A DNA stretch of 64,000 bases, taken from contig JAHFCH010000004.1 of the NCBI GenBank assembly GCA_023249635.1, forward strand, positions 13,730-77,729, read 5' to 3'. This DNA comes from Fibrobacterota bacterium. Its GTDB lineage: Bacteria > Fibrobacterota > Fibrobacteria > UBA11236. Both the position numbers and the translations under genes were made by a program. The first letter of the stretch is position 1. Each line of letters starts with the position of its first letter. Below the pieces are notes generated by a model. The model was not told the origin of the DNA. It worked only from the letters and a program-made list of their open reading frames with translations, and ran no database searches. Shown here piece after piece: positions 1 to 64,000 of this stretch.

Positions 1-157
1 CCTCGCGTAATTGACCCAGAGGAATGGCGCGCATCGGCATATCGATGGCCGATCCCGTTTCCGGCGATGCGGCGGCGGCCCTTGCTGCCGCGCAGGCTAC
101 GCAGACGGCGGCAAATACGATGGCCCGTAAGGGCGTGGCATGGATCTGGGTACGCAT
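1..157 (-). CDS. 5' end of an exported-protein gene running off the left edge (partial)
   Basis: ATG at 157-155 (minus) opens a frame reading MRTQIHATPLRAIVFAAVCVACAAARAAAASPETG. This has a charged N-terminus, a hydrophobic core and an Ala-rich cleavage-like region. There is no stop before position 1. It is absent from the ORF track because it is open-ended. Confidence 0.35.
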   Translation of the reverse strand, partial: MRTQIHATPLRAIVFAAVCVACAAARAAAASPETGSAIDMPMRAIPLGQLRE

Positions 158-403
158 AAACGATTCGGGTATTTGAAATCTATACACTGGCAGGCGTAAC
201 CGGTACAGGCATCTCGCGCCGTTTGGGCGGATGGCGCGCCGAACCGAAAAGATTCCAAGTATCCCAATCCGGGCGACGCCCCGAAATCCGGCGAATTGGG
301 GCGTACACCTGCGGATTCCGGGAGGCAACTGCTTGACTTAACCACGATTCGCCTTACAATAAGCTTGTTTCCCCTCCGGAAGGAAGGGAAGCACCGGAGT
401 GCT

Positions 404-2002
404 ATGCGTTATCCGACCGTATCCGCTTTTTTCGCCTCGCTTTTCGCATGCGAAGCGATCGCCCTCCCGTCACAGACGGATCTTCCCACGGAAATCCGCT
501 TGCTCGTCCACGCCCGCTCCGCCGACGAGATCGAATCCGATCCCGGTAAACCTGCAGGTTACCCCGGCTTGCGCTTCCGGGCCCCGGCGCTTGCCGATTT
601 GGGCCGCCGCTTCGCCTGCAAATCCGTCGCCCGCCTTACTCCCTGGGATCATTCCGAAGGCACCTTGATCCTGCGCTTCCCCCGTACCTGGGCCGCGCGC
701 ACCTTGATTGAGGCCTATCGTGCCTCGGGCCGATTCGATGCGATTGAAGAAGACGGCATCGGCTTCGGGCACGGAGCGCCGGTACCGGCTGTCGCCATGG
801 CGGCGGCGAAGGCCGCGGACGCGACGGTCGATCCCAACGACCCTTATTTCGGTTGGCAATACGGCCTCAAGAACACGGGCACGCGCACCTTCGAATCCAC
901 CAAGGGGAAGAGCGGCGCCGACATAAAGGCGGTAGAGGCCTGGGCCATCCAACCGGGCAGCGAAGCGATCCTGGTGGCGGTGCTCGATTGCGGCCTCAAC
1001 CTCAATCATCCCGACATCGGATCCCGCGTCTGGACGAATCCGAAGGAGATCGCCGGCAACGGCAAGGACGACGACGGCAACGGATACGTAGACGATGTAC
1101 ACGGGTGGTCCTTCGCCAATGATCCCCAGATCGAATCCCAGCCGGGGACGGCCGACGTTTCCGACGGCTTCGGGCATGGTACCAACGTAGCGGGCATCAT
1201 CGGCGCCATCGGCGACAACGGCATGGGCGTTTCCGGGGTGGCGCGCTGCACCATCATGCCGGTGAAAGTATTGAACGCCCACAATTGGGGCTATTACAGC
1301 TGGTGGGCCGCGGGCCTGCGCTACGCCGTGGACCAGGGCGCGCGGATCGTGAACATGTCCATGGGCGGCCCCGACGGGAATACCGCCGCCTTGAAATCGG
1401 CGGTAACCTACGCGCTACAGCACGGGGTGACCATCACGGTTTCCATGGGCAATGAACGCGTGTCCACGCCCATGTACCCGGCCGCCTTCGATGGCATCAT
1501 CGCGGTGGGCGCCACCGGGCCCGATGACGATTGGGTGCATTCCTTCCCCTGGGATACCACCAAGGGCAGCAATTCGGGACCGCATATTTCGGTCTCGGCG
1601 CCGGGGAATTTCATCTACGGGCTCGACTACGCGAGCACGACGAATTACCAGGGATATTGGTCAGGCACTTCCCAGGCCGCCCCCCACGTGGCCGGGGTTT
1701 GCGCCCTACTGCTGGCGCAGGATCCCACCCGCACGCCCGCCGATCTCAAGCGCCTGATCGAAGCCGGGGCGGACGATCAGGTAGGCAACGCGAATCTGGA
1801 CAAGCCGGGATTCGACGCCTATTTCGGCCACGGCCGCCTGAACGCCAAGCGCAGCCTGGCGGCGGGCGTGACGTCGATCCTCAAGCCCTTGCCGCATGCG
1901 GATGGGGGATGGGGAAGGCTCCCATCCGGCATCGATTTCCTGGGGAGGTTGCTCCCGGCAGCCTCATTCCGCCGCGGAGCCCGCGGCATGATCGGTCCGT
2001 AA
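404..2002 (+). CDS. Secreted subtilisin-like (S8) serine protease
   Basis: Track ORF 296-2002. I prefer the internal ATG at 404, which gives the signal peptide MRYPTVSAFFASLFACEAIALPS. Subtilase triad motifs are present: D in VAVLDCGLNLNHPD, H in HGTNVAGIIGA, S in GTSQAAPHVAGV. Confidence 0.85.
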   Translation: MRYPTVSAFFASLFACEAIALPSQTDLPTEIRLLVHARSADEIESDPGKPAGYPGLRFRAPALADLGRRFACKSVARLTPWDHSEGTLILRFPRTWAARTLIEAYRASGRFDAIEEDGIGFGHGAPVPAVAMAAAKAADATVDPNDPYFGWQYGLKNTGTRTFESTKGKSGADIKAVEAWAIQPGSEAILVAVLDCGLNLNHPDIGSRVWTNPKEIAGNGKDDDGNGYVDDVHGWSFANDPQIESQPGTADVSDGFGHGTNVAGIIGAIGDNGMGVSGVARCTIMPVKVLNAHNWGYYSWWAAGLRYAVDQGARIVNMSMGGPDGNTAALKSAVTYALQHGVTITVSMGNERVSTPMYPAAFDGIIAVGATGPDDDWVHSFPWDTTKGSNSGPHISVSAPGNFIYGLDYASTTNYQGYWSGTSQAAPHVAGVCALLLAQDPTRTPADLKRLIEAGADDQVGNANLDKPGFDAYFGHGRLNAKRSLAAGVTSILKPLPHADGGWGRLPSGIDFLGRLLPAASFRRGARGMIGP

Positions 2003-2687
2003 CGGGGCCGTACCCCCTGCGTCCCGGCTCCCGGTATTCCTCCAGAGCCGCCTTGTTGAGCACTTGCAACTCGGTGCGCCGGTTCAAGGTCCGGCCTTCG
2101 GCCGTGCGGTTATCCGCTTTCGGGCTCGACTCCCCGAACCCTTTCGCCGACAACCTGCCGGCCAATTCCTGCGCCTCGGTCGTAAGGAAGGACGTCACCG
2201 CCGCCGCGCGGCCCTGGCTCAGGTTCTGGTTATAGGCGTCGTTCCCGACGTTGTCGGTATGCCCGTCGATCTCGATCTGCAGCTTGGGGTATTTCGTCAG
2301 CATGCGCGCGAGCATGGAAAGGTACGGTTTTGAATTGATGGAGATTTCCGTGCGGCCGGTCTCGAAATAGACCGCATCTAGCACTAGCAGACCCGTGGTC
2401 AGCAATTGCGTTTCCATCGCGCTACGCTTTGATTGCTCTTCCTTCAGGCGCCTTTGCGCATCGGTCAGGGCCAAGGAATCCTGCTTCGCCTTGTCTGCGC
2501 GGGCGAGGGAATCCTGCCTGGCCTTCTGCATCAGGGCGGCGGTATCGGGGCCCGGGGCCGCGGCGGGGCCGGGATTCTGAACCTTGATGTTCACTTGCGA
2601 TGCGGCATGCAGCGGAGCCGATGCGAAGGCCATCAGGCCGCCGAAGGCCAGGGCGAAATATCCGGGAATCGTTTTTCGGATGTTCAT
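1881..2687 (-). CDS. OmpA-family protein (signal peptide, coiled-coil region, C-terminal OmpA/peptidoglycan-binding domain)
   Basis: Track ORF 1881-2807. The internal ATG at 2687 gives MNIRKTIPGYFALAFGGLMAFASAPLHAAS. The C-terminal region has TGRTEI...IDGHTDNVGNDAYNQNLSQGRAAAV...NRRTELQV, the classic OmpA_C signature. Confidence 0.8.
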   Translation of the reverse strand: MNIRKTIPGYFALAFGGLMAFASAPLHAASQVNIKVQNPGPAAAPGPDTAALMQKARQDSLARADKAKQDSLALTDAQRRLKEEQSKRSAMETQLLTTGLLVLDAVYFETGRTEISINSKPYLSMLARMLTKYPKLQIEIDGHTDNVGNDAYNQNLSQGRAAAVTSFLTTEAQELAGRLSAKGFGESSPKADNRTAEGRTLNRRTELQVLNKAALEEYREPGRRGYGPVTDRSCRGLRGGMRLPGATSPGNRCRMGAFPIPHPHAARA

Positions 2688-2840
2688 GTTCACCTCGAAC
2701 GTTGGAATTAAGGCATTAGGCGCCCATGGCGCGATGCGCCTATAGCTCCAACTACTTTTCGCGGAGGGCATGCGCAACCGGCGCAGGCGTAAAACGCTTC
2801 GACGCAAAAAAAAGGGGGAGTGCCGTGCGCAGGCGGCATG

Positions 2841-3857
2841 TCAGTTCCGCCCCGCCATTTCCTCCGCGGCCTGGGGCTCGGGAGGCGGCACCACAACCAC
2901 GGTCGCCTGCTCCCAGGCTACCCCCTTGGTCGTGAAGGCCTTGAGGAAAACGACCTGGGATCCTTCGGAGGCGAAAGTGTACTGCCGCTGTGAGTTGCGC
3001 CGGACCAGCAGGGAATCTTGACCGATACGCACTTCCACGCGTACCACGGGATCGGCCAGGTTGGAAAAGGCGTACGTGTCGTCGAGCATGAACAGCACCT
3101 TGGCCGAGGTGAGGACGGAATCGGGAAATCCGACGGCGCGGAATTCTGCCGCAGTGAGGGCGGTCTGCCCAGGCCGGCGGAAATGGTACTTCACCCGCGC
3201 GGCCAGGATGGGCAGGCCGCCGGTGAAAGGGCTGGCGTCGACCTTGGCCGCGGCGCGCAAGGCAGGGACCTTGGGCAGACATTGGGCGCCGCCGTCGGCG
3301 GTCGCGAGGCGCAGTTGGGCGCGCTCGAGCTCGCCGGCGGTGCGATACGGGATGAAATCCGATCCGGCCGCGTAGTCGTTCTCGGCCGCTTCCAGGGTGG
3401 TTTCCAGCACCGGACCCATGCCGGGGGCCCCGGCTTTCCCCACGAAGATCACGCGCAAGGAATCCAACGGTTTGCCGAAGGCGGGTTCGCAAAAGCGCAT
3501 CTCCATCGGCCCGGAGAGATCGAAAGGCAAGCGCCAATCGGCGCGGAGACGGCCGTATGCGGTAGGGTCGGGCTTACGCAACAGGCGCCAGTGAGCGCCC
3601 GGCCGGCGTATCTGGACCATGGGCCGCAGCGAATCGCCGGCCTCCCAGAAGGCGGAAAGCCGTTCCCCGGCCACGAGGCCGGCGCCGGGAGGGAGTTCCT
3701 TGAGCGGGATGGCACGGAACACGGGAGCCGCGGTTTCGGCGCCGGCCTCGATGGCATTTACGCGGCACGGTACGGCGGCGGCGAGGACGGTCGCGCAAAG
3801 CGCGCCTATGCGCGCGCGCAACCGGATCGATACGGGTCGGGAAAACGGGGAACGCAC
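2841..3857 (-). CDS. Hypothetical exported protein
   Basis: 338-aa ORF with a GTG start and a signal-like N-terminus (RIGALCATVLAAAVPCRVNAIEAG). I recognise no family motif. The other frames here look like GC-driven shadow ORFs. Confidence 0.5.
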   Translation of the reverse strand: MRSPFSRPVSIRLRARIGALCATVLAAAVPCRVNAIEAGAETAAPVFRAIPLKELPPGAGLVAGERLSAFWEAGDSLRPMVQIRRPGAHWRLLRKPDPTAYGRLRADWRLPFDLSGPMEMRFCEPAFGKPLDSLRVIFVGKAGAPGMGPVLETTLEAAENDYAAGSDFIPYRTAGELERAQLRLATADGGAQCLPKVPALRAAAKVDASPFTGGLPILAARVKYHFRRPGQTALTAAEFRAVGFPDSVLTSAKVLFMLDDTYAFSNLADPVVRVEVRIGQDSLLVRRNSQRQYTFASEGSQVVFLKAFTTKGVAWEQATVVVVPPPEPQAAEEMAGRN

Positions 3858-4206
3858 GGTATCGAAAATCTACTCAAGCCCGAAGCGAATCCGTCCGTCC
3901 CGGGGAATCCCGGAAGCTCCAAATTCCTGCATCCATCCAAGCATCGCTACGGGAACGCCGGCTGGAAACACCATAAGTTCACCCGGCCCCCAACCCCGGC
4001 CGGGGTTTAAGTGAATTCGAGACTCGGCACAGCCCTCTGCTTGGCCGCCGGAGGGACCGTCCGTATCGCCGGGTACTGGCTCGTGCGGGGAAGCGGGTTG
4101 GTCTTTGATGTTTTAATCCTGAAGCAAATCATCGAAATCGCAACGAGACGCACCCAGGAAGGATTGACCTGAAACAAGGCTCAAAAGGGCCGCCCCTTGC
4201 ATTTTA

Positions 4207-4222
4207 ATCGTAGCTTTACGAT
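4207..4222 (+). promoter_or_regulatory. Putative ArsR operator (palindrome ATCGTA-GCTT-TACGAT) inside a candidate aqpS promoter
   Basis: The perfect 6+6 inverted repeat ATCGTAGCTTTACGAT lies in the 17-nt spacer between TTGCAT (4197-4202) and GATATA (4220-4225). The aqpS start codons (GTG 4230, ATG 4236) follow within about 5-11 nt. It is one of five ATCG-N8-CGAT sites in the island. Confidence 0.55.
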
Positions 4223-4229
4223 ATAGAAG

Positions 4230-4970
4230 GTGCAGATGCCAAAGCCACAGCCACCCACAGAATTTGCCCGGGAATGGGTCTCCGAAGCCTTAGGGACGTC
4301 CCTTTTGCTAACCGCCGTGATCGGATCGGGCATTATGGGAGAGAGGCTTTCCGGCGGGAATGCCGCAATCGCGCTTTTGGCCAACTCTCTGACTACAGGC
4401 GCTGTACTGGTCTCCCTCATCCTCACCTTCGGCCCGATCTCGGGAGCACACTTCAACCCAGCAGTCACAATTTGTGATGCCTTCCTGGGGGGAATCCCCT
4501 GGAAGAAGACTCCGCTCTATATCTCAGCCCAAATCATAGGCGCCTTCCTGGGAGTAGGCGTAGCTAACAAGATGTTCAACCTTCCGTTCTTCTTCACATC
4601 CCAGCACATTCGCCAGGGCCACAATCAAGTCTTCAGCGAGTTCGTCGCCACCTTTGGGTTGATGGCCGTCATTTGGGGCTGCTCCCGGCGCAGGGCCGCA
4701 TCCGTTCCCGCAGCCGTCGCGGCATACATAACGGCGGCTTACTGGTTTACCTCCTCTACCTCCTTCGCCAATCCCGCGGTTACTTTGGCGCGGACAGTCA
4801 GCGATACCTTTGCCGGGATTCGTCCCGCCGATGTGACCGGATTCATCCTGGCTCAGTTGGCCGGGGCAATGGTTGCGGCAGTGCTTTTTAGATGGCTCGT
4901 TCCGCCTTTGCCGCCGATCCATGATCCCGCCCAGAATTCAACAACCTCAGGCCGGCAACACCTACCATAA
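4230..4970 (+). CDS. aqpS: MIP-family aquaglyceroporin, AqpS-type arsenite channel
   Basis: Two NPA boxes are present (HFNPAVT and ANPAVTLAR), with six hydrophobic segments. arsC follows 10 nt downstream. The start is GTG 4230 or ATG 4236. Confidence 0.85.
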   Translation: MQMPKPQPPTEFAREWVSEALGTSLLLTAVIGSGIMGERLSGGNAAIALLANSLTTGAVLVSLILTFGPISGAHFNPAVTICDAFLGGIPWKKTPLYISAQIIGAFLGVGVANKMFNLPFFFTSQHIRQGHNQVFSEFVATFGLMAVIWGCSRRRAASVPAAVAAYITAAYWFTSSTSFANPAVTLARTVSDTFAGIRPADVTGFILAQLAGAMVAAVLFRWLVPPLPPIHDPAQNSTTSGRQHLP

Positions 4971-4980
4971 AAGGGCAATC

Positions 4981-5379
4981 ATGTTGGACATCAAGAAAAA
5001 ACTCCTGTTCGTGTGCATTGAAAACTCCAACCGCAGCCAGATGTCACAAGCTTTCGCGAAAATCTTGGGTGGGGAAACCGTTGAAGCTTACAGCGCTGGC
5101 TCTCGCCCTTCAGGCATCGTAAACCCTAAAGCTATCGCTTCGATGCAGGAACTCGGCTATGACTTGTCGAAGCATGATTCAAAATCGCTTTCCGACATTC
5201 CCGATGTGGAATACGACGCTGTAGTCACCATGGGATGCGGTGACGCCTGCCCTCACGTACGCGCAAAGAACCGGGTTGATTGGCAAATTCCGGATCCGAA
5301 GCACATGCCTCCGGATGAATTTCGGCGAGTACGCGACTTAATCAAATCCAAAATCAGCGAACTGCTGAATGTGATTTAA
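4981..5379 (+). CDS. arsC: Arsenate reductase, low-molecular-weight phosphatase (LMW-PTP) type
   Basis: Internal ATG of track ORF 4873-5379. The CX5R P-loop is in LLFVCIENSNRSQMSQAF. A downstream Cys pair sits in VTMGCGDACP. The layout matches thioredoxin-coupled ArsC as I recall it. Confidence 0.9.
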   Translation: MLDIKKKLLFVCIENSNRSQMSQAFAKILGGETVEAYSAGSRPSGIVNPKAIASMQELGYDLSKHDSKSLSDIPDVEYDAVVTMGCGDACPHVRAKNRVDWQIPDPKHMPPDEFRRVRDLIKSKISELLNVI

Positions 5380-5384
5380 CCGAC

Positions 5385-5720
5385 TTAACAACAATTCTTC
5401 TCGTGGTTTTTTTTCATTTCCCCGAAGATGCCGGAGAAGGTTTCCCACACATCTTTTAAGGCATCCCAGTCGATACAGTAGCAGGAATTCAGTCCGCTCA
5501 CTTCACCGGTGATGATGCCGGCCTGGCGTAAGTCTTTCAAGTGTTGGGAAACCGTGGATTGCGCCAGCGGAAGCACCTCTACGATTTCCCCGCAGACACA
5601 GGTGCCTTTTTTGGCCAAAATCCGGAGAATCGCCACCCGGGCGGGATGAGATAAAGCTTTGGCAAACTCCGCAACCTTGCGGTCTTTACTGCCGAATTCG
5701 GTCTTCTTACTAAATGCCAT
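5385..5720 (-). CDS. arsR: ArsR/SmtB-family repressor (CVC type with C-terminal CC)
   Basis: LSHPARVAILRIL and LAQSTVSQHLKDL form the winged helix-turn-helix (HTH). CVCGE lies in helix 3. CYC and a terminal NCC are also present. Confidence 0.9.
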   Translation of the reverse strand: MAFSKKTEFGSKDRKVAEFAKALSHPARVAILRILAKKGTCVCGEIVEVLPLAQSTVSQHLKDLRQAGIITGEVSGLNSCYCIDWDALKDVWETFSGIFGEMKKNHEKNCC

Positions 5721-5744
5721 GGTGACAATATTGAAAGGGGTGGC

Positions 5745-6554
5745 CTACGCGTCAATACGCATAGTCGGTTTCACACCGGACACGGTTATGCTTTTTATCG
5801 AGAATTGACCTATCGAGATGCCCGCCCCTTGCGGCAACTTCCCTTCAACCAGACCTTGAGGGAGTCGAATTTCAGTCTCCTTGACCACGAGAACATCCGT
5901 GAAACCGCTCTTCCGTATTGTTTCCAGGTAGCGGGATTTTTCCTCCGCTCCAGCGATGCAGCCGACATAAAGTTCAGCTACCGTTCTCAGAGCCGCCGGA
6001 AATTCCCCTTCCAAGACGACATCCGAAATACTGAAATGTCCTCCCGGTTTGAGGATTCTTTGGATTTCGCGATAGGCTTTCTGTTTATCGGGCACGAGAT
6101 TCAGGACGCAATTGCTGATGACCACATCCACCGAATCCGTTTCGACCGGGATAGCTTCGATCTCCCCGAGGCGGAAATCCACATTCCGGTATCCCAGCTT
6201 GCGGTTGTTGACATTAGCCTTGGAGATCATGGCTTCCGTCATATCGATTCCAATAACCCGACCCGCATCCCCGACAATGGCCCTGGCGACGAAAGCATCA
6301 TTCCCCGCACCTGACCCCAGATCCACGACGGTATCGCCGGACTTGATTCCCGCAAGATCCGTCGGGAGCCCGCAACCGAGACCAAGATCGGCATCCGATA
6401 CGTAGCCTTCGACCTTAGAATAGTCCGCGCTGAAGGATTCAACTTCAGGGATACCGCACCCGCCGCCACCGCAACACCCGAATCCATTGGGCTGATTGGC
6501 GATTTCGGCGTACCGTCTACGAACCGCTTCTTTGATTGATTCGTTGTTTTCCAT
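5745..6554 (-). CDS. arsM: Arsenite S-adenosylmethionine methyltransferase
   Basis: The N-terminal segment YAEIANQPNGFGCCGGGGCG is followed by LGLGCGLP and the SAM motif VVDLGSGAGNDAF. SNCVLNLVPDK and YVGCIAGA are also present, so all four canonical ArsM cysteine positions are there. Confidence 0.9.
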   Translation of the reverse strand: MENNESIKEAVRRRYAEIANQPNGFGCCGGGGCGIPEVESFSADYSKVEGYVSDADLGLGCGLPTDLAGIKSGDTVVDLGSGAGNDAFVARAIVGDAGRVIGIDMTEAMISKANVNNRKLGYRNVDFRLGEIEAIPVETDSVDVVISNCVLNLVPDKQKAYREIQRILKPGGHFSISDVVLEGEFPAALRTVAELYVGCIAGAEEKSRYLETIRKSGFTDVLVVKETEIRLPQGLVEGKLPQGAGISIGQFSIKSITVSGVKPTMRIDA

Positions 6555-6574
6555 TTCGAACCTCCAGAGGATGT

Positions 6575-6913
6575 CTACTTACAGCAGTCCATGCCTTCAC
6601 GATTTTCAAGTTCCAGAAAAACATCGAGGATCGCCTTGTGGGATTTTTTGATGGCGGCCCAGTTAATGCAATAGCAACAATTGAGGCCGTCCAATTCGCC
6701 GGAAATTAATCCGGCATCCAGTAGCTCTTTCAAGTGATTGGAGATGGTTGACTGGGCGAGCGGGAGAATCGCCACGATTTCACCGCATACGCAAACACCG
6801 CGCTTGGCGATGGTCTTCAGAATGGCAATACGGGCGGGGTGGGATAAAACCTTGGCGACCTCCGCGGCCTTCTGATCTTTCTTACTAAACTCCGCTTTTT
6901 TATTAAAGGCCAT
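6575..6913 (-). CDS. arsR: ArsR/SmtB-family repressor (CVC type with C-terminal CC), probably leaderless
   Basis: Track ORF 6575-6919. I start at the second ATG (6913, MAFNKK...), which parallels MAFSKK, MALSKK and MAQSKK of the paralogues. That ATG is exactly 7 nt after the -10 hexamer. Motifs: LSHPARIAIL, CVCGE, CCYC, terminal DCCK. Confidence 0.9.
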   Translation of the reverse strand: MAFNKKAEFSKKDQKAAEVAKVLSHPARIAILKTIAKRGVCVCGEIVAILPLAQSTISNHLKELLDAGLISGELDGLNCCYCINWAAIKKSHKAILDVFLELENREGMDCCK

Positions 6914-6919
6914 GACCAT

Positions 6920-6948
6920 ATAATCGTAAATCTACGATTCACTGTCAA
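6920..6948 (-). promoter_or_regulatory. Promoter of arsR-arsM-arsR with embedded ArsR operator
   Basis: The minus strand reads TTGACA (6948-6943), a 17-nt spacer, then GATTAT (6925-6920). The spacer holds the palindrome ATCGTAGATTTACGAT (6938-6923). Confidence 0.6.
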
Positions 6949-7062
6949 TTGGTAACTATGATTCGGTTGATAGCGGATACAGGTATATCGGTTTTTGGCA
7001 TTAATTTCAAAGCCAAAATCCCCAAGGGACGTAAAAAATGGCCCAAGAATGGTTACGAACTG

Positions 7063-7689
7063 CTATGGAAAAATACTTTGAAAGGAAGGTTGCAGCCCTT
7101 TTGATTCGAGTAGGGGCAACGCCAAATCAACCCGTTCTCCATTCAATTTAACGATGCGGGCAGGAGTCCCGGCCACGGTACTGTTTGGCGGGACATTGCG
7201 CATGAATATGAAGGAGTTGGCCCCGATAAAGGAATTCGATCCGACATGGATGGGACCAAGGAGAACGCTATTTGTTCCAACATAGACGCGGTCGGCCAAT
7301 GTCGGGTGCCTTTTTTCCCGATGTTTACCCGTCCCGCCTAGGGTTACGTTATGAAAGAGGGTGCATTGATTCCCGATTACCGCGGTTTCTCCAATCACGA
7401 CTCCGGTTCCATGGTCGATGAAAAAATCCAGACCAATCTGTGCACCCGGATGGATTTCCACTCCGGACCAGAAACGGGCCAATACGGACAAAAGCCTCGG
7501 AATCAAGGGGACGCCGGACCGGAAAAGGCTATGGCTAATCCGATACAGTAAAATCGCATGGAGCGGGGTATGGCATAAAAGGGTTTCCAAACCGTTTTTC
7601 GACGCAGGATCATTCCTGCGAACCGCTGCGTAGTCTCGATAAAGGGTTCTGAACAAACCTGGTTTTGGAAACTTCGCGCCCGAACTCAT
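7063..7689 (-). CDS. cysE: Serine O-acetyltransferase (short CysE type, hexapeptide-repeat)
   Basis: The internal ATG at 7689 overlaps the pstB stop as ATGA (7689-7686). The segment GVEIHPGAQIGLDFFIDHGTGVVIGETAVIGNQCTLFHNVTLGG...RHPTLADRVYVGTNSVLLGPIHVG is the CysE left-handed beta-helix signature. Confidence 0.85.
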   Translation of the reverse strand: MSSGAKFPKPGLFRTLYRDYAAVRRNDPASKNGLETLLCHTPLHAILLYRISHSLFRSGVPLIPRLLSVLARFWSGVEIHPGAQIGLDFFIDHGTGVVIGETAVIGNQCTLFHNVTLGGTGKHREKRHPTLADRVYVGTNSVLLGPIHVGSNSFIGANSFIFMRNVPPNSTVAGTPARIVKLNGERVDLALPLLESKGLQPSFQSIFP

Positions 7690-8507
7690 CCCTTCATTCC
7701 TTTTACATAGGCGGCCGTCAATTCTTCCCTGGGACTTCCAAAAACCTGATCGGCTGGTCCGCATTCGACCAGGCATCCGCAATCATCTTTGACCCAGAAT
7801 AGGGCCGCATGCGTGGCGATACGCCTGGCTTGGGATAAATTATGCGTAACAACCACAAGGGTATATCGCGCTTGAAGCTTAAGTATGAGCTCCTCCACCT
7901 TTCCCGAGGAGATGGGATCGAGCGCGCTACAAGGTTCATCCATGAGCAGGATTTCCGGCTCCAATGCCAGGGCCCTAGCGATGCACAGCCGCTGCTGCTG
8001 CCCTCCGGAGAGCGTTAATGCGGAGGTATCCAGGCGGTCTTTCACCTCATCCCAGAGGCCCACGTCCACCAATACTTGCACTAGCCTAGCCTCCAACTCG
8101 CGTTTTGAGGTAATCCCATGTTCCCTAAGGGGAAAAGTGATGTTTTTGCGTATGGACATGGGGAATGGATTTGGCTTCTGGAAAATCATTCCCACGCGTT
8201 TATGCAGTACGGTTCTATCGATGCTTCCTTCGAGAAGACTTTCCCCGTCCAAGTGAATCGATCCTTCCACTTCGCAGCACGGGATAAAATCCGAGAGCCG
8301 ATTCAATGCGGAGAGGAAACTCGACTTGCCGCAGCCGGAGGGTCCCATAATCACGGTAACCGAGTTGCGGTCCAAATTCAGGGAGATGTCCCGGAACGCG
8401 GCCTTCTTTCCGTAGAAGAGGGATAGGTTGGTCGTCTTGATACAGCAAGGAATCGTTACCGGAGGAGCATCCTTAGGTAAGTGGAGGGAATTCCGGGTAA
8501 TGTCCAT
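7686..8507 (-). CDS. pstB: Phosphate ABC transporter ATP-binding protein
   Basis: Walker A is GPSGCGKSS, the ABC signature is LSGGQQQRLCIARALA and Walker B is ILLMDEP. It lies downstream of pstSCA. Confidence 0.9.
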   Translation of the reverse strand: MDITRNSLHLPKDAPPVTIPCCIKTTNLSLFYGKKAAFRDISLNLDRNSVTVIMGPSGCGKSSFLSALNRLSDFIPCCEVEGSIHLDGESLLEGSIDRTVLHKRVGMIFQKPNPFPMSIRKNITFPLREHGITSKRELEARLVQVLVDVGLWDEVKDRLDTSALTLSGGQQQRLCIARALALEPEILLMDEPCSALDPISSGKVEELILKLQARYTLVVVTHNLSQARRIATHAALFWVKDDCGCLVECGPADQVFGSPREELTAAYVKGMKG

Positions 8508-8533
8508 TCAGCAACCTCACGGGAAAAGCGGAT

Positions 8534-9427
8534 TCAAGAAATCGAGATCATCCTTCTTGACCATGCCCTACCGATGAGCCCGGTAATGAAGTTGATCAAG
8601 ATCAGAGAGACAATCAAAACCAGCGCTGCGCTATACGCCCTCTGGTCACCGCCCGCCACGTTCATGGACAAGTCGTAGATATGGACAGATAACGATCGTC
8701 CTGAATCATAAAGGGATTCGGGCATTCTATCCACGTATCCGCTTGTGAAGATCAACGCCGCGGTTTCCGAAAGCGATCGGCCAACCGAGAGGATAATGGC
8801 GCCAAGTATGCCGGGCACCGCTACCGGAAGGATCAAGCGCATGATTTGCGTCGACTTGGACAAACCCAATGCCACCGCCCCCATCCGGTAGGATTGCGGA
8901 ACCGAGCGAATGCTCTCCTCGGCGATGCGGATAAAATAGGGCAGGACCATGCACGCCAAGGTAAGGCCTCCGGACAGAATGGAAAACCCCATCCCCAGCA
9001 TTTTGCAGAAGAAGGCATTTCCGAATAGCCCGAAGACGATGGAAGGGGTCCCAGCCAATACGTTCAAACTCAAGCGGATTTTCCGGGAAACCGTGTCTTC
9101 AGGTCCGGTATATTCCGCCAGAAATATCGCCGTGCCCAATCCGATGGGTAACGCGGACACGAGGCATACGATCAAAATGAGGCCGGTGGAAACCAGAATG
9201 CTGGAAATGCCGCCCAGACGTCCCGCGCTTTCCGGTTCCTGCGTGAAATACGCGAGACTTATTTCACGCCAACCATGCCAGAGGATGTCGGCCATGAGCC
9301 AGGCAAAAAGCGCCGCGACGAATATGGCACCACCCCAGATCACGGCGGCGGCAATCCTATTCTGCAGCCGCGCCCTGCTTGCTCGGATGCGGGATGTACG
9401 GGTCAATACTTGCCGGGAAACCATCAT
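8534..9427 (-). CDS. pstA: Phosphate ABC transporter permease PstA
   Basis: Polytopic permease with an EAA-like loop (GRSLSETAALIFTSG). Its position and 4-nt overlap with pstC fit the pst operon. Confidence 0.85.
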   Translation of the reverse strand: MMVSRQVLTRTSRIRASRARLQNRIAAAVIWGGAIFVAALFAWLMADILWHGWREISLAYFTQEPESAGRLGGISSILVSTGLILIVCLVSALPIGLGTAIFLAEYTGPEDTVSRKIRLSLNVLAGTPSIVFGLFGNAFFCKMLGMGFSILSGGLTLACMVLPYFIRIAEESIRSVPQSYRMGAVALGLSKSTQIMRLILPVAVPGILGAIILSVGRSLSETAALIFTSGYVDRMPESLYDSGRSLSVHIYDLSMNVAGGDQRAYSAALVLIVSLILINFITGLIGRAWSRRMISIS

Positions 9428-10272
9428 GCCTGCCTGCTAGTCCGGGTTTGCGCCGTCGACATCAGGATCGCAACCAATACCATCATGATAAGCCCGGTGA
9501 AAAAAAGTGCTGAGCGATGCACATTCATCGCGAAAGGCATTTCCAGGGCGATGTTTGCCGTTAAGGTCCGGATAGGATTGAATACGCTTGTTGGGAAACG
9601 GACGACGTTACCGCATACCATAAGGATTGCCATCGTTTCACCAATGGAACGAGCCAGGCCAAGCAGAATGGAAACGCCTACTTGTTTCCGGAGATTGGGA
9701 AGGATCAACCCTTTTAGAGCGCCCCACTTGGATACCCCTAAGGCCACCGTGCTATTCAAGTACAAGCGGGAAAGATTCGCTATGGCATCATCCAAAATGA
9801 CCATGATGGTTGGCAGAATCATGATTCCCAACACGATGACGCCCGCAAGCAAACTGGGACCGGGAGGATGGATACGCGCGACCAGGGGAACGAGCGAAAC
9901 CAGACCCCAGAAGCCGAAGATTACCGAAGGGATACCCGCGAGTAAATGAACCATGGAACGATAGAATCCGGCAATTGCACTGGGGGCATAGAAATGACAG
10001 AAGAGTCCGGAGAGGATGCCCAGAGGCGTGGCAAATGCCACCGCGCCAACGGATACCAAAACCGAACCCCATAAAAGCGGTAGGACATTGTATTGATTCT
10101 CGGACGCGAACCAGGTTTCGTCCATCACGAATTGGCTCAGTCCGATACCGGCCATGGCCGGCACCGACTCCTTGGCCAGGAAAAAGAAAATAAAAATGGA
10201 AATGACGCCAGCCAGGCTGGCGCACACCGATAAGACGAAAAGGAAAGCCTTATCTTTTTGCCAGAGGGACAA
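9424..10272 (-). CDS. pstC: Phosphate ABC transporter permease PstC
   Basis: Polytopic permease with RSIGETMAILMVCG. The start codon at 10272 is TTG, so the exact start is uncertain. Confidence 0.8.
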   Translation of the reverse strand: MSLWQKDKAFLFVLSVCASLAGVISIFIFFFLAKESVPAMAGIGLSQFVMDETWFASENQYNVLPLLWGSVLVSVGAVAFATPLGILSGLFCHFYAPSAIAGFYRSMVHLLAGIPSVIFGFWGLVSLVPLVARIHPPGPSLLAGVIVLGIMILPTIMVILDDAIANLSRLYLNSTVALGVSKWGALKGLILPNLRKQVGVSILLGLARSIGETMAILMVCGNVVRFPTSVFNPIRTLTANIALEMPFAMNVHRSALFFTGLIMMVLVAILMSTAQTRTSRQA

Positions 10273-11083
10273 AATACTGGCCTTTCACGATTGAGTCGTT
10301 CTCCGGAGCAGCGGCGAATGCGATAAATTCCTTTGCTATTCCGGTAGGTTCGGTTTTGGTGACCAGGTTCAAAGGCCGGGATAGCGCGAATTTATGATCA
10401 ATCAACGCCTGCATCGACGGTTGGATCCCGTGCAAGGGAAGCAACTTGATCTGGGTTCCATGGGTTGCGTTGTATTCCGCGGTCCCGATTGAAACATAGG
10501 CGACGGAATAGGGGTTTCCCGCCACGGTCTTAATCCCTTGCTCATTGTCGCCTATAATGACATCAGCCTTGATATCCGGCAGCTTTAGTTTGGTATAGTG
10601 CAGGAACAATTCCAGGGTAGACCGCCCTTCGGCCTTATTCACGACCATGATCTGCTTGTCCAGTCCGCCGACATCTTTCCAATTCTTGACCCTCCCGGTG
10701 TAAATGGCGACGATCTGGGAATCAGTTAGTTCCTTGACCGGGTTGGTAGAATGGACAATGACGCAGATTCCATCCAGCGCAATGGGGTAGGACTTAAGAT
10801 CCTGCTCATCCTCCTTGAGAGCGCGGGAAACCATCCCGATGTCCGCCGTACCTTGGCGGGCATCCAAAACGCCTCTTGACGATCCGCCGGTCTGCACATC
10901 GACGCGGACGCCAGGATGAGTTTTCTCGAACTTCTTAGCCAAATCGCTTACCAGCGGGGCGATGGTGCTCGACCCTGTTAGGGTCAGTTTTCCGGTCAGG
11001 TTCTCTTGTCCTGCCGCATGATTCGATCCTGTCATGGCCAAATAAGCCAAGCAAAATACGGGAAGGCTGTATCGGATTGCCAT
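10250..11083 (-). CDS. pstS: Phosphate-binding protein PstS (PBP fold)
   Basis: Track ORF 10250-11167. I choose ATG 11083 because AGGAGA lies 6 nt upstream. The signal peptide is MAIRYSLPVFCLAYLAMTGSNHAAG. LTGSSTIAPL and QTGGSSRGV are typical PstS-family motifs. Confidence 0.8.
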   Translation of the reverse strand: MAIRYSLPVFCLAYLAMTGSNHAAGQENLTGKLTLTGSSTIAPLVSDLAKKFEKTHPGVRVDVQTGGSSRGVLDARQGTADIGMVSRALKEDEQDLKSYPIALDGICVIVHSTNPVKELTDSQIVAIYTGRVKNWKDVGGLDKQIMVVNKAEGRSTLELFLHYTKLKLPDIKADVIIGDNEQGIKTVAGNPYSVAYVSIGTAEYNATHGTQIKLLPLHGIQPSMQALIDHKFALSRPLNLVTKTEPTGIAKEFIAFAAAPENDSIVKGQYFVPLAKR

Positions 11084-11108
11084 ATTCATTCTCCTGTTCA
11101 TGGGTTGG

Positions 11109-12155
11109 TTAGTAGCTGAATTCCGTGTTGAGTGCGACCTTGTGCTGCAAGACTTGCTTGGAGTCATATGGCGAGATGGCTTGATAGTCTAAGGCCAGTT
11201 TGATGCCGTTGAACGGCGAATATTGCAAGCCCCCGATGTAGGTTTCCCCATCGGCGGCGGCATTCCAGTTGCCCTCCGAGGTCGCATAATCAATACGGCC
11301 GAAGACTTCCAGATTCGAAACGGTTTGGACCGCCGAATAAAGGGAGAGACCGGAAAGATCTTGCTTGTCAACGCCAAGATGGTTCATTTGGAAATCATAT
11401 TCCGCGCCGATCCTGAATTTCTTTGCAAGCGAGTATCCCAGGAAACCTGCGAGAGTAGTCTGCCCGGATGCATTGTCGACCGGCATATAGTCCCCGAAGC
11501 CGAATACGGTCACGCCCAAGGGGGCATTGAATTCGAACCCGCCACCGGTCTTGTAATTGCTATTCAGATCCTGTTGCGCGGTGAAACCCTCCCCCTGAAG
11601 GACGGAAGCATAAAGTTTCGTGGTCGGATGCACCTGGATCTGGACGTTGGCGCCTAGATCGGCCGAGGAACTGTATTTCTTCTCGTCCATCATGCTTTTT
11701 GCCACGTAACGATAGCCCCAGGCCTTTTCCTGGATAGCGAAAAGGCGCGTGCCTACCAGTCCCAATTCGAAGCACGTTAACGGAATGACTTGCTTGACTT
11801 CAAGGGAGGCATTCTTGAGGAAGGATTCGTATCGGGTCTCCTTCTTCGTCGACAGAACTTTCTTGGTCGTATCGAAGGCCCCGGAGTTCAACTCCCCCAA
11901 GCGGGCGACGTCGAGCACCAACCGGGACGAGTAGTTATCGCTCCAGTCATATTGGTACCCGAAATAAGCCCGGGTGATTTCCAGGCGTGAACCGTCCTGC
12001 CCGAAATAATCACGTGACCATTCCGAGAATGCCTTCACGATAGGCTTTCCCTTGGGTAGCTCCACCGTTTTAACCTGTAAGCTATCGGCTGCGTTCACGG
12101 TCACCGCAGCGGTTAAGGCCGCCAATACCAGTGATATCGAACACCTTTGATTCAT
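11109..12155 (-). CDS. Outer-membrane porin, possibly phosphate/anion-selective
   Basis: The signal peptide is MNQRCSISLVLAALTAAVTVNA. The body shows an alternating beta-strand pattern and ends aromatically (...LNTEFSY). It heads the pst genes. ATG 12170 is the alternative start. Confidence 0.6.
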   Translation of the reverse strand: MNQRCSISLVLAALTAAVTVNAADSLQVKTVELPKGKPIVKAFSEWSRDYFGQDGSRLEITRAYFGYQYDWSDNYSSRLVLDVARLGELNSGAFDTTKKVLSTKKETRYESFLKNASLEVKQVIPLTCFELGLVGTRLFAIQEKAWGYRYVAKSMMDEKKYSSSADLGANVQIQVHPTTKLYASVLQGEGFTAQQDLNSNYKTGGGFEFNAPLGVTVFGFGDYMPVDNASGQTTLAGFLGYSLAKKFRIGAEYDFQMNHLGVDKQDLSGLSLYSAVQTVSNLEVFGRIDYATSEGNWNAAADGETYIGGLQYSPFNGIKLALDYQAISPYDSKQVLQHKVALNTEFSY

Positions 12156-12281
12156 AGGATTCCCTTTCATCCGGATTTTCGTTGAGCGTATTCCGCCGCG
12201 GCAGGTGCGGCGAATCGAGATCGGGAGCAAATATACGATGATTGGTTTTGATCCAAATGAATTATTTGCCAATAACCCAAC

Positions 12282-12297
12282 ATCGGTTATCTACGAT
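12282..12297 (-). promoter_or_regulatory. Putative ArsR operator copy between arsR and the porin gene
   Basis: ATCGTAGATAACCGAT on the minus strand keeps the ATCG-N8-CGAT frame and the TACGAT half-site. No good -35 hexamer is nearby. Confidence 0.4.
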
Positions 12298-12396
12298 ATT
12301 CATTTTGGCGGATTTTTATTTTATGCGTTACAATTCGAGAGGCGCATACGTCAATTGCGATTCACCACTCACCATTAATCATGGTGACAAATGCGA

Positions 12397-12741
12397 TCAT
12401 GAAATAACGGAATGAAAACTCTGAGCTGTAGTGATCAACCCATGGAGCGCAATCTGGAAAATCCCCCAAAACTCCGAAAAGGTTCCGCGACTTAAGGAAA
12501 AAAAGGATTTAGGCCCAAAAGTCCTCACCTCAATCAACCCCGAATCGGACAAATCCCGCAAATGGCGCGAGACCGTTGACTGGGCGAGAGGCATCCGATC
12601 CACAATTTCCGAACAGCTTATGGAGTCGTATTGAGCAATGAGCGTGAGGATTTCCAGACGCGCAGGGTGCGAAAGCGCCTTTGCGAAAGATGCAGCCTTT
12701 TGGCTCGCCGCGGGGAATACGGACTTCTTGCTGAGCGCCAC
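12397..12741 (-). CDS. ArsR/SmtB-family regulator lacking the As(III)-binding cysteines
   Basis: LSHPARLEILTLI and LAQSTVSRHLRDL form the HTH. There is only one Cys (SISCSEIV). It has no CxC, no CYC and no C-terminal CC. The GTG start lies 7 nt after the -10 hexamer. Confidence 0.85.
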   Translation of the reverse strand: MALSKKSVFPAASQKAASFAKALSHPARLEILTLIAQYDSISCSEIVDRMPLAQSTVSRHLRDLSDSGLIEVRTFGPKSFFSLSRGTFSEFWGIFQIALHGLITTAQSFHSVIS

Positions 12742-12747
12742 GTTCTT

Positions 12748-12776
12748 AATATCGTCTATTTACGATTTAAAGTCAA
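12748..12776 (-). promoter_or_regulatory. Promoter of arsR-porin-pst-cysE with embedded operator
   Basis: The minus strand reads TTGACT (12776-12771), a 17-nt spacer, then GATATT (12753-12748). The spacer holds ATCGTAAATAGACGAT (12766-12751). The GTG start at 12741 is the 7th nt after the -10. Confidence 0.6.
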
Positions 12777-12820
12777 GCGCGCACCTTCCTCATTTTCCGG
12801 AAATTTCCCGGGTATTCTTA

Positions 12821-12836
12821 ATCGTTTATCTGCGAT
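12821..12836 (+). promoter_or_regulatory. Putative ArsR operator facing the arsI block
   Basis: ATCGTTTATCTGCGAT fits the same ATCG-N8-CGAT frame. Its right half overlaps TGcGATTTA, a possible extended -10, about 100 nt upstream of the arsI ATG. Confidence 0.45.
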
Positions 12837-12936
12837 TTATGTTTTTTATTGTTTTCCATGCCGGATAATGGCATCGGGTGATGTAGATTAACGCTTATCG
12901 GATTTTCAACCGCAACCGCATCTCAAGGAGTCGAAG

Positions 12937-13458
12937 ATGGAAAAGGCAAGCGCCGGGAGTTGTTGCACGACACCCTCGGAATCCCCGCTAAAGCACATGC
13001 AATCCTCAGTGCAATTCAAGGGTGCGATGCGCCCGCACATCAGCATCAACGTAGCGGACGTGTTACGTTCCGTGGAATTCTACCAGGCCCTGTTCGGTCA
13101 GAAGCCGGTAAAGACGAAATCCGACTACGCGAAGTTCGAACCCGAAAATCCTCCTGTGAACTTCGCAATCAACCAAGTCGATGTTCCCGGCAAGCGTGAT
13201 GGCCATTTCGGCATCCAGGTCAAGTCGAAGAAGGCCGTGCAGGATTTCGTGGAGCGCTTCCGGAAGACCGGAGTCAAGATCGAGGAAACCGAAAGCGCCG
13301 TGGCCTGCTGCTATTCGGTTCAAGACAAAGTGTGGCTCACCGATCCCGACGGAAACCATTGGGAGGTCTTTGTCGTAACCGAGAAGGAAGCCGACGAAGG
13401 GTGCGGCGTGACTTGCGTCTGTTACAATGCCGAAACCGGCGGCTGCGACTGGTCTTAG
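12937..13458 (+). CDS. arsI: ArsI C-As lyase (VOC/glyoxalase-fold Fe(II) dioxygenase), copy 1
   Basis: AAGGAG lies 6 nt upstream. The motifs PHISINV, DYAKF, GHFGIQV and VACCYSVQDKVWLTDPDGNHWEVFVV give the vicinal CC and the His/His/Glu pattern I recall for ArsI. The C-terminal tail is Cys-rich (CGVTCVCYNAETGGC). Confidence 0.85.
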   Translation: MEKASAGSCCTTPSESPLKHMQSSVQFKGAMRPHISINVADVLRSVEFYQALFGQKPVKTKSDYAKFEPENPPVNFAINQVDVPGKRDGHFGIQVKSKKAVQDFVERFRKTGVKIEETESAVACCYSVQDKVWLTDPDGNHWEVFVVTEKEADEGCGVTCVCYNAETGGCDWS

Positions 13459-13505
13459 ATCCGAAAACACGGGCATAAGCAAACACCCAAGAAAAGGAAT
13501 AGCGA

Positions 13506-14015
13506 ATGAAAAGCATATGGGAACGTGTCGCGGAATCGGAGAAGGTCGAGAACGACAGCGCTGTCGACTTCCCTACCGATAGCCGCATGCATGTCAGCCT
13601 CAACGTCTCAAACCTGGAAGAGTCGGCCAAATTCTACCGCGTGCTGCTCAACCAGAATCCAAGTAAGGTCAAAGAAGGGTACGTCAAGTTCGAGTCGGTC
13701 GAGCCCGCCATCAATCTAACCTTGAACGATTTCCCCAACGAGACCTCGACGGATGGCCACTTCGGAATCCAAGCCAAAGGGACGGAAGTCATCATGGCAA
13801 ACTACGACCGCTTCAAGGCCAGCGGCTTCAAAATCACCACCGAAGACGATATCGAGTGCTGTTACGCGGTTCAATCCAAAATCTGGGTGGCCGACCCGGA
13901 CGGGAACCGGTGGGAATTATTCGTGACCACCGCCCCTGAAGCGGAGGAAGGTTGCGGTCCCGAGTGCATTTGCCATCGGGAGTTCGAACGCAGTTACGTC
14001 ATCGAGGGCAAGTAA
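13506..14015 (+). CDS. arsI: ArsI C-As lyase, copy 2
   Basis: The motif set is the same as copy 1: MHVSLNV, GYVKF, GHFGIQA and IECCYAVQSKIWVADPDGNRWELFVT. The tail reads EEGCGPECIC. Confidence 0.85.
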   Translation: MKSIWERVAESEKVENDSAVDFPTDSRMHVSLNVSNLEESAKFYRVLLNQNPSKVKEGYVKFESVEPAINLTLNDFPNETSTDGHFGIQAKGTEVIMANYDRFKASGFKITTEDDIECCYAVQSKIWVADPDGNRWELFVTTAPEAEEGCGPECICHREFERSYVIEGK

Positions 14016-14063
14016 GCGAATTTTTCCCGAATCCAATTCTAAACATCCAACAAGGAGTCCATC

Positions 14064-14333
14064 ATGAAATTGAACAACATCAAATCCGTCAATGAGACCA
14101 AGAAAGGCGTTTCCGTCCATCTAGGCGGCGATATCGAGGTCGATAAGGTGAAGGCCATGGTCGCAAAATGCGGCACCGGAACCTGCAGCTGCTGCGGCCC
14201 CGAGTTCGTCCAAGCCCTCCAAGGCATCGACGTCGACGGGAAAGACGGAAGCGTAACCATGACTATCAAAGGCCCGGTTACCAAGGACGTCATTTCGGAA
14301 AAGCTCGCCATCTGCGACTGCTATAACACATGA
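14064..14333 (+). CDS. Small Cys-rich protein of unknown family (89 aa)
   Basis: AAGGAG lies 7 nt upstream. The protein has a KCGTGTCSCCGPE cluster and a C-terminal ICDCY. It has no signal peptide and matches no family I recognise. Confidence 0.6.
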   Translation: MKLNNIKSVNETKKGVSVHLGGDIEVDKVKAMVAKCGTGTCSCCGPEFVQALQGIDVDGKDGSVTMTIKGPVTKDVISEKLAICDCYNT

Positions 14334-14340
14334 ATAACCG

Positions 14341-14366
14341 TAGGGAAGCGCGCGCCTCCCTATTTT
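14341..14366 (+). terminator. Hairpin plus T-tract after the Cys-rich gene (terminator or attenuator)
   Basis: TAGGGAAG-CGCGCG-CCTCCCTA (one mismatch) is followed by TTTT, 8 nt after the stop at 14333. Confidence 0.5.
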
Positions 14367-14433
14367 CACAACCCGCGCAGGCATTGCCTCCGCCCAACAA
14401 TGACGGGGAGGGAAGCTCCCGGAGAAAGGAATT

Positions 14434-15408
14434 ATGAGTCAAAAAGTAGCCGAGAAAACAGACAAGCACGCATCAGTCGAGGAACTGTACAGCACCGCTG
14501 CAAAGGCGCCCCAACCCGGGCTATGCTGCCCCAAGCCCTACATGAACGAAATGACGGCCCACATCCCCAAGGAAGCCTTCGAATTCAACTACGGTTGCGG
14601 GAGCCCCGTCCTCAAAGCCGGGATCAAGGCCGGGGACACCGTAGTGGATCTCGGATCCGGAGTCGGGATTGACTGCTTCGTAGCCGCCAAGCTCGTAGGG
14701 CCCAAAGGCAAGGTGATCGGAATCGATCTCACCGAAGACATGCTTGCGAAGGCCAACAAATATAAAGCCATCGTCGCCCAAAACCTGGGATACGATGTGG
14801 TGGAATTCCGCAAGGGTCTGATCGAATCCATTCCGCTCGAAGCCCAATCCGCCGATGTCGTCCTCTCCAACTGCGTCGTCAACCTGTCCCCGGACAAGGA
14901 AAAGGTCCTCAATGACGTCCGTCGCGTACTGAAGATCGGCGGCCGCGCCGTGATCTCGGACATCGTAAGCGATCGCGATGTGGAACAGGTCCATCAGGAT
15001 GACAAGAAGCTATGGGCGGAGTGCTATACCGGCGCGCTTTCCGTGAAGGCGTTCCTGGAGGCGTTCAAGAAGGCCGGCTTCTACGGACTCTCCCAACTCG
15101 CCGAAACGGCATGGCAAGAAGTCGAAAGTTACAATTTCGCGTCCATCACCGTGGAAGCGTTCAACTATCCCAAGAGCTCGTGCTGCGGAGCACTCGATCA
15201 TTTCGCCGTTTATCTCGGGCCGTACGAATCAGTTGCGGACGAAGATGGCCACCAATTCCCCCGGTTCAAGGCGGTCCCGGTCTGCGCAGAGACCGCGTCA
15301 CGACTGGCTGGGAGCCCGTTCGAATCCAACTTCGTCGTGGCCTTCGCGGGTCGCGAACTCAAACCCGACGCCAATTCATGCGCCCCTGGGGGAGCCTGCT
15401 GCGGCTAA
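14434..15408 (+). CDS. Second, divergent ArsM-like SAM methyltransferase with C-terminal extension
   Basis: The N-terminal region has GLCCPKPY and NYGCGSP. The SAM motif is VVDLGSGVGIDCF, followed by SNCVVNLSPDK and WAECYTGA. An extra roughly 100 aa ends in SSCCG...CAPGGACCG. Confidence 0.75.
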   Translation: MSQKVAEKTDKHASVEELYSTAAKAPQPGLCCPKPYMNEMTAHIPKEAFEFNYGCGSPVLKAGIKAGDTVVDLGSGVGIDCFVAAKLVGPKGKVIGIDLTEDMLAKANKYKAIVAQNLGYDVVEFRKGLIESIPLEAQSADVVLSNCVVNLSPDKEKVLNDVRRVLKIGGRAVISDIVSDRDVEQVHQDDKKLWAECYTGALSVKAFLEAFKKAGFYGLSQLAETAWQEVESYNFASITVEAFNYPKSSCCGALDHFAVYLGPYESVADEDGHQFPRFKAVPVCAETASRLAGSPFESNFVVAFAGRELKPDANSCAPGGACCG

Positions 15409-15418
15409 GCCGGATGCG

Positions 15419-15452
15419 GGTATCCAGGGCAGAGCGTTTTGCCCTGGATACC
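15419..15452 (+). other. Perfect 13-bp inverted repeat between the methyltransferase and the PLP enzyme genes
   Basis: GGTATCCAGGGCA, loop gagcgttt, then TGCCCTGGATACC. There is no clean U-tract after it. It could be an attenuator, an RNA processing or stability element, or a protein-binding site. Confidence 0.5.
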
Positions 15453-15498
15453 ATACCGCATTTGTTACCCACTTTTCACCGAATGGAAGACTGATTGC

Positions 15499-16821
15499 AT
15501 GTTCACCCAAGCCGAAATCAAGGAACTCCGCAAGGATTTTCCCGCCTTGAACCAGGTTAATCCCAAAAACGGTCGGCCACCGGTCTATCTGGATAACAGT
15601 TGCATGACCATGAAGCCCTCGGCCGTTGCCGAAGCGGAATGGGACTATAACACCAAATACCCGGCCTGTGGGGGGCATCGGGGTAGCTATTGGTTCGCTG
15701 AAATCGTGCATGAAAAGGTCGAAGCCGCCCGGGCAGCGCTCGCATCTCTAATCAAGGCACCGGCAGCGAAAAGTTCCGAAGGGAAACCTCTTTACCCCAT
15801 CATCTTTACCCGGAACGCGACAGAAGGTTTGAATCTAGTGGCCTCTACCCTGGGTCTTATGCCCGGTGAAACCGTCCTTATAACCGACAAAGAACACAAT
15901 TCCAACCTGTGCCCCTGGCAGGAATTCGAGAAGCGAGGCGGCAAAGTCATCATCCTTGCCACCAAGGCGGACAACACGTTCGACATGCCTGCCTTCAAGG
16001 CCGCCCTGGCAAAAGACCGCTCCATCAAACTCGTCTCCCTCAACCACAGCTCAAACCTCGACGGGGTTACCAACCCTCTCCAACAAATCGTTAAGGCCGT
16101 TCGCGATACGGAAAAGAAGCAGGCCAGGAATATCTTTATCGCCGTTGATGGCGCCCAAAGCCTCCCCCATCTGCCGTTGAATCTTGGCGAACCCGAGGCG
16201 CCTGGCTTCCTCGACGTCGATTTTTTCGCCGGCTCCATCCATAAAATGTTAGGCCCCTCAGGCATCGGATTCCTCTATGGCAAGCCGGAACTTTTAGACT
16301 GCCTCCCGCCGTACATGGTCGGAGGGTCGACCATATACGAAACCTCGGCCTACCATCGACCGGTTTATGCCGAATGGCCCGCGCGATTCGAAGCGGGCTT
16401 GCAAAATTACGGTGGGATCATCGGTGCGGGTGCGGCGGTCAAATACCTTACCTCCATCCTGCCCCGCATCAAAGGCTATGAAAACCATTTGAACGGGATC
16501 CTGACCGATGTCCTGAAACCTCTGCACGCGGCCGGGAAAATCCGCATCCTCGGGCCCGAAGATGCCCACCAGCGGGGGGGGGTCCTTACCCTGCTGGCGC
16601 CGGAACGCCCGGAAGGAGATCGGATGCGGGCGCTGCGGGAAAAATCATGGCAGCACAACCTCATGTATCGAACCGGCCATTTCTGCGTTGACGTTTGGTT
16701 CTCGACCCGTCAGGACAAGCTCTATCCCGCTTACACGCCGATCCGCCTGTCGGCCTACTTCTACAACACCGAATCCGAAGTCGAGACAACCGCCAAGGTC
16801 ATCCGGGAAATATTCGCTTAG
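15499..16821 (+). CDS. Class-V aminotransferase, cysteine desulfurase / selenocysteine lyase-like (SufS/CsdA-like)
   Basis: Internal ATG of track ORF 15439-16821. The PLP lysine is in FFAGSIHKMLGPSGIGFLYG. The active-site loop is YRTGHFCVD (compare RTGHHCA of SufS). The N-terminal motif is RKDFPAL. Confidence 0.85.
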   Translation: MFTQAEIKELRKDFPALNQVNPKNGRPPVYLDNSCMTMKPSAVAEAEWDYNTKYPACGGHRGSYWFAEIVHEKVEAARAALASLIKAPAAKSSEGKPLYPIIFTRNATEGLNLVASTLGLMPGETVLITDKEHNSNLCPWQEFEKRGGKVIILATKADNTFDMPAFKAALAKDRSIKLVSLNHSSNLDGVTNPLQQIVKAVRDTEKKQARNIFIAVDGAQSLPHLPLNLGEPEAPGFLDVDFFAGSIHKMLGPSGIGFLYGKPELLDCLPPYMVGGSTIYETSAYHRPVYAEWPARFEAGLQNYGGIIGAGAAVKYLTSILPRIKGYENHLNGILTDVLKPLHAAGKIRILGPEDAHQRGGVLTLLAPERPEGDRMRALREKSWQHNLMYRTGHFCVDVWFSTRQDKLYPAYTPIRLSAYFYNTESEVETTAKVIREIFA

Positions 16822-16829
16822 GAACAATC

Positions 16830-17630
16830 ATGCCCACCAAGACTCTCCCCCACCCCCTCACGGCAGACCCATTCGATCGGACGAAACGCCGACTCTTTGA
16901 ATTGTACCGGATGGGAAGCAAGCCCTATCATGCTTGGTTCCATGGCTATGCCGAAATCACGGCCCGGTGCAGCAACAACAATCTCCATGCCTATGGCCTA
17001 TATGTAGGCATCGAAAAAGGCGTCATTACCCGAGTCGGCTACACCAAAGGCGCAGGTAAAGCCCGCAATGCGGCATCCACCGATGAGGTTCACGCTTCGG
17101 TTGCCGCTTTCTGCGGCTATGTCAAGGGGAAACGCATTGAAGACGCCTTGGCTGTGGATATGAAATCCATCCTGAGCCACTACGGCTGCTGGAATGGCCA
17201 CTCACCGGGCCTTCTGAAAACCTTGGAGCGTTCGCGACCGGAAGACCTGGTCCAGTTCAAGGCTACGACTCCGGATGCTCTGTTCAGCCTCGCTTTGGGT
17301 GGAGGCCTCCCTTTCGTTCTCCTGAACTGGGCGATTCTCAATTACACCATCAAGAACGAACTCGTCAATATCGTCGGGGATGCGGCACAGCCCTTCGTGC
17401 GGTTCAAGGACGTAAACCAGGCCCTTAAGTTGGTCAATGCCCTGAAGAATCACCCGGCCCTCGGGGCTCAACGAAGAGCGATGGAAATCGGCGTACGCGC
17501 GTTGCAATTCAATTCCGTGGATGATTCCAGCTTAAGGCTTGCATACCAACGGCATACCTTCGACGGATTCGCGAAGAACGCGAACGCCAAGGGATTTTAC
17601 ATCCTCGATCGATTCCTGTTGCTCAAGTGA
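16830..17630 (+). CDS. Degenerate IscU/NifU-N-like domain protein with an unknown C-terminal half
   Basis: ATG 16830 lies 8 nt after the desulfurase stop. By eye, ARCSNNNLHAYGLYVGIEKGVITRVGYTKGAGKARNAAS...FCGYVKGKRIEDAL aligns to IscU APACGDVMKLQIKV..GIIEDARFKTYGCGSAIASSS...WVKGKSLDEA. The second scaffold Cys is replaced by Ala. Confidence 0.5.
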   Translation: MPTKTLPHPLTADPFDRTKRRLFELYRMGSKPYHAWFHGYAEITARCSNNNLHAYGLYVGIEKGVITRVGYTKGAGKARNAASTDEVHASVAAFCGYVKGKRIEDALAVDMKSILSHYGCWNGHSPGLLKTLERSRPEDLVQFKATTPDALFSLALGGGLPFVLLNWAILNYTIKNELVNIVGDAAQPFVRFKDVNQALKLVNALKNHPALGAQRRAMEIGVRALQFNSVDDSSLRLAYQRHTFDGFAKNANAKGFYILDRFLLLK

Positions 17631-17658
17631 ACCCCGGCAATTCTGAAAGGACAGGGAA

Positions 17659-20600
17659 ATGAAAAAGAGCTTTCTCGTCGATTTCTCAATCAAGCGACCC
17701 AAGACCGTCATTGGCCTTACCATGGCGCTTACCGCCATAATGATGCTTCCCTTCCCGAAGGTGAAGCTGGATACCAATCCAAAAAATATGCTGCCGCCCG
17801 ATGCGGAAGTCCGCATTTGGAATGCCGAGGTGGAGAAAACCTTCGGTCTTTACGAAGATCTGATCGTCGTAGGCGTGACCAACCCGGCAGGGGTGATGAA
17901 CAATACCACCCTTAAAAACATTTCCGTATTGACCGATGGGATCCAGAAAATCACGGGGGTGGCCGCCGCCGATGTATCCAGCTTGGTCAACGTGGATGAT
18001 GTCTCCGCGAATGGCAAATCCCTGGAAGTCAAACCGATCGTCAGCGGACTGCCATTGGAGGAAAAGGATCTGGCTGAAATCGGCGCCTCGGCGATAGCCA
18101 ATCCGCTGCTTGCCGAAAAACTGCTTTCCAAGGACGGAAAGACCACCGCCGTTTATGTCCCCATGGAAAAAGGCGCCAATGGAAAAGTGATCGCGGAAGC
18201 CATCAAGTCCATGATCGCGAAACTGCCGGTTTCCGGAAAAGGGGGTGACAAATTCTTTGTCACAGGCGACCCGGTAGCCAGGGACACTTTCGGCGATTTC
18301 ATGTTCAAGCTGATGGCGGTATTTTCCCCGGTGTCCTGCTTTCTCATGATCGCAGCCATGTACCTGATGTTCCGAAGCATCCCGCTGTGCATCAGCATGA
18401 TGGCCGTCTCGAATATCGCGATCATCTGGAGCGTTGGCCTGGTAATCGCTTTGGGGTTCCCCATCCATCTGATGGCCTCAATGGCCCCGGTCTTTCTGAT
18501 GGCTATCGCGACCGATAGCATCCACATTTTCACGGAGTTTTACTTCCGTTATGCAGAAACCCGGGACCGTAAGCGCGCAATCCTGGAGACCATGGCGGTT
18601 GTAAGCCATCCCGTGAAGTACACCGCATTGACGACTGCGGTGGCTTTTTCCGTGCTCCTATTCATGAAAATCATACCGGTCCAGGTATTCGGAGGCATGA
18701 TCGCCTTCGGCACCATCGCGCTTCGGCTTCTCAGCTTCTCATTCATACCCGCCATCATGGCCCTGCTTGGTGAGAAATCCCTGCTGAAAGTCGCCGCGAA
18801 ATCCCAGGCTTCCGCGGGGCGCCCGGCCGGATTCTTGCGTGGTCTGGCAATGGCCGGCGCCGGCAATCCCCGCCTTGTCGTAGGCGTTGGATTGATATTG
18901 TGCGCGCTGTCCATCGTGGGGATTTCCCGGGTCGTCGTGAACAACAACATGGTCGAATGGTTCAACAAGAAAAATGAAGTCCGAATCGCCGATATGGCGC
19001 TGAATAAAAGCCTCGGGGGCACCTCGCTAGGGTACATGGTTGCCATTGCCGATCCCGGCCAAGGTGAATACATGAAGACCCCCGAGGGACTGCGGTTCCT
19101 TGCGGGACTTCAGCGTAGGTTGGAAAACATCCCGGAAGTCGGCAAGACCAGTTCCATCGCCGACATCGCATCCCGCATCAATCTTGTGTTGCACGGGAAC
19201 GACCCCGTCTACGCAGGCATACCTAAGACCAAGGAAGAAGCCGGGCAATTCCTCTTTCTTTTCTCAATGTCCGCCAAACCGTCGGACGTGAAAAACCTGG
19301 TGGATGACTCCTACGGGAAGGCGAACGTCTGGATCCAGATGAAAACCTGGGATGCTAAGGCGATGCGGTCGGTGATACGTGAATCCCAAGCCTATTTGAG
19401 GGAAAATCCTGCGCCCGTACAATTGAAACCCGCGGGTATCGCCTACTTCAACCTGGCGTGGAACGACGAAGTCCTTTACGATATGTTGAAGGGCTTCGTG
19501 TTGGCCATCTGCGTGGTTTATTCCATCCTCGTATTGAATTTCCGTTCCTTCAAGTGGGCCTTGATAAGCTACGTACCCCTCCTCTTCACTATTCTCCTTA
19601 TCATCGGAATGGTGGGCTTCGTCGGCAAGGACCTCGACATGCCCATCTCCGTCTTGTCCTGCCTTTCCCTGGGCATGGCGGTCGATTTCGCCATCCATTT
19701 CATCAACCGCTTCCGGCAGAAGATGGCTGACAGCGGGTACACGGGGACCGCTGCCGAAGTCAGGGAATGCCTCCTCTGGACCGCTTCGCGGCCGGGTCGC
19801 GGCATTCTGCGGAACGCAATCCTTTTCGGATCGGCATTCCCGGTGATGATGCTTTCTCCCCTGACCCCATATGTCACGGTGGGTGCTTTCATCCCCAGCA
19901 TGATGATTCTAAGCGCATTCCTGACTCTACTGTACCTTCCGGCCCTAATCGTGCTCCTCCGCAAATGGCTATTCAACGGGCAACAAGCGGGACGCGCGGG
20001 AAAACCCGCGGCAGCGGAAAATCTTTCGGTTTCCGCCATGAAAATGGGTCTGTTGCTTATTGGCTCAATCGCGATTCCGCTTCATTCCGAAGAAAACCCG
20101 GCCGCAATAGTGAAGGCTTACCAGAACTCCTTCTATTACCAAGGCTCAACCTTTCGCGGGCGCCTCAAATTGAGCCTGATTGATGCGGACGGAAAGGCCC
20201 GTACCAAAGACATGACCATGGTTCGCGCCACCACGGTTCCCGGAGCGGATCAACGGTACTTCATGTATTTCCATGCCCCAGGCGACGTAAAGGGCATGTC
20301 CTTCCTGGTTTTCAAGTACCCGAACAAGGAAAGCGATCGTTGGCTGTTTATCCCCAGCGTTGACATGGTGCAGCGCATCGCCGCACGGGATGCGGGCTCC
20401 AGTTTCGTGGGATCCGATTTCTCCTATCAGGATATCTCCGGACGGTCAATGGAGGCTGACGAATTCTCCTATGTGAAAGAGGAATTAGTGGCCGGAAAGA
20501 AGTGCCAGGTAGTAGCCAGCGTTCCAAAAAGCAGCGCTGGCTATACCAAGAAGACGTCCTGGATTGACGTGGAGACGTTCCTCCCCATTAAGGAGGAGTA

Positions 20601-20817
20601 TACAGACGTTCAGGGTAAAGTCTTCAAGCGATTCACGGCCGATAGCATTGCCGATCTTTCCGGCCACCCGTTAGTCGTAAGGGGAACTATGACCAACCTC
20701 AAGACCAATCACTCTTCCAAATTCGAATTCAGCGATGTTGCATATGACTTTAAAGCCAACGGGGACGAATTCACTGAGAGGGCCCTCCGGAATCCGCCTC
20801 GGGGTTGGATCAATTGA
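17659..20817 (+). CDS. MMPL/RND-superfamily exporter (COG1033-like, 12 TM) fused in frame to a LolA-like 'outer membrane lipoprotein-sorting' domain
   Basis: The 1052-aa ORF has two 6-TM bundles with large periplasmic loops. From about aa 794 it reads FRGRLKLSLIDADGK...VKGMSFLVFKYPNKESDRWLFIPSVDMVQRIAARDAGSSFVGSDFSYQDISGR, the LolA-like (DUF4367/PF17131-type) signature as I recall it. Confidence 0.8.
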   Translation: MKKSFLVDFSIKRPKTVIGLTMALTAIMMLPFPKVKLDTNPKNMLPPDAEVRIWNAEVEKTFGLYEDLIVVGVTNPAGVMNNTTLKNISVLTDGIQKITGVAAADVSSLVNVDDVSANGKSLEVKPIVSGLPLEEKDLAEIGASAIANPLLAEKLLSKDGKTTAVYVPMEKGANGKVIAEAIKSMIAKLPVSGKGGDKFFVTGDPVARDTFGDFMFKLMAVFSPVSCFLMIAAMYLMFRSIPLCISMMAVSNIAIIWSVGLVIALGFPIHLMASMAPVFLMAIATDSIHIFTEFYFRYAETRDRKRAILETMAVVSHPVKYTALTTAVAFSVLLFMKIIPVQVFGGMIAFGTIALRLLSFSFIPAIMALLGEKSLLKVAAKSQASAGRPAGFLRGLAMAGAGNPRLVVGVGLILCALSIVGISRVVVNNNMVEWFNKKNEVRIADMALNKSLGGTSLGYMVAIADPGQGEYMKTPEGLRFLAGLQRRLENIPEVGKTSSIADIASRINLVLHGNDPVYAGIPKTKEEAGQFLFLFSMSAKPSDVKNLVDDSYGKANVWIQMKTWDAKAMRSVIRESQAYLRENPAPVQLKPAGIAYFNLAWNDEVLYDMLKGFVLAICVVYSILVLNFRSFKWALISYVPLLFTILLIIGMVGFVGKDLDMPISVLSCLSLGMAVDFAIHFINRFRQKMADSGYTGTAAEVRECLLWTASRPGRGILRNAILFGSAFPVMMLSPLTPYVTVGAFIPSMMILSAFLTLLYLPALIVLLRKWLFNGQQAGRAGKPAAAENLSVSAMKMGLLLIGSIAIPLHSEENPAAIVKAYQNSFYYQGSTFRGRLKLSLIDADGKARTKDMTMVRATTVPGADQRYFMYFHAPGDVKGMSFLVFKYPNKESDRWLFIPSVDMVQRIAARDAGSSFVGSDFSYQDISGRSMEADEFSYVKEELVAGKKCQVVASVPKSSAGYTKKTSWIDVETFLPIKEEYTDVQGKVFKRFTADSIADLSGHPLVVRGTMTNLKTNHSSKFEFSDVAYDFKANGDEFTERALRNPPRGWIN

Positions 20818-22064
20818 AATCGATTGTTCCTTTGGCCGCCTTAAAAGTGGCGGCTGTGCTTGCGTATGGCCAACCCGTGGACGTTTCGGGCGGACTCAAT
20901 GCCGTCTATTCCGCCAGGGTGGGAAATCATCCGGAACCCAATCCGGTGTCAGGTTCATTCCTGGCGGGAGAGGAAATTCTAAGGCTGAAGGCGGAGGCAC
21001 GATCGGAATCCGGTAGCGGTGGGTTTATGGCCCTCGTGGAAAACACCTACGACAACCTTAGCCAAGATAACCGATTGGATATCCGTGAGGCATACGCCAC
21101 CCTTCCATTAGGCGCATTCGATATCCGGGCCGGCAAACAGATCATCACGTGGGGAACCGGAGATTTCCTCTTTATCAATGATTTCTTCCCCAAGAACTAC
21201 GCCGCATTCTACGCTGGCCTACCCATTGATCATCTAAAGGAGGGCCTGACCGCACTAAGGATTTCGGGCTATAGTTCAGCGGCGAATCTTGAAATCGTAG
21301 CCACCCCATTTTTCCAGGAAAACATTTTCCCCGGCCAGGATCGATTCATTTTGCCTAAAGATCCCGCGGGCGGCCTCGCCCCGCCCCTCATTCATCCTTC
21401 CCTCCGGTTTGAAAACGGAGAAGTGGCGATTCGCCTTTACCGCAACATCCTGGGTTGGGATGCGGGCCTTTATGGGTACACCGGGCATAACCGACAGCCC
21501 ACCTTGCAGATTTTACCTGCGGATACGGGGGCCAATCTTCGGATCGCCTTCCCTCAAATTGCCTCCGGGGGAATCAGCCTTACCGGCAGCCTACCCCTGG
21601 CCGTGATCAACCTGGAAGCCGGATTTTCCCATCCGTTCGCCGATGGCGCGTGGAAGGCCCCGCTTCTCCCGGATCAAGAATTGAAATTTCTCGGCGGATT
21701 AAAAGCCGGACAGACAGGGGCATGGTCACTCGGCGTCCAATATTATGCCGAGCTCAACGAATTCAATCCCAATACCGCGAACATGCGATCCGGGAATCCT
21801 TTTGTGCCGGAAAATATCCACCAAATATTGACATCCAGTCTGGACTTGAGCCCGGGTTACCAGACTTTGCGAATCTATTGCTTCGCCTACTACGACCTTA
21901 CCTACCGGGAATCCTTAGTCATGCCGGAAATATCCTACCAGGTTACCGATCGGGCGACGATCGCTCTCGGCGGTCGCGGCTATTACGGAAACGGTGATCC
22001 AAGAAGCTTTGGTTACTATGGCTCGAATGATTGTGTGTTCACCCGCGTCTCGTATAGTATCTGA
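20805..22064 (+). CDS. Putative outer-membrane beta-barrel partner of the exporter
   Basis: TTG starts at 20805 or 20814; the latter overlaps the upstream stop as TTGA. The signal-like N-terminus is KSIVPLAALKVAAVLAYG. The body is rich in Y/G/N alternating segments. The C-terminus is ...FTRVSYSI. I cannot assign a family. Confidence 0.5.
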   Translation: MDQLKSIVPLAALKVAAVLAYGQPVDVSGGLNAVYSARVGNHPEPNPVSGSFLAGEEILRLKAEARSESGSGGFMALVENTYDNLSQDNRLDIREAYATLPLGAFDIRAGKQIITWGTGDFLFINDFFPKNYAAFYAGLPIDHLKEGLTALRISGYSSAANLEIVATPFFQENIFPGQDRFILPKDPAGGLAPPLIHPSLRFENGEVAIRLYRNILGWDAGLYGYTGHNRQPTLQILPADTGANLRIAFPQIASGGISLTGSLPLAVINLEAGFSHPFADGAWKAPLLPDQELKFLGGLKAGQTGAWSLGVQYYAELNEFNPNTANMRSGNPFVPENIHQILTSSLDLSPGYQTLRIYCFAYYDLTYRESLVMPEISYQVTDRATIALGGRGYYGNGDPRSFGYYGSNDCVFTRVSYSI

Positions 22065-22068
22065 ACCC

Positions 22069-23358
22069 ATGAATATGCGCGCAACGCCCTATTTCCAAAC
22101 CCAGGTGATCGGCTGTGGGCCGGGCGCTTTGGGGTTGGCAGTTGCTGCCGACAGGTTGAAACTGCTGGACTCCCTGCTTGGGCAAGGGATCGCTTTCTTG
22201 GAAAAGGCGCCGAATCCGAAGGAACTATTCAACCAGCGGTTTCCCTTTCTCATCGAATCCAATTCTATTGCCGACGACTTTTTCAAATCCATCGATAGCG
22301 AAGGCGCCTTCTCGGAAACCTGCCGGAATGAAAATTCCAGGCTCGTATTCTCACGAGAAGGCCGCACCCTACCCCTTGAATTGATAAAAGCCTTCATGAA
22401 CGACTTAACCAAAGCTTTCCTGGAAAAATGCTGCTTCTCCGGGGCCAGCGGAATCTTTTTTGGCCGGGAAATCGATCATCTTCAAATCGGTGAAGATGGG
22501 TCTGTAACGAGCTTCAATCGTTCCGGAGCGCCTATCGCCAAGTCCATGTACGCAGTGCTGGCGACTGGGGCGGGAGAAAACCTGCCTTTACATGCGCATG
22601 GTCCAGGCAATCTTTTCCATTTCCTTCCTTCCGGTGAGGTTTTATCCGGAAAATTCGCTGAGATCTCCCGGGAAATAGCCTCCGGTAAGCCAATCATCAT
22701 TCTCGGCGGTTCCCATAGCGCCTTTTCGGTTGCGCTTTTAATCCTTGATCGCTTCGGTTCCCGGCTCTCCACCGGCCAAATCCAACTTTACCACCGCGGC
22801 GTCTGCCTTTACTTTACCTCCCAACGCGAAGCTTCAGAATCCGGCTACTTCCTTCCCGGAGCGCATATTTTCCGCTCTACCGGGGAGGTGAATAAATTCA
22901 ATGGCTTGCGAGGAAGGGCGAAAAACCTCTATCAGCAAGTTCAATCCGGCATAGAAATGCGCGTCTCCGTAAAAGGCAAAAACGCATACGCGGATTTCCT
23001 CGCCAAAGCGGAATTCCCCGCCCTTATCATTCAGGCTACCGGATATAAGACTCGCCGAATCGGAATCATAAACCACATGGGCGTGCCCATCCGTAATCTG
23101 CATTCCAATAAGAACTGCATGGTCGATTCCCAATGCCGCCTACTCGATTCCTCGGGGGAAATCCTGCCCAACCTCTTCGGCATCGGCATCGGATATCCCC
23201 GCCTGAGCGAGAACAAGGAATTGAAAATCGGAGTCAATTTCTTCCATGGGCCGGATGGGGAAACCATCGTGCGGCAGATCGTATCGCCGTCAAAGACTAC
23301 CGTCTCCGCTGAGACTGCGCTTGCATCAAACTCAAACCTGAATGGAGTCCCAAGTTGA
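22069..23358 (+). CDS. FAD/NAD(P)-dependent flavoprotein monooxygenase, N-hydroxylase (SidA/IucD/PvdA)-like or FMO-like
   Basis: Internal ATG 4 nt after the upstream stop. The motifs are VIGCGPGALGLA (GxGxxG), AVLATGAGE, IIILGGSHSAFSVA (second dinucleotide motif, GGxxSA) and IIQATGYK (ATGY motif). Confidence 0.65.
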   Translation: MNMRATPYFQTQVIGCGPGALGLAVAADRLKLLDSLLGQGIAFLEKAPNPKELFNQRFPFLIESNSIADDFFKSIDSEGAFSETCRNENSRLVFSREGRTLPLELIKAFMNDLTKAFLEKCCFSGASGIFFGREIDHLQIGEDGSVTSFNRSGAPIAKSMYAVLATGAGENLPLHAHGPGNLFHFLPSGEVLSGKFAEISREIASGKPIIILGGSHSAFSVALLILDRFGSRLSTGQIQLYHRGVCLYFTSQREASESGYFLPGAHIFRSTGEVNKFNGLRGRAKNLYQQVQSGIEMRVSVKGKNAYADFLAKAEFPALIIQATGYKTRRIGIINHMGVPIRNLHSNKNCMVDSQCRLLDSSGEILPNLFGIGIGYPRLSENKELKIGVNFFHGPDGETIVRQIVSPSKTTVSAETALASNSNLNGVPS

Positions 23359-23474
23359 ACAAGGACAAACTCTCCAAGGCAATCGGCAACTCCCCGGAGG
23401 CGAACAGCTCTGTAACCTGGTCGAATAACCTGAAACGCGGGCGGGTTCCCGGACCCAGGATGAAGGAAAACAAA

Positions 23475-24656
23475 ATGCTTCCCGATACGTTGGGGGGCTC
23501 TACCATCGCAGTGCATGGGGGAACCTATGAGGATCCGATCACCGGTGCGGTCGGGACTCCTATTTTCCAAAGCAGCACCTTCAACTTTTCCAAGCACACG
23601 TACGATTCATTCGCACAAGGCCTGATTCGGGATATCCCGACCTATACGCGGTATGGCAACCCTACCGTTTGGAGCACCCAGGAAAAGATTTCCCAGCTTG
23701 AAAACGCGGAGAGCACCATTCTGTTTTCCTCGGGAATGTCCGCAATCACCACGACGCTGGTAGGCCTTACGAATCGTGGGGGGCATATCATCAGTTCCTT
23801 TGACGTGTACGGGGGAACGTATAACTTCCTCCGGGAGGATATCCATCAGTTGGGGCGTGAGACGACTCTCGTGGATGGCACCGACCTTGCCGCCGTCGAT
23901 GCCGCGATAAAACCCAATACCCAGGTCCTTTTTTTCGAAACACTTTCCAACCCGCTCCTGAAGGCGCTTCCGCTACGCGGCCTCGCCTCGCTGGCCAAAG
24001 CCAGGAATCTTCTGCTTGTCGTCGACAACACCTTTCTCTCCCCTATCTGCCTCCGTCCCCTCGATGAAGGGGTTGATATCGTCCTGCACAGCTGTTCCAA
24101 ATACATGAATGGCCACAGCGACCTAATTGCCGGATCGGTCTCCGGATCAAGAAAATATGTCGACCGTATCTGGTCGCAAATGCTCAAGTTCGGCGGCAAC
24201 GTGAATCCGCTTTCCGCCTTTCTTTTGGAACGCGGCCTGAAAACGCTTGCTTTACGCATGCAGGCACATGTCTCCAATTCCAAGCAGCTGGCCGCGTTCC
24301 TTGCGAATCATCCCAAGGTCACACGCGTGCATCACCCGTCCTTGCCCAACTACGAATATCCGTGGATTCAAGAATATTGCCGGAACGGGTACGGAGGGAT
24401 GGTCAGCTTCGAAGTGAAAGGCGGGAACGAAGCGGCGCTGGCTTTACTCACCCATTTGAAAATCCCGCTCGTCGCCACAAGTTTGGGCGGCGTAGAGTCC
24501 TTGATCTCTTTGCCTTTCAATACGTCCCATTCCTTTCTAACCGAAAAGCAACGCCAACAAATCGGCATCATGCCGGGTCTTATCCGCCTCTCCGTGGGCG
24601 TCGAGAACATCCAGGACCTCACGGCCGATTTCGATACGGCGCTCGGTCAGATTTAA
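23475..24656 (+). CDS. Cys/Met-metabolism PLP enzyme (cystathionine gamma-synthase / gamma-lyase / O-acyl-homoserine sulfhydrylase family)
   Basis: The PLP lysine is in HSCSKYMNGHSDLIAG. Other motifs are AVHGG...PIFQSSTF, YTRYGNPT and VVDNTF. I chose ATG 23475 because AAGGAA lies 6 nt upstream. Alternatives are ATG 23460 or TTG 23355, which overlaps the upstream stop. Confidence 0.85.
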   Translation: MLPDTLGGSTIAVHGGTYEDPITGAVGTPIFQSSTFNFSKHTYDSFAQGLIRDIPTYTRYGNPTVWSTQEKISQLENAESTILFSSGMSAITTTLVGLTNRGGHIISSFDVYGGTYNFLREDIHQLGRETTLVDGTDLAAVDAAIKPNTQVLFFETLSNPLLKALPLRGLASLAKARNLLLVVDNTFLSPICLRPLDEGVDIVLHSCSKYMNGHSDLIAGSVSGSRKYVDRIWSQMLKFGGNVNPLSAFLLERGLKTLALRMQAHVSNSKQLAAFLANHPKVTRVHHPSLPNYEYPWIQEYCRNGYGGMVSFEVKGGNEAALALLTHLKIPLVATSLGGVESLISLPFNTSHSFLTEKQRQQIGIMPGLIRLSVGVENIQDLTADFDTALGQI

Positions 24657-24689
24657 AGCAGGACACCCTCCAAACCATCGGGAGCAAAG

Positions 24690-25949
24690 ATGAAAAACGG
24701 TTTCAATGTCAGCGGCGTCAGCGAAATGGTCCATGAGTTCAAGGCGAAACCCCGGGAAGCACAGTTGGATTTTTCGGCCCAGGCCTCCTGGCGCGAGGAC
24801 CGATATGACCTTACCATCCAAACCCTTAATGCGGGAACCATCCGGATTCCGCGGGATTTCGGCCTTGAAGTCCGTCCGTTCAATGAAGTGATTAACGACA
24901 TTCCTACTCCGCAAGAACTTTTGATCCTCGCGTTGGGGAGCTGCGTCCTTGTCACCTATGTCCAGGGGTGCAGCGCCAGAGGCATTACCTTGACCAGCCT
25001 TGAAGTGCATTCGGAAGGGCTGGTGCCAAGCGGGGAAGGTACGTTTGGGCAAAAAGCCACCGGACTTAAGCTCAAGGTCGACATCGATTGCGAAGGGGCT
25101 CCCGAAGCCATCAAGGAGATTGCCCAGTTCGCGGGCTGTTTCAGCCCCAATCACCGCACCTTTGTCGAAGACAACAATCCTAGTGTGGAACTATCCATTA
25201 AGGATGGCTCGAGTCGATCCTTCCTGGGCGAATTGAATCCGGAAGCTCCCACGTCGCGGAAGCAGGAAAGCCCAACCGGTGGCCTTCATCCGGTAATCGC
25301 CAAGTCCATTTGGAGATACGGGCTGCAAATCGATTCGCGACTCGAATCCGAGTCTCCGTTCCCTCCGAATTCCCATTCGACGAAAGGCCAGAAACCCGTT
25401 CACAAGTTAAAGGTGGATCAGCCGAAGCAGCTTGGCGGTATCGATCTGGCGCCGAATCCGCAAGAATATCTCCTCGCGGCGATGGCCGGCGAATTGGCCG
25501 CTAATTTTGTCCGACTCGCAAGGAGAGAGGGTTTGAACATCAAATCCGTTTCGGTAAACGGTTCAGGTCGCCTCGATTTACGGGGCATCCTGAATGTGGC
25601 GCCCGTCCCGGTCAAAATGCACAACCTGAGGTTCCATTTGGAAGTGGTCTCGGATGCCTCACAGGAAATCCTGAAACGGATAGCGGGAGATGCTCTCAGC
25701 GACGCGACATCCTTTGCCACCATATCCCAAGCGAACGAGATCGCCGTATCCGTGAAAATGGGCGGTAAACCGCTCCTGGAGTTCACAAGCAATATGCGTC
25801 ACGTGGAAATGTTTCTGACGAACATGCGCGAAAAGATGCGAAAGGCCCAGGAAGAGAAGGAAAAATCCGCCGCTCCCGAAACGGTTCCTTTCTATAAGCG
25901 CGTATTTCCCTTCGGGAAGCTGAAAGGCATGAAGCAGGGCGCGCAATGA
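24690..25949 (+). CDS. Tandem OsmC/Ohr-fold protein (two OsmC-like domains in one chain)
   Basis: Domain 1 has TPQELLILALGSCVLV and FAGCFSPNHRTF, so both peroxidatic and resolving Cys positions are present. Domain 2 has NPQEYLLAAMAGELAANF and no Cys. Confidence 0.7.
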   Translation: MKNGFNVSGVSEMVHEFKAKPREAQLDFSAQASWREDRYDLTIQTLNAGTIRIPRDFGLEVRPFNEVINDIPTPQELLILALGSCVLVTYVQGCSARGITLTSLEVHSEGLVPSGEGTFGQKATGLKLKVDIDCEGAPEAIKEIAQFAGCFSPNHRTFVEDNNPSVELSIKDGSSRSFLGELNPEAPTSRKQESPTGGLHPVIAKSIWRYGLQIDSRLESESPFPPNSHSTKGQKPVHKLKVDQPKQLGGIDLAPNPQEYLLAAMAGELAANFVRLARREGLNIKSVSVNGSGRLDLRGILNVAPVPVKMHNLRFHLEVVSDASQEILKRIAGDALSDATSFATISQANEIAVSVKMGGKPLLEFTSNMRHVEMFLTNMREKMRKAQEEKEKSAAPETVPFYKRVFPFGKLKGMKQGAQ

Positions 25950-25973
25950 ACCCGAAACGGGAGGGGATTTGAG

Positions 25974-26315
25974 ATGGCCCAAAGCAAGAAATCGGAATTC
26001 GGGATTAAGGATCAGAAGTTGGCCGACTTCGCCAAGGCCTTTTCACATCCCGCTCGGGTCTCGATATTGCGGATACTGGCCAAGCAGGGAACATGCATTT
26101 GCGGTGAACTCGTAGACGCGTTGCCTTTGGCTCAATCCACGGTCTCCCAGCATATCCGGGAATTGAAGGACGCCAACATTATTACCGGTGAAGTGGAGGG
26201 CCCCAAATCCTGTTATTGCATCAACTGGGCCGTGCTGGAAGATCAATGGAAGGCCTTTAACTCCATCCTACATGAGATGGAAGCCCATCAAGCCAAGCTT
26301 TGCTGCAAGACCTAA
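25974..26315 (+). CDS. arsR: ArsR/SmtB-family repressor (CIC type with C-terminal CC)
   Basis: FSHPARVSILRIL, CICGE, LAQSTVSQHIRELK, CYC and terminal LCCKT. Confidence 0.9.
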   Translation: MAQSKKSEFGIKDQKLADFAKAFSHPARVSILRILAKQGTCICGELVDALPLAQSTVSQHIRELKDANIITGEVEGPKSCYCINWAVLEDQWKAFNSILHEMEAHQAKLCCKT

Positions 26316-26347
26316 TACCTAGCCAGGAGACCATCACTTTGAAGAAG

Positions 26348-26725
26348 ATGCTTTTTGTTTGCGTAGAGAATTCAAACCGAAGCCAGATGTCCCAGGCCTT
26401 CGCGATTATCCATGGTGGACAATCCGTAGAAAGCTACAGCGCCGGTTCACGGCCCTCCGGGAAGGTGAATCCTAAAGCGATCGCATCAATGCGGGAATTG
26501 GGCTATGACCTCTCCCGGCATGCTTCCAAGAGCCTTGAGGAAGTGCCTGACCTTGAATACGATGCCGTTGTGACAATGGGCTGCGGGGATGCCTGTCCGA
26601 ACATCCGTGCGAAGCGGCGTATCGATTGGCAGATTCCCGATCCGCGGAATATGGAACCCAATGAATTCCGCAATGTCCGCGATCTGATTCAGGGTAAAGT
26701 TCGAGACCTAATCTCTGAAATTTAG
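26348..26725 (+). CDS. arsC: Arsenate reductase, LMW-PTP type (second copy)
   Basis: MLFVCVENSNRSQMSQAF is the CX5R loop, and VTMGCGDACP is also present. It is a close paralogue of 4981-5379. A TTG at 26339 with AGGAGA upstream is an alternative start. Confidence 0.9.
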   Translation: MLFVCVENSNRSQMSQAFAIIHGGQSVESYSAGSRPSGKVNPKAIASMRELGYDLSRHASKSLEEVPDLEYDAVVTMGCGDACPNIRAKRRIDWQIPDPRNMEPNEFRNVRDLIQGKVRDLISEI

Positions 26726-26784
26726 TTCCCCGAACCGATCCGGAATTTTGCCGATCTTTTTGGCCCGGGCCTACTATGAAGTAT

Positions 26785-26813
26785 ACCCAATCGGCGGGTA
26801 CGGCCGATTGGGT
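26785..26813. terminator. Perfect 11-bp inverted repeat at the right island border (bidirectional terminator candidate)
   Basis: ACCCAATCGGC, loop gggtacg, then GCCGATTGGGT. It sits between the convergent arsC (stop 26725) and the lipoprotein gene (stop 26914). Confidence 0.5.
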
Positions 26814-26913
26814 CTCGTTGGCACACTACGCTCTCAGGAAGGGAGGGCATAGGCAATTCGCCCCACGCCCTCCCTGCGATAACCCGGCCCCCAACCTCGG
26901 CCGGCTACCGAAT

Positions 26914-29076
26914 TTATCCGCACATATTGGCGACGACCAAGGCATAGGTGATGGCCTTGATTTGGTCCGCGCTGGGCGCGCCCAATCCACCGGTGAAGGA
27001 AGCCTTCACTTCCGCTTCCACCTTGGCGGCGAATTCCACCTGGGCCTGGGCGGCCGCTTCGGCGTCGGCCGCGGCGGCCAGCTTGGACATCAGCACGGCG
27101 CGGGCGCCGTCCTTGGTGCGAATGGCTGCGTCGCATTTTTCCACGGTCGCGGCCTGCAGCAACAGGGTGGCCTTGAGGCTGGCGGTCACGGAGGCATGGT
27201 AGCTCTCATAGGCAGCCGCGATGGCTTCGGCGGTGACGGAGGCTTCCACCGAGGCCTGCAGCGATGCGCCGGCTTCCGCCAGGGCCTTCAGGGACGCTTC
27301 GGAAGCGCCCGCGGCTTTGGCCTGGCCCTCGGCGGCGATGCGCAGGGACTTGCAAGCCGTGGCATGGGCGCCTTTAAGCAGGGCGAACTTGGCCTGGGCC
27401 GACATGTCCACGGAGAAATGCGCCAGCGCCTGGGCGTACAGCTCCAGGGAGCGCGCTTTGACCACGGCCGAATCCGAGGTCTCAAGCCCGGCGGTGAGGA
27501 TGAGCTTGCTCTGGGCCTTCGCCGCGATTTCCAGGCTGGTCAGGACATGCGCGATGGCGCTGTCATTGCCTTTGACTTCGGCGGCCACGTTGCTGTCGAT
27601 GGATGCCTTGACGTCCGCGTTGGTCACGCCTTCAGTTCCGGCCTTGGCGATCTGCTGTACTATTTGGGCTTCCACCGTGGTCTCGGCGCCCACCAGCACG
27701 GGCGAATGAGTGCTGCTATCCACGAAGACCATCAACTTGGATTCGTTCTTGGTCACCACGACCACCACCGAGTCGGGCAACTTGGTATCCGTGTTGATGC
27801 TGAAGCCGCCTTCCGCGTCGGTCTTGCCTTGTACGCCCGCGAGGATCTCGAGGGAACCGTCGGCCTTGACCTTGGCCACGGAAACGTCGGCGCCGGATAC
27901 GTTGCCTTCCACCTTGCCGTTCAAGGTGAAGCCGGGCAGGATGATATGGCCGTCGCCGCCGGGAACCTTGATCTGCAGGGCCGTGCAGGCCGAGCGGAAG
28001 GACACGAAGGCCGAATCGACGCCGGCTTCGGTATTGGCGCCCTTGAGGGCGGTCTCCAAGGCCAGACCGGCGGTAACCGCGCCGTTAACCTGCAGCGTGG
28101 TGCCGCCCGATGCCTTGGCGCTCTCCTGCACCGCGATTTCCACGTCGGCCGCGTGGTCGATGGAAATCTTGCGCAACCAGGCCAGCTTGGCGTCGGCATC
28201 GGTCTGGACTTCCGCGCCCGACTTGATCATGGCATGGAAGCAGGATTCGCGGGCCACGGAGATGGCTTCCACGGTGATACCCGCATCGCTCCAGGCTTTG
28301 AGGGAGGCCTGGCGGGAATCGGATTCCAGCTTGGCTTTGGCTTCGGCGGAAGCGTCGATGGCCGCATCGAGATCGGCATCGAGCTTGGCCCGCACGTCGA
28401 GGCGGGCCTCCTCGGCCTTATCCACCTGGGTGCGCGTTGCCTTGATGCTCCCGTTGAGCAGCGTCTGCACGCGGGCCTTGGCTTCGGCCTGCACCTGACT
28501 GGAAATAAACGCTTCCACCTGGGCCTTGCTTTCGCCCTTGGCTTCGATCTGCGCCGACATTTCGGCGTCGATCTTGGCGGCGATGTCCACGAAGGAGACT
28601 TCATTGTTCTTCGCCTCGCCGCGCACCTTGGCGAATACGTCCGCTTCGATGGAGGATTCGACATTGAGCGGGCGGCACACGACCGTCTTGCCCTTCTCCG
28701 CCTTGGCGCTCACGACGGCCTTCCATTCCTTGCCGTCCTTCTTGGCTTTGACGATCAGTTCGCGGGCGCCATCGACGGCGGCCGAGACCGAGAAATGCCC
28801 TTGCATATCGGTCTTGACCTCGGTGGTGGATACCACCTGGATGGACCCGTCGCTTTGGATGCGGGTCACGGAGACCACGGCGCCTTCCACTCCGGCTCCG
28901 GCCGAAGAGCGCTTGCCCAGACCCATGTCACCTTGCACGCGGCCTTCCACGGTGGCGGTGGATCCCATCGAGGAGCCATCCGAAGTGGTGGAATCGTCGC
29001 GGAAACATCCGGAGAAAAAGAGGGCGCCCGCCGCGGCGGCGGCGAGCAGTTTGGGGGTGAGGTTGGTGCGCTTCAT
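26914..29076 (-). CDS. Large Ala-rich lipoprotein with two carboxypeptidase-regulatory-like beta domains
   Basis: ATG 29076 has AAGGAG upstream. The lipobox is ALFFSGC. The beta modules VEGRVQGD...VVSVTRIQSDGSIQV...TDMQGHFSV and LNGKVEGN...VSVAKVKADGSLEIL...TDAEGGFSI are each followed by long A/E/K-rich helical stretches. Confidence 0.7.
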   Translation of the reverse strand: MKRTNLTPKLLAAAAAGALFFSGCFRDDSTTSDGSSMGSTATVEGRVQGDMGLGKRSSAGAGVEGAVVSVTRIQSDGSIQVVSTTEVKTDMQGHFSVSAAVDGARELIVKAKKDGKEWKAVVSAKAEKGKTVVCRPLNVESSIEADVFAKVRGEAKNNEVSFVDIAAKIDAEMSAQIEAKGESKAQVEAFISSQVQAEAKARVQTLLNGSIKATRTQVDKAEEARLDVRAKLDADLDAAIDASAEAKAKLESDSRQASLKAWSDAGITVEAISVARESCFHAMIKSGAEVQTDADAKLAWLRKISIDHAADVEIAVQESAKASGGTTLQVNGAVTAGLALETALKGANTEAGVDSAFVSFRSACTALQIKVPGGDGHIILPGFTLNGKVEGNVSGADVSVAKVKADGSLEILAGVQGKTDAEGGFSINTDTKLPDSVVVVVTKNESKLMVFVDSSTHSPVLVGAETTVEAQIVQQIAKAGTEGVTNADVKASIDSNVAAEVKGNDSAIAHVLTSLEIAAKAQSKLILTAGLETSDSAVVKARSLELYAQALAHFSVDMSAQAKFALLKGAHATACKSLRIAAEGQAKAAGASEASLKALAEAGASLQASVEASVTAEAIAAAYESYHASVTASLKATLLLQAATVEKCDAAIRTKDGARAVLMSKLAAAADAEAAAQAQVEFAAKVEAEVKASFTGGLGAPSADQIKAITYALVVANMCG

Positions 29077-29402
29077 GGTCAGGTCTCCTTGTGTTGGGCT
29101 GGAGGGCTTTCCGCCTCCGGGTTGCTTCACATCTATAGGATACCTGAATTACGGGCGCAGGAATATATCATCATATCTACTGTATTACATCTGGAAGGAT
29201 TTTAATCGCTTTACATCGTTATTTTAGCGGTTATTGTCCCTATCGGTACATCTTATTCATCTTATTTCATATTACAATTGACACCTTGAATACGCATAAA
29301 AACAGGTTTTCCATATTACGGATTAGCCCGATTGGAAAAGCCTTTGGCTTACGGAGCGGTTCCGGCCGGAAAGGTTCCGGGGTGAAGGGATTCCGCCCCG
29401 CT

Positions 29403-30863
29403 TCAGGGGCGCAGGGTAACTTTGCCGCTACGATCGAACGAGACGGATAGGCTGGCGCCCGAAACGGCCTTCACCGTTCCCTCCATCCCCGTCGCCATGG
29501 CAGAACCGGTGAACGCCGTCTTGGCGCCGTCCAGGTAGACGAGAGCGGCTTCCACAGCGCCGACCTGGATCCACCGGCCATCGGCGACGGGAGCCGTAGC
29601 GGCCAGGGAGAATTCGAATCTCCCGTAGGTCTTGCCGTGGAATTGATCCTTCGCTTCGATCTTGAGCAGCAGATCGGAGGAGAAGGCTCCCGGCATGGCG
29701 GGCAGGCGCACGGTGAATGCGCGGGCGCGCGCGGACAAGGAATCGTTGGCGGCAAGATGGGTCGTTACGCTCCAGACGGCGTCATCGCCGGGACGGAAGG
29801 TGGAATCGGAGCGGGGGCCGACGGCGCTGATGGCGATCACGGCGCCGTCCTTGCCCAGGGCCAGGCTGCGGTAAAGCACGGCATAGTTGCGGGTGGAGTC
29901 CTTGGAATACACCACCAGGCGCGTATGCGCGGTCAGGGAGGCCAGGGTCCCGTCGCCGGGATACTTGTGGGACTCTTCCAGGTCCACCAGGTTGGTGTCC
30001 TTGGAGAAATCGATGGCGATGGAATCCCCGTCGGCGTCCAGGATTTTGAATATGTCCAGGGTATCGCTGCCTTGGGTCACCGCCACCAGGCTGGACAGCA
30101 GGCGATTGTCCCCGCGCTTGTTGAAATCCAGATCCACGCCGGAGCCTAGACGCTGCACGGTATGCGTTACCAGGCCATCCTTGCCCTTGACCGCCAGTAC
30201 GATGTCGACCAGGTTCTTGGAACCCACGCGGGGCGCCAGCAGGCCGTCGCCATCGGCGTCGCGGAACAGGTAGGTTTTCCAGACGGAGGTATCGGCATAA
30301 GTCACGCGGCCGGCCACCTGCAGCACGCCCGGGACCACGCCGGGCTTGGCGGGATCGGCGGGAACGAAGACGGTGCTGTCGATGGTGCGGACCTCGTCCT
30401 TCACCACGCCATGCACGGTTTCCACCGTGCCCTTGACGGTATCCACCACGTGGGCCACCAAGGTATCCACGGGCTTGAGCAGGGACAGCGAATCCAGGGG
30501 AGGGATGCCCGCTTGGCTCGCCGGGGTATTGGACAGGTTACCGGGGACGGCGGAGTCACCGGTCAGGCCGGAGCGCTTCGTCAAGGCGGTCTTTTTCGCG
30601 GCAGGCTTCCCCGTGCCGGTCGTGTCGGGAACGGAATCGGGCACCGCAGTGGAATCGTACATGCCCGGGCTGGTGCGGGGCGTGGTCTTGAATCCGTTCC
30701 ACTCGGTCGAATCGTCGCGGGCGGCCGCCGACTTCTTGCCCAGGGGTTCCACGTCGTTGGGGATATCATCACCGCCGGCCACGCGCACCGGCTGCTTATC
30801 GGCAAGGCAGCCGGCCAGCAGCAGCGCCAGGGCGGCGAGCAGGGTATTCGCATTCGTCTTCAT
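29403..30863 (-). CDS. Lipoprotein of unknown function
   Basis: The internal ATG 30863 overlaps the upstream stop as ATGA. The lipobox is LLLAGC. Repeated DADGD motifs resemble calcium-binding or thrombospondin-type repeats. Confidence 0.65.
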   Translation of the reverse strand: MKTNANTLLAALALLLAGCLADKQPVRVAGGDDIPNDVEPLGKKSAAARDDSTEWNGFKTTPRTSPGMYDSTAVPDSVPDTTGTGKPAAKKTALTKRSGLTGDSAVPGNLSNTPASQAGIPPLDSLSLLKPVDTLVAHVVDTVKGTVETVHGVVKDEVRTIDSTVFVPADPAKPGVVPGVLQVAGRVTYADTSVWKTYLFRDADGDGLLAPRVGSKNLVDIVLAVKGKDGLVTHTVQRLGSGVDLDFNKRGDNRLLSSLVAVTQGSDTLDIFKILDADGDSIAIDFSKDTNLVDLEESHKYPGDGTLASLTAHTRLVVYSKDSTRNYAVLYRSLALGKDGAVIAISAVGPRSDSTFRPGDDAVWSVTTHLAANDSLSARARAFTVRLPAMPGAFSSDLLLKIEAKDQFHGKTYGRFEFSLAATAPVADGRWIQVGAVEAALVYLDGAKTAFTGSAMATGMEGTVKAVSGASLSVSFDRSGKVTLRP

Positions 30864-31678
30864 GGCTTGATCCTCGACTTGGGCACGTACGCCAGGCTCA
30901 ATTGCATGATGCGCTGGGGGTTGCGGTCGCCTTCCACCTTGCGGAAAACCTCTTCGCGGAATTTTTCCACCATCTCGTTGATCTCGCGCGCAAGCGGTTC
31001 GCTGATGTTGAGCACCATGGTGGAAACGTGGCGTTTTTCCTTGGGCAGGCGGTGCAGGGCCTCGCGCGCCTGCGCCAGCCATTCCCCGTTCAACTGCCGG
31101 CCCATGCCCGGCATCAGGCTGCCCGGCTCCACCACGGACGATGTGGTTTGATAACGGCCATCGGGGCCTTGCTCCACCAGGTTCCATTCGCACAAATCCC
31201 GCACCAGTTTCTTGACCATGGCTACCGGCACCGGCGGATCGAGGAACACGGCCAGGGCATCGTAATCGCCGCGGAAGTCGAGCACCTCGATGGCGCCGCG
31301 CACCAGCAGGTAGCGGTAGTCCTGGTAGTATTTGCTCATGGCGGGATTGAGGCGCGTGAAGCGGCTGCGATTGCGGCGCACCGTGATCTGTTTGTAGTAA
31401 TGCTCCTTCTTCTCCGGGGAGCGCGCCTGCCCGAAGGCCGCCAACAATTTCAGGAATTCGATTTCATGGGGCTTGAGCTGGAACACCTTCCCCATCTTTT
31501 CCGCGGCGTTATCGCTCAAAGGCTTGAAGCCTTTGATGACATCGTTCAGGTAGCCGAGATTGGCGAAGCCGGCCTCCTTGGCGAATTTGCGATAGGAATA
31601 CCTCGGCTCATCCAACATCTTCTGGTGGTACCTCTCCTTGAGGAATAGCCGGAAATCGTCGTAGCTGTAGATATCCAT
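30860..31678 (-). CDS. TIGR02147/DUF4423-like protein
   Basis: The N-terminus YDDFRLFLKERY...PRYSYRKFAKEAGFANLGYLNDVIKGFKPLS matches my recollection of the TIGR02147 family. I could not verify this. Confidence 0.6.
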   Translation of the reverse strand: MDIYSYDDFRLFLKERYHQKMLDEPRYSYRKFAKEAGFANLGYLNDVIKGFKPLSDNAAEKMGKVFQLKPHEIEFLKLLAAFGQARSPEKKEHYYKQITVRRNRSRFTRLNPAMSKYYQDYRYLLVRGAIEVLDFRGDYDALAVFLDPPVPVAMVKKLVRDLCEWNLVEQGPDGRYQTTSSVVEPGSLMPGMGRQLNGEWLAQAREALHRLPKEKRHVSTMVLNISEPLAREINEMVEKFREEVFRKVEGDRNPQRIMQLSLAYVPKSRIKP

Positions 31679-31942
31679 ATCGTAGTTGCCTGCCGCTACC
31701 TTAGAATATACTCCCGGCCACCCTCTTTCAACAAAGTGTTGGTTACTTGTTTATTACGGTTGATAGCTTAAATTCCGTCTATTTATGAAAATTAGTGGAA
31801 TTTCTTTAGATCCTGCCAAGGCCCCTGCTAAGATTATGTATTACATCCCGATACGGATCCCCGCCTCCCGGATCCCTTGATGCCGGCTTAGCCGTGGGCG
31901 GTGGGCGGACGCGGGACCGGGATTATGATAAGTTCTACGCGC

Positions 31943-32779
31943 ATGCCCCCCGCCCCCATCCGGATCGTCATCACCGACATCGACGGCACGCTCCTCGCCG
32001 ACGACGGCTCGCTGCCCGATGCCAACCGAGCGGCACTCGCGCATTGCAAGGCCAAAGGCGTAAAGGTGTGCCTGGCCACGGGACGTCGCTGGACCACCTG
32101 CCGCCGCCTGTTGGATCGCCTGGAGTTGTCCGGCCTCATCGACTATTGCATCCTCAACAACGGCATGCTGGTCAAAGAGGTGGCGGGCGACCGAATCCTG
32201 TTCCGGCGCGACTTCCCCCTGGAATTGCTGGTGGGCTGCGCGGATCGCCTCAATACCGCCGGATTGGATCCCATCGTGCTCGGGCATAATCCCGACGGTT
32301 CCACCGCGGATGTCTTCCACCGACGCGATGCCCTGCTCAATGGGGATTTCATCGGCAAGAACGCCGACCATGCGCGCCGCGTGGAAGCCTGGCGCGAATT
32401 GGAAGGTGAGCATCTGGTGGAACTGGTGCTGATCGGGGAGCGAAGCGATCTGGAAGCGGCGGCGCGCACCCTGGACGGGTTGGAAGTGGAAACCGCCATC
32501 CTGCGCAATACCTATTACCGGGAGTACATGCTCGAGATCACTCCCCGGGGCGTTTCCAAGCTGCTGGGCGCCGACCAATTGCTCGGCCATCTGGGATGGG
32601 AGCGGAGCGACGCCCTCGCCATCGGCGATTCGGACAATGACCTGGCCCTGTTGCAGGGGATACCTTTGTCCATCGCGGTGGCCAACGCGGACGCGAAAGC
32701 CAAGGCGGTCGCGCGCGAACTTACCGGAAGCAACGCCGAGGGGGGATTCGCCCAGGCCGTCTTCCGCCACCTGCCGTAA
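31943..32779 (+). CDS. Cof-type HAD-IIB hydrolase
   Basis: IVITDIDGTLL is motif I (DxD). GDSDNDLALL is motif IV. The start was chosen at ATG 31943 within track ORF 31901-32779. Confidence 0.85.
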   Translation: MPPAPIRIVITDIDGTLLADDGSLPDANRAALAHCKAKGVKVCLATGRRWTTCRRLLDRLELSGLIDYCILNNGMLVKEVAGDRILFRRDFPLELLVGCADRLNTAGLDPIVLGHNPDGSTADVFHRRDALLNGDFIGKNADHARRVEAWRELEGEHLVELVLIGERSDLEAAARTLDGLEVETAILRNTYYREYMLEITPRGVSKLLGADQLLGHLGWERSDALAIGDSDNDLALLQGIPLSIAVANADAKAKAVARELTGSNAEGGFAQAVFRHLP

Positions 32780-32793
32780 CAAGGAAGTTACCC

Positions 32794-33522
32794 ATGCTGA
32801 TTGAGGAACTGACCCAGGAAGAAGCCCGCGTACTCGGCACCCTGATCGAGAAAAGCCTGGCCACCCCCGACTACTATCCGCTGACCCTGAATTCCCTGCG
32901 CACGGCCTGCAACCAGAAGAGCAGCCGCGACCCCGTGACTGAGTACGACGACGCCACGGTCTCCATCGCCTTGGCGGGACTCAAGCGTAAATGCCTGGTG
33001 ACCTTCATTCCCTATGGCTCATCGGGCACTACCTACAAGTACCGGCATTTCCTGGAAGACCTGCGCTTCAACCTGGAGAAGCCGGATATGGCCGTACTGT
33101 CGGTTCTGCTGTTGCGCGGGGCGCAGACCCTGAACGAAATCAAGCTAAGGGCAGCGAGCATGCATCCGATGGACTCCCTGGAAGCGGCCGAAGCGGTGCT
33201 GAAGGGATTCGCCGAACGGCCGGAACCCTTGGCGGAACTGTTGGCGAAGCGTCCGGGTTGGAAAGAGCCGCGCTGGCGGGATACCGTGCGTGCGCATGTG
33301 GACGCGACGGGCGTCCAGGGACGCGGATCCGATGAGACGGAAGCCGGTCCGGCGGATTTGGCGGCAATGGAATCGCTGCGCCCTGGCTCCCTGGCTTCTA
33401 CACCCCCGCGATCGGCCCGCGAAGAAATCGACGCGCTCAAAGCCGAGGTGGCGGAATTGCGCGCTAGCCTGGAAGCGCTTCAGGCCGACGTAGGCAAAAT
33501 CAGGAACGAATTGGGCGGCTGA
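32794..33522 (+). CDS. YceH-like (DUF480/UPF0502) protein
   Basis: LTQEEARVLGTLIEKSLATPDYYPLTLNSLRTACNQKSSRDPV and VLLLRGAQTLNEIKLRA parallel E. coli YceH. The C-terminus is a coiled coil. Confidence 0.8.
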   Translation: MLIEELTQEEARVLGTLIEKSLATPDYYPLTLNSLRTACNQKSSRDPVTEYDDATVSIALAGLKRKCLVTFIPYGSSGTTYKYRHFLEDLRFNLEKPDMAVLSVLLLRGAQTLNEIKLRAASMHPMDSLEAAEAVLKGFAERPEPLAELLAKRPGWKEPRWRDTVRAHVDATGVQGRGSDETEAGPADLAAMESLRPGSLASTPPRSAREEIDALKAEVAELRASLEALQADVGKIRNELGG

Positions 33523-33534
33523 GTCTCGCTGCGA

Positions 33535-34332
33535 TCATTTCGTTTTGAGAGACTGAGGAAGCATCGATAGGAAGGGTAGCGCCTTCCCGTAGTTCAATTC
33601 CTCGAAGAACATCCCCAAGCGATTCAGATTCTTGTAATAGCGATCGGCATTATGGTAATAGTGCAAATCACTTTGCAGGAACCACGCTTTTTCTCCCAGC
33701 TTTTCCGATAGAAACCATTTCTCCAGAAGCCTGGCAGCGCGTCCGTTCCCATCTTCAAATGGATGGATGTTTACGAAAACCAGATGGATGAGCGATGCGT
33801 AAAAGAAGGCTTGCTTGATGCCGAGATTCGCCTTCTGCAATTCCCGGATATCCCCCCACATCGAAGCGTATAACTCCGGAACTACTCCCGCTGGAGCCGC
33901 TTCGTATTGGATCCGCTGCGCGCCATGTTGCATCACCACCATTTCGGTTTTCCGCAGCACGCCCTGGGCGGCTACCGGGAGCAGATGCGCCGTGATTTTC
34001 CGATGGGCCTGAAGGAATCGCTTGGGAGTCAGGGGATGGGACTGCGCAAGAAGATAAGCCGCGTATAAGTCATCCGGTTTACGTACCAATTCAGGGAGGT
34101 ACTTCGTTTTCAGCATGCGATGCTTGACGAAACTGTCAACTTCGAGCGGTTCCCCTTCAATCTTGGAAGAAGCAATGGCGGAAACCGAAGCGTAGAAGCT
34201 GAAGCTCCGGGTTGAGTAAGGACTTTCATTGAGGGCTCGGAAACGCTTGGCGAGATCCGATGGCAGCTTGGCCTTGAAATCGCGTAAAAGGAAGCGGGGT
34301 AACTTCAGGGATTCCATATCCACCATGTCCAT
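33535..34332 (-). CDS. Fic-family protein (class II, N-terminal inhibitory motif)
   Basis: The Fic motif is HPFEDGNGRAARLL. The upstream SSKIEG fits the (S/T)xxxE(G/N) autoinhibition motif. The gene is visibly AT-richer than its neighbours. Confidence 0.9.
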   Translation of the reverse strand: MDMVDMESLKLPRFLLRDFKAKLPSDLAKRFRALNESPYSTRSFSFYASVSAIASSKIEGEPLEVDSFVKHRMLKTKYLPELVRKPDDLYAAYLLAQSHPLTPKRFLQAHRKITAHLLPVAAQGVLRKTEMVVMQHGAQRIQYEAAPAGVVPELYASMWGDIRELQKANLGIKQAFFYASLIHLVFVNIHPFEDGNGRAARLLEKWFLSEKLGEKAWFLQSDLHYYHNADRYYKNLNRLGMFFEELNYGKALPFLSMLPQSLKTK

Positions 34333-34366
34333 TTTCCGATGCGGAAAAATAGCCTGTTTGCCGTCT

Positions 34367-35164
34367 TCAAACCGGCACCAAAGCCCTGAGCGCCTTCACC
34401 CGTAGCGGCCCGCCCGCCGCGAACAGGCCGTCGCAGCCTTCCAGGAACATTCCCTTCCATGCCGCTTCGTCGGCGGCGCCGGTGAGATGCTCGCCATGCA
34501 GGAATACCAGCGGTTCGATCTTGCCTTTGCCCCGCAACGCCGAAGCGAAACCCGGCCATATCTCTTTGCGGGCCATCGCCAAAGGCAGCGGGAGGAATTC
34601 GGCTGTCAGCCCCAGGTGTACGATGAGCGCATCGCAACCCGCCTCGGCGCAAGCCACCGCGTCTTCGGGGCGGCAGGCCAGCCCGATGGCGAAGAAACCC
34701 GCCTCCCGCGCCTCGCGCAGGCAAGCGATCTCGCGCGCGTATCCCAGTCCCGAGGATTCCAAATCGGCGCGGAAGAACCCGTCGGCCAGGCCGATGGTGG
34801 GGAAGTTGGCGACGCCCTCCAGACCGGCCGCGCGCCAGGCCGCGAAGGCGGGGCCGCGCAGCAATAAGGGATCGGTTCCGCATACGCCCATCGCCACCGG
34901 GCAAGGGGCGCATAGTTCCGGCAGCGGCGCCAGGCTCGCGGCGGCCGCCTCGTTGGCGTTGCCCGAGGCTTGCAAGGCGGAGAGCATTCCGGTTTCCCCC
35001 GCCGGGGGCCGCGAGGGGAAGGCGGGATGATAGAGGATGAGATCCGGAGCCAGCGGCAGGCAGGCGCCGGCCTCGGGGGCGGAAGCGCAAGCGGCGGCGA
35101 ATAGGGATGCGCCGCGGCGTCGTTTGTCGCGCCAGTACTGGACGCGCGGTGAGAATTTGTTCAT
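34367..35164 (-). CDS. PEP-hydrolase-like TIM-barrel protein (PF09370-type)
   Basis: The internal ATG 35164 overlaps the upstream stop as ATGA. The signature is GVANFPTIGLADGFFRADLESSGLGYAREIACLREA...AGCDALIVHLGLT. Confidence 0.7.
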   Translation of the reverse strand: MNKFSPRVQYWRDKRRRGASLFAAACASAPEAGACLPLAPDLILYHPAFPSRPPAGETGMLSALQASGNANEAAAASLAPLPELCAPCPVAMGVCGTDPLLLRGPAFAAWRAAGLEGVANFPTIGLADGFFRADLESSGLGYAREIACLREAREAGFFAIGLACRPEDAVACAEAGCDALIVHLGLTAEFLPLPLAMARKEIWPGFASALRGKGKIEPLVFLHGEHLTGAADEAAWKGMFLEGCDGLFAAGGPLRVKALRALVPV

Positions 35165-36372
35165 GGGCGCAGGATTTCCTCGAGGGCGTTGAGGGCCACG
35201 CGGGCGAACGCGAGATCGTTGATGTGGAAGGGGACGCGCTGCACGCGGCGGAGCGCGGTGGGCTTCACATGCCGTTCCAGGGCTTTGAACAGGATCTCGT
35301 CGGCGGCGGGATCGTGGAACGGTTGCCCGGGCGCGTCTAAGGCCGAGATGCCGCCGGTAGGCAAGAGCAATACGCAAGGCCCGGCCCCCATGTTCAGGCG
35401 CGCGGCGATGTGGCGGGCGAAGGCTTCGTTCTCTTCCGGGCTGGTGCGCATCAAGGTGACCATGGGGGTATGCGTATACAGCAGTCGATGCCGGAAGCGC
35501 GCCGGCACGGTCGCGCGCGGGCCGAAGTTGGCCATATCCAAGGCGCCCACGCTTACCACCGCGGGAATATTATGCAGCGCGATGGCATCGAAGCGTTCCG
35601 GCACCGCAGGGAAAATGCCTCCCAGCAAGGCGTCCGCCACTTCCGTGGTCGTCAAATCCATCAAGGCCCGGAAGGCGCCTTGCGCCGCCATCTCCTCCAT
35701 GGCCGCGCCGCCCGTCCCTACGGCATGGAAAGCCACGCCTTCCCAACCCTTCGCCTCCAATCCCGCCCGCACCATATCCACGCAAGGCGTGGTCACGCCG
35801 AACATGGTGAGGCCCACCGCGGGCGCGACCGGGACCGCGACGGCGCCCGAACGCGCCATGCCTGCGGCGGCATAAGCCGCGTTGCGCAACACCTGCCGCG
35901 AAAGGAAATTGAGACCGGCGATGTCCGAGACCGGGAAGAGCATGCACAGATCCGAAGTGCCGACATAGGCGCGGGTATCCCCGCCCGCCAAGGTCGAGAC
36001 CATCAGCTTAGGCACCCCGCGGGGAAGGCCGCGCAGGGCCGGGGCGATAAGCGAAGTGCCTTCGCTGCCCCCCAGGCCCACCGCGGCCTGCAGCCTACCG
36101 GCCGCGGCTTCTTCCGCCAGGAAACGCGTCAGGGCCTCGCTCATGGCATGGATGGAGGCTTCCCGCTCCTGGCGCGCGAATACGGCTTCGCGCCCTTTGG
36201 GATGGCGTTCGGCCACCTGCTCGCGGCTCACGTCCGGGATGATCTGCGGCGGTCCCTTGAGGCTTACGTCCACCAGCACGACCTCGGCTCCGGCTTCACG
36301 CGCGGCCTGGCCCAGAAAGGCCAGCTCCTTGCCCTTGCTGTCCAGGGTCGCGATGGCGTAAACGCGGTTCAT
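35161..36372 (-). CDS. UPF0261 / Tm-1-like ATP-binding domain protein
   Basis: MNRVYAIATLDSKGKELAFL...VVLVDVS is the typical N-terminus. ATGA overlaps link it to both neighbours. It is the usual partner of PF09370 proteins. Confidence 0.7.
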   Translation of the reverse strand: MNRVYAIATLDSKGKELAFLGQAAREAGAEVVLVDVSLKGPPQIIPDVSREQVAERHPKGREAVFARQEREASIHAMSEALTRFLAEEAAAGRLQAAVGLGGSEGTSLIAPALRGLPRGVPKLMVSTLAGGDTRAYVGTSDLCMLFPVSDIAGLNFLSRQVLRNAAYAAAGMARSGAVAVPVAPAVGLTMFGVTTPCVDMVRAGLEAKGWEGVAFHAVGTGGAAMEEMAAQGAFRALMDLTTTEVADALLGGIFPAVPERFDAIALHNIPAVVSVGALDMANFGPRATVPARFRHRLLYTHTPMVTLMRTSPEENEAFARHIAARLNMGAGPCVLLLPTGGISALDAPGQPFHDPAADEILFKALERHVKPTALRRVQRVPFHINDLAFARVALNALEEILRP

Positions 36373-38255
36373 GGGGCTTCCAGCCAAGCGTACAGGGTCT
36401 TGCGCGTAACGCCCAGGGCGGCGGCGGCGCGGCTCTTGTTGCCGGCGTGCTCGGCGAGCGCATGGCGCGCGGCCTCGCGGCGATCTTTGGCGGAAGCGCC
36501 CGCGGGTAAGAGGGGAGCGGTTCCGGGTGCAGGCTCGGACGGACCTGCCGTCGATGCGATGGTATGCGCGAAATCCTTGCCTTCCAACAACATCCCATCC
36601 TCGAGCAGGGCGGCTTGGGTAAGCACATGCTGCAACTCGCGTACGTTGCCGGGCCAGGCATGCCGCTTGAGGCGCGCCATGAATCGGGGCGAGACCCCTG
36701 AGATGCGTCTCCCCAAGAGCGCCTGCAGGCGGGCCAGGGCATCCTCGATGAGGAGGGGCAGATCGTCCAGGCGCTCGCGCAACGGGGGTACCATCAAGGT
36801 TACGTTGTTGAGTCGGTGGTAGAGGTCGCCGCGGAAGCGGCCCTGTTCCACCAGGCGCGCGAGGGGCTGGTTGGAAGCCGCCACGATGCGGACATCAACG
36901 GGTATGGGGCGCTCGCCGCCTACCCGGGTGATTTCGCGCTGCTGCAATGCGCGCAGGAGCGCCACCTGGCCATGCGGTGACAGGTCGGCGATTTCGTCCA
37001 GGAACAAGGTGCCTTGCTGGGCGAGTTCGAACTTGCCCAGGCGTTTGCGATCGGCGCCCGTGAAGGAACCGCGCTCATGCCCGAACAATTCGCTTTCCAG
37101 CAGGCTATCCGGAATCGCGCCGCAATTCACGGTAACGAAAGGATGCGCGGCGCGGCGGTTGTGCTGGTGCAATTGGATGGCCACCAGTTCCTTTCCCGCT
37201 CCCGATTCTCCCTCCACGTAAACGCTCACATCGAAGGGCGCCACCCTTCGGATGGTCTGGAACAGTTTCCCCATGGCCGCGCTCTGGCCCAGGATGGGAC
37301 CCATTCCCGGGGCCCGCCCCTTCGCGCCCTCGCGGGATCCGGCCGCGGGGCCGCCTTGCGCGGACTGCACCAGCACGCCTTTGAAACGGCGCACCGTGGC
37401 GTCGAGGATGCCGCCCACCGGCAAGCGCTCGAATACCGATCCCCCGGCGAAGCCGTCCAAGGGACAGTAACGCAGCAGCTCCTCGAGATCATCCGGTTCG
37501 GTGACCGCGCCGCCGAAGGCCAGGCATTGCGGTCGGCGCCCGCCGCCGCGGGCCGCGTCCAACATGGCGCGCAAGGCGCTCTGGTTCAATTGCAGCATGT
37601 CACGCGTGGCATGCACGTCCTCGGGCTGGCGCGTAAGACCGAGATGCAGAATGAGCGTGTCCACGCCCGCATCGGCGAAAGCGCGGGCCTCGTGCGGCGT
37701 GAACACGAAACCGAAAGTGCGGAACCCGGCGGCTTTGGCTTCGCGCAACATCGCGATCTCGCTTTGCACGCCCCGGCCCGCGCGTTCCCAGGCCGCCCGC
37801 AAGGCCCCGTCCAGGAATCCCGCTGCCGGCCAATTCGCGATCCCATGCACTCCCAAGGCCCGGTACTGCGCGAGCAGTTCCGCAGCGGGATGGGCCGCAT
37901 CTCCCGCTTGGATGCCCGCCACCGCCGGCAAGCCTCCCGCCACGGGGAGGATATGCCTGCGCAACAAATCCAGGGTCTGGGCATTGGCATTGCCGAAGGG
38001 CAGAAAAGCGGGCAGGGAGCCTTGGCCCTGATTGCGGTATACGCCGGCGTTCAAGGCGATGAGGTAATCGGCCCCGGCTTCGGCTGCGCTGCGGGCCACC
38101 TGCCCTGAACCCGCCACCACGGCCAGAACGGGGTTTCCAGGGTTTCCAGGGTTTCCAGGGTTTCCCGGGCTTCCATTGCCTGCCGCATCATCTGTATACC
38201 GCATATCCATAACTGGATACCATGGTACGTCGGGATGGGTCATTGCGCAACCCAT
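36369..38255 (-). CDS. Sigma-54-dependent transcriptional activator with an N-terminal PEP-hydrolase-like sensor domain
   Basis: The AAA+ core has GESGAGKE and ESELFGHERGSFTGA. The Fis-type HTH is AAALGVTRKTLYAWL. The N-terminal approx. 250 aa (GADYLIALNAGVYRNQGQGSL...GIANWPAAGFLDG...GVDTLILHLGLT) are homologous to 34367-35164. Confidence 0.9.
   Translation of the reverse strand: MGCAMTHPDVPWYPVMDMRYTDDAAGNGSPGNPGNPGNPGNPVLAVVAGSGQVARSAAEAGADYLIALNAGVYRNQGQGSLPAFLPFGNANAQTLDLLRRHILPVAGGLPAVAGIQAGDAAHPAAELLAQYRALGVHGIANWPAAGFLDGALRAAWERAGRGVQSEIAMLREAKAAGFRTFGFVFTPHEARAFADAGVDTLILHLGLTRQPEDVHATRDMLQLNQSALRAMLDAARGGGRRPQCLAFGGAVTEPDDLEELLRYCPLDGFAGGSVFERLPVGGILDATVRRFKGVLVQSAQGGPAAGSREGAKGRAPGMGPILGQSAAMGKLFQTIRRVAPFDVSVYVEGESGAGKELVAIQLHQHNRRAAHPFVTVNCGAIPDSLLESELFGHERGSFTGADRKRLGKFELAQQGTLFLDEIADLSPHGQVALLRALQQREITRVGGERPIPVDVRIVAASNQPLARLVEQGRFRGDLYHRLNNVTLMVPPLRERLDDLPLLIEDALARLQALLGRRISGVSPRFMARLKRHAWPGNVRELQHVLTQAALLEDGMLLEGKDFAHTIASTAGPSEPAPGTAPLLPAGASAKDRREAARHALAEHAGNKSRAAAALGVTRKTLYAWLEAP
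38132..38167. repeat. 9-bp tandem repeat x4 (GGTTTCCAG) inside the EBP gene, encoding (GNP)n
   Basis: There are three perfect units and one with 1 mismatch. On the minus strand they translate as PGNPGNPGNPGN. Confidence 0.9.
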
Positions 38256-38430
38256 TCCTTGGGTTCGCGGGAGTCGCTAATCGGGCAGGGGTCAAAAGGT
38301 GAGGGAAGGCAGGCTCGGCACGGGCCGGTTCGTCGAGGGTGGGGCTCAAGCGAACGTGTGGTGTATGGCCCGTGCCGATTTCTTTGTGCCTTGCGGCCGT
38401 CGCCTGTCAGCGTCAGCCGTAAGGAGGTAT

Positions 38431-38446
38431 TGCAAAGGCCGTGCCG
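38431..38446 (-). promoter_or_regulatory. Candidate sigma-54 promoter of the EBP operon
   Basis: The minus strand reads CGGCACGGCCTTTGCA. The -24 GG and -12 GC have the correct spacing, about 175 nt upstream of the EBP ATG. Confidence 0.5.
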
Positions 38447-38510
38447 ACTCCGAAGGGCCGAAATCTGAATGGAAATGCGACTACACGGTGGTGGTATCCG
38501 CATGGGAACA

Positions 38511-38542
38511 GCCAGGACTGTATACAGGTATACAGTCCTGGC
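38511..38542 (-). other. Perfect 14-bp inverted repeat: terminator of the kinase gene and/or upstream activator sequence (UAS) for the EBP
   Basis: GCCAGGACTGTATA, loop cagg, then TATACAGTCCTGGC. It lies 28 nt after the kinase stop and 65-96 nt upstream of the candidate -24 element. Confidence 0.55.
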
Positions 38543-38569
38543 CGCGTAGAAAGGGGCGGGTGGATCCGC

Positions 38570-40555
38570 TCAGCGCGGAGAGGTCACATTCAGGAGTTCC
38601 CGGACCTTTTCGAGCAAGGATGCGGGAGGGAAGGGCTTGTTCATGAAGGCCGTCTCGCCATCCAACACCCCATGCTGCAAGATGGCGTCGTCGGTATAAC
38701 CCGATATGAAAAGCATGCGCATCGCCGGCCGCAGCCGGGAAAGCTTCTCCGCCAGTTCGCGGCCACCCATGCCGGGCATGACCACGTCGGTGAGGAGCAG
38801 ATGGATTTCGCCGGGAAAGGCTTCGGCAGCCATCAGCGCCTCGTTGCCGTTGGATGCCTCCAGAACCGTGTATCCCTGCGCCGCCAACAATTGCCGCAAG
38901 AACACGCGCACCGAGGTTTCATCTTCGGCCACCAGGATGGTTTCCCGGCGTCGCTCCCGCGTGGTCTGCAAGGGAGCGGCCTCTTCCTCCTTGGCCGGCG
39001 CCTCGTTCAACGCGGGGAAAAGCACTTCGAAGGCCGATCCCTTTCCGGGGGCGGTCTCCACGGAAATGTGCCCGCCCGATTGCTGCACGATACCATACAC
39101 CGTGGAGAGACCCATGCCCGTCCCTTTGCCCATGCTCTTGGTCGTGAAGAACGGATCGAAGATGCGCCCTTTCAACTCTTCGGACATGCCCACCCCGGAA
39201 TCACGCACCGTCAAGGCCACGTATTGCCCCGGTGGCAGACTGCCGTAGCGTGGATGCCTCCGTGCGTCGCGCCGGAACTGCCGGGTTTCGATTTCCAGTC
39301 GGCCGCCCATGGGCATGGCGTCCCGGGCATTGAGCGCCAGGTTCAAGAGCACTTGTTCCAACTGGCTGGGATCGGCCTTGATGCTCGGCAAATTCGGATC
39401 CAGTTTCAACACGTGCTCGATGTCCTCTTGCAGCAGGCGCTTGAGCAGGCCCACCATGCCTTCCACCACGCCGTTCAGATCCACCAGGCGGAAAGCCATG
39501 ATCTGCTGGCGGCTGTAGGCGAGCAGTTGATTGGTGAGGGCGGCAGCGCGCCGTCCCGAGCGCAGGATTTCACCCAGCCCCAGGTTCAGCGCCGCCTTAT
39601 CGTTGAGCTGCCCCAGCAGCAGCTCGCTGTACCCGTTGATGGCGGTGAGCATGTTGTTGAAATCATGCGCGATGCCTCCCGCCAGCTTGCCGATGGCTTC
39701 CATCTTCTGCGCCTGTTGCAGGCTTTCCTTACCCATACGCAAGTCCTCTTCCACCTGCTTGCGTTCGCTCACGTCCATGGCCGCGCCCACCAGGCGGGCG
39801 GGGCGGCCGTCGCGGTCCCGGAACAGCTTGGCGCGCGTATACAGCCAACGGAATCCCCCGTCGGGGCGCAGCACGCGGAATTCCATTTCGCAATCGTTTC
39901 CCGATTCCACCGCCCACGCCACGGTATCGCGGAAGGGCCGCGCATCATCGGGATGGATGCGCGCGATAAGATGTTCCAGCCCCCCGGCCACGGCGCCTTC
40001 GAGCAGGCCCAAGAAGTCATAGAAGCGCAGGGAAGCCAGCATGCGATCGCCGCGGATGTTCCATTCCCACGCGCCGATCTTGCCGGAATCCAGCGCCAGG
40101 CGCAGGCGCTCCTCGCTCTCGCCGAGGTTGGACAGGGTGCCGCGCAACTGGTATTGCCGATGACGGGCGCGCTGGGCCATCTTCAGGGTGCTGAGCAGGG
40201 TAAGCTGGCGGAAGGGACGCTCCAGGAAGGAGACATTCCCCGAGGGCGCGAAGGTATTCAGGGTGGCGAGGCGCGCCTGGCTCAGGTCGCCGTTGCCGGT
40301 GAGGATAACGATAGGGATATCGGACCAGGCCGGCTGCCGCGCGATGACGGCCGCAAGCCGCGGCATGCCGCGTGCGTTGACGCCCTCCTCGGCCAAGAGC
40401 AGCACCCCGGCGCCGTTCTCCAGTTCGTCCGCAACCGCTTCCAGGTTCGCGCAGATATCCGCGGCGAAGCCGGCATTGCGCAACACGGTGCTGACGATAT
40501 CGGCATCGCGCCCCGTGGGCGCCAGCACCAGTACGCGATCTTCCCTGCCGGCCAT
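38570..40555 (-). CDS. Hybrid sensor histidine kinase (receiver-like, PAS, HisKA, HATPase, receiver)
   Basis: The internal ATG 40555 lies 1 nt after the KaiC stop. The H-box is AGGIAHDFNNML. The G-boxes are DSGVGM and GTGMGLSTVYG. The C-terminal receiver has LLLTDVVMPGMGG. The N-terminal receiver-like domain has LAPTGRDA and LLLAEE. Confidence 0.9.
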   Translation of the reverse strand: MAGREDRVLVLAPTGRDADIVSTVLRNAGFAADICANLEAVADELENGAGVLLLAEEGVNARGMPRLAAVIARQPAWSDIPIVILTGNGDLSQARLATLNTFAPSGNVSFLERPFRQLTLLSTLKMAQRARHRQYQLRGTLSNLGESEERLRLALDSGKIGAWEWNIRGDRMLASLRFYDFLGLLEGAVAGGLEHLIARIHPDDARPFRDTVAWAVESGNDCEMEFRVLRPDGGFRWLYTRAKLFRDRDGRPARLVGAAMDVSERKQVEEDLRMGKESLQQAQKMEAIGKLAGGIAHDFNNMLTAINGYSELLLGQLNDKAALNLGLGEILRSGRRAAALTNQLLAYSRQQIMAFRLVDLNGVVEGMVGLLKRLLQEDIEHVLKLDPNLPSIKADPSQLEQVLLNLALNARDAMPMGGRLEIETRQFRRDARRHPRYGSLPPGQYVALTVRDSGVGMSEELKGRIFDPFFTTKSMGKGTGMGLSTVYGIVQQSGGHISVETAPGKGSAFEVLFPALNEAPAKEEEAAPLQTTRERRRETILVAEDETSVRVFLRQLLAAQGYTVLEASNGNEALMAAEAFPGEIHLLLTDVVMPGMGGRELAEKLSRLRPAMRMLFISGYTDDAILQHGVLDGETAFMNKPFPPASLLEKVRELLNVTSPR

Positions 40556-40556
40556 C

Positions 40557-42056
40557 TTAGTGCAGGACCTCCCTGCCCTCCGACAAGATGGCTTCGGGTC
40601 CCCCGATATATTGGGGTACGCCCTTGAGTACTCCCTGGAACTGGGTAAGGGGCTCGCCCACCACCAACCGGTTATCCCGGATGGCGAACTCGCGGATGGA
40701 ATTCTCATGCGCGCCGCTGCGCTTCTTGATGGCGGAGATGGCCTTTTTGAGCATCCCCCCGTATTCGAAATAGCGCAGGAGCAATACGGTGTCGGCCAGA
40801 TAAGTGAGGTCCGCCGGCGTATGCATCTCCCCCAGAAATCCATGTTGGGCCATCACCAGGATGGAGGCTACGCCGCGTTGGCTCAGGTGGGCCAGCAACT
40901 CATGCAATTGCAAGAGCAGGAATTTCTCTTCCGGCATGGCGTTGAGGTAGCCGTTGAGGCTATCGATAACCACCACCCGCACGTTCTCCTCGTCCACCAT
41001 TTTGCAAATGACGTTTCCCATTTCCCCCGGGGATATTTCCGAAGCGTCCAGGTGGCGCAGGGTGATAAGGCCGGTATTGAGATGGGTTTGGATGTCCATG
41101 CCCAATTCGGCGATGCGCCGCACGTAGGTATGCATGTTCTCGTCGAACAGCATGATGGATACCCGTTCGCCGCGATCCGCGGCGGAAACCGCGAAGCGTG
41201 CCGCAATGGTGGATTTGCCCGCGCCCGCGGGTCCGATGATGAGCGACCCCGTGCCCCGCTCCAGGCCTCCGCCCCCCAGGAGTTCGTCCAATTCGGGAAT
41301 GCCGCTGGGAAGGGATTCCGGCGTGAATGCGGTAACGTTATTCGTGACCTTGAGGCGCGGGAACACCGCCAATCCGCCGGTGGTGATGGCGTAATCGTGG
41401 GCGCCGGTTTCGTATTTCAAGCCGCGCAGCTTGACCACGCTCAATTGCCGGCGTTCCGATCCGAACTCGGATACGATCCGCTTGAGGCTGACCACGCCGT
41501 GGGCGATGCTTTGCACCAATTGCTCTTCATTGCCGCTGCAATCCTCCAGGAACAGCACGGTCGCGCCCATGCGCGCGAAAAATTGCTTGAACCCCAGCAT
41601 CTGCCGGCGGTAGTGCAGGGCATCATGGGCCAGCAGGCGGAACTCGGAAAGGGAATCGATCACCACGCGCTCCGGGGCCGAGCGCTGGATCCTGTCCTGC
41701 ACCAGCCGCACGGTTTGCATCAGCTCCACCTCGGAAGGATGGAACATGGTGTTGGGCGCATCGGTCAGCGATTCCTGCTCGAAGGAGGAGAGTTCCAGGA
41801 TCTCGAGGGTATCCAGGGACCAGCCATGCGACTCCGCCACGGCGGCCAATTCATCCTGGGTTTCCGAAAGGGTGATGTATAGGGACTTCTCGCCCTTGCG
41901 CGCCCCCGCCATCAGGAATTGCAGCGCCAAAGTCGTCTTCCCCACCCCGGGATCGCCTTGCACCATGTACAAGCGATGGCGCGGGAAGCCCCCGTGCAGG
42001 ATCTGGTCCAGGCCGGCAATTCCGGTTTGACAGGGTTCGGCGCGCTTCGCAGACAT
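40557..42056 (-). CDS. KaiC-like double RecA-fold ATPase
   Basis: The two Walker A motifs are GDPGVGKTT and GPAGAGKST, each preceded by G(I/L)(A/P)xLD. The start was chosen at ATG 42056 within track ORF 40557-42164. Confidence 0.85.
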   Translation of the reverse strand: MSAKRAEPCQTGIAGLDQILHGGFPRHRLYMVQGDPGVGKTTLALQFLMAGARKGEKSLYITLSETQDELAAVAESHGWSLDTLEILELSSFEQESLTDAPNTMFHPSEVELMQTVRLVQDRIQRSAPERVVIDSLSEFRLLAHDALHYRRQMLGFKQFFARMGATVLFLEDCSGNEEQLVQSIAHGVVSLKRIVSEFGSERRQLSVVKLRGLKYETGAHDYAITTGGLAVFPRLKVTNNVTAFTPESLPSGIPELDELLGGGGLERGTGSLIIGPAGAGKSTIAARFAVSAADRGERVSIMLFDENMHTYVRRIAELGMDIQTHLNTGLITLRHLDASEISPGEMGNVICKMVDEENVRVVVIDSLNGYLNAMPEEKFLLLQLHELLAHLSQRGVASILVMAQHGFLGEMHTPADLTYLADTVLLLRYFEYGGMLKKAISAIKKRSGAHENSIREFAIRDNRLVVGEPLTQFQGVLKGVPQYIGGPEAILSEGREVLH

Positions 42057-42207
42057 TCGGACTCCAGGCTGGGATTCCCCGGGGGCACGTCCCGGGTCGG
42101 GGAAAAAGCGGATTTTCCCGTAGCATTCCGTTCGAAAATATCTTTCTCCGGGGTGCGTACGCAAATGATTTGCGCGAATCCCCGCGGAGCGGAGATATCT
42201 TATACGG

Positions 42208-43815
42208 GTGGGGATTCCAGGGTCAAAAACCGATCAAATCCGGTATTTGGGCGCCTGGAAACGGCTTGCTCCGGCGATCCTGGTCTTGCTGTCCGGTCTC
42301 GGCTGCGACTTCAAGAATGATGGGAAATCCAAAACCATTCCCACCGCCCCCGAGTACATCACCCGCGATGTAAGCGGCCTCGATGCCGTCCGGCCCATGC
42401 CGGCCTTGGGGCTTAAGGACGGCGATACCCTGCGGCTTTCCGCCGGGCCCGTGAAAAAAGTGATCCACGGCAAGGAAACGCGGATGCTGGCCTATAACGG
42501 ATCCATTCCCGGCCCTTTGGTCAAAGTGCCCCAGGGCGCCACCATCACCGTGCTGCTGCAGAACCATACGGGACTCGCCACCTCGCTGCACTCCCATGGC
42601 GTGCGCATGGCCTCGGCCTTCGACGGAGGCCTGGATACCATCAGCGACGGGGCTGCGGGTACCTACACGCTGCATTTCCCCGATCCCGGCATCTACTGGT
42701 ACCACAGCCACGAGCGCGAGGATTACTCGCTGGAACTGGGCATGTACGGCAATTACCTGGTCGCGCCGCGGGATACCGGGGTGTGGAAACCCGTCGACCG
42801 GGAAATCGTCCTGATCGTGAACGACATCCTCACCGACAGTGCGGGCATCAAACCCTACCGCAAAGACGGTGCGGACTACGCGATGATGGGGCGCTTTGGG
42901 AATGTGTTTCTGGTGAACGGGGATACGGCGTGTACGTTGGACGTGAAACGCAACGAGGTGATCCGCTTCTTCCTGACCAATGCCTGCAATGCGCGGGTAC
43001 TGGCGATCAGCTTGCGGAACGGGGGCACCCTCAAGGTGGTGGGATCGGACAACGGCCCCTACGAAGCGCCTCGCCTGGGACAATGGGAATACGTGGCACC
43101 GGGGGAGCGCAGCGTATTCGAGGCTTACTTCAACGATGCCGGAGAGGATTCCATTATGCACGTTACGCCTACCCGGGCCTTCGGACTGGCCAAAATCAGG
43201 GTCTCGGCCGATTCCGCGACTTCGGGTTTGCATCGCTATTTCCAAAACTACGATACCAACGCCCATGCCATCGCCAGCATCGATTCCTTCCGCGCCGATT
43301 TCGAAAAGCCCGTCGACAAGGAACTGCTGCTGAGCGTGCGCATGGCGGGAATGATCGGGATGGCGGGGGTCGCCAAGACCGCGGCGGCCCAACACGATCC
43401 CAACGGCATGGAATGGGAAGACCACATGGGCGGGGCCAACGAATTATCCACCTCGGAAAACACCACCTGGATCATCCGGGACGTGAAGACGGGATTGGAG
43501 AACCACGATATCCATTGGACCTTCAAGCAAGGCGACCGCGTGAAAATCCGTATCTATAACGATTCCACTTCGATGCATCCCATGCCGCACCCGATCCATT
43601 TCCACGGGCAGCGCTTTCTGGTCACGAGCAGCAATGAGCTGCCCAACGGCGTGGAGTTGGGCTGGAAGGACACCTACCTGGTGGGCCGCGGCGAGCGGAC
43701 GGAAATATTGCTGGACGCCTCCAACCCCGGCGAGTGGATGGCGCATTGCCATATCGCCGAGCATCTGGAGGCCAGCATGATGTTCCACTACACGGTGGAA
43801 AAGGCCGCTCCCTAA
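42208..43815 (+). CDS. Multicopper oxidase (CopA/CueO-like)
   Basis: The copper ligand motifs are HSHGV, WYHSHE, HPIHFHG and HCHIAEHLEASMM. A short Met-rich segment is present. The start is GTG 4 2208 in the ORF track and the N-terminus is uncertain (possible lipobox LLSGLGC). Confidence 0.9.
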   Translation: MGIPGSKTDQIRYLGAWKRLAPAILVLLSGLGCDFKNDGKSKTIPTAPEYITRDVSGLDAVRPMPALGLKDGDTLRLSAGPVKKVIHGKETRMLAYNGSIPGPLVKVPQGATITVLLQNHTGLATSLHSHGVRMASAFDGGLDTISDGAAGTYTLHFPDPGIYWYHSHEREDYSLELGMYGNYLVAPRDTGVWKPVDREIVLIVNDILTDSAGIKPYRKDGADYAMMGRFGNVFLVNGDTACTLDVKRNEVIRFFLTNACNARVLAISLRNGGTLKVVGSDNGPYEAPRLGQWEYVAPGERSVFEAYFNDAGEDSIMHVTPTRAFGLAKIRVSADSATSGLHRYFQNYDTNAHAIASIDSFRADFEKPVDKELLLSVRMAGMIGMAGVAKTAAAQHDPNGMEWEDHMGGANELSTSENTTWIIRDVKTGLENHDIHWTFKQGDRVKIRIYNDSTSMHPMPHPIHFHGQRFLVTSSNELPNGVELGWKDTYLVGRGERTEILLDASNPGEWMAHCHIAEHLEASMMFHYTVEKAAP

Positions 43816-43825
43816 GGGGAGCGCT

Positions 43826-44332
43826 TCAAGCCTCCGGGACGGGCTCCGCGCGCATCAACTGCGCCGATGCCACCGACAGGATGCAATAGCCCAGGAAGAA
43901 CCAGAACCCGTCGTGCAGGGTGGCGGCTACGCCCTCGGACGCGCCGGCGGCCATATACGCCAGTAATATCCCCATCACGAACACGTCGGCCATGGACCAT
44001 TTCCCGATCAGGGCCACGAAGCGGAACAGGGCCATGCGCCCGGGCGCGCGCTTCCATGCCAGTACATAAAGCAGGGACAATCCCTTGGCGAAGGGTACCA
44101 CCACGCTGAACAGCAGGATCAGGGCCGCCACCAGCATGTTTCCGGTATCATACAGGTTACGGATGGTTCCGATGATGCTGCGGGTCTGGTGGAAGATGGT
44201 CATCTTGCCCAGAAAAGGCAGCACGGGGGTGATGTCCAGGGTCAGCGCCGGCCGCGTAAGGCCGGGAACCAGGCAGGCGAAAGAGGCCAAGATCAGGATC
44301 AGGGCGGCGATATTGGCGGGGCGGGTTTTCAT
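43826..44332 (-). CDS. PqiA-like (paraquat-inducible protein A family) membrane protein, single domain
   Basis: There are four hydrophobic segments. NMLVAALILLFSVVVPFAKG is typical of PqiA. No pqiB lies nearby. Confidence 0.6.
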   Translation of the reverse strand: MKTRPANIAALILILASFACLVPGLTRPALTLDITPVLPFLGKMTIFHQTRSIIGTIRNLYDTGNMLVAALILLFSVVVPFAKGLSLLYVLAWKRAPGRMALFRFVALIGKWSMADVFVMGILLAYMAAGASEGVAATLHDGFWFFLGYCILSVASAQLMRAEPVPEA

Positions 44333-44408
44333 CGGTCCAAATTAATTAATTTGGCCCCGGACCCTCCGCCCGCCCGGTCCGGCGCGGCGGGAACCCGGAG
44401 GCCCGCCC

Positions 44409-45119
44409 ATGCATCAGCCCAAGGCCAATGTCACCTGCACCCTGTGCCAACGCCCCTTCCCCAGGCACGCATGTACGCCGGTATCGGCGCTGCGGCCCGC
44501 CTTGGTCGAACGCTTGCGCAAAGCGCGGCCGGACGCGAATGGCGAAGGCTTCCTATGCATAGAGGACCTTTCCAGGTTGCGGGGCGAGATGGTGACGGAG
44601 ATGCTGGAGGCGCAGAAGGGCGAACTCTCGAGCATGGAAGCCCAGGTATTGGGCAGCATCAAGCGCGAGGAGGTGCTGGCTCGCAAGCTGATGCGCGAGG
44701 ACCGCCATCAGATAACCCTGGGGCAGCACCTGGCGGATTTGCTGGCCCGCTTCGGGGGCAGCTGGAGCTTCCTGATTTTTTTCGCCTGCATGCTGTCCTT
44801 GTGGATCGGCGGGAACGCCATCGCCTCCATGGTGTTCGCTAAAAGCGTTTTCGATCCGTATCCCTTCATCCTGCTCAATCTGGTGCTCTCCTGCCTGGCC
44901 TCGGTGCAGGCGCCGATCATCATGATGAGCCAGAACCGGTTGGAAGGAAAGGATCGCAAGCGGGCCGAAAGCGATTACCAGGTGAACCTGAAGGCCGAGC
45001 TGGAAATCCGCAGCCTGCACGACAAGCTGGACCATTTGCTGGACCACCAATGGAAGTACCTGATGGAAATCCAGCAGATACAATTGGAGTTGATGGAGGA
45101 AATCGCCCGCCGCAAGTGA
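44409..45119 (+). CDS. DUF1003 membrane protein with N-terminal Cys motif
   Basis: FGGSWSFLIFF...FDPYPFILLNLVLSCLASVQAPIIMMSQNR...DYQVNLKAELEI is the DUF1003 signature as I recall it. Confidence 0.7.
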   Translation: MHQPKANVTCTLCQRPFPRHACTPVSALRPALVERLRKARPDANGEGFLCIEDLSRLRGEMVTEMLEAQKGELSSMEAQVLGSIKREEVLARKLMREDRHQITLGQHLADLLARFGGSWSFLIFFACMLSLWIGGNAIASMVFAKSVFDPYPFILLNLVLSCLASVQAPIIMMSQNRLEGKDRKRAESDYQVNLKAELEIRSLHDKLDHLLDHQWKYLMEIQQIQLELMEEIARRK

Positions 45120-45155
45120 CCGGGGCGGGCGAAGGGGAAAGCCGGAGAGGCCCGC

Positions 45156-45578
45156 TTAGCCCAGGCGGGCGTCGAGATTGATGGTCACGGCCGCGAGGGC
45201 GGTGGCCACGGGGCAACCCTTCTTGGTGCCTTCCGCGATTTGCAGGAACTTGGCCTGATCGATGCCGGGCACTTCGGCCTGGGTCTTCAAATCGATCTTG
45301 GTGATGCGGAAGCCCGCCTCCACTTTTTCGATCCACACGTCGGCCTCGCTCTGGATGCGCTTGGGCGTGAAGCCCGCCCGACCCAGGTCGGCCGACAGGG
45401 CCATGGAAAAGCATCCCGCCAAGGCGCCGCCGATCAATTCCTCGGGGTTGCTGCCGTTGCCGTTCTCGAAGCGGGTCGAGAAGGAGAAAGGCTGCTCGAA
45501 GCGCCCTCCGAAGGACATCTGTCCGTTTCCGCCTTTCAGATCTCCGAGCCAGGTGGCTTTGGCTTTACGTGCCGGCAT
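45156..45578 (-). CDS. osmC: OsmC-family peroxiredoxin
   Basis: The protein is 140 aa and has NPEELIGGALAGCF and KGCPV. Confidence 0.85.
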   Translation of the reverse strand: MPARKAKATWLGDLKGGNGQMSFGGRFEQPFSFSTRFENGNGSNPEELIGGALAGCFSMALSADLGRAGFTPKRIQSEADVWIEKVEAGFRITKIDLKTQAEVPGIDQAKFLQIAEGTKKGCPVATALAAVTINLDARLG

Positions 45579-45623
45579 GGTTGCGCTCCTTGGGTGCGTG
45601 TGATGTCCGGGAAACTAGCTTTC

Positions 45624-46433
45624 TCATTGCAAGGAGGAAAGCCGATAGGTAAAGCCGAAGGAAAACCCGACTTCACGATCGATTCCCAGGTTCGCGGGCG
45701 GGATTTCCTCGTCTCCGAATTGCCCGGCCAGGGAGAATGCCCAGGGACCGTAACCCTGATCCATGCGCAATATGCCCAAGGTGCTCGATCCGTTCCAACC
45801 GTACTCGCCGACCCCGACCCAGGCGCGCGTCGACTGGAATTTGAAACCCAGCCCTGCGTTGCGCGCTCCCCCCCCGGTCAGGTAGGGGTTGGAGCCGGCC
45901 AGTTCGGTCGAGAAATAAAGCAAATCGGTCAGGCCCACCCGTAGCCCGGCAATGGGATTGACGGTCTTCTTCTCCGCGTCCTTGACGCCCAGGTTGAAGA
46001 GGACCGCCGAAAAGCCCGCGTTCACGCCCACCCATTTCCAATCCAGCCCCAGATAGCCCCCGCCCTCGAAGGCCCGGGCCGATTCCGTTTGGCCCAGGGT
46101 GCTCGGCTGCGCGCTGTCCTTCACCACGGTCAGGTCCTGGACGATGAAATCGCCGTGGTATCCCACCGTCGTGTATTGGGGCAGCAGCTTTTTCCAACCC
46201 GGCGCCTCGGGATTCACGGCCTTGGTGTTGAAGCTATGGCGCATGCTCACCTGGCCCTCATAGAACTCGGAATCGAAATCGCGGGTGCAACCCGTGAGAT
46301 GGTAAGTGCCGCGGCCTCCGGAAACCTTGGCATAGGTGCCGGAGGAATCCGGCATATCAAATCCCACCACGAAAGGCAGGGCGATGCAGAGGAGGAGAAG
46401 GTGAGCGCGGCGGATCCGGGGGAAGGCAGGCAT
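45624..46433 (-). CDS. Hypothetical exported / outer-membrane protein
   Basis: The internal ATG 46433 gives MPAFPRIRRAHLLLLCIALPFVVG. The body is G/Y-rich and beta-like, with a C-terminal FGFTYRLSSLQ. Confidence 0.45.
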   Translation of the reverse strand: MPAFPRIRRAHLLLLCIALPFVVGFDMPDSSGTYAKVSGGRGTYHLTGCTRDFDSEFYEGQVSMRHSFNTKAVNPEAPGWKKLLPQYTTVGYHGDFIVQDLTVVKDSAQPSTLGQTESARAFEGGGYLGLDWKWVGVNAGFSAVLFNLGVKDAEKKTVNPIAGLRVGLTDLLYFSTELAGSNPYLTGGGARNAGLGFKFQSTRAWVGVGEYGWNGSSTLGILRMDQGYGPWAFSLAGQFGDEEIPPANLGIDREVGFSFGFTYRLSSLQ

Positions 46434-46461
46434 GCGGGCTCCTGGACTCGGGTCTGGTTCT

Positions 46462-47088
46462 CTACTTGATTCCCAACTGGCGCATCTCGGCGATGGAGGA
46501 AACGGAAACATTCAGATCGCGCAACAGCCCGTCGGTGATGCCGTAGATCCAGCCGTGCACGGTCAGGTCCCGTCCCGCATCCCAGGCATCCTGGACTACG
46601 GTGGTATTGCAGACGTTGAACACCTGGTTGACCACGTTTATCTCGCACAGGCGATCCACGCGCTTGGAGGCATCCTGGATGGCATCCAATTCCTTCTCGT
46701 ACAGGAAATAGGTCTCCCGGACGTTGCGCAGCCAGTTATCGATAAGGCCGTGCCGGCGTTCTTCCATGGCTGCCACCACGCCGCCGCAGCCATAATGGCC
46801 GCAGACGATGATATGCCCCACTTGCAGCACCGAGACCGCGTACTGCATCACCGAGAGGCAGTTCATATCGGTATGCACCACCAGGTTGGATACGTTGCGA
46901 TGCACGAACAGCTCGCCGGGCAAAAGGCCCACGATCTCGTTGGCCGGAACGCGGCTGTCGGAGCATCCGATCCACAAGTATTTGGGTGATTGTTGTTTGG
47001 AGAGCTTCTCGAAGAAGTCCCCGTCGGTCTTGAGGATATCCTTGGCCCATTGGCGGTTGTTGTCGAAAAGCGATTGCAGCGTATCCAT
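46462..47088 (-). CDS. can: Beta-class carbonic anhydrase
   Basis: CSDSRV and HYGCGGV are the zinc ligands. The start was chosen at ATG 47088. Confidence 0.9.
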   Translation of the reverse strand: MDTLQSLFDNNRQWAKDILKTDGDFFEKLSKQQSPKYLWIGCSDSRVPANEIVGLLPGELFVHRNVSNLVVHTDMNCLSVMQYAVSVLQVGHIIVCGHYGCGGVVAAMEERRHGLIDNWLRNVRETYFLYEKELDAIQDASKRVDRLCEINVVNQVFNVCNTTVVQDAWDAGRDLTVHGWIYGITDGLLRDLNVSVSSIAEMRQLGIK

Positions 47089-47116
47089 GCCAGTAAGGGT
47101 AATTAAATTTCTCCCC

Positions 47117-47896
47117 ATGGATACCGCCATCGCCTGCGAAGGCTTGCGCAAGACCTATTCCAACGGCGTCAAGGCCCTGGACGGCGTCTCTTTCGCCGTC
47201 AAGCCCGGGGAAATCTTCGGCCTGCTCGGGCCCAACGGGGCGGGCAAGAGCACCACGGTCCGCATCCTCGCCACCTTGACGCGACCCGACGGGGGCACGG
47301 CCAGCGTGGCGGGCGGCGACGTGATCGGGGATCCCGCGGCGGTGCGTCTGCGCATCGGCTACGTGGCGCAAGCTTCCGGGGTCGACAAATGGGCCACCGG
47401 CCGCGAGAATCTGGCTCTGCAAGCGCGGCTGATGCGGGTCCCCCCCGCCGCCATCGCCGATCGCGTCCGTTCCCTGCTCGAACGCGTGGCCCTGGCCGAT
47501 GCGGCCGATCGCATCGTCAAGACCTATTCGGGCGGGATGAAGCGGCGCCTGGATCTCGCCATGGGCCTATGTAACGAGCCCGCGGTATTGTTCTTGGACG
47601 AACCCACCACGGGCCTGGATCCGGAAACCCGCGCGGCGCTATGGCGCGATCTCGAGCGGCTGCGCAAGGAACGCAACCTGGCCGTACTGCTCACCACGCA
47701 CTATCTGGAAGAAGCGGACCGCCTCTGCGATCGCCTGGCCATCGTGGACCACGGTAAGGTGGTGGCCGCGGGAACGCCGGGAGAGCTGAAGGCGCAAGTG
47801 GGCGCGGGCGCGACTTTGGACGACGTGTATTTGGCGCATACCGGTAAGCATATCCAAGCCGCGGGACCGTCCGTCATCGGCGGGGAGGCGGAATGA
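47117..47896 (+). CDS. ABC transporter ATP-binding protein (DrrA/ABC-2 type)
   Basis: GPNGAGKST, YSGGMKRRLDLA and LFLDEPTTGLD are present. The start ATG 47117 lies within track ORF 46808-47896. Confidence 0.9.
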   Translation: MDTAIACEGLRKTYSNGVKALDGVSFAVKPGEIFGLLGPNGAGKSTTVRILATLTRPDGGTASVAGGDVIGDPAAVRLRIGYVAQASGVDKWATGRENLALQARLMRVPPAAIADRVRSLLERVALADAADRIVKTYSGGMKRRLDLAMGLCNEPAVLFLDEPTTGLDPETRAALWRDLERLRKERNLAVLLTTHYLEEADRLCDRLAIVDHGKVVAAGTPGELKAQVGAGATLDDVYLAHTGKHIQAAGPSVIGGEAE

Positions 47897-48666
47897 ACAC
47901 ATTCCTCTCCGACACCTGGCATTTGCTGCTGCGCCATGTGCGCACCACCATCCGCATCCCCATCTGGATCGCCATCACCCTCATCCAGCCCGTCATCTGG
48001 CTCACCTTGTACGGGCAATTGTTCCGGCGCGTGGTGGAAATCCCCGGCTTCGGAGCCGGCTCCTACATCCAATTCCTGACGCCCGGCGTCGTGGTGATGA
48101 CCGCCCTCTTCGGATCGGCCTGGTCGGGCATGGGCATCATCGAGGATTTGACCGAAGGGGTGATGGACCGGTTGCTCGCGACCCCGGTAAGCCGCATCGC
48201 CATCCTCTCCGCACGCGTGCTGCATGCCGCCTTGACCGTAGCGGTGCAATCAATCATCATTCTGTTATTCGGCCTGCTGCTGGGAGCGCGCATTCCGGGT
48301 GGCGTCGCGGGCTGCGTTGCCATCCTGTGGGTGAGTTCGCTTTTGGGTGCGGGCATGTCGGCCCTCTCGAACGGCCTGGCCCTGGTCACGCGCCGCGAAG
48401 AGACCCTGATTGCGGTGATTAATTTCTTCGGGTTGCCGCTGACATTCCTGTCCACGGCCTTCATGGCTTCGGAGCTGATGCCGCCGTGGATCCGGACCTT
48501 GGCCCGGGCCAACCCGGTGGACTGGGCCGTGAATGCGGCCCGGGACGCCATGCTGGGCCTGCATTGGGCCGAGGTGGCTCGGGCGGGGGCCATGCTGCTG
48601 GCGTTCGCGGTGGGGTCGGTGTTGGCGGCGACCCAGGCGTTCAAGGCCTACCGTCGCGCATCCTGA
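47893..48666 (+). CDS. ABC-2 type transporter permease
   Basis: It overlaps the ATPase gene as ATGA and has six hydrophobic segments. Confidence 0.8.
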   Translation: MNTFLSDTWHLLLRHVRTTIRIPIWIAITLIQPVIWLTLYGQLFRRVVEIPGFGAGSYIQFLTPGVVVMTALFGSAWSGMGIIEDLTEGVMDRLLATPVSRIAILSARVLHAALTVAVQSIIILLFGLLLGARIPGGVAGCVAILWVSSLLGAGMSALSNGLALVTRREETLIAVINFFGLPLTFLSTAFMASELMPPWIRTLARANPVDWAVNAARDAMLGLHWAEVARAGAMLLAFAVGSVLAATQAFKAYRRAS

Positions 48667-48667
48667 T

Positions 48668-49120
48668 TCAGCGCCAACAGGCCAGGATCATTCCCTGTGA
48701 AAGCAGGATGGCGAACGATCCCGAGGTATTCATCGCGCATAATTTCCAGGATTTGTTCTCCCATGCGACCGCTCCGAGGTGCTGGGGAAGGAAGAAGCCC
48801 AACCAGGTAAAGAACGCGCTCATCAATCCGAACAGGGCGTTGGGCCCGTCGCCCGTACCCAGACCCCAGGTCGAGAACGGCCGCCAGATCTCCTCGCTAT
48901 GCGCCAACACGTACACGGTGAGGAAGGCGCCGATGAATTGCAGGATCATCGCGGTGGCGAACTGCTTGTTGGTGGGTTTGAAGTCCGGCGCCATGCCCAT
49001 CTCCTTCGCCCAGGCTTTCCCGAACAACGGGCCATACCAGAGGAAGCCTATGGCCATGCTCGCCACGACCGCGGCGGCGATGGCTAGCCAGTTGATGTGG
49101 ATGTGGGGTTGGACTGGCAT
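48668..49120 (-). CDS. DUF1761 membrane protein
   Basis: The N-terminus INWLAIAAAVVASMAIGFLWYGPLFGKAW is typical of DUF1761. Confidence 0.65.
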   Translation of the reverse strand: MPVQPHIHINWLAIAAAVVASMAIGFLWYGPLFGKAWAKEMGMAPDFKPTNKQFATAMILQFIGAFLTVYVLAHSEEIWRPFSTWGLGTGDGPNALFGLMSAFFTWLGFFLPQHLGAVAWENKSWKLCAMNTSGSFAILLSQGMILACWR

Positions 49121-49217
49121 GGGAGGCTCCTAGGATAGAAGGGTGTGAGGCCGGAAAGGGCACCGCTAAAAGGTAGTCAGCCGAAGCGAAACGGCGACTT
49201 AGATCAAGCCGGAGGAT

Positions 49218-51278
49218 TCACGCCATCCCCAGTACGCGCATCAGGAAGGCCCAACGATCCGCGGTTTCCTCGATCACCTTGGACATGGGCTTCCCTCCCC
49301 CATGCCCCGCCTTGGTCTCGATGCGGATGAGCGCGGGACCCGCGTCGGGGACGCCCGCCACCGCGGCCTGCAGCGCAGATGCGAACTTGAAGCTATGCGA
49401 AGGGACCACGCGATCGTCGTGATCCGCGGTCGTGATCATTGTCGCGGGATATGCGATACCGGGTTTGAGGTTGTGCAGAGGCGAGTAGGCCAACAAGGTA
49501 CGGAATTCCTCCGCGCGATCCGGGCTGCCATAATCGGATTCCCAGGCCCATCCGATGGTGAACTTGTGGAAGCGCAACATGTCGAGCACGCCCACGGCGG
49601 GCAACACCGCGCCGAACAGTTCGGGACGCTGGACCATGCAGGCCGCCACCAATAGCCCGCCATTGCTGCCGCCGCCGATGGCCAAGCGCGCAGGCCGGGT
49701 ATACTTTTGCGCGATGAGCCATTCCGCCGCGGCGATGAAATCGTCGAAGCCGGTCTGCTTGCGCTCCAGGATTCCCGCCTGGTGCCACTCCTCCCCGTAC
49801 TCGCCGCCCCCGCGGATGTTAGCCACCGCCAACACGCCCCCCGCTTCCAACCAAGGCAGGTTGCCCACCGAAAAGGATGGGGTGAGGTTGATGTTGAAAC
49901 CGCCGTATCCGTATAGGTAAACCGGCGCGTTACCGTCCTTGGCCAGTCCGAGCTTGTGCACCAGGAACATGGGGATGCGCGTACCGTCCTTGCCGGGATA
50001 GAAGACCTGTGAGGTTTCGTAGGCGGCCGCATCGAAATCCAGCCGAGGGGCGCGGAATATCTCCGAGGCTCCGGTTGCGAAATCGTGGCGCCATACCGCT
50101 GCCGGTGAGGTGAACCCGCTGAATCCGAAAAAGGACTCCTTGTGCTCGCGCTGTCCGGAGAATCCGCTCACGGTTCCCAACCCCGGCAAGGCGATCTCGC
50201 CGATGGATTCGCCCGCCAGCGAATAGGCACGCACCACTGAATGCGCATCGCGCAAGTACGAAGCGACCAGGCGGTTCCCCACCGCATGCACCCCTTCCAG
50301 GGTGTCCGGCGATTGCGGAATCAACTCACGCCAAGCCTGCTCTTCCGGCCGATCGAGATCGATGGCGAGCACGCGGCCGCGGGGCGCGTCGAGATCGGTG
50401 GTAAACCAGAAGGTGCGGCCCAGGTCCCCGGAGTGGGAAAACTTGGCGCGGAACTCCGGAACCAACTCGCGCACAGGGGCGGCGGGATCCGTGAGGTCCT
50501 TCCAGAACACCAGGTTCTTGGGATCGGTGCCCTTCCAGACCGTGATGATCAGGATCTTTCCGTCTTCGCTCACCTCGGGGGAAAATCCCCATTCGCTTTG
50601 ATCCGGCCGATCGTAAACGAGAATGTCCTTTTCCTGCGCTTCGCCCAACCTGTGGAAGAAGAGCTTTTGAAAACGGTTGACCTCGTCAAGCTTGGAGGGA
50701 TCGCCGTCGAAGCGGCCATAGTAGAACCCGGAGCCGTCCTTGGCCCATGCCGGAGCGGAAAACTTTATCCGCTCCAGCTTGTCATCAAGGTCGACACGAT
50801 CGGCGACCCGACGCACACGCCAGGACTCCCAATCCGAACCCGATGCCGAAGTACCATAGGTCAACAGCTCCCCGTCTTCGCTCAACCCCAAGGTGGCCAA
50901 GGCTACCGTGCCGTCCTGGGAAAGCAGGTTGGGATCGATCAGGACCGTGGGCTCCTCGGCGAGGGAGGTCATGGTATAAAGCACGCTTTGGTTCTGGAGG
51001 CCGTCGTTCTTGAAGAAGAAGTAATGGCGGCCCTTGCGCCAAGGTACCCCGTAGCGTTCGTAATTCCACAGGCCGGTAAGCCGTTCCTTGAGGCGGGCCC
51101 GCGCGGGGATGGCCTCCAGGAAGCCGAAGGAGACTTTGTTCTGGGCCTCGACCCAGGCGGCGGTTTCCGGAGAGTCGAGGTCTTCGAGCCAACGGTAGGG
51201 ATCGGCGATTTCCAAGCCGTGGAGGGTGTCGCGTTGATCGGAGCGGCGGGAGGGGGGATAGGCGGGAGGATTACTCAT
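49218..51278 (-). CDS. Prolyl oligopeptidase (S9A)
   Basis: The N-terminal motif is DPYRWLED. The catalytic Ser is in GGSNGGLL. ADHDDRV carries the Asp and GHG the His. Confidence 0.9.
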   Translation of the reverse strand: MSNPPAYPPSRRSDQRDTLHGLEIADPYRWLEDLDSPETAAWVEAQNKVSFGFLEAIPARARLKERLTGLWNYERYGVPWRKGRHYFFFKNDGLQNQSVLYTMTSLAEEPTVLIDPNLLSQDGTVALATLGLSEDGELLTYGTSASGSDWESWRVRRVADRVDLDDKLERIKFSAPAWAKDGSGFYYGRFDGDPSKLDEVNRFQKLFFHRLGEAQEKDILVYDRPDQSEWGFSPEVSEDGKILIITVWKGTDPKNLVFWKDLTDPAAPVRELVPEFRAKFSHSGDLGRTFWFTTDLDAPRGRVLAIDLDRPEEQAWRELIPQSPDTLEGVHAVGNRLVASYLRDAHSVVRAYSLAGESIGEIALPGLGTVSGFSGQREHKESFFGFSGFTSPAAVWRHDFATGASEIFRAPRLDFDAAAYETSQVFYPGKDGTRIPMFLVHKLGLAKDGNAPVYLYGYGGFNINLTPSFSVGNLPWLEAGGVLAVANIRGGGEYGEEWHQAGILERKQTGFDDFIAAAEWLIAQKYTRPARLAIGGGSNGGLLVAACMVQRPELFGAVLPAVGVLDMLRFHKFTIGWAWESDYGSPDRAEEFRTLLAYSPLHNLKPGIAYPATMITTADHDDRVVPSHSFKFASALQAAVAGVPDAGPALIRIETKAGHGGGKPMSKVIEETADRWAFLMRVLGMA

Positions 51279-51336
51279 GGCGCTAATATACTTTCGCCCG
51301 CGGCGGAGTTACATCATGGCGCCCGCACCCGGACGG

Positions 51337-51374
51337 AAAAAGCCCGGGCGATCCGCTGACGGATCGGCCCGGGC
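51337..51374 (-). terminator. Rho-independent terminator after the porin gene
   Basis: The minus strand reads GCCCGGGCCGATCCG, loop tcag, then CGGATCGCCCGGGC, followed by TTTTT. The stem is 14 bp with one bulge. Confidence 0.7.
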
Positions 51375-51434
51375 CGGCATCGGGGTCGGGGTCCGGTCCG
51401 AACCCGAATTATTTCTTCGGCTGAATCGCCCCGA

Positions 51435-52787
51435 TCAGAAGTTGAAGGTCGGCATGAAGTACAGGAACATGCCGTTCTCCGTGTTCTTGGATCCCTTGGC
51501 GAGCACCGCCGTGGGTACCCCGGGCGACCGCTGGGACGCGGCGGGAAGCAGATAAGCATCGTCGCCGGGCATGAAGATGCCCGCGCCTAACACGATATTC
51601 GACTTGGGGAACCAGGCGATATGGGCTTCCAGGTTGATTTCCGATCCGTACGGTTCATCGGCCTTGGTCGCTCCCGAGGTAGGCGCGGCCTGCGGCGTGA
51701 AGTAATGGAATGCGGGCTTTACAGTAACACGCGGGTTACCTGTGGGGCCGGGGAGGAAACCGAAATCACCATCGATACGGTAGTCGACCACGCCATAGCG
51801 GGGGTTGGCGGCGAAGTAATCCATCCAACCGTACAGGTGATGCGCGAAATAGTAGTTGGCGCGGTAGGTGTGGAATTCGTTATCGGTGGGGGTATCATCG
51901 CCGCTCATCATATCCACGCCCACGTTGGCCTTGTAATTCCCCATCACAAATCCAAGGCGGGTGGCCAACTGGAAAGCGGCGCTGGTCCTGGCCGCGCCTT
52001 TGTTCGTCGCAAGCTCGCCTGCCTGGTAGATGAATTCCTCCTCGAAGGAAACCATTCCCACCTTACCCGCGACCCGCTCCCCGTAATACATGAGATCGTA
52101 GTTCGAGGTGGTGTCGCCGTTGTGGATTGTGGTCAGGCGGTTTTGATCATAGAACGAGTAGGCTTCCGCCACCAGGTCCGCATTCACCTGATGGCTGTAG
52201 TACAGTCCGCCCAGCAGATCATGATCCTTGGTGACCGTGGCGTTGGTATCGCGCACCAGAAAGGCCAGACCGGTCAGGTTGCCGGGATCGAGGTTGAGGT
52301 TGAAGGACCAGCCGTCGAAGGCGCGCGAGGTGGGGCTCCATTCCAAGGTGCTCAGAAAGCGCCCGGCGCCCAGCGACATCTTCTGGCGCCCCAGCGCGGT
52401 CTTGAAGGGGCCTTGCTCCACGGCGAAATATCCCTGGGTCAAATCAACGCCGGATTTGTTGCCCACCGTTGCCGAGGAAGGATTGCCCGCCACGTTGGGC
52501 TCAATGCCCATATAGCGCATGTCCTGGAGTTCAACCTTGATTTCCACCGCGGGCGATGGCACGGCCACGAAGCCGAGCCGGGTGCGGAGCTGGGTATTCA
52601 TCAGGCCCTTCTTGGTCACCGTATCGGCCATGGCCTTGGCGTCCACTTCGGTGCGGGTACGGACCTGGCCGTAAAAAGGCGGCTGGGGAACGGAGTAGGG
52701 GGATTCCGCGGGAACCGCGCCCAACAAAGGGATGGCGCACAAGGCGGCAAGGGGGATGATCAGGGTCGGCAATTTCGGGGCTCTCAT
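51435..52787 (-). CDS. Outer-membrane porin (alginate-export-like barrel) linked to the nitrate transporter
   Basis: GAGGAG is upstream. The signal peptide is MRAPKLPTLIIPLAALCAIPLLGA. The protein ends ...FMPTFNF. The family call is tentative. Confidence 0.6.
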   Translation of the reverse strand: MRAPKLPTLIIPLAALCAIPLLGAVPAESPYSVPQPPFYGQVRTRTEVDAKAMADTVTKKGLMNTQLRTRLGFVAVPSPAVEIKVELQDMRYMGIEPNVAGNPSSATVGNKSGVDLTQGYFAVEQGPFKTALGRQKMSLGAGRFLSTLEWSPTSRAFDGWSFNLNLDPGNLTGLAFLVRDTNATVTKDHDLLGGLYYSHQVNADLVAEAYSFYDQNRLTTIHNGDTTSNYDLMYYGERVAGKVGMVSFEEEFIYQAGELATNKGAARTSAAFQLATRLGFVMGNYKANVGVDMMSGDDTPTDNEFHTYRANYYFAHHLYGWMDYFAANPRYGVVDYRIDGDFGFLPGPTGNPRVTVKPAFHYFTPQAAPTSGATKADEPYGSEINLEAHIAWFPKSNIVLGAGIFMPGDDAYLLPAASQRSPGVPTAVLAKGSKNTENGMFLYFMPTFNF

Positions 52788-52894
52788 GGTACTCCTCGGA
52801 GTTTCAGGGTGACGGACAATCTTCTCCCGGTGGCGGCTTCGGCCGCATGCGGGAACACTTATTCCAGAACGGCCGGTAGGACCGGCCTTAGCGA

Positions 52895-53719
52895 TCAGGC
52901 CGCGGCCGCGTGGCCCGTACCTATCAGGTAATGCAAAAGTTCCTTGCGGATTTCCAGGTAATGGGAATCCTCGAGCAGCGCCTCGCGCGTGCGCGGGCGG
53001 GGGATGGGCACGTCGACCACTTTCGCGATCGTCGCCGCGGGACCGTTGGACATGAGCACTATGCGGTCCGAAAGGAACACGGCCTCGTCCACATCATGCG
53101 TGATCATCATGACGGTTTTGCGGTTGCTTTCCCATATCGTCGTCAATTCATCCTGCATGCTGCCGCGTGTCAGCGCGTCCAAAGCTCCAAATGGCTCGTC
53201 CAAGAGCAGTACCTGGGGATCGGCGGCGAAGGCGCGGGCGATGCCGACGCGCTGCTTCATGCCTCCGGACAACTGTCCGGGCTTCTTGTGGATATGCGCG
53301 CCCAGGTGCACCATCTCCACGAAGCGCTTGGCCTCGGCGATCCGGAATTCCTTGGGTTTGCCGGGATGGACCGAATCCACCGAGACCAGTACGTTTTCGA
53401 GGACGGTCAGCCAAGGCAAAAGCGAGTGGCTCTGGAACACTACGGCACGGTCGAGGCCCGGGGCGGAAACCTCCTTTCCGTTCACGGCTACGGTTCCGGT
53501 GGTCGGCAGGTACAACCCGGCTACCAGGTTCAGCAAGGTCGACTTTCCGCATCCGGAATGGCCGATGATGCTGACGAATTCGCCTTTGGCGATGCGCAAA
53601 TCCACGCCGGCGAGCGCATGAAAGCGTGACTTTCCCGATCCGAAAAGCTTGTGCACGCCGGAGATATCCACGAATCTGGCTTCGTTCTCGGCCAATTTAT
53701 CGGCGACAGGATCTCTCAT
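52895..53719 (-). CDS. nrtD: Nitrate/nitrite ABC transporter ATP-binding protein
   Basis: GHSGCGKSTLLN, LSGGMKQRVGIARA and LLLDEPFGALD are present. It lies directly downstream of nrtAB. Confidence 0.85.
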   Translation of the reverse strand: MRDPVADKLAENEARFVDISGVHKLFGSGKSRFHALAGVDLRIAKGEFVSIIGHSGCGKSTLLNLVAGLYLPTTGTVAVNGKEVSAPGLDRAVVFQSHSLLPWLTVLENVLVSVDSVHPGKPKEFRIAEAKRFVEMVHLGAHIHKKPGQLSGGMKQRVGIARAFAADPQVLLLDEPFGALDALTRGSMQDELTTIWESNRKTVMMITHDVDEAVFLSDRIVLMSNGPAATIAKVVDVPIPRPRTREALLEDSHYLEIRKELLHYLIGTGHAAAA

Positions 53720-53720
53720 T

Positions 53721-54701
53721 TCAATCTCCCGAGGTTCCGAAGAGGGTTGCGATTTTTGCCATGATGCGGTCCAGCAGCAGGCCCACCAAGCCGACGTAGA
53801 ATACCGATACGATGATGTCGCTCATGCGCGACGAGTTCCAGGAATCCCAGATGAAGAATCCGATGCCCACCCCGCCGGTGAGCATTTCGGCGGCCACGAT
53901 GGCCAACCAGGCCATACCGATGGAAATACGCAAGCCGGTGAAGATGTAGGGCGCTGCGGAGGGGAGCATGACTTTGAAGAAGTAGCGATGACCGGTGAGC
54001 CGATATACGCGCGCCACATTCTCGTAGTCGGCCGGGATGCGCATGATGCCCACGGAGGTGTTGATGATGATGGGCCAGATGGCGGTGATGAAGATTACGA
54101 ATATGGCGGAGGGGTTGGCCTGGTTGAAGGTAGCCAGGGAGATAGGCAGCCAGGCGAGCGGCGGAATGGTGCGCAGTACCTGGAAGATGGGATCCAGGGC
54201 CTTGAATGCCATGGCCGACTTGCCGATGATGATCCCCAGCAATACCCCGACTACCGCGGCTAAGCTGTAGCCCGTGGCCACGCGTTGCAGCGAGGAAAGC
54301 AATTGCCATCCCAGGCCCTTATCATTGGGCCCGTTGTCGAACCAGGGATGGGCGATGAGCTTCCAGGATTCCGTTACGGTCTTGATGGGTCCGGGCAGGG
54401 TTACGCCGTCCCGGGAGGAATAGATCTCCCAGAAGAGACATAGGAAGAATATGGCGACGAGGGGCATGATGAAGGTGCGCGCCCGATCACGGATGCGGGC
54501 CGCGCGTTCGGGGTCTTCGCTGGGCGTCGGCAGCAGGGCCGCCGGTTTCACCAGGGGTTTAGGCATGTTGGTTTCCATCTTGTTCAGGCCGGCCAGCATG
54601 GGCTTGGGCCGTTCCGATATCACGTGTTGCCCGATAGGCTTGGGCTTGGGCTTTACCGGCGACGCTGCGGCCGCGGGGGACTTGCCGGTATCCATGATCA
54701 T
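53721..54701 (-). CDS. nrtB: Nitrate ABC transporter permease
   Basis: The internal ATG 54701 overlaps the nrtA stop as ATGA. It is a polytopic permease with the TFNQANPSAIFVIF...WPIIINT region typical of NrtB. Confidence 0.85.
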   Translation of the reverse strand: MIMDTGKSPAAAASPVKPKPKPIGQHVISERPKPMLAGLNKMETNMPKPLVKPAALLPTPSEDPERAARIRDRARTFIMPLVAIFFLCLFWEIYSSRDGVTLPGPIKTVTESWKLIAHPWFDNGPNDKGLGWQLLSSLQRVATGYSLAAVVGVLLGIIIGKSAMAFKALDPIFQVLRTIPPLAWLPISLATFNQANPSAIFVIFITAIWPIIINTSVGIMRIPADYENVARVYRLTGHRYFFKVMLPSAAPYIFTGLRISIGMAWLAIVAAEMLTGGVGIGFFIWDSWNSSRMSDIIVSVFYVGLVGLLLDRIMAKIATLFGTSGD

Positions 54702-56065
54702 TTCTTCGCCCCTTTCTTGCCATCGAGATTCTTGATCTTCAGTTTGGCCAGGTAGGCTTCCGGATCGGCGGGGTCGAAGGTGACGCCGTCGAAAAAGGTC
54801 TCCACGCCGCGGGAATCGCTGGCCGGGATCATGGCTTCCTGCCCGATGGCCTTGGCGCATTCCTTCCAGATGTCGGCGCGGTTGACCTCGCCCACCACCT
54901 TGTCATAGTCGACTCCGTTGGGGAGGAAGCCCCAGCGGCGGGTTTCGGCCAGGAACCACTTGTCATGGCTCTTGTACGGGAACCCCGCATGGTCGCGCCA
55001 GAATTTCATGAACTCGCCTTCCTTGGGCTTGCGCTTGCCGTCGCCGTACTCGGTGTGGCCCTTGATGCGGGGCAGCAAATCCTCCACGTTGCAATTGATC
55101 CAATTCTTGTTCGCCAGGATCTTGGCCATCTCTTCGGCGTTCTTGGGGTTATCGCACCAGATCTGGGCTTCCATCACCGCCTTGAGCAAAGCCCTGGTGG
55201 CGATGGGATGGGCATCCACCCAATCCTTGCGCATGCCGAAGGACTTCTCGGGATGATCCTTCCAGATCTCCTGGGTCTGCACGGCGGTGTAGCCGATGCG
55301 CTGGTTGATGAGCTGCTGGCCCCAGGGTTCGCCCACGCAGAATGCGTCCATGTTGCCTACGCGCATGTTGGCCACCATCTGCGGCGGCGGGATCACGATG
55401 GTGGCCACATCGGCGTCGGGATCGATTCCGCCCGCGGCGAGCCAATAGCGGATCCAGTAATTATGCGTTCCGGTGGGAAAGGTCATGGCGAAGGTGAGGG
55501 GCTTGGCGCCTTTCTTCTTGGCCTGATCGATCCAGGGCCTGAAGCCCGCCGAGCTCACTCCGATCCCGTCTTCCATGTATTTGGAAGCCACCGAGATGGA
55601 CTGGTTATTGTAGTTGAGGCGGGCGAGGATATACATGGGGCAGGGCTTGTTGCCCTTGGTCACCAAGCCCAAGGTGAGCGCATACGGCATGGGGGTCAGG
55701 ATATGCGCGCCGTCGATACCTCCGTTCCCGGATCCCAGTTCGAGGTTGTCGCGGGTGGCGCCCCAGGAGGCTTGCTTCAAGACTTCCACGTCGGGCATGC
55801 CGTACTTGGCGAACAGGCCTTTCTCCTTGGCGATGGCCAAGGGCGCGAAATCGTTAAGGGCGATGAAGCCCAGCTTGGCTTTGGTCACTTCGGGCTTATC
55901 CTCGGCATGGGCCGGCGTGGAACCTAGCACTAGGACCAGTAGCAGCGAAGCCGCCGCCGCGTAGCCCGCTGCCAGACCGCTTACACGGCGTAAAGCGGCC
56001 GAACCTGCGCGCAACCGACGCGCGGGACCGGAGTGGAAAGGAAGTGATTGGATGGCGACCTGCAT
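54698..56065 (-). CDS. nrtA: Nitrate ABC transporter substrate-binding protein
   Basis: The internal ATG 56065 has AAGGAG upstream. A long signal sequence ends in AHA. The mature part has GFIALNDFAPLAIAKEKGLFAKYG, the NrtA/CmpA family motif. Confidence 0.85.
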   Translation of the reverse strand: MQVAIQSLPFHSGPARRLRAGSAALRRVSGLAAGYAAAASLLLVLVLGSTPAHAEDKPEVTKAKLGFIALNDFAPLAIAKEKGLFAKYGMPDVEVLKQASWGATRDNLELGSGNGGIDGAHILTPMPYALTLGLVTKGNKPCPMYILARLNYNNQSISVASKYMEDGIGVSSAGFRPWIDQAKKKGAKPLTFAMTFPTGTHNYWIRYWLAAGGIDPDADVATIVIPPPQMVANMRVGNMDAFCVGEPWGQQLINQRIGYTAVQTQEIWKDHPEKSFGMRKDWVDAHPIATRALLKAVMEAQIWCDNPKNAEEMAKILANKNWINCNVEDLLPRIKGHTEYGDGKRKPKEGEFMKFWRDHAGFPYKSHDKWFLAETRRWGFLPNGVDYDKVVGEVNRADIWKECAKAIGQEAMIPASDSRGVETFFDGVTFDPADPEAYLAKLKIKNLDGKKGAKK

Positions 56066-56136
56066 TTTAGGACTCCTTGGGATGTTCGAAATGGGCGCGC
56101 GGGCGCCTCCATTGCCTGTCTGGGTAAAGGTGCGGT

Positions 56137-56179
56137 CCCCCGGTAGGATGGGGTATGCGGGGCATATTCCTACCGGGGG
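56137..56179 (-). promoter_or_regulatory. Long hairpin in the nrtA leader (attenuator candidate)
   Basis: CCCCCGGTAGGA (56137-56148) pairs with TCCTACCGGGGG (56168-56179). An inner stem is TATGC-ggg-GCATA. The hairpin lies about 70 nt upstream of the nrtA ATG and has no U-tract. Confidence 0.45.
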
Positions 56180-56318
56180 ATGGGGATGGGGAGCATCCCC
56201 TCCCGGGGCCGGGATTGCCTTTCCGCGGTTGGACGGAAGGGCGGCTCCGGGATTCCGCTGGGGGGCGGCGAGGTAACTTGCGCGGTACTGGGTACCGCCC
56301 CGTCCCTCATTACCATTA

Positions 56319-56409
56319 CCGATTCCTTCCAAAGGCCACATGGGCATACTCCTTAGGCGCAACGGCCTGGGTGCATGTCCAAAGGCCCGGACGGACCGGA
56401 ATCAGTTGG
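56319..56409 (-). promoter_or_regulatory. Conserved 5' leader element, copy A (nrtA leader)
   Basis: The minus strand reads CCAACTGATTCCGGTCCGTCCGGGCCTTTGGACAT...GGAGTATGCCCATGTGGCCTTTGGAAGGAATCGG. It is near-identical to 59003-59111 and starts about 28 nt after the -12 element. Confidence 0.5.
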
Positions 56410-56436
56410 CTATTAACACGGACGCATGGGTAAAAA

Positions 56437-56452
56437 AGCAAAGGCCGTACCA
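56437..56452 (-). promoter_or_regulatory. Sigma-54 promoter of nrtABD
   Basis: The minus strand reads TGGTACGGCCTTTGCT, fitting TGGYAC-N5-TTGCW exactly. Confidence 0.7.
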
Positions 56453-56557
56453 GATATGTTACCTGGTCGAAATGGCGCGTAACACGGCACAAGACGGTAG
56501 CGTGAAAGGATAGTGTCAAGGATTACGCGCATGAACGCGCGCGAGTGGCATGTGGTG

Positions 56558-57598
56558 TCAGCGAATGCCGCGCACTGGCTGACAATAAGGAAACGGTAAA
56601 GTGGAAGTAGAGGATTTGTGGAAGGCTTCCAGGCATAGCGAGGATAAATCCAGTGAGCCGGTGCTCGTGGGCTGGGCATGCCCCCACAGCGCCATCTGAT
56701 CGAGGTACCAGCGCGCATGTGAATGCGAAGGGGCATGCAAGCCGCCCTCCATGAACTGGGAAAGCACGGATTGGGAGGTAGCCGCCAAGCGCGCCTGCGC
56801 GTCCTTCAAGGCGCCTTCCACCACGGAGCGCGGCGTGTTTACATAGCGCTTGGAGGCGACGATATCGACGGCGGCGTCGAAGTGCGCGGGATCCGCCATC
56901 CATTCCGAGGCCTGGGCCAGGGCGCGGATGATGCGCGCATGCTCCAGGCTATGGCCCCGGTGCCAATCGGCGCGCACGCCGAGCACCTTTTCGCCCAGGC
57001 CCGGAAGCAGCGCGCCGCTCTCGGCGACCAGGCGCCCTAACTTGGACGCAGCCGCGCGCCGCGACCACGGCTCTCCGGCGCAGAAGCCGTCTATCTCGGC
57101 CTTGCGTAAGCGCCCCACCATTTCCTGGGGCGCGATGATGCTTAAGGTAATGCGGTCGGCCAGGGCGAGTCCGCCGCGGGCCAACCATGAGCGGAGCAGA
57201 TATTCCTGGGTCCCGCGCGGGAAGACCACCCCCAGGCGTACCAGCCGCTTGGGGTTACGCGCCATCCAACCTGCGAGCCCGGCCCCGTCGCGGACGCCGT
57301 CGTTCCATAACGCGTTGGCGAGGATGATGCCGTTGCCGTTACGGCTCAGCGTGAATGCATAGAGGATGGGAGGGGCCCCGGGGGACGCCAAGGCGGCCTG
57401 CAGGGGCATGGTCAGGAGCAGATGGGCCGCGTCGAGTTCGCGGGTTTGCAGCTTGTCGCGTACCTGGCCCCAGGATTGGGCCTTGCGCAACTCCACGTCG
57501 ACATGTTGGCGGGCGAAGAAACCCTGTTCCTGGGCGACCGCCAGCAAAGCGCAGTCGACCAGGGGAATGAAGCCGATCCGGATTACCTCGCCTGGCAA
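56558..57598 (-). CDS. Cytoplasmic NrtA-like protein (NasS-like nitrate/nitrite sensor candidate), copy 1
   Basis: There is no signal peptide. IRIGFIPLVDCALLAVAQEQGFFARQHVDVELRKAQSWGQVRDKL...LDAAHLL is the NrtA/NMT1 fold signature. The start is TTG. Confidence 0.75.
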   Translation of the reverse strand: MPGEVIRIGFIPLVDCALLAVAQEQGFFARQHVDVELRKAQSWGQVRDKLQTRELDAAHLLLTMPLQAALASPGAPPILYAFTLSRNGNGIILANALWNDGVRDGAGLAGWMARNPKRLVRLGVVFPRGTQEYLLRSWLARGGLALADRITLSIIAPQEMVGRLRKAEIDGFCAGEPWSRRAAASKLGRLVAESGALLPGLGEKVLGVRADWHRGHSLEHARIIRALAQASEWMADPAHFDAAVDIVASKRYVNTPRSVVEGALKDAQARLAATSQSVLSQFMEGGLHAPSHSHARWYLDQMALWGHAQPTSTGSLDLSSLCLEAFHKSSTSTLPFPYCQPVRGIR

Positions 57599-57619
57599 AA
57601 CATCCTTTCGGGTTCCCTA

Positions 57620-58834
57620 TTAAACGCGGGCCCGGGCCACGGCGGGGGATCCCCAGGTCGAGCGCCAGCGCAGCTTGACTTTGAAGAGGATGCCGAATGC
57701 GCAGAGCCCCAGCAAGGCGTACAGGATGAAACCCAACCGGTAATCGCCGGTCAGTTGCTTGGACATGCCCAGGGACGAGGCAAGGTAGAACCCACCGACG
57801 CCGCCTGCCATGCCTACGAGACCGGTAAGGGTGCCGATCTCGCGGGTGAAACGCTGCGGCAGCAATTGGAATACCGCGCCGTTGCCCATGCCCATCGCCA
57901 TCATACCGACCACGAAAAGGGAAAGGGTAATCGCCAGCGTCGGAGGGATCACGGCCACGCCGAGCATGGAAAGCACTACCACGATATACATCACCTGCAA
58001 GGCGCGGGCGCCGCCCACGCGATCGGCCACCGTGCCGCCGATGGGGCGGAACATGGATCCGCAGAACACGCAGCCTGCAGTAAGGTAGCCCGCCACCTGG
58101 GGGGCGATGCCGAACTGGCTGTTGAAGTAGATGACAAGGCTGGAGGCGAGGCCTACGAAGCCGCCGAAGGTTACGAGGTAGAACAACATGAACCACCAAG
58201 CGTCGCGCTCCTGGAGCACCTTGAAGTATTTGGCCAACGGCTGCGCGGCGGGGCGTCCCGGGGCATCCTTCGCCATGAAGGCGTAGATGACGGTGGTGAT
58301 GGAAAGCGGGATCAGCACCAGCCCGAACACGTTGTTCCAGCCGAAATGGTTGGCCAGCATGGGGGCGAAGAGGGCGGAGAAGACGGTTCCGGAATTTCCC
58401 GCGCCCGCGATGCCCAAGGCCAGGCCTTGCGCTTCCGGCGGATACCAGCGGGAAGCCAGGGGTAGCGCCACGGCGAAGGAAGCGCCGGCCACGCCCAGGC
58501 ATACGCCCAAGGCATATACGGCATGCAGGCTATGCAGGCCCGTGAGCCACGAGGTGCACAGGGCGGCGAGTACCACCACCTGGCCGATAAGACCGGCGCG
58601 CTTGGCACCGATGCTGTCCACCAGCAGACCCATGAAGACGCGCATGATCGCGCCCGAAAGGACCGGCACGGCGACCATCATGCCTTTCTGGGAAGGCGAC
58701 AGGCCGAGGTCCTTGGCGATGTGCACTCCCAACGGTCCGAGCAACACCCAGACCATGAAGCTCATGTCGAAATAAAGGAATGCGGAGAAAAGCGTGGATG
58801 GGTGGCCTACTTTTGCGAAGTCTTTGAATCTCAT
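57620..58834 (-). CDS. narK: MFS nitrate/nitrite transporter (NarK/NasA), copy 1
   Basis: The internal ATG 58834 has AGGAG upstream (MRFKDFAKVGH...). The nitrate-signature motifs GIAGAGNSGT and FRPIGGTVADRVGG are present, with 12 TM segments. Confidence 0.9.
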   Translation of the reverse strand: MRFKDFAKVGHPSTLFSAFLYFDMSFMVWVLLGPLGVHIAKDLGLSPSQKGMMVAVPVLSGAIMRVFMGLLVDSIGAKRAGLIGQVVVLAALCTSWLTGLHSLHAVYALGVCLGVAGASFAVALPLASRWYPPEAQGLALGIAGAGNSGTVFSALFAPMLANHFGWNNVFGLVLIPLSITTVIYAFMAKDAPGRPAAQPLAKYFKVLQERDAWWFMLFYLVTFGGFVGLASSLVIYFNSQFGIAPQVAGYLTAGCVFCGSMFRPIGGTVADRVGGARALQVMYIVVVLSMLGVAVIPPTLAITLSLFVVGMMAMGMGNGAVFQLLPQRFTREIGTLTGLVGMAGGVGGFYLASSLGMSKQLTGDYRLGFILYALLGLCAFGILFKVKLRWRSTWGSPAVARARV

Positions 58835-59002
58835 ACCGAGGTGCTCCTGGTTAAGTCTCCGGTCCAAACAGGCGCTTCCATTTCCGCGATGCGGATGGAC
58901 GCCAGGCCGATGGAAAACAGGGGACTTAGGCCGGGACTCCGCCGGGGGGCGGATAGGTAACCTGCACGGTACGTAGGCTCGTGGGTTTCCATGGGGCTGT
59001 AT

Positions 59003-59111
59003 CCGATTCCTTCCAAGGGCCGCATTGGGCATACTCCATAGGCGTACAGGCTGGTGCGCTATAAGCCAGGGTGTGTATGTCCAAAAGCCCGGACGGACCG
59101 GAATCAGTTGG
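59003..59111 (-). promoter_or_regulatory. Conserved 5' leader element, copy B (narK leader)
   Basis: The minus strand reads CCAACTGATTCCGGTCCGTCCGGGCTTTTGGACAT...GGAGTATGCCCAATGCGGCCCTTGGAAGGAATCGG. Confidence 0.5.
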
Positions 59112-59137
59112 TGATTGACACGGACGTACGGATGAAA

Positions 59138-59153
59138 AGCAAATCGTGTACCA
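59138..59153 (-). promoter_or_regulatory. Sigma-54 promoter of narK(copy 1)-nasS-like
   Basis: The minus strand reads TGGTACACGATTTGCT. Confidence 0.7.
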
Positions 59154-59254
59154 TTTCCAATCCGCTTCGGAATCGGGGGTAACTTCCAAGTTTCTCAATC
59201 GGTATGCGCGGCAGTGGCAGCTTGTGTAAGCAACCCGCCGACAAATGGTGACAA

Positions 59255-60247
59255 TCAAGTAACGGTAAAATTACCGGAGCGATAAAACCCGTCCAGGCAG
59301 ATCGAATCCAGATCGGCGGCGGCGCAAACGCCGCCGGTCGCATGCCCCCACAGCGCCATCTGGTCCAGGTACCAGCGGGCATGGGCGGGAACCGGGGAGC
59401 GGATTCCCGCGGGAGCCCCGGGAGCCTGTGGTTGCGCCCCGAGCGCATCCCGGAGCGCGGCGTCCACGACGGATTTCGAGGTGTTCACGTACCGCTTGGA
59501 GCAGACGATTTCGACCGCGGCCTCCAGATTGGCGGCGTCCGCCATCCATTCCGAGGCTTCGGAGAGCGCGCGCAGAACGCGCATGTGCTCCGGAGCGTGC
59601 TCGCGATGCCATTCGGCGCGCACGCCCAGCACCTTTTCGCCCAGACCGGGAAGCAGGCTCGCGCTGGCCGCCACCAGGCGCCCGAGTTTCGATTCCGTAG
59701 CGCGGCGGGTCCAGGGTTCTCCCACGCAGAAGCCGTCGATTTCGCCCTTGCGCAAGCGGCCCACCATTTCCTGCGGAGGGATGATGAACAAGGTGATGCG
59801 ATCGCCCAGGGCCAGTTTCCCCCGCGCCAGCCAGGAGCGGAGGAAGTACTCCTGGGTGCCCCGGGGGAATACCACTCCCAGTCGCAGTGGCCGTTCCGGA
59901 TTCGCATCCAGCCACTCCGATAGGCCGACGGCGTCGCGGACGCCGTGGTTCCAGAGCGCGTTGGAAAGGATGATGCCGTTCCCGTTACGGCTGAGGGTAA
60001 ACGCGTATTGCAACGGAGGGGGTTCGCCGGGATGCTCCAATGCCGTTTGCAGCGGAACCGTGATCAGCAGATGGGCCGCATCCAGCTCGCGGGCCTGCAG
60101 CTTATCCCGCACCTGTCCCCAGGATTGCGCCTTGCGCAACTCCGCATCTATCCGATAGCGGGCGAAGAAGCCTTTTTCCTGGGCCACGGCCAACAAGGCG
60201 CAATCGACCAAGGGCACGAAACCGATACGGACAGCATCACCGGACAC
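59255..60247 (-). CDS. Cytoplasmic NrtA-like protein (NasS-like), copy 2
   Basis: It is a paralogue of 56558-57598 (VRIGFVPLVDCALLAVAQEKGFFARYRIDAELRKAQSWGQVRDKL). The start is GTG. Confidence 0.75.
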   Translation of the reverse strand: MSGDAVRIGFVPLVDCALLAVAQEKGFFARYRIDAELRKAQSWGQVRDKLQARELDAAHLLITVPLQTALEHPGEPPPLQYAFTLSRNGNGIILSNALWNHGVRDAVGLSEWLDANPERPLRLGVVFPRGTQEYFLRSWLARGKLALGDRITLFIIPPQEMVGRLRKGEIDGFCVGEPWTRRATESKLGRLVAASASLLPGLGEKVLGVRAEWHREHAPEHMRVLRALSEASEWMADAANLEAAVEIVCSKRYVNTSKSVVDAALRDALGAQPQAPGAPAGIRSPVPAHARWYLDQMALWGHATGGVCAAADLDSICLDGFYRSGNFTVT

Positions 60248-60269
60248 GGAAAGGCCCTGCCGCTCGGGT

Positions 60270-61484
60270 TCAAACGCGGGCGCGGGCCACGGAGGGCGCG
60301 CCCCAGGTGGAGCGCCAGCGGAGCTTGACCTTGAAGAGTATCCCGAAGGCGCAAGCCCCCAGGAGCGCGTACAACAAGAAGCCCAGGCGATAATCGCCGG
60401 TCAGTTGCCGGGTCAAGCCCAGGGAAGAAGCCAGATAGAACCCGCCCAGGCCGCCCGCCATTCCGACCAGGCCCGTGAGGGTTCCGATTTCGCGCTGGAA
60501 GCGCTGCGGCAGCAGTTGGAATACGGAACCGTTACCCATCCCCATGGCGATCATCCCTACCACGAAAAGGGGGAGGGAAATGGCCAGCGAGGACGGTAAC
60601 AAGGCCACGCCCAGCATGCTCGCCACCACCACGAGATAAATGATTTGCAGGGCGCTGGCCCCGCCGACCCGGTCGGCAACGCGGCCGCCGATGGGCCGGA
60701 ACATCGAGCCGCAGAAGACGCAGCCCGCCGTGATATAGCCCGCCACCTGCGGCGACAGGCCGAACTGGCTGTTGAAATAGATCACCAGGCTGGAAGCCAG
60801 GCCCACGAAGCCGCCGAAGGTCACCATATAAAAGAGCATGAACCACCATGCGTCGTTCTGTTGCAATAGGCTTGCGTAACGGGACAGTTTCTGCCGCGGG
60901 GGCAGGTTCGGGATATCCTTCGCCATCAAGGCGTAGGTCAGGAAGGTGGCGGAGATGGGGATGATCGCCAGGCCGAACACGTTCTGCCAACCGAAGTGGG
61001 CCGCGAGGATGGGGGCGAATAAAGCCGATGTCACGGTTCCGATATTCCCGGCGCCTACGATACCCAGGGCGAGTCCCTGCGCTTCCGGCGGATACCATCG
61101 GGAGGCGAGCGGCATGGCCACCACAAAGGCCGAACCGGCCACGCCCAGGCAAGCGCCCAGCAGGTAGACCTGGGCCAGGCTATGCACTCCCAGCAGCCAC
61201 GCGCATAGCAGTACCATAACCACGAATCCCTGCGTGATGAGACCTGCCTTTTTTGCCCCGATGTAGTCTACGAGGATGCCCATGGGCAGGCGCAACATGG
61301 CCCCGGATAGCACCGGGATCGCCACCATCATGCCCTTCTCGGAGGCCGAGAGCCCCAGCTCCCGGGCGATATGCACTCCCAACGGACCGAGCATGACCCA
61401 CACCATGAAGCTCATATCGAAATAGAGAAAAGCCGAGAAGAGAGTCGGAGCGTGGCCGACCTTGGCGAAGTCTTTCAATCTCAT
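60270..61484 (-). CDS. narK: MFS nitrate/nitrite transporter (NarK/NasA), copy 2
   Basis: The internal ATG 61484 gives MRLKDFAKVGH.... It is a close paralogue of 57620-58834. Confidence 0.9.
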   Translation of the reverse strand: MRLKDFAKVGHAPTLFSAFLYFDMSFMVWVMLGPLGVHIARELGLSASEKGMMVAIPVLSGAMLRLPMGILVDYIGAKKAGLITQGFVVMVLLCAWLLGVHSLAQVYLLGACLGVAGSAFVVAMPLASRWYPPEAQGLALGIVGAGNIGTVTSALFAPILAAHFGWQNVFGLAIIPISATFLTYALMAKDIPNLPPRQKLSRYASLLQQNDAWWFMLFYMVTFGGFVGLASSLVIYFNSQFGLSPQVAGYITAGCVFCGSMFRPIGGRVADRVGGASALQIIYLVVVASMLGVALLPSSLAISLPLFVVGMIAMGMGNGSVFQLLPQRFQREIGTLTGLVGMAGGLGGFYLASSLGLTRQLTGDYRLGFLLYALLGACAFGILFKVKLRWRSTWGAPSVARARV

Positions 61485-61800
61485 GATGCGGTGCTCCCTG
61501 CAGGGATAGGGAAGCAAAGCCCGCGCCACGCTGCGGTTGTTGCGCGGTTCTGTCATTGATTGTCAGGGAAAGTCCGCTTTATATATAGTCTGGCCGGATC
61601 GCGGGGGATGCCGGGAGGATCTTGACTCGGGGCGGGAGAATTCAAAGAAGCGTAAAGACCACAATTAGTGGCGACTTTTGTTAGTGCCGGATATGACAAA
61701 CGTTGGCAATTGATAACTGACCATTCCTTGACTTGCGGTTTTGGGAGCGAAATCGCGCCTTCTTCGTCGATAATTCTTCCAGTTCCGCTGATTTCAAGGA

Positions 61801-61816
61801 TGGTACGGCCTTTGCA
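61801..61816 (+). promoter_or_regulatory. Sigma-54 promoter of nirA
   Basis: TGGTACGGCCTTTGCA on the plus strand has the same core as 56437-56452. Confidence 0.7.
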
Positions 61817-61841
61817 TTAAAACATGTTACACGCCAACCGT

Positions 61842-61868
61842 TTCCGGTCCGTCCGCGCCTTTGGCCAT
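61842..61868 (+). promoter_or_regulatory. Short version of the conserved leader motif in the nirA leader
   Basis: TTCCGGTCCGTCCGCGCCTTTGGCCAT starts 26 nt after the -12 element. Compare TTCCGGTCCGTCCGGGCCTTTGGACAT in copies A and B. Confidence 0.45.
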
Positions 61869-61901
61869 CGCAATTCCCCCTGGATGCAGGAGGAGAGGGC
61901 T

Positions 61902-63782
61902 ATGGCATTGGACCGGCCCGGCAACGAAACGCCGGGAGTAACTCAGTTGATACCTACGGGCGGTCAGAACTTCTCGCCGGCACAAAAGGAATACCTGGAA
62001 GGATTCCTGCGCGCCTTGTCCGCACCCTCCGCCGCCGCCCAAGCCGCCACCGCCGCGACCACGGCTGCCGGCGCTTCCGCCCCTGCCGCCGACCTGGCAG
62101 GATTGCCCCCGGGCAAACAGGCCCAGCATGCCTGGCTCGCCGCCGGCAAGCGCCTGTCCAAGGAAGAGAAGATCAAGTTCGACGCCGATCCCCTGGACGC
62201 CTGGCCCCGCATCGCGGAACTTTCCTCCCAGGATAAATTGCCCGAAGGCGATGACCAGTTCCGCCTCAAGTACCACGGTCTGTGGAACGTATCGCCCGCG
62301 CAAGAGGCGATGATGTGCCGCCTGCGCATGCCGGGCGGAGTACTCAAGGCCTACCAGGCCGAGGCCATCGCCGCCGCGGCGGAAGCCTACGGCGGCGGCT
62401 ACGTGGACGTGACCACGCGCGCCAATTTGCAAATCCGGGAGATCCCGGGCCGCCACATGGCACCGCTCCTCACCGACCTCCATGAAGCCGGCATCGTGCC
62501 CCGCGGCTCGGGCGCCGACAATATCCGCAACGTGACCGGCAATCCCACCTGCGGAATCGATACCCATGAGTTCTACGACGTGCTGCCCTTGTGCCGGGAA
62601 CTGCACCACGCCATCCTGCACGACCGCGGCATGTACGGCCTGCCCCGCAAGTTCAATGTCGCCTTCGATGGCGGCAACTCCATTTCGGCGCTGGAAGATA
62701 CCAACGACATCGGCTTCAAGGCCGTCAAGGTGGAGGCGGGTCACGGCTTTGAGGAGGGCGTCTACTTCCGCATGGCCCTGGGCGGCATCACTGGACACGG
62801 CGATCTCGCCCGCGATACCGGCCTGCTCCTCAAGCCCGAAGAATGCATCCCCTTGACCAAGGCCATCGTCATGGTCTACGTCGCCAACGGCGATCGCGGC
62901 AACCGCAAGAAGGCCCGCCTGAAATACGTGCTCGACTCCTGGGGCATCCCCAAGTTCCTCGACGAGACCCAGAAGTTATTGCCGTTCCCCCTGCGCCGTC
63001 TGCCCGAGTCGGAATGCCGTCTCGCGCCCATGGTCGACAAGGCCGGACACCTCGGCATCCATCCCCAGCGCCAACCCGGCCTCTGCTACATAGGCGTGGA
63101 CGTGCCCGTCGGCCGCCTCTCCGTCGCGCAACTGCGTGGCCTGGCTTCCCTCGCCACCCGCTTCGGATCGGGAACGCTCCGCCTTACCGTATGGCAGAAC
63201 CTGCTCATCTCCGATGTTCCCGAGGATCGCCTGGGCGATGCGCTCAAGGCCTTGGGCGACCTGGGGCTGACGCACGAACCCGATCCCATCCAGGCCGGCT
63301 TGGTCGCCTGCACCGGCGGCGAAGGTTGCAAATTCGGATTGGGCCCCACCAAGTCCACGGCGCTCGCCATCTCGGCGCACTTGCGGGGCCGTACCGCCAA
63401 GCTCGGGCTCGATGCCCCCGTCAACATCCATCTCACCGGTTGCACCCATTCCTGCGCCCAGCATTTCATCGGTGATATCGGCCTCTTGGGCACCGGCGTG
63501 GAAATCCCCGAATACAAAGGCGCCGGTTTCCATTTCTACATCGGCGGCGGCTATGGCCGCGAAGGGCGCATGGCGGTGCCCGCTCGCCGTTCCGTGCCGG
63601 TGCCCGAAGTTCCCGCCGAAGTGGAGCGCATCCTCGCCATCTACCTGGAGAAGCGCCTGCCCGCGGAAACCTTCACCGCCTTCGCCGCCCGGCATCCGGA
63701 CGCGGAACTCGCGGCCTTGTTCGCCTGGCCCGCCGATCCCGTAGCGGCCGAATCCGCCATGCTTGCCGGGGAGAATGCCTGA
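61902..63782 (+). CDS. nirA: Assimilatory nitrite (or sulfite) reductase hemoprotein, NirA type
   Basis: ATG 61902 has AGGAGG upstream. The siroheme/4Fe-4S cysteines are in CTGGEGC...GCTHSCAQ. The NIR_SIR repeats are duplicated. Confidence 0.85.
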   Translation: MALDRPGNETPGVTQLIPTGGQNFSPAQKEYLEGFLRALSAPSAAAQAATAATTAAGASAPAADLAGLPPGKQAQHAWLAAGKRLSKEEKIKFDADPLDAWPRIAELSSQDKLPEGDDQFRLKYHGLWNVSPAQEAMMCRLRMPGGVLKAYQAEAIAAAAEAYGGGYVDVTTRANLQIREIPGRHMAPLLTDLHEAGIVPRGSGADNIRNVTGNPTCGIDTHEFYDVLPLCRELHHAILHDRGMYGLPRKFNVAFDGGNSISALEDTNDIGFKAVKVEAGHGFEEGVYFRMALGGITGHGDLARDTGLLLKPEECIPLTKAIVMVYVANGDRGNRKKARLKYVLDSWGIPKFLDETQKLLPFPLRRLPESECRLAPMVDKAGHLGIHPQRQPGLCYIGVDVPVGRLSVAQLRGLASLATRFGSGTLRLTVWQNLLISDVPEDRLGDALKALGDLGLTHEPDPIQAGLVACTGGEGCKFGLGPTKSTALAISAHLRGRTAKLGLDAPVNIHLTGCTHSCAQHFIGDIGLLGTGVEIPEYKGAGFHFYIGGGYGREGRMAVPARRSVPVPEVPAEVERILAIYLEKRLPAETFTAFAARHPDAELAALFAWPADPVAAESAMLAGENA

Positions 63783-63783
63783 G

Positions 63784-64000
63784 ATGAACACGCCCGTCCT
63801 TCCCGAATCCGCCCCCTTCAGCCTCGATCAACGCATGTGGCTCAACGGCTTCCTGGCCGGTTTGGCGAACGGCCTGGTCCCGGCGTCCTCCGCCAACGTA
63901 GCGCCGGCGTTACCCGTGCTGGTGCTTTACGCTTCGCAGTCGGGGACCGCCGAGGGCCTGGCCCATGCCCTATCCGACAAACTCAAGGCCGCCGCCTTCG
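63784..64000 (+). CDS. 5' end of a flavodoxin-domain reductase (CysJ-like), partial
   Basis: The ATG lies 1 nt after the nirA stop. The reading frame gives MNTPVLPESAPFSLDQRMWLNGFLAGL...VLVLYASQSGTAEGLA, with the flavodoxin FMN-loop SQSGT. It runs off the window. Confidence 0.6.
   Translation, partial: MNTPVLPESAPFSLDQRMWLNGFLAGLANGLVPASSANVAPALPVLVLYASQSGTAEGLAHALSDKLKAAAF

Follow-up and report, generated by a model that had tools for sequence, protein, structure and literature searches.

Two reports (PMC8552651; PMC12159101) describe arsenic-regulated biosynthetic clusters situated among ars genes, a precedent that counts towards a biosynthetic reading of the locus considered here. The block at 12937-26725 of the window (the whole 64-kb stretch of DNA analysed) matches no described arsenic module, as the initial annotation had maintained, and a literature search found no paper describing the cluster. 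The block is tentatively regarded, at somewhat less than an even chance of being right, as the principal operon of a 22.9-kb arsenic island that was gained by horizontal transfer and is controlled by ArsR-type regulators. Its products would turn arsenic into a hydrophobic species, methylated and carrying sulfur, and expel it across both membranes.

The block consists of thirteen intact plus-strand genes (Table 1) with no gap longer than 100 nt, the successive distances from 5' to 3' being 47, 48, 100, 90, 8, 28, -4, 4, -4, 33, 24 and 32 nt. The thirteen co-directional genes claimed initially are borne out by the open reading frame listing and these distances, and the three junctions then singled out (8 nt at 16821/16830, a TTGA overlap at 20814-20817 and 4 nt at 22064/22069) are exact. 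Terminator-like sites are not enriched in the block (21 found against 19.3 expected). The eight annotations made outside the known ars families all hold, as judged by domain and family profiles, fold matches and residue alignments. The view of the thirteen genes as a single, indivisible module does not. The block is a composite of a conserved core (two ArsI, the 89-aa Cys-rich protein, the ArsM-like methyltransferase, the SufS-type cysteine desulfurase and the 266-aa IscU-fold protein) and a lineage-specific tail (the flavin monooxygenase, the methionine-γ-lyase-like PLP enzyme and the tandem OsmC protein), the latter trio being missing from the other core-bearing loci outside the L001/L008 lineage.

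Table 1. Features of the arsenic island, in window coordinates.
Feature	Position	Strand	Basis or remark
24-bp direct repeat ACCCGGCCCCCAACC[C/T]CGGCCGG, left copy	3981-4004		bounds low-GC island
Operator-like palindrome ATCGTAGCTTTACGAT	4207-4222		upstream of MIP-arsC
MIP-family channel, aquaglyceroporin-like	4230-4970	+	PF00230 105 bits; TIGR00861
Arsenate reductase ArsC, LMW-phosphatase type, left copy	5002-5379	+	PF01451; CX5R motif MLFVCIENSNRS
ArsR1 repressor; CxC, CxC, C-terminal CC motifs	5385-5720	-	family profiles, motifs
Canonical arsenite methyltransferase ArsM	5745-6554	-	NF008823 312.6 bits (cut-off 263)
ArsR2 repressor	6575-6919	-	family profiles, motifs
Operator-like palindrome ATCGTAAATCTACGAT	6923-6938		upstream of arsR2-arsM-arsR1
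Serine O-acetyltransferase (CysE/EpsC type), last gene of pst operon	7063-7689	-	NF041874 201 bits (cut-off 150)
PstB	7686-8507	-	Pfam/NCBIfam; phosphate/arsenate-type ABC importer
PstA	8534-9427	-	as PstB
PstC	9424-10272	-	as PstB
PstS-family binding protein	10250-11167	-	as PstB
387-aa secreted protein, signal peptide, C-terminal ...EFSY; heads pst operon	11109-12272	-	translation
Operator-like palindrome ATCGGTTATCTACGAT	12282-12297		upstream of porin-pst-cysE; conserved in L008
ArsR3, ArsR/SmtB regulator, single cysteine, divergent from block	12397-12741	-	family profiles
Two operator-like palindromes, 70 bp apart	12751-12766; 12821-12836		divergent arsR3/arsI promoter gap
ArsI C-As lyase, paralog class A; N-terminal CC, Cys-rich C-terminal tail	12937-13458	+	NF041414, residue alignment
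ArsI C-As lyase, paralog class B	13506-14015	+	NF041414, paralog alignment
89-aa Cys-rich protein, unnamed family	14064-14333	+	5 invariant cysteines
ArsM-like SAM methyltransferase, distinct subfamily, Cys-rich tail	14434-15408	+	NCBIfam below cut-offs, ArsM cysteines
Type II (SufS-like) cysteine desulfurase, class-V aminotransferase	15499-16821	+	PLP lysine, catalytic cysteine
266-aa protein: N-terminal degenerate IscU/SufU fold, helical C-terminal domain	16830-17630	+	predicted structure
MMPL/HAE3-type RND transporter fused to periplasmic LolA-like domain	17659-20817	+	PF03176, PF17131, TIGR00921
Secreted DUF1302-like protein	20814-22064	+	PF06980, weak
Class B flavin monooxygenase-like protein, N-hydroxylase fold; lineage-specific accessory	22069-23358	+	predicted structure, motifs
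Cys/Met-metabolism PLP enzyme; accessory	23355-24656	+	PF01053, 400 bits
Tandem OsmC protein; accessory	24690-25949	+	two OsmC stretches
ArsR4 repressor; CxC, CxC, C-terminal CC motifs	25974-26315	+	family profiles; 92% identical in L008
Arsenate reductase ArsC, LMW-phosphatase type, right copy	26348-26725	+	family profiles; no copy in L008
24-bp direct repeat, right copy	26882-26905		bounds low-GC island

Nine genomic contexts from several phyla were read for the SufS-like subfamily (the window, L001/L008, L007, L009, L012, L013, L014, L015 and L016). The ArsI paralogs, the ArsM-like methyltransferase, the desulfurase and the IscU-fold gene have the same order in all nine, and the desulfurase/IscU-fold pair, situated directly downstream of the ArsI and ArsM-like genes each time, was seen nowhere else. 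The pair adjoins the methyltransferase in eight contexts; in L007 pst and exporter genes lie between. Eight of the nine have a small Cys-rich gene lying among their ArsI genes; the stretch of L007 that was read has none. The order of the whole block is kept in a second organism (L001/L008), with protein identities of 60-93% and different flanks. In the seven more distant contexts, what recurs is the SufS-like/IscU-like pair alone, usually together with the exporter (15.5-22 kb of the window). The arsenic link proposed earlier is upheld by the whole set lying beside ars genes in L001/L008 and by the core lying beside ArsI and ArsM in the seven others. A check on whether the 15.5-25.9 kb genes occur apart from ars genes gave a divided answer, the pair and the exporter always standing beside ArsI and ArsM and the tail trio also being present in the non-arsenic locus L003. 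All the relatives are uncultured organisms, which counts against the proposed pathway. If unrelated operons without a shared function had come to lie side by side by chance, both the trio elsewhere without ars genes and the unrelated contexts in which flavoprotein homologs are found would be accounted for. This explanation is hardly credible, being already contradicted by the synteny of the whole block between different flanks and of the core in all nine contexts, by the tight gaps lacking terminator enrichment, and by one operator-like motif common to the island's promoters.

The low-GC island, which is bounded by the repeat on both sides, had not been noticed in the initial annotation. The 15-bp exact core of the repeat has only two occurrences in the window, against 0.02 expected, and the left copy coincides with a drop in GC from about 0.65 to 0.54. 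The low GC and the flanking direct repeat mark the island as mobile or horizontally acquired. The palindrome ATCGT-N6-ACGAT has five copies in the 64 kb, all situated in promoter gaps of the island, namely those of the block itself, the canonical arsM, the MIP (aquaporin)-arsC genes and the porin-pstSCAB-cysE operon. This motif, also overlooked before, resembles an operator and may link the island's promoters. Both copies in the arsR3/arsI gap are conserved in L008, whereas the DNA separating them is not. ArsR3, beside the block promoter, lacks arsenic-binding cysteines, making the inducer uncertain and weighing against the proposed pathway.

The functional unit reaches leftwards over the porin-pstSCAB-cysE operon, which the initial annotation had not included. 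The 387-aa protein heading this operon is probably an outer-membrane porin; it matched no Pfam or NCBIfam family and is 71% identical to its L008 counterpart. In the window and in L008 alike, cysE is translationally adjacent to pstB, its probable start in the window being the ATG abutting the pstB stop; in L015 a cysE gene is present close to the core. Four contexts (L007, L008, L013 and L014) have pst genes alongside the core. The MIP protein is a probable As(III) channel. The left ArsC matched ArsC models below cut-off, and for the right arsC the ATG at 26348 (MLFVCVENSNRS) is a more likely start than the TTG at 26300.

The two ArsI proteins score 132.8 and 126.8 bits against a cut-off of 116 for NF041414 (NCBIfam ArsI/CadI). 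Alignment of the first with TcArsI (5c4p) shows the His/Gln, His and Glu ligands and the Cys-Cys pair to be retained, and the paralog alignment gives the same for the second. The ArsM-like methyltransferase retains the ArsM cysteines, with scores of 219.5 (NF008823, cut-off 263) and 202.6 (NF040538, cut-off 500). The 89-aa protein matched no family in Pfam/NCBIfam-type profile searches and, judging from its sequence, is a probable As(III) carrier. Orthologs occupy the corresponding place in six more loci (L008, L009, L012-L015), and in L016 an unaligned 99-aa gene is found there. In other versions of the block the ArsI paralogs number as many as four and the ArsM-type methyltransferases as many as three. 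A single operon with both ArsI, which demethylates, and ArsM, which methylates, looks antagonistic, an observation that sits uneasily with the proposed pathway.

ArsM enzymes are able to methylate other metalloids, and the true substrate might be selenium, tellurium or antimony with arsenic merely a co-inducer; the SufS-like enzyme would then be a selenocysteine lyase and the methyltransferase would produce methyl-selenides or methyl-tellurides. SufS-type enzymes do double as selenocysteine lyases (database names; the SclA model matched), an OsmC domain of the tail matches the 'OsmC-related (seleno)protein' model, and L012 and L013 have Rdx-family genes close to the core. However, ArsI has an intact arsenic-binding Cys pair in every case, the operator-like motif is common to the two ArsC genes, the aquaglyceroporin and the canonical ArsM, and Pst-type importers suit arsenate or phosphate, not selenium, making this explanation very unlikely.

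The desulfurase retains the PLP lysine and catalytic cysteine of SufS. Its subfamily is sharply bounded, with scores of 552-633 bits followed by 349 or less, and identities of 54-61% followed by 46% or less. The predicted structure of the 266-aa partner (pLDDT 77) has IscU, SufU or NifU as all of its top 50 PDB fold matches. Despite this fold, only one of the three cluster-ligand cysteines is kept. The partner family has just 14 matches among 1.84 billion representatives, and natural fusions of partner and desulfurase occur (P0027, P0046). The partner is probably a persulfide acceptor.

The exporter gene joins MMPL and LolA_like domains in a single protein (PF03176 and PF17131, 171.6 bits; TIGR00921 also matched), the two parts being separate genes in L007 and L012-L014. 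The DUF1302-like protein, whose start is ambiguous (20805 or 20814) and whose DUF1302 match is weak (PF06980, 34.4 bits against 23.2), is probably an outer-membrane barrel; its homologs come after the MMPL and LolA genes in L007, L013 and L014. The MMPL and LolA-like genes adjoin the core in five contexts (window/L008, L007, L012, L013 and L014), and the barrel homolog was confirmed in four of them, the L012 contig stopping just past the LolA-like gene. Against the proposed pathway, the exporter is not beside the core in L009, L015 and L016, where the contigs are short or interrupted. Furthermore, MMPL/LolA/DUF1302 systems generally carry lipid-like cargo, so that the exporter could move unrelated envelope material instead of an arsenical.

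The pair and the exporter might alternatively serve in arsenic-stress repair, the former rebuilding Fe-S clusters or keeping up protein thiols poisoned by As(III) or MAs(III) and the latter remodelling envelope lipids, neither acting on arsenic directly. The pair does come from Fe-S assembly superfamilies, a thiol-stress response fits OsmC and CysE, and the weak matches of the transporter to the HpnN and MmpL3 models point to lipid-moving MMPL/HAE3 relatives. Repair is nevertheless unlikely, given the two lost cluster-ligand cysteines, the absence of SufBCD or IscA-type partners at every locus read, and a linkage of the pair to ArsI and ArsM-like genes, nine out of nine, that is tighter than general repair would predict.

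In the tail, the flavoprotein model (pLDDT 86.5) has its best fold matches among the N-hydroxylating monooxygenases SidA, DesB, KtzI and DfoA (TM 0.53-0.58), and GGSHSA and ATGY motifs are present. The PLP enzyme met no NCBIfam equivalog cut-off. Its nearest solved relatives are methionine γ-lyases, which favours thiol or sulfide release instead of the C-As chemistry on an amino-acid skeleton suggested initially. The first OsmC domain has conserved cysteines and the second has none. The trio (22.0-25.9 kb) recurs in L003 with a 63% identical PLP enzyme. It is a borrowed accessory cassette of this lineage, which probably contributes oxygenation of heteroatoms, further release of thiol or sulfide, and thiol-redox protection.

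That the trio is shared with L003, a biosynthetic cluster of the 3,4-AHBA type, counts towards another, rather improbable explanation, in which the porin and Pst would import arsenate for a secreted sulfur-containing organoarsenical natural product (for example an antibiotic or polyarsenical). The ars genes would then protect the producer and regulate the cluster, as they do in the arsinothricin and bisenarsan clusters. The importer and the cysteine-supply gene have the operator-like motif of the block promoter, the ArsI and ArsM-type copy numbers elsewhere exceed the apparent need for detoxification, and a two-membrane exporter is dedicated to the system. However, the block has no scaffold builder (PKS, NRPS, radical SAM ArsL or ArsS, or EPSP-synthase-like BsnM), and its small conserved core resembles processing, not assembly. 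The Pst genes are equally explained by phosphate uptake, which they can provide in arsenic islands under competition from arsenate.

In the favoured pathway of thio-organoarsenical export, arsenic would enter through the MIP channel or through the porin and PstSCAB and be reduced by ArsC. As(III) may be held by vicinal-cysteine carriers, namely the 89-aa protein and the Cys-rich tails that ArsI and the methyltransferase possess, as their invariant cysteines suggest. The two ArsI lyases, with family and catalytic residues in place, would strip carbon groups off incoming trivalent organoarsenicals, and the ArsM-like enzyme, similarly equipped, would methylate As(III). The desulfurase would draw sulfur from cysteine, the supply of which may be boosted by co-regulated CysE, and hand the persulfide to Cys47 of its partner, consistent with the enzyme class, the fold and the gene fusions. 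The trivalent (methyl)arsenical would then take up the sulfane sulfur and become a pentavalent thio-arsenical; it is proposed as the acceptor by elimination, since the conserved core contains no other protein with a need for sulfur. Finally, the MMPL pump, its LolA-like periplasmic domain and the DUF1302-like barrel would export the product, which might serve in detoxification or as a secreted weapon. The persulfide mobilisation, methylation and hydrophobic-cargo export envisaged earlier are each backed by family membership. On the other hand, ArsI and the flavoprotein require O2, and it is mainly from sulfidic settings that thioarsenicals are known.

In the block, known arsenic enzymes stand together with a dedicated enzyme pair for sulfur donation and an exporter that spans the envelope. 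The combination recurs, unnamed, in many uncultured bacteria and thus probably marks an undescribed way of transforming arsenic.

The block consists of thirteen intact plus-strand genes with a divergent arsR upstream of them, and the computed spacings between the genes range from -4 to 100 nt. The ORF map thus bears out the co-directional layout described in the initial annotation, together with the individual junctions quoted there (8 nt, a TTGA overlap and 4 nt). Terminator-like hairpins within the block number 21, against 19.3 in shuffled sequence. In the absence of an excess of such hairpins, a single long transcript across the block is plausible. For arsC, the ATG at 26348 is the most likely start codon (MLFVCVENSNRS, containing the CX5R loop); the start of the barrel gene is ambiguous.

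Coordinates of the features in the window and in the loci used for comparison
Feature	Stretch	Coordinates	Strand	Remark
Thirteen-gene block	window	12937-26725	+	arsI to arsC
Direct repeat, 24 bp	window	3981-4004 / 26882-26905		at both GC breaks
arsR1	window	5385-5720	-	
Second methyltransferase gene	window	5745-6554		canonical ArsM
arsR2	window	6575-6919	-	
Operon left of block	window	7063-12741	-	arsR3, secreted porin-like 387-aa, pstS, pstC, pstA, pstB, serine O-acetyltransferase; kept in L008
arsR3	window	12397-12741	-	divergent from block
Palindrome sites	window	4207-4222, 6923-6938, 12282-12297, 12751-12766, 12821-12836	.	all in island promoter gaps
Hydrophobic segment	window	20150-20260		between last MMPL helix and LolA-like domain
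Flavoprotein gene	window	22069-23358	+	429 aa
PLP enzyme gene	window	23355-24656	+	
Tandem OsmC gene	window	24690-25949	+	419 aa
arsR4	window	25974-26315	+	
Long ORF right of island	window	26776-29205	+	overlaps the next
Long ORF right of island	window	26914-29130	-	738 aa, Ala/Lys-rich
Fused desulfurase/IscU-fold gene	L014	10001-12178		~720 aa
Trio-containing cluster	L003	1918-13558		no ars gene
MMPL/LolA neighbourhood	L004-L006	1500-7000		Rhodospirillaceae MAG

The block is situated in a stretch of low GC content (0.53, against ~0.62). A direct repeat, identical at 23 of 24 positions, lies exactly at the two GC breaks, and its 15-bp exact core has no further copy in the window (0.02 expected). 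The low GC content and the bounding repeat delimit a 22.9-kb island, whose insertion was probably a single event. The island shows neither an integrase nor a transposase gene, and the window no tRNA gene. Other genes of the island encode an aquaglyceroporin-like channel, a second ArsC and an arsR-arsM-arsR unit. The flanking genes are of generic Gram-negative types. In the GC-rich DNA immediately right of the island, a very long plus-strand ORF overlaps an equally notable minus-strand one, and the latter has a weak CarboxypepD_reg match.

The palindrome ATCGT-N6-ACGAT occurs at five sites in the 64 kb and at no others, even when two mismatches are allowed (0.7 expected). Single sites precede the channel-arsC genes, arsR2-arsM-arsR1 and the importer/cysteine-supply genes (porin-pst-cysE), and two are located in the divergent gap between arsR3 and arsI. 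Three of the sites are kept in the close relative L008 despite the divergence of its intergenic DNA. The palindrome is a candidate ArsR operator that would tie four transcription units into one regulon, and sharing it would place the block in the same regulon as the canonical ars genes. All four ArsR proteins pass the NF033788 cut-off of 55 bits (62-72 bits). CxC and C-terminal CC motifs are present in ArsR1, ArsR2 and ArsR4. ArsR3 has one cysteine and neither motif, which makes its ligand uncertain, and its effector may be something other than As(III). The cluster is an ars island as regards its regulation and four of the gene families in it.

The two ArsI proteins score 132.8 and 126.8 bits against the ArsI/CadI equivalog model NF041414, and both pass the cut-off of 116. 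When ArsI_1 is aligned to the Thermomonospora structure TcArsI (5c4p), the segments RPH, HFGI, ACCYSVQDKVW and WEVF correspond, and a paralog alignment shows the matching residues in ArsI_2. The Fe(II) ligands (His/Gln, His, Glu) and the vicinal Cys-Cys substrate site are kept in both copies. As judged by score and catalytic residues, both are members of the C-As lyase family, whose expected reaction would be the O2-dependent cleavage of C-As bonds in trivalent organoarsenicals. One or two extra ArsI-family paralogs lie upstream of the small Cys-rich gene in L009 and L012-L016. In the paralog alignment, a class found outside the window, class D, no longer has the Cys-Cys pair or the Glu ligand and is presumably non-catalytic.

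The 324-aa methyltransferase of the block reaches 219.5 bits against the ArsM model NF008823 and fails its threshold of 263; the island's second methyltransferase, at 312.6 bits, is a canonical member. The As(III)-binding cysteines (C44, C72, C174 and C224 of CmArsM) are kept in the block enzyme, in which YGCGS, SNCV and ECxTGA align to 4fr0 and 5evj, with an N-terminal GLCCPK in addition. These ArsM-type cysteines are invariant throughout its subfamily. The C-terminal half of the enzyme is nearest to the arsinothricin-type ArsM model NF040538 (202.6 bits, against a cut-off of 500). Its tail is short and Cys-rich (CAPGGACCG). The corresponding tails in L007, L009 and L012-L015 extend over ~65-160 residues with repeated PCC (SPCCDP..PCCD..SPCCD). 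The 89-aa protein is one of an unnamed family in which five cysteines are invariant, and has no real match in the PDB by sequence profile. The vicinal cysteines found in this protein, in the ArsI tails and in the PCC tails of the methyltransferases at other loci suggest that arsenic may be handed from protein to protein. A weaker alternative, and a very improbable one, is that the substrate is another metalloid.

The class-V aminotransferase of the block is a type II cysteine desulfurase, whose PLP lysine (SIHKMLGPSGIG) and catalytic cysteine (RTGHFC, in the RxGHHC loop) align to 4q75. It scores 270.8 bits against the curated SufS model TIGR01979, missing the cut-off of 475. Some ~17 clusters have 54-61% identity to the window enzyme, and the next have 46% or less. 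The enzyme is a member of a distinct subfamily, set apart by a gap in score.

The neighbouring 266-aa protein has no Pfam, NCBIfam or PDB sequence-profile match. Its AlphaFold model (pLDDT 77) can be assigned by Foldseek, for which the best 50 PDB matches are all IscU, SufU or NifU, with a target-normalised TM of ~0.65. Only one of the three canonical cluster-ligand cysteines, Cys47 (ITARCS), is present; at the other ligand positions GC has become GA and HC has become NW, while Cys95 is a new invariant site. A helical extension of 130 residues has no structural match. The earlier description of this protein as degenerate and IscU-like therefore holds, in view of the fold matches and the ligand loss. 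The family is small. An exhaustive search of 1.84 billion representative proteins gave 14 matches, in two of which the protein is fused to the desulfurase; the fused protein occurs in a Myxococcota MAG (L014) and on one ENA contig (P0027). The exhaustive search was needed, as a word-indexed homolog search gave two matches and an exact-sequence look-up none. Profile scans with the 266-aa protein gave one locus in genomes and two in metagenomes, and because these were so few the census of related loci was taken via the desulfurase subfamily.

The desulfurase and its partner resemble the SufS-SufU and IscS-IscU relays, in which a type II desulfurase has an adjacent partner of the IscU/SufU fold; here the two are fused in some genomes. 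The present pair differs in that the partner keeps just the first ligand cysteine and adds the helical extension, that no SufBCD genes are present and that the pair is found beside ArsI and ArsM genes only. Repair of Fe-S clusters or of thiols, which the likeness to these relays would favour and these differences oppose, is a weaker alternative and distinctly unlikely.

The desulfurase-subfamily contexts that were read are the window, L001/L008 (one close relative), L007 (an Aquisalimonadaceae MAG), L009, L012, L013, L014 (a Myxococcota MAG), L015 and L016. One or more ArsI paralogs, an ArsM-like methyltransferase, the desulfurase and the IscU-fold gene stand in a common string in all nine. 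Chance juxtaposition is hardly credible beside this recurrence. There is one ArsI in the fetched part of L007, two in the window and in L008, and three or four elsewhere. The small Cys-rich gene lies among the ArsI genes and was not detected in the fetched part of L007. Genes for MMPL and LolA-like proteins adjoin the core in five contexts (window/L008, L007, L012, L013 and L014). Four of these also have a confirmed barrel homolog; the L012 contig stops right after the LolA-like gene. Pst genes adjoin the core in four contexts. Additional genes elsewhere encode further ArsM-type methyltransferases, DUF924, an ECF sigma factor, Rdx and a molybdopterin oxidoreductase. The second methyltransferase of L014 matches the arsinothricin-type ArsM model only. 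Whether this oxidoreductase, found close to the core in L012 and L014, is Arr or Aio was considered, and both were rejected, its scores being far under the two models.

The closest relative, on a groundwater metagenome contig (L001/L008), preserves the gene order from cysE through the terminal arsR at 60-93% protein identity, between other flanks. Identities to L008 are 85-93% for ArsI, the 89-aa protein, the methyltransferase, the desulfurase, MMPL, the PLP enzyme and ArsR4, and 60-71% for the barrel, the flavoprotein, OsmC, ArsR3 and the porin. This uneven divergence suggests mosaic recombination or relaxed constraint. No relative was found among the PLSDB plasmids. All traced relatives come from metagenomes or MAGs, which probably accounts for the silence of the literature on the cluster.

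The 1052-aa protein combines an MMPL/HAE3 pump with a LolA-like domain (PF03176, 103.4 bits; PF17131, 171.6 bits; both above the Pfam thresholds) and scores 174 bits against TIGR00921, under the cut-off. A hydrophobic segment (MKMGLLLIGSIAIPL) separates the two parts and looks like the leftover signal anchor of a formerly separate LolA-like gene. In L007 and L012-L014, pump and LolA-like protein are encoded separately. The predicted barrel protein has a signal peptide and a hydrophobic N-terminus and matches DUF1302 over part of the profile (34.4 bits, threshold 23.2). The domain families and the gene trio are like those of the HpnN-like hydrophobe export systems (MMPL/HAE3, LolA-like and DUF1302/DUF1329), and a comparable MMPL/LolA trio is found in a Rhodospirillaceae natural-product cluster (L004-L006). 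However, the pump here is fused to the LolA-like protein, and the exporter stands in one gap-free string with ars genes, behind the promoter that carries the operator-like sites. The Rhodospirillaceae neighbourhood consists of a flavoprotein homolog (31% identity), MMPL, two LolA-like genes and a 421-aa gene, inside a cluster with NRPS, glycosyltransferase and radical-SAM genes.

The last part of the block before arsR4 differs from the core in its distribution. The flavoprotein model (pLDDT 86.5) finds as its best folds the N-hydroxylating class B enzymes SidA, DesB, KtzI and DfoA, although the TM values are modest (0.53-0.58). Enzymes of that type have a two-Rossmann fold with GxGxxG, a GxSxSA NADPH motif and ATGY; the sequence has the motifs GCGPG, GGSHSA and QATGY. 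Neither K_oxygenase nor FMO of Pfam is matched, and the PDB sequence profile gives no real match beyond the FAD motif. The PLP enzyme passes the Pfam threshold for PF01053 (Cys/Met metabolism) with 400.1 bits, and its closest solved relatives are methionine γ-lyases; it reaches none of the NCBIfam equivalog cut-offs. The tandem OsmC protein contains two OsmC stretches, the first with the two conserved cysteines (C85 and C150) and the second without cysteines. Among the core loci read, these three genes occur together in the window and in L008 only. They recur in L003, a biosynthetic-looking cluster, and seem to form a portable cassette. In L003, DHQS-II and DeoC genes (GriH/GriI-like) are followed by the trio, two AMP-ligases and a halogenase-like flavoprotein. 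Distant flavoprotein homologs in L010, L011 and L017 lie in unrelated contexts and are therefore uninformative about the trio.

The proposal that all thirteen genes constitute one module consequently fails, for the trio is confined to two of the core loci and is also present in the ars-free L003. The recurrence of the 15.5-25.9 kb set beside ars genes holds for the desulfurase and IscU-fold genes in all nine contexts and for the exporter in five, but for the trio in the window and L008 only. The functional unit is the conserved core with its exporter and importer, to which a borrowed three-gene tail is attached. Of the chemistry proposed initially, the linkage to arsenic, sulfur mobilisation, methylation and export of a hydrophobe stand, on the strength of families, residues and synteny, while the chemistry of the product is what we infer. 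C-As chemistry on an amino-acid skeleton does not stand, the PLP enzyme being γ-lyase-like. A role for this enzyme in making amino acids of the arsinothricin kind by γ-replacement, with arsenic as the nucleophile, was considered and rejected: it is 63% identical to the L003 enzyme, its nearest solved relatives are γ-lyases, it lies outside the conserved core, and ArsL is absent.

The island shares with ars operons in which arsI and arsM are under ArsR control the ArsI proteins, the ArsM cysteines, ArsR, ArsC, the aquaglyceroporin and a palindromic operator-like site. It differs in that the block has none of the efflux proteins ArsB, Acr3, ArsP, ArsK or ArsJ, and in that its methyltransferase is below the curated ArsM cut-offs and has a Cys-rich tail. 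In the arsQML cluster of Burkholderia gladioli, arsinothricin biosynthesis is embedded in an ars operon (PMC8552651), and the C-terminal half of the block methyltransferase resembles the ArsM of the arsinothricin type. However, the score is far under the cut-off, the PLP enzyme is γ-lyase-like and outside the core, the radical-SAM ArsL and the ArsQ permease are absent, and no block protein has a radical-SAM domain. The bsn cluster of Streptomyces is an arsenic-inducible secondary-metabolite cluster with arsenic resistance and regulator genes, which makes its C-As bond without SAM enzymes, using the EPSP-synthase-like BsnM, BsnN, BsnJ and a PKS (PMC12159101). All of these are missing here, the present cluster being SAM- and persulfide-based. 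A 2025 review lists methylation, ArsS, ArsL and bsn as the only bacterial routes to C-As compounds. The desulfurase/IscU-like pair, the 89-aa protein and the MMPL/LolA/DUF1302 exporter were not found in the descriptions of ars operons, of bsn or of arsQML, and a full-text literature search found no published account of the present gene combination.

The main alternative to the reading preferred below is that the same chemistry serves the deliberate biosynthesis of a secreted organoarsenical. The absence of ArsL and BsnM speaks against it, and it appears unlikely. Its product might be a methylene- or sulfur-bridged polyarsenical of the arsenicin type. We know of no described pathway for arsenicin biosynthesis.

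The reading that we tentatively prefer, with somewhat less than even confidence, is that persulfide derived from cysteine is delivered to arsenic and that the resulting thio-arsenical is exported by the proteins encoded next to the core. Arsenic is reached as the sulfur target by elimination, because no other conserved core protein is sulfur-requiring. The loss of the Fe-S ligands in the partner, the absence of SufBCD genes nearby and the presence of a cysteine-supply gene in an operon with a matching operator motif would fit this target. Sulfane sulfur undergoes oxidative addition with trivalent methylarsenicals, giving pentavalent thio-arsenicals that are neutral and lipophilic. Such a compound would suit export by the MMPL, LolA-like and barrel proteins. 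A private source of persulfide would permit thiolation in oxic cells, in which ArsI and the flavoprotein are able to work and free sulfide is scarce. Extended to its full, biosynthetic form, the proposal would be a first dedicated enzymatic arsenic-sulfur route, with a private SufS/IscU-like persulfide relay feeding the ArsM- and ArsI-type enzymes, deliberate arsenic import by porin and Pst, and a secreted hydrophobic organoarsenical containing sulfur that is built and then exported by MMPL/LolA/barrel; this extended form is improbable.

In rice paddies, groundwater and the gut, thiolated methylarsenicals are arsenic species that are both toxic and mobile; they are generally ascribed to an abiotic reaction with sulfide. 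An enzyme system forming them was not found in the literature searched. The cluster is a concrete candidate for enzymatic arsenic thiolation: an ArsR-linked operon that joins ArsM and ArsI to a private persulfide relay would be a genetic handle on the process, providing marker genes for surveys and a testable pathway. The 89-aa protein with its five cysteines and a candidate IscU-fold sulfur acceptor would each found a new protein family, and arsenic efflux would gain a further route, an envelope exporter of the RND/LolA type. Should the product be a secreted antibiotic, it would join the few organoarsenical natural products described from bacteria.

Follow-up and report, generated by a model that had tools for sequence, protein, structure and literature searches.

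What does a cysteine desulfurase-like enzyme do among arsenic (ars) genes, and what is the protein encoded beside it? The question is raised by two adjacent genes, separated by a gap of 8 nt, in a Fibrobacterota contig (JAHFCH010000004.1), of which a stretch of 64,000 nucleotides was analysed as a whole and is called the window here.

15499–16821, plus strand: SufS-like (type II) cysteine desulfurase homologue, 440 aa, ATG start.
16830–17630, plus strand: predicted U-fold (IscU/SufU-like) partner protein with an extra conserved C-terminal helical subdomain (residues ~183–266), 266 aa, ATG start.

The product of the first gene matches Pfam PF00266 (Aminotran_5) over residues 29–429 at an E-value of 2.1e-69 and 234.7 bits, against a cut-off of 21.5. 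The best NCBIfam model is TIGR01979 (sufS) at 270.8 bits, below its cut-off of 475.1, and NF006791 scores 203 bits against a cut-off of 661; these scores below the NCBIfam SufS cut-offs place the enzyme in a divergent subfamily. Its nearest relatives in the PDB are plant NFS2, Synechocystis SufS and M. tuberculosis SufS. Residues were mapped by full-length alignment to E. coli SufS (EcSufS), and on this reference the PLP lysine (EcSufS Lys226) and His123, Asn175, Asp200, Gln203, Ser223 and His225 are kept in the enzyme and in 13 clade members. The catalytic cysteine (EcSufS Cys364) lies in the RTGHFC loop and is invariant across the clade, as are Arg359 and Arg379. Positions that differ from EcSufS are His124, which is Asn, and His363, which is Phe; His362 is variable in the clade. 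The clade is tight, with 54–61% identity, and the next relatives drop to ≤46%. A wider archaeal/CPR group of SufS-like proteins is found at 40–46% identity. The dN/dS of 0.02, calculated against a syntenic metagenome contig (76% identical), indicates strong purifying selection. By homology, the gene at 15499–16821 encodes a SufS/CsdA-type cysteine desulfurase with its catalytic residues intact. An earlier, sequence-only reading of this DNA had proposed a SufS/CsdA-like enzyme that keeps the PLP lysine and the catalytic cysteine, and this assignment is borne out by the presence of GSIHKMLG and RTGHFC and by SufS models and structures being the closest.

The partner belongs to a new protein family that is unseen by every sequence HMM library tried. 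The partner and all 13 family members gave nothing relevant against the Pfam and NCBIfam HMMs at E-values up to 10, with no NifU_N (PF01592) match, and the SufE HMM did not match the partner. A search of PDB sequences with the family profile found no IscU and returned a single chance match at E = 0.78. The motifs from which a relationship to IscU had been proposed by eye (ARCSNN, GVITRVGYTKGAGKARNAAS and YVKGKRIEDAL) are all found in the partner. BLASTP showed no significant similarity of the partner to E. coli IscU or B. subtilis SufU (E = 13–14), and hhalign of the family against a four-sequence IscU/SufU alignment gave E = 0.02–0.04 at a probability of 1–2%. The hhalign comparison nonetheless paired the strand 2, strand 3, helix 2 and helix 3 segments as in the by-eye alignment. 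The conserved residues of the partner include R46, H53, K77, R216, R223, D231, R236, Y239, Q240 and R241. A VDxSSLRxAYQR motif is conserved in the family, which is very rare, with ~11 representatives among 1.84 billion in an exhaustive representative search. The exhaustive search was needed because word-indexed searches fell short: the single partner protein retrieved only its self entry and one 83% relative, and the family profile retrieved only three already-known proteins. A genome-collection scan gave no match with the window's partner protein and one Aquisalimonadaceae MAG with P0005. The dN/dS of the partner against the 76%-identical syntenic metagenome contig is 0.06–0.07, which indicates strong purifying selection, and the value of 0.07 rules out a pseudogenised or "degenerate" scaffold.

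The AF2 model of the partner was built from the 13-sequence alignment and has a pLDDT of 79.8 and a pTM of 0.81; a two-sequence version was too poor (pLDDT 41). The best 50 Foldseek matches of the model in the PDB are all IscU, SufU or NifU at a probability of 1.00, with E-values down to 7.5e-5 and target-normalised TM scores of 0.55–0.71. The top matches are IscU structures (4eb5_C, 7c8m, 3lvl_A and human ISCU complexes), and SufE/CsdE structures are absent from the best 50. A viral Foldseek library, used as the negative control, gave no match. The predicted structure has the U-type fold, with an N-terminal helix, a three-stranded sheet and a helical bundle. A structure model with Foldseek had been named beforehand as the check on the IscU relationship, and it yielded IscU/SufU/NifU matches for the partner; the by-eye alignment stands for the predicted fold (AF2 and Foldseek) and fails to reach significance by sequence (BLASTP, hhalign and HMMs). 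The C-terminal ~130 residues had been called unrecognisable. In the model, the chain up to residue ~182 belongs to the U fold and the description holds for residues ~183–266, an extra, unassignable subdomain, where the boundary at ~182 derives from the order of secondary-structure elements and not from a residue-level structural alignment.

The partner contains exactly three cysteines (C47, C95 and C120), as previously counted. C47, the first scaffold Cys, and C95, a new Cys, are conserved in the family, and C120 is lineage-specific. A three-thiolate As(III) site had been suggested for these residues and is rejected because C120 is not family-conserved, which leaves only C47 and C95. C47 lies just after strand 1 in the model, in the place of IscU Cys37 and SufU Cys41. 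Of the IscU ligands (Cys37, Cys63 and Cys106 with Asp39 and His105), the equivalent of Cys37 alone is conserved in the partner; the His105-Cys106 region corresponds to GGxLPF, and the ligands were mapped by the order of secondary-structure elements and by profile alignment rather than by superposing coordinates. The second scaffold Cys had been described as replaced by Ala. The cysteine is indeed lost, and the Cys63 position falls in a G-x-G-K loop that has Gly or Ala in the family. The partner has gained the conserved Cys95 and an Arg-rich C-terminal subdomain relative to U-type scaffolds. The loss of two of the three cluster/zinc ligands argues for a sulfur carrier or adaptor and not an Fe–S scaffold, a role that is unlikely for the partner, and the gained Cys95 and Arg-rich subdomain point to the same carrier or adaptor reading.

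The partner gene lies directly downstream of, or is fused to, a gene of the SufS-like clade in 13 of 13 loci. The pair is present in at least Gammaproteobacteria and Myxococcota. ArsI-like and ArsM-like genes lie beside it on every contig that is long enough (L004, L007, L012, L013, L014, L015, L017 and L018), ArsR and Pst genes accompany it in the L003 locus, and the co-occurrence with ars genes is repeated in unrelated genomes. Neither the window nor the gene tables of the related loci show sufBCD, iscA, hscBA or fdx near the pair, and tblastn of the window with IscU, SufU and SufE detected no canonical suf/isc genes. The pair is confined to the conserved ArsI/ArsM-containing cluster in the related loci and, in line with the sequence-only reading, is not an ordinary SUF/ISC paralogue; an ordinary SUF paralogue was rejected because of this gene context. 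A literature search for links between cysteine desulfurase, NifS or IscU and either ars clusters or arsenic thiolation did not turn up the pair.

The ligand residues and the gene context also bear on the idea that the pair carries out stress-specific Fe–S cluster assembly or repair and replaces arsenic-damaged clusters, which had been offered as the alternative function. As(III) damages Fe–S proteins, and a SufS-type enzyme with a U-fold protein is the classical Fe–S assembly pairing. However, only a single ligand cysteine of the three in IscU/SufU is conserved, neither the Asp nor the His ligand is present, the NifU_N HMM does not match the partner, the window and related loci have no sufBCD, iscA, hscBA or fdx, and the pair is not seen outside the ArsI/ArsM/exporter cluster. 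Fe–S repair is disfavoured since the family as a whole lacks two of the three cluster ligands, and we judge it very improbable.

Full enzyme–partner fusions occur in P0007 and P0025, both from one Myxococcota-type lineage. A desulfurase joined to its own acceptor domain in one chain recalls the architecture of Moco sulfurase, and molybdopterin oxidoreductase genes are found ≤10 kb from the pair in L012 and L013. The pair could relay sulfur to a cofactor or protein of the cluster, such as the molybdenum cofactor of an arsenite oxidase/arsenate reductase-type enzyme (compare the NifS-like domain of Moco sulfurase and IscS–FdhD), but the operons of the window, L004, L007, L014, L017 and L018 contain no molybdoenzyme, and the acceptor domain is a predicted U fold and not MOSC or FdhD. 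Cofactor sulfuration is highly improbable on this evidence.

The genes that surround the pair in the window are as follows.

7063–7689, minus strand: serine O-acetyltransferase, CysE/EpsC-like (NF041874, 201 bits; TIGR01172, 193 bits).
7686–11167, minus strand: PstSCAB-like ABC transporter, from ORF translations and PBP_like_2 (PstB 7686–8507, PstA 8534–9427, PstC 9424–10272, PstS 10250–11167).
12397–12741, minus strand: ArsR-family repressor, from its ArsR/SmtB-type translation, divergent from the ArsI-to-exporter operon.
12937–13458, plus strand: ArsI/CadI-family VOC protein 1, with a vicinal CC pair and a Cys-rich tail (NF041414, 132.8 bits, above the cut-off of 116).
13506–14015, plus strand: ArsI/CadI-family VOC protein 2 (NF041414, 126.8 bits, above the cut-off of 116).
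14064–14333, plus strand: small Cys-rich protein, 89 aa, with KCG..C..CC and CDCYN motifs in its translation.
14434–15408, plus strand: ArsM-like As(III) SAM methyltransferase, cluster-specific (Pfam Methyltransf_31 and NCBIfam arsenite methyltransferase models).
17659–20817, plus strand: MMPL/HAE3-type RND transporter (PF03176 MMPL) fused to a LolA-like (TP_0789-like) domain (PF17131 LolA_like).
20805–22064, plus strand: putative outer-membrane protein with weak DUF1302 similarity (PF06980 at 1.7e-08).
22069–26725, plus strand: lineage-specific operon tail, from Pfam and NCBIfam, with a putative flavoprotein (22069–23358), a Cys/Met-metabolism PLP enzyme (23355–24656), a double OsmC protein (24690–25949), ArsR (25974–26315) and an LMW-PTP-type ArsC (26300–26725).

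The ars operon context proposed from the letters alone is real, with ArsR, two ArsI/CadI and ArsM genes upstream of the pair and ArsR and ArsC downstream. Further ars genes of the window lie at 4230–6919, and the window also has a MIP channel and a second ArsM/ArsR set. The cluster that is conserved around the pair has between two and four ArsI-like genes and, besides these, the small Cys-rich protein, the ArsM-like methyltransferase, an HAE3-type RND exporter together with its LolA-like and outer-membrane components, genes for Pst-like transport and ArsR. In six distinct related loci, the gene that directly precedes the SufS-like one encodes an ArsM-like orthologue of 52–56% identity (89% in L018), and ArsM-like orthologues bear very long Cys-rich tails. 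Orthologues of the small Cys-rich protein, which has a dN/dS of 0.03, have ~40% identity in L004, L012, L013, L014 and L015 and 93% in L018. Both ArsI/CadI VOC proteins are conserved in related loci, where the MMPL and LolA-like parts are separate adjacent genes, and homologues of the outer-membrane protein have 27–28% identity in L007, L012 and L014. A Pst-like set is found with the pair in L003, L007, L012 and L014, the serine O-acetyltransferase gene is likewise present in L015 and L018, and related loci have HTH_20/HTH_5 regulators. The tail at 22069–26725 is conserved in L018 only. Scans of the window for tRNAs and Rfam families found nothing, and a promoter/terminator scan did no better than shuffles. 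The pair belongs integrally to this conserved cluster for cytoplasmic arsenic processing and export.

Cysteine motifs are unusually abundant in the cluster, in the small protein, the ArsI-like tails and the tails of the ArsM-like orthologues, and the pair is strictly linked to these Cys-rich genes. These features are consistent with a relay that gives sulfide or persulfide for intracellular As(III) sequestration, as As–S(–Cys) complexes on Cys-rich proteins or tails or as arsenic–sulfide precipitates. However, a conserved RND/LolA-like/outer-membrane exporter adjoins the pair and points to an exported product, and a storage-type protein was not found in the cluster. Sequestration is improbable in our view.

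Rdx-family genes and OsmC-related (seleno)protein models occur near the pair, and relatives of the enzyme are annotated in some sources as cysteine desulfurase / selenocysteine lyase. The SufS/CsdB enzymes cleave selenocysteine too, and PDB entry 1jf9 is named a selenocysteine lyase. The enzyme could be a selenocysteine lyase or act on another chalcogen or cysteine conjugate, in which case the cluster would handle selenium, As–Se or As–cysteinyl conjugates. Set against this are the lack of selenium-specific genes (selD, selA/B), neighbours that are all arsenic-related where a function can be assigned, and the conserved catalytic cysteine, as expected for persulfide chemistry. We give this explanation very little credence.

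It is quite possible that the pair forms a dedicated two-component sulfur-mobilising relay in the arsenic-processing/export cluster, and we propose this function tentatively as the most likely of those considered. In a scheme that we infer from the SufS–SufU and SufS–SufE paradigm, the SufS-type PLP enzyme would convert L-cysteine to alanine and carry the sulfur as a persulfide on the cysteine of the RTGHFC loop. The sulfur would then be passed to the partner, with C47 as the most likely candidate acceptor. The CysE-like enzyme of the island would raise the cysteine supply and so support the cysteine demand. The most likely final acceptors would be trivalent arsenicals that the ArsM-like, ArsI-like and small Cys-rich proteins produce or bind, a speculative and somewhat doubtful assignment drawn from the gene neighbourhood. 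Sulfur delivery to arsenicals, which the sequence-only reading had raised, fits this context, and enzymatic thiolation is plausible. Thio-arsenicals formed in this way would leave the cell through the neighbouring HAE3-type RND/LolA-like/outer-membrane exporter, and systems of HAE3 RND, LolA-superfamily and DUF1302 proteins do export apolar compounds (PMC6394551).

To our knowledge, no dedicated enzyme exists for arsenic thiolation. Sulfane sulfur adds oxidatively to As(III) species and gives thio-As(V) species. It is rather unlikely that cysteine-derived sulfane sulfur is enzymatically added to the (methyl)arsenicals of the cluster's ArsM and that the thio-arsenicals are then exported by the HAE3-type RND system. 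The ArsI-like proteins, if true C–As lyases, would counteract ArsM, so the pathway logic of the cluster is not straightforward. Arsenic thiolation is currently put down to abiotic reaction with microbially produced sulfide (e.g. PMC10630088), and an enzyme may therefore not be needed.

The pair suggests a previously undescribed, dedicated sulfur supply for arsenic chemistry. Thioarsenates, DMMTA and other thiolated arsenicals matter both in the environment and in toxicology, and a desulfurase with a private, non-scaffold U-fold acceptor in an ArsM/ArsI/exporter cluster is a testable candidate for enzymatic As–S chemistry. If the thiolation pathway with export is real, the pair would be the first enzyme system dedicated to arsenic thiolation, and the partner would be the first example of a U-fold protein converted to a metalloid-directed sulfur carrier. 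The partner family shows the IscU/SufU fold losing its metal site and gaining a new domain, and the pair marks out a conserved multi-gene arsenic cluster, whatever its product.

Among known systems, the neighbouring exporter resembles AmeABCD of Castellaniella defragrans, in which an HAE3 RND protein, a LolA-superfamily DUF1329 protein and a DUF1302 outer-membrane protein export apolar monoterpenes (PMC6394551). Both combine an RND/MMPL-type inner-membrane pump with a LolA-like periplasmic part and a DUF1302-like outer-membrane protein, although the DUF1302 similarity is weak here (1.7e-08) and the LolA-like part is fused to the pump in the window.

In the SufS–SufU systems of Bacillus subtilis and Mycobacterium tuberculosis, a type II SufS-type enzyme likewise has a U-fold protein encoded beside it, in their case a zinc-dependent sulfurtransferase. 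The first Cys after strand 1 of SufU (Cys41), which we take to be the sulfur acceptor, is retained in the partner as C47; the partner also shares an insertion between helix 4 and the last core helix, and SufU structures are among its Foldseek matches. In contrast, the SufU zinc ligands Asp43, Cys66 and Cys128 are absent from the partner, and the residue two after the first Cys is variable. The partner has no detectable sequence similarity to SufU and adds Cys95 and a C-terminal subdomain of ~85 aa. The pair is linked to ArsM, ArsI and exporter genes and not to sufBCD, and the enzyme falls below the NCBIfam SufS cut-off.

With respect to IscS–IscU and NifS–NifU, IscU is the best structural match of the partner, yet only one of its three cluster-ligand cysteines is conserved, and neither the LPPVK/His105-Cys106 motif nor a PF01592 match is present. 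The enzyme is type II (SufS-like), whereas IscS and NifS are type I. The SufE fold is related to that of IscU. The partner differs from SufE and CsdE in having two conserved cysteines, not one, and in its gene context. What the pair would share with SufS–SufE and CsdA–CsdE is a common logic, in which a non-scaffold acceptor takes the persulfide of a type II enzyme and hands it on.

The SufS-like enzyme and its U-like partner (U-like denoting a fold of the IscU/SufU/NifU N-domain type) lie in a low-GC island at ~4000-26700, where the GC content is 0.51-0.56 compared with ~0.60-0.68 in the flanks. The island holds all of the ars-related genes, and its ArsR gene at 12397-12741 is followed by an array of co-directional genes, the pair among them, whose junctions are short or overlapping. 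tRNA and Rfam scans of the whole window found none.

Features of the arsenic island, in window coordinates
4230-6919: MIP channel, ArsC, ArsR, ArsM and ArsR
7063-12272 (-): CysE-like serine acetyltransferase, PstSCAB-like transporter and putative porin
12397-12741 (-): ArsR
12937-13458 and 13506-14015: two ArsI/CadI genes, above the NCBIfam cut-off
14064-14333 (+): 89-aa Cys-rich protein, followed by an ArsM-like gene
15499-16821 (+): SufS-like enzyme, 440 aa, ATG start
16830-17630 (+): U-like partner, 266 aa, ATG start, beginning 8 nt past the enzyme stop
17659-20817 (+): MMPL protein fused to a LolA-like domain, 1052 aa, followed by a DUF1302-like outer-membrane protein
End of the array: putative flavoprotein, Cys/Met-metabolism PLP enzyme, double OsmC protein, ArsR and ArsC

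The 90 nt separating the ArsM-like gene from the SufS-like gene contain a perfect 11-bp inverted repeat (15421-15450; TATCCAGGGCA, 8-nt loop, TGCCCTGGATA), which is not followed by a T-run and is absent from the terminator scan output. Immediately outside the island, a 738-aa Ala/Lys/Glu-rich ORF with repeats (26914-29130, -) is overlapped by a long antisense ORF (26776-29205). Beside PstS, the 387-aa protein at 11109-12272 (-) has a signal-like N-terminus, no family match and 71% identity to its counterpart in L018, a close syntenic metagenome contig. Possibly it works as an anion-selective porin for the Pst-like transporter.

Both genes of the pair are real. Purine-rich stretches precede the two ORFs, the partner stop (17630) is separated from the next gene start by 28 nt, and dN/dS values against L018 (76% nucleotide identity) are 0.02 (enzyme) and 0.07 (partner) in a comparison with saturated synonymous sites. 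Every motif quoted in the sequence-only reading was found in the translations, and the partner has exactly three cysteines, C47, C95 and C120.

The enzyme matches Pfam Aminotran_5 at 2.1e-69. TIGR01979 (SufS family) is its top NCBIfam model, at 270.8 bits, and its nearest solved structures are plant NFS2 and the SufS proteins of Synechocystis, M. tuberculosis, B. subtilis and E. coli (SufS/CsdB) (E 1e-55 to 1e-47). The SufS-type catalytic apparatus is intact: the E. coli SufS positions H55, R56, H123, N175, D200, Q203, S223, H225, K226, R359, C364 and R379 are kept in the window enzyme and 13 clade members. These relatives and the K226 and C364 equivalents bear out the earlier assignment to a SufS/CsdA-like PLP enzyme. 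Two positions depart from E. coli SufS: Asn replaces H124 and Phe replaces H363, the latter giving the catalytic loop RTGHFC. The clade also has two additional conserved cysteines, one in PxCGGHR close to the H55 loop and one in NLCPW beyond H123. All of these features, including FC for HC, are common to a wider SufS-like group of archaea and candidate phyla at 40-46% identity (annotated sources Methanoperedens, Patescibacteria, Zixibacteria, TA06 and WOR-3), except that H55 is Gly or Glu there. Among 5.8 billion proteins, the tight clade comprises ~17 cluster representatives at 54-61% identity, followed by a sharp fall to ≤46%. Judged by homology, the enzyme is a genuine type II cysteine-desulfurase homologue that belongs to a distinct subfamily, with the corresponding putative activity.

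Sequence searches did not place the partner. Pfam and NCBIfam scans of the partner and any of the 13 family members gave no match up to E = 10, a profile search of PDB sequences with the family recovered no IscU and no SufU, and BLASTP against E. coli IscU (query confirmed identical to 2l4x) and B. subtilis SufU gave E values of 13-14. Aligning the family with a small IscU/SufU alignment in hhalign gave E 0.02-0.04 at 1-2% probability, over exactly the segment that had been matched to IscU by eye. Structure prediction settles the question in favor of a predicted U-type fold, from a shallow 13-sequence alignment. The AF2 model built from two sequences was poor (pLDDT 41), and that from the family alignment reached pLDDT 79.8 and pTM 0.81. 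Foldseek of this model against the PDB returned 30 matches at E ≤ 0.001, and the top 50 were all IscU, SufU or NifU N-domain structures, led by 4eb5_C (E 7.5e-5). Match probabilities were 0.99-1.00 with identities of 10-17%, and target-normalized TM scores were mostly 0.55-0.71, falling to 0.39-0.5 for several SufU chains, those of B. subtilis among them. A viral structure library, searched with this model as negative control, gave no match. The IscU likeness of the sequence-only reading thus stands for the predicted fold but not for sequence significance.

The model consists of an N-terminal helix (14-26), three strands (39-46, 52-62, 65-74), a helix (85-98), short helices (103-107, 111-117), a helical insertion (126-157) and a long core helix (159-182), in the same order as in IscU. 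Residues 183-266 form an additional helical subdomain bearing the family's most conserved motif (R216, R223, VD231xSSLR236xAY239Q240R241, G255F256). The C-terminal half that had been called unrecognizable is thereby delimited, but the subdomain is assignable to no known family.

Residue equivalences with IscU were drawn from secondary-structure order and the weak profile alignment. C47, in the motif ITA[RK]CS-x4-H immediately past strand 1, is kept in every family member covering the region, and it occupies the site of IscU Cys37 and SufU Cys41. Instead of IscU Cys63 the partner has a G-x-G-K loop, modeled with low confidence, and instead of His105-Cys106 it has GGxLPF, where the long helix begins. 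With these ligand positions replaced, the predicted U-fold partner is excluded both as a conventional [2Fe-2S] scaffold and as a zinc SufU. The missing cluster ligands also disfavor Fe-S repair, which had been raised as an alternative role for the pair. The second cysteine shared by the whole family, C95, is close to where helix 2 ends and pairs with about T74 of IscU in the profile alignment. The three-thiolate As(III) site proposed from the sequence is not a conserved feature because C120 is confined to the closest relatives.

The partner family is extremely rare. A word-indexed search recovered, apart from the protein itself, a single relative (83% identical), and 11 real relatives (28-37% identical) came from an exhaustive HMMER scan of 1.84 billion representatives. 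Among the latter, P0007 (721 aa) is a complete fusion of the SufS-like enzyme with the partner domain, and a Myxococcota MAG encodes a second such fusion, P0025 (725 aa); because the two are 80% identical, they represent one fusion lineage in two independent assemblies. Pairing is obligate: the U-like gene directly follows a gene of the SufS-like clade, or is fused to one, in 13/13 retrieved loci, counting the short contigs L010 and L016, whose upstream fragment is the enzyme C-terminus. The related loci include an Aquisalimonadaceae MAG and a Myxococcota MAG.

The arsenic cluster is likewise conserved, as seen in a tblastn table and the gene tables of related loci, where proteins are 30-60% identical to those of the window. 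The recurring core contains two to four ArsI-like genes, a small Cys-rich protein, an ArsM-like gene, the pair, MMPL and LolA/TP_0789-like proteins and an outer-membrane protein. The pump and its LolA-like periplasmic part are one protein in the window and L018 and separate neighboring genes in L004, L007, L012, L013 and L014. A Pst-like transporter accompanies the core in L003, L007, L012 and L014, and ArsR-type regulators occur in L003, L012 and L015. Serine acetyltransferase is also found in L015 and L018. Since no sufBCD or isc genes lie near the pair in the window (tblastn) or the related loci (gene tables), the pair is not an ordinary SUF/ISC paralogue found apart from ars genes. A role tied to arsenic is highly probable.

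Larger clusters (L012 4941-9867 and 12157-21393; L013 1-8350; L014 3877-8536) carry four glyoxalase/ArsI-like genes, DUF924, two more methyltransferases, a sigma-70-family factor or response regulator and Rdx-family small proteins, together with a molybdopterin oxidoreductase whose domain content is of the Aio/Arr/Arx type. The pair might instead sulfurate the cofactor of such molybdoenzymes, but they lie nearby in L012 and L013 only.

The 89-aa protein (KCGTGTCSCC ... CDCYN) matches no family. Its counterparts in five distant loci are ~40% identical to it, and it evolves under strong purifying selection. Both ArsI-like proteins terminate in a similar C-x-C-[YH] motif, and ArsM-like orthologues often carry long Cys-rich (CC/GCG-rich) tails; together these could be an As(III) hand-over chain. 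A rival role for the pair is the supply of sulfide for intracellular As-S sequestration on Cys-rich proteins.

Three genes at 22069-25949 (+) are conserved in the window and L018 (15141-19027) only. The flavoprotein-like gene has a GxGxxG motif, no significant Pfam or PDB match and a sub-threshold Pyr_redox_2 hit (E 0.081), the second encodes a PLP enzyme of the cystathionine-gamma-synthase/OAH-sulfhydrylase type and the third the double-OsmC protein. Their products and CysE might together synthesize or use up an amino acid that contains sulfur or arsenic; one can imagine a gamma-replacement in which an arsenical acts as the nucleophile, though this is speculative.

Type II desulfurases of SufS-SufU and SufS-SufE systems hand a persulfide to an acceptor protein. 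By analogy, the pair is probably a persulfide relay. The enzyme would form a persulfide on the RTGHFC cysteine and pass it on, C47 of the partner being the likeliest recipient; C95 and the C-terminal subdomain would adapt the partner to a new acceptor. Speculatively, this acceptor would be a trivalent arsenical; selenium chemistry is a rival reading. An arsenical acceptor agrees with several points. Oxidative addition of sulfane sulfur to As(III) species yields thio-As(V) species. The presence of CysE in three loci would match a need for cysteine in stoichiometric amounts. ArsI is an O2-dependent enzyme, and the lineages carrying the cluster are presumably mostly aerobic, with free sulfide scarce. 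The order ArsM-like, SufS-like, U-like and exporter in most loci is consistent with methylation, thiolation and export, although a thio-arsenical product is only a tentative proposal. The exporter type (HAE3 RND, LolA-superfamily and DUF1302 proteins) is documented for apolar monoterpenes (PMC6394551).

A full-text literature search found no paper tying a cysteine desulfurase or IscU-like protein to ars clusters or arsenic thiolation, which is currently ascribed to sulfide from sulfate reducers (PMC10630088). The pair would work like SufS-SufU or SufS-SufE, but the partner falls outside IscU, SufU and SufE by both HMMs and ligands, and the enzyme scores well under the 475.1-bit cut-off of the curated SufS family. 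What is new is a novel acceptor family of predicted U-type fold that, together with a type II desulfurase, appears to have been recruited to an undescribed arsenic cluster.

Follow-up and report, generated by a model that had tools for sequence, protein, structure and literature searches.

Deletion of AmeABCD in Castellaniella defragrans lowers monoterpene tolerance (PMC6394551), and clusters encoding DUF1302, DUF1329, COG4447 and COG1033 proteins are co-fit in Shewanella and Pseudomonas (bioRxiv 072470). Islands for hydrophobic compounds harbour both AmeABCD and the co-fit sets. In Thalassolituus oleivorans, TOL_3187 is co-induced with the downstream gene of an outer membrane porin-like protein (PMC6304351). 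LolA3 of Porphyromonas gingivalis (9tp6) possesses a hydrophobic groove, and LolB is not its partner (PMC13103446); the counterparts 3bk5 and 4z48 of LolA3 are structural-genomics entries.

In the present study, we analyzed a 64,000-nt stretch of DNA (the window) of a Fibrobacterota bacterium. A pump, a LolA-like carrier and an outer membrane barrel, referred to below as the cassette, are encoded there within a group of arsenic- and sulfur-related genes (Table 1).

Gene content of the operon and the surrounding block

The cassette is part of a gene run with tight spacing, all on one strand, that also holds two ArsI genes, an ArsM-like gene with its full set of cysteines and, at the end, a CxC-type ArsR gene. 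This run is conserved in an 85% identical relative (L001) from another groundwater metagenome, and the synteny stops at the CxC ArsR gene, the last of the operon. The run is read as a single operon from its spacing and synteny, promoter and terminator scans having been uninformative.

Table 1. Features of the analyzed region (positions refer to the window)
Feature	Position	Strand	Remarks
MIP-family channel	4230-4970	+	PF00230 E 4.6e-30
LMWP ArsC-like reductase	4873-5379	+	PF01451; abuts MIP channel
Pst-type ABC importer (PstB, PstA, PstC, PstS-like)	7686-11167	-	
Porin-like 387-aa ORF	11109-12272	-	signal peptide; C-terminal ...EFSY
Divergent ArsR-family regulator	12397..12741	-	single Cys, no CxC; NF033788 62.5 bits
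ArsI/CadI-family VOC metalloenzyme 1	12937-13458	+	vicinal CC pair
ArsI/CadI-family VOC metalloenzyme 2	13506-14015	+	vicinal CC pair; in tandem
ArsM-like SAM methyltransferase	14434..15408	+	324 aa; four ArsM-type cysteine positions, Cys-rich tail
SufS-like class-V aminotransferase (cysteine desulfurase/selenocysteine-lyase type)	15439..16821	+	Aminotran_5 E 2.5e-69
unk266, rare 266-aa protein	16830..17630	+	C95 invariant, C47 nearly invariant
MMPL–LolA fused ORF	17659..20817	+	1052 aa
MMPL/RND transporter body	17659..19980	+	residues 1-774; 12 TM helices, two periplasmic porter domains
Fusion linker and 13th hydrophobic segment	19981..20094	+	residues 775-812; MKMGLLLIGSIAIPLHS
LolA_like carrier domain (PF17131, TP_0789-like)	20095..20817	+	Pfam E 1.8e-50
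DUF1302-type outer membrane beta-barrel	20814..22064	+	416 aa; signal peptide MKSIVPLAALKVAAVLAYG
flavo430, FAD/NAD(P)-type flavoprotein	22069..23358	+	class-B flavin-monooxygenase-like fold
Cys/Met-metabolism PLP enzyme (cystathionine/methionine gamma-lyase-like)	23355..24656	+	PF01053 E 9.4e-120
Double OsmC-like protein	24690..25949	+	PF02566, two stretches
ArsR/SmtB regulator	25974..26315	+	As(III)-type CxC (GTCICGE), C-terminal CC pair

Both ArsI proteins passed the cutoff of NF041414 (132.8 and 126.8 bits; cutoff 116), and the terminal ArsR matched HTH_5 and NF033788. The ArsM-like protein carries the motifs LCCP, YGCG, SNCVVNL and ECYTGA and scored under the cutoff of NF008823 (219.5 bits; cutoff 263); a single metatranscriptome contig (14884-15095) matched the operon, within the gene of this protein, and no such contig matched the pump. 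Scores under the respective cutoffs were likewise obtained for the SufS-like enzyme (SufS subfamily, 270.6 bits), the OsmC-like protein (OsmC-related (seleno)protein domain, 64.6 bits) and the gamma-lyase-like enzyme (every NCBIfam equivalog). Two of the proteins are rare. unk266 had 14 matches among 1.84e9 representatives, and one protein (P0152) combines Aminotran_5 and unk266 in a Rosetta-stone fusion; unk266 probably acts with the SufS-like enzyme, as its partner or as the acceptor of its sulfur. Among 5.8e9 proteins, flavo430 has 21 homologues, PF07992 being present in the distant ones. Its AF2 model (pLDDT 86.5) resembles SidA, DesB and KtzI (Foldseek TM 0.53-0.58), and its gene holds the post-barrel slot taken by Pyr_redox_2 flavoproteins in other loci.

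A first-pass annotation had presented the cassette as the only transporter of the block and, given the lack of ArsB, Acr3 and ArsP, as the obvious export route. It was right in that no ArsB, Acr3 or ArsP was found among the polytopic membrane ORFs of the window. The cassette is nevertheless not alone, since a MIP channel, a Pst-type importer (PstA 239 bits, cutoff 193; PstC 213 bits, cutoff 196; PstB and PstS just under their cutoffs) and a porin-like ORF share one low-GC block with it. The argument by elimination fails because the MIP channel, which adjoins the ArsC-like gene (NCBIfam matches of both under their cutoffs), would already offer an alternative arsenite exit.

The cassette proteins

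The 1052-aa ORF matched Pfam MMPL (103.4 bits, in two halves) as well as Patched/Sterol-sensing (SSD), and its best NCBIfam family was HAE3 (TIGR00921; score under cutoff). Hydropathy and the AF2 model gave 12 TM helices and a 13th hydrophobic segment (residues 793-810), with the porter domains at residues ~41-203 and ~431-593. The AF2 fold of the pump body is nearest to those of MmpL4/5 (Foldseek TM up to 0.78 on target), MmpL3, HpnN and NPC1. The motifs ATDSIH of TM4 (D286, H289) and AVDFAIH of TM10 (D676, H680) were invariant across 65 sequences.

Residues 864-1044 constitute the PF17131 domain (171.6 bits; cutoff 30), whose profile retrieved 9tp6 (1.5e-50), 3bk5 (5.5e-43) and 4z48 (9e-38) from the PDB; with the DUF1329 profile the carrier reached 18.2 bits, below the cutoff of 23.1. 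The motif DRWLF...DISGR (residues 892-928) corresponds to DRW...SSFVGSDF.Y.D.SGR, which is nearly 100% conserved across 87 domains, and the lone Cys is present in 74 of these. The junction of a 12-TM MMPL-type exporter and a LolA-like domain, as originally described, is thus confirmed by the Pfam HMMs and hydropathy. The full-length AF2 model was of moderate quality (pLDDT 73, pTM 0.56); it gave no confident docking of the carrier on the pump and modelled the most conserved motif (residues 887-928) poorly.

The linker (AF2 pLDDT <50, helix at residues 791-802), including the 13th segment, aligns with the signal peptide of a stand-alone LolA-like protein (L007). The segment is the retained signal peptide of an ancestral stand-alone LolA-like gene; kept as a membrane-crossing segment, it places the LolA-like domain in the periplasm.

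The barrel matched DUF1302 (34.4 bits; cutoff 23.2), as did 38 of its 59 homologues; 14 of the 59 matched Wzi. The overlap with the preceding stop codon pointed out in the first-pass annotation does exist: an in-frame TTG at 20814 forms TTGA with the pump–carrier stop (20815-20817). The longest ORF begins at an alternative TTG (20805) and yields the -12 geometry that is frequent among family members. In the source annotations the barrel is cut to 345 or 367 aa. The folds and the DUF1302 barrel support the view that pump, carrier and barrel together make up a single set of the lipid/hydrophobe-type RND kind that spans the envelope.

Distribution and genomic context of the cassette

Pump and carrier were fused in none of 80 species-representative cassette loci. 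The MMPL gene lay directly upstream (<=500 nt) of the LolA-like gene in 72/80, and a partner barrel, 31-36% identical to that of the window, was present in all 80; the order MMPL, LolA-like, barrel, with gaps of ~-12 to +20 nt, is kept across many phyla. Pump and carrier are therefore, as the first-pass annotation stated, normally separate neighbouring genes. The fusion is rare and arose repeatedly through small indels. It is not a new architecture, having been published as Thalassolituus TOL_3187 (PMC6304351), nor does it track ars genes: only one of ~5 fused lineages is arsenic-associated.

The neighbours included a true sulfide:quinone reductase (SQR; E 6e-95), encoded on the cassette strand in 39/80 loci; in 29 of these 39 it lies upstream at a distance of no more than 2 kb. 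Other family-level neighbours were DsrE/DsrH, ArsR and ArsR–rhodanese (HTH_5 + rhodanese) regulators and, in some loci, SelD, YedE-like and TauE proteins. The company of the cassette at the family level is thus sulfur or selenium handling, and the three-part set is a widespread transporter that normally adjoins sulfide-handling genes. The operon of the window itself contains neither SQR nor DsrE.

The arsenic link is local only. While the run with two ArsI genes, ArsM and the CxC ArsR is conserved in L001, ArsI was found near none and ArsC near one of the 80 cassettes, and the As(III)-type CxC ArsR is limited to the window and L001.

Probable function

We consider, with moderate confidence, that the cassette is an AmeABCD-like, envelope-spanning transporter of hydrophobic small molecules, recruited into an arsenic-responsive operon and carrying a sulfur-type cargo. 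Confidence is high that the machine is correctly identified and that the fusion is real. On the model of MmpL3, HpnN, AmeABCD and Lol, a pump driven by protons, with conserved Asp/His pairs in TM4 and TM10, would take a small hydrophobic molecule from the outer leaflet of the inner membrane and load the tethered carrier with it, in the hydrophobic groove; the latter, possibly freed by signal peptidase, would hand the molecule to the barrel, by way of which it would enter the outer membrane or cross it. That transport is outward is an assumption; growth on esters and alkanes depends on related sets, which could point to uptake.

The co-orientation of the cassette with SQR, DsrE/DsrH and ArsR or ArsR–rhodanese genes in most relatives, together with the sulfur-mobilising enzymes that flank it here (the SufS-like enzyme and its partner, the gamma-lyase, the flavoprotein and OsmC) and the ArsR/ArsI/ArsM context, suggests a hydrophobic, sulfur-containing cargo, most likely sulfane/polysulfur or, for the operon studied here, a compound of arsenic or methyl-arsenic with sulfur, and not free arsenite. 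The assignment of a sulfur-type cargo is tentative: it is guilt by association, the weakest step, and in 30/80 loci none of the neighbours up to 10 kb away is related to sulfur or selenium.

It is unlikely that, as the first-pass annotation proposed, the set is the arsenic efflux route of the island and exports an arsenolipid or arsenicals that have been methylated or thiolated. Its position in the conserved run with ArsI and ArsM, in a window without ArsB, Acr3 and ArsP, fits this reading; sulfur-donating enzymes flank the cassette, so that thiolation is conceivable. ArsM-superfamily methyltransferases are also encoded directly downstream of the barrel in five other loci, but these have no equivalent of the ArsM Cys174. 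The adjoining MIP channel and the near absence of ArsI and ArsC from other cassettes count against such a role. The arsenolipid in particular finds nothing in the operon that would suggest its synthesis, as lipid-synthesis genes and radical-SAM genes (ArsS/ArsL) for arsenolipids or arsenosugars are lacking there. Small methylated arsenicals are not known to require a route through an RND pump, a carrier and a barrel.

An HpnN-like exporter of envelope lipids or outer membrane components, located in stress operons where it would strengthen the outer membrane and having no sulfur or arsenic cargo, is improbable. The strong same-strand linkage to SQR, DsrE and ArsR–rhodanese argues against it, and the contexts inspected showed no lipid-biosynthesis genes beside the cassette. 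It is nevertheless consistent with the nearest folds (lipid and siderophore RND pumps), the handling of acyl chains by the LolA superfamily and the loci without a sulfur neighbour. Price et al. proposed a 'cell wall component' for related sets, and the co-fit DUF1302, DUF1329 and RND sets show pleiotropic envelope phenotypes (bioRxiv 072470).

Uptake of an insoluble hydrophobic substrate, e.g. S8 or Se0, in the manner proposed for related sets with alkanes and esters, is quite doubtful, S0 being the product of SQR and not its substrate. Characterised bacterial RND pumps are exporters. Moreover, loss of AmeABCD reduces tolerance and increases dye influx (PMC6394551). What speaks for acquisition is the induction of TOL_3187 and its porin-like neighbour on n-C28 (PMC6304351), the requirement for DUF1302/DUF1329 and RND genes of P. 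putida on fatty esters, and the SelD, YedE-like and TauE neighbours, suggestive of selenium or sulfur acquisition.

Finally, a small indel is enough to switch between the fused and split forms, and both occur within clusters at >=90% identity, but there is a negligible chance that a frameshift or misassembly produced the fusion and that two genes are really present: a contig obtained independently from another sample (X2; 19835-20106) spans the junction and shows neither a mismatch nor a gap, the diverged ~25-codon linker of L001 stays open and in frame, 18 other protein clusters (49-85% identity) share the architecture, and the internal ATG at the junction has no Shine-Dalgarno sequence upstream. 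In this ORF, an MMPL-type RND pump is genuinely joined, in frame, to a PF17131 carrier normally encoded next door.

Comparison with known systems

The cassette resembles canonical ars efflux genes in being encoded together with ArsI and ArsM in an operon flanked by ArsR, yet it has no homology to ArsB, Acr3, ArsP or any other known arsenical permease; it is the MIP and ArsC pair of the block that resembles the AqpS-ArsC route of Sinorhizobium. The pump has a lipid-type RND fold (Foldseek TM 0.57-0.78 on target) and proton-relay Asp residues in TM4 and TM10, as do HpnN (hopanoid), MmpL3/4/5 (mycolate, siderophore) and BstA (sterol). However, its scores fall well short of the cutoffs of these families (HpnN 82 against 752, MmpL3 26 against 1400, BstA 28 against 1400), and those pumps have other accessory proteins or none. 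The carrier resembles LolA3 (9tp6), 3bk5 and 4z48 in its PF17131 domain, its 13-stranded sheet, its hydrophobic groove and its place outside the canonical LolA-LolB relay; these are stand-alone secreted proteins, whereas the domain of the window is tethered to an RND pump.

By its published architecture, TOL_3187 (PMC6304351) is like the fused protein, with two MMPL domains and one that resembles LolA in the same protein and a porin-like gene next to it, although it belongs to a gammaproteobacterial alkane degrader, is n-C28-induced and has no arsenic or sulfur context. The cassette differs from AmeABCD in its gene order (pump, carrier, barrel), the fusion of pump and carrier, a carrier of PF17131 instead of DUF1329, a barrel of 416 aa instead of 605 aa that covers part of the DUF1302 profile only, the lack of a fourth, COG4447/BNR protein, and a sulfur/arsenic instead of a hydrocarbon context. 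What it has in common with AmeABCD and the co-fit clusters is that a HAE3-like COG1033 RND pump, a LolA-superfamily protein and a DUF1302 protein are encoded together.

The fused pump–carrier protein

Both domains that the first-pass annotation had read in the fused ORF, an MMPL/RND pump and a LolA-like carrier, scored above their Pfam cutoffs. The pump matched MMPL (PF03176; 103.4 bits, gathering cutoff 20.5) in two stretches that represent homologous halves, and the same region also matched Patched/SSD. Hydropathy analysis and the secondary structure of an AlphaFold2 model revealed 12 TM helices, of which TM1 and TM2, and likewise TM7 and TM8, are separated by a large periplasmic loop. In the model of the whole protein (pLDDT 73.3, pTM 0.56) the pump has two periplasmic porter domains; TM12 is followed by a low-confidence linker (residues 775-811) with one short hydrophobic helix, and then by a helix and about 11 strands. 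The nearest folds identified by Foldseek were those of MmpL4/5 (TM 0.74-0.78 on target), followed by MmpL3, NPC1/NCR1, HpnN and Patched/Dispatched. Two Asp/His pairs, D286/H289 in TM4 and D676/H680 in TM10, are invariant in an alignment of 65 pump sequences and, by analogy with MmpL3 and HpnN, would be the proton-relay residues. The best NCBIfam RND family was HAE3 (TIGR00921), with a score of 174.4 bits that is below the curated cutoff of 351.9. The pump was rejected as an orthologue of HpnN, MmpL3 or BstA, since its NCBIfam scores were far below the cutoffs (for the HpnN models, 82.4 against 751.85 for TIGR03480 and 20.9 against 1100 for NF052374).

The carrier matched PF17131 (LolA_like) at residues 864-1044 (E 1.8e-50, 171.6 bits, cutoff 30), covering profile positions 2-183 of 184. 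There was no Pfam LolA match at E <= 0.01, and the score against DUF1329 (18.2 bits) was below the cutoff of 23.1. A profile of this C-terminal domain retrieved from the PDB the entries 9tp6 (1.5e-50), 3bk5 and 4z48, all of them solved PF17131 proteins. The nearest solved relative, 9tp6, is LolA3 of P. gingivalis, a protein with a hydrophobic groove, which does not bind LolB and lacks both the LolA Arg and the LolB Leu signature residues (PMC13103446). These properties of LolA3, together with the missing Pfam LolA match, led us to reject canonical lipoprotein sorting as the role of the carrier.

One motif of the carrier (DRW...RRIAA.D..SSFVGSDF.YEDxSGR) shows near 100% identity in 87 carrier domains from many phyla. 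It coincides with the lowest-confidence part of the domain in the structure model, and could serve as a contact surface for the pump or the barrel. Cys137, usually the sole cysteine of the domain, is present in 74 of the 87 homologues; as it is missing from the other 13, we do not claim it as an essential ligand residue.

Features of the lower-GC block and of the fused gene (window positions)
Feature	Position	Strand	Remarks
ArsR-family	5385-5720	-	
ArsR-family	6575-6919	-	
387-aa ORF	11109-12272	-	adjoins Pst-like importer
ArsR-family	12397-12741	-	
89-aa Cys-rich ORF	14064-14333	+	between ArsI and ArsM-like genes
unk266	16830-17630	+	rare 266-aa protein
Fused pump-carrier ORF	17659-20817	+	1052 aa
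Conserved carrier motif	20332-20442		residues 892-928
Carrier Cys137	20503-20505		
Barrel, longest ORF	20805-22064	+	
flavo430	22069-23358	+	rare flavoprotein
Double OsmC	24690-25949	+	
ArsR-family	25974-26315	+	ends operon

Reality and origin of the fusion

A frameshift artefact, the possibility against which the fusion had to be checked, was excluded, and the fusion is real, as indicated by three observations: (i) the same architecture is shared by 18 further clusters formed at 90% identity (49-85% identical, lengths 1033-1058 aa), (ii) in L001, an 85% relative from a different groundwater metagenome, the linker of ~25 codons is open and diverged, and (iii) a second sample, taken in the study from which the window comes, yielded a contig that spans positions 19835-20106, i.e. 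the end of TM12, the linker, the 13th segment and the start of the carrier, with no mismatch and no gap. Run X1 also holds the window sequence; the junction was not covered in the 45% of its contigs that were read.

Unfused MMPL relatives terminate directly after TM12 (...GWLLKGDIK*). In fused relatives this point is followed by a short linker and then by a hydrophobic stretch that can be aligned to the stand-alone carrier's signal peptide, and many of them retain an AxA-type signal-peptidase motif. The retained signal peptide is needed topologically: MMPL ends on the cytoplasmic side, and it is through the 13th segment that the carrier reaches the periplasm. No ribosome-binding site precedes the internal ATG of the fused gene in either the window or L001. 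A single cluster (>=90% identity) holds both a fused protein, P0170 (...GWLFEG-GTN-MKRVAATSLVLAF...SSA|ADNG), and a split one, P0168, in which the frame is lost after GWLFEG and a stop occurs 17 codons on; a small indel thus turns overlapping genes into one. In a neighbour-joining tree of the MMPL part (no bootstrap) the fused proteins form about five groups, some with unfused sisters, and their linkers fall into three length classes, from which we conclude that the fusion, or its reversal, is recurrent.

The predicted outer-membrane barrel

The protein encoded downstream matched DUF1302 (PF06980) with 34.4 bits (cutoff 23.2), but only at profile positions 132-359 of 541. Among its homologues, 38/59 match DUF1302 and 14/59 the Wzi barrel. 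Its signal peptide was recognised from the sequence, and an in-frame TTG at 20814 yields a clean signal peptide as well as the TTGA overlap with the pump-carrier stop that had been noticed at first reading. The homologue of the barrel partner in other loci is the 419-aa ORF of the window and not the 454-aa ORF. A word-based homologue search with the barrel gave 6 matches only.

It is worth mentioning that public gene calls shorten the barrel, to 345 aa in the window source and to 367 aa in L001, with the loss of the signal peptide; homologue alignments back the longer ORF in both (L001:13150-14409).

Distribution of the cassette

The carrier domain was scanned against one genome per species, which identified at least 426 relatives, and the best 80 loci were taken for the survey. 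These span Nitrospirota, Elusimicrobiota, Acidobacteriota, Omnitrophota, Desulfobacterota, Gemmatimonadota and other phyla. As the first-pass annotation had stated, pump and carrier are normally separate neighbours: none of these best 80 loci carries the fusion, a same-strand MMPL gene is present at 78 of them (<500 nt upstream of the carrier in 72), and a barrel homologue occurs at all 80, usually -12 to +20 nt past the carrier stop. The three-part envelope machine is conserved. Its ordinary state is three adjacent genes, and the fusion is a rare variant of this known kind of transporter and has been reported before: TOL_3187 of Thalassolituus oleivorans combines two copies of the MMPL domain with a LolA-like one in a single protein, and was induced 42-fold on n-C28, together with a downstream porin-like gene (PMC6304351).

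Neighbouring genes of the cassette

Neighbours were counted within 10 kb of each of the 80 loci, those of the ArsR family by tblastn with the regulator of L007, a locus with a stand-alone LolA-like gene. ArsI, MIP channels, unk266 and flavo430 were each detected near 0/80 cassettes, and ArsC near 1/80. Sulfur or selenium genes of any kind were present at 50/80 loci. SQR (sulfide:quinone reductase)-type or related flavoproteins occurred at 39/80 (all on the cassette strand), DsrE at 26/80, DsrH at 19/80, rhodanese at 8/80 and SelD-like genes at 5/80. ArsR-family genes were found at 40/80. The L007 flavoprotein matched the SQR of Aquifex over its full length (E 6e-95) and is thus a genuine SQR; in 29 of the 39 cases the SQR-type genes precede the pump by <2 kb. 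Of 22 regulators encoded directly upstream of the pump, six measure about 220-235 aa; all five of these six that were checked with Pfam are HTH_5 and rhodanese fusions. Outside the window and L001, none of the 22 has a CxC motif. The theme of the cassette family is the handling of sulfide or sulfane sulfur (and selenium).

An association of fused versions with ars genes, which had earlier been put forward as a point to check, was not observed. The other fused lineages occur in DsrE/DsrH/SQR/ArsR or ArsR-rhodanese contexts, which, with no ArsI near any surveyed cassette, shows that fusion and arsenic are uncorrelated. Methyltransferases of the ArsM superfamily were found near 6/80 cassettes. 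Five of the six are located on the cassette strand directly past the barrel and lack a Cys174 equivalent, for which reason they were mostly rejected as an independent arsenic link; the sole complete ArsM, at L028, is on the strand opposite to the cassette and was set aside on that ground.

A second class of more remote Pyr_redox_2 flavoproteins, 26-30% identical to SQR, is encoded directly past the barrel at L013, L015, L021, L023, L027, L041 and L068. The same slot is occupied by flavo430 in the window and by a Pyr_redox_2/Pyr_redox_dim gene at L003. At L063 (12551-13171, plus strand) the gene directly past the barrel encodes an ArsM-superfamily methyltransferase with an in-frame TGA, which aligns exactly with the conserved Cys224 equivalent (WFA*VCGA, compared with WFRCIGGA in relatives), and this protein probably contains selenocysteine.

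The predicted operon and its lower-GC block

The block of about 4-26 kb has a GC content of 0.51-0.56, as against about 0.62 around it. Positions 7686-26315 are syntenic with the L001 contig (73-75% DNA identity), and the shared stretch breaks off precisely where the terminal arsR ends; neither tRNA genes nor an integrase were detected at the island edges. The plus-strand run comprises, in order, two ArsI genes, the 89-aa Cys-rich ORF, ArsM-like, SufS-like, unk266, pump-carrier, barrel, flavo430, a gamma-lyase-like PLP enzyme, double OsmC and ArsR, with gaps of -4 to 100 nt, the size of which suggests co-transcription. Promoter and terminator sites were no more frequent at 12.2-26.9 kb than in shuffled sequence. 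In three metatranscriptomes of the same study, the only match was a contig of 212 nt that lies on the ArsM-like gene; no RNA contig matched the pump.

Both ArsI copies exceed the curated cutoff and contain a vicinal CC pair. The ArsM-like protein (324 aa) scored 219.5 bits, below the cutoff of 263, and all four ArsM cysteine positions are present. The terminal ArsR has a CxC motif (GTCICGE) and a C-terminal CC pair, i.e. cysteines of the As(III) type. The cassette has been recruited into this predicted operon, with a putative As(III)-type ArsR at its boundary. All four ArsR-family paralogues are located within one 22-kb block; three have CxC and a C-terminal CC, and one has a single Cys.

Two proteins of the operon are very rare. 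The first, unk266 (14 matches in 1.84e9 representatives), is fused to a SufS-like domain in one organism, which marks it as the probable partner of the SufS-like enzyme; its C95 is invariant and its C47 (ITARCS) nearly so, and it may represent a novel type of persulfide acceptor. The second, flavo430 (21 matches in 5.8 billion proteins), has no Pfam match above threshold and a predicted fold like that of class-B flavin monooxygenases (pLDDT 86.5); such a protein could conceivably oxidise a soft S, Se or As nucleophile. A PDB sequence search gave no match for either, and Pfam at E <= 5 returned only noise for unk266 and for the 387-aa and 89-aa ORFs.

The 89-aa ORF (CGTGTCSCCGP...CDCYNT), which is kept in L001, could encode a small metalloid-binding protein. 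The second half of the double OsmC best matches the 'OsmC-related (seleno)protein' model, a match that may be set beside the SelD and other selenium-utilisation genes adjoining the cassette in several relatives. The 387-aa ORF, with its signal peptide and C-terminal ...EFSY, is likely a porin serving the Pst-like importer.

The first-pass annotation had considered the cassette the only transporter of the block and, by elimination, the export route. Its premise was accurate in one respect: the block ORFs, cassette included, gave no match to ArsB, Acr3, ArsP, ArsK or ArsJ (Pfam, NCBIfam), and the first three were found nowhere in the window. However, the block also holds a Pst-type ABC importer accompanied by a porin-like ORF, a serine O-acetyltransferase, and a MIP channel abutting an ArsC-like reductase, a pair which we take to be an arsenite exit of the AqpS-ArsC type. 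With the MIP channel present, the elimination argument fails, and a lack of ArsB/Acr3/ArsP is no ground for naming the cassette as the arsenic exit. Otherwise, the window's polytopic ORFs comprise ABC-2, BPD_transp and two MFS proteins that are distant.

Possible function of the cassette

We infer the direction of export, the mode of hand-over and the nature of the cargo. The cassette would act as a proton-driven relay, in which a hydrophobic small molecule passes from the pump to the tethered carrier and on to the barrel. SQR makes hydrophobic polysulfur at the membrane, and each of the enzymes flanking the cassette in the window (a desulfurase and its partner, a gamma-lyase, a flavoprotein) likewise produces or handles reactive sulfur; a hydrophobic sulfur species would therefore be the most economical cargo. 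In the window operon the cargo could be an arsenic-sulfur or methyl-arsenic-sulfur compound. Of the hydrophobic arsenicals suggested at first, a thiolated one survives as a minority possibility, and no evidence was found for an arsenolipid. The initial observations were mostly correct, and the interpretation was correct in part.

A more specific proposal, which we regard as unlikely but worth stating, is that the widespread unit of ArsR (or ArsR-rhodanese), MMPL pump, PF17131 carrier and DUF1302-like barrel exports hydrophobic zero-valent sulfur and has been rewired to As(III) in the window. Polysulfane or S8, formed by SQR at the inner membrane, would cross the periplasm and the outer membrane; in the window lineage, the unit would be under an As(III)-sensing ArsR, beside enzymes generating sulfane sulfur, and its role in arsenic detoxification would be to discharge reactive sulfur, or a product of arsenic and sulfur, from the cell.

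The cassette is a concrete, testable candidate for the exit route of insoluble zero-valent sulfur from Gram-negative cells. Conserved and uncharacterised, this three-gene transporter occurs in hundreds of bacterial species from groundwater and sediment, and is tightly linked to SQR, sulfur-relay proteins and sulfur-type ArsR regulators. The make-up of the window operon (ArsI, ArsM-like, the desulfurase pair and the two very rare proteins) points to an arsenic-sulfur pathway not described before, which would be relevant to arsenic speciation in aquifers. The novelty of the fusion is limited, as it is a minor evolutionary variant, with an architecture published before; the worth of the finding is that it exposes a widespread SQR-linked cassette, together with an unusual arsenic-sulfur operon in which this cassette is used.

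Comparison with known systems

The literature search found no link of the cassette to sulfur, arsenic, DsrE or SQR. Its experimentally tested analogue is AmeABCD, the monoterpene-tolerance transporter of Castellaniella defragrans, in which an HAE3 pump is combined with an outer-membrane protein of the DUF1302 family, a DUF1329 protein of the LolA superfamily and a member of COG4447; deletion mutants tolerate monoterpenes less well and show increased dye influx (PMC6394551). The four families co-fit in several bacteria (bioRxiv 072470) and matter for P. putida on fatty esters. No BNR/COG4447 match was found among the operon ORFs. The cassette further differs from AmeABCD in that its carrier belongs to PF17131 instead of DUF1329, its barrel is smaller than the DUF1302 protein, and, in the window, pump and carrier are fused, whereas those of AmeABCD are not.
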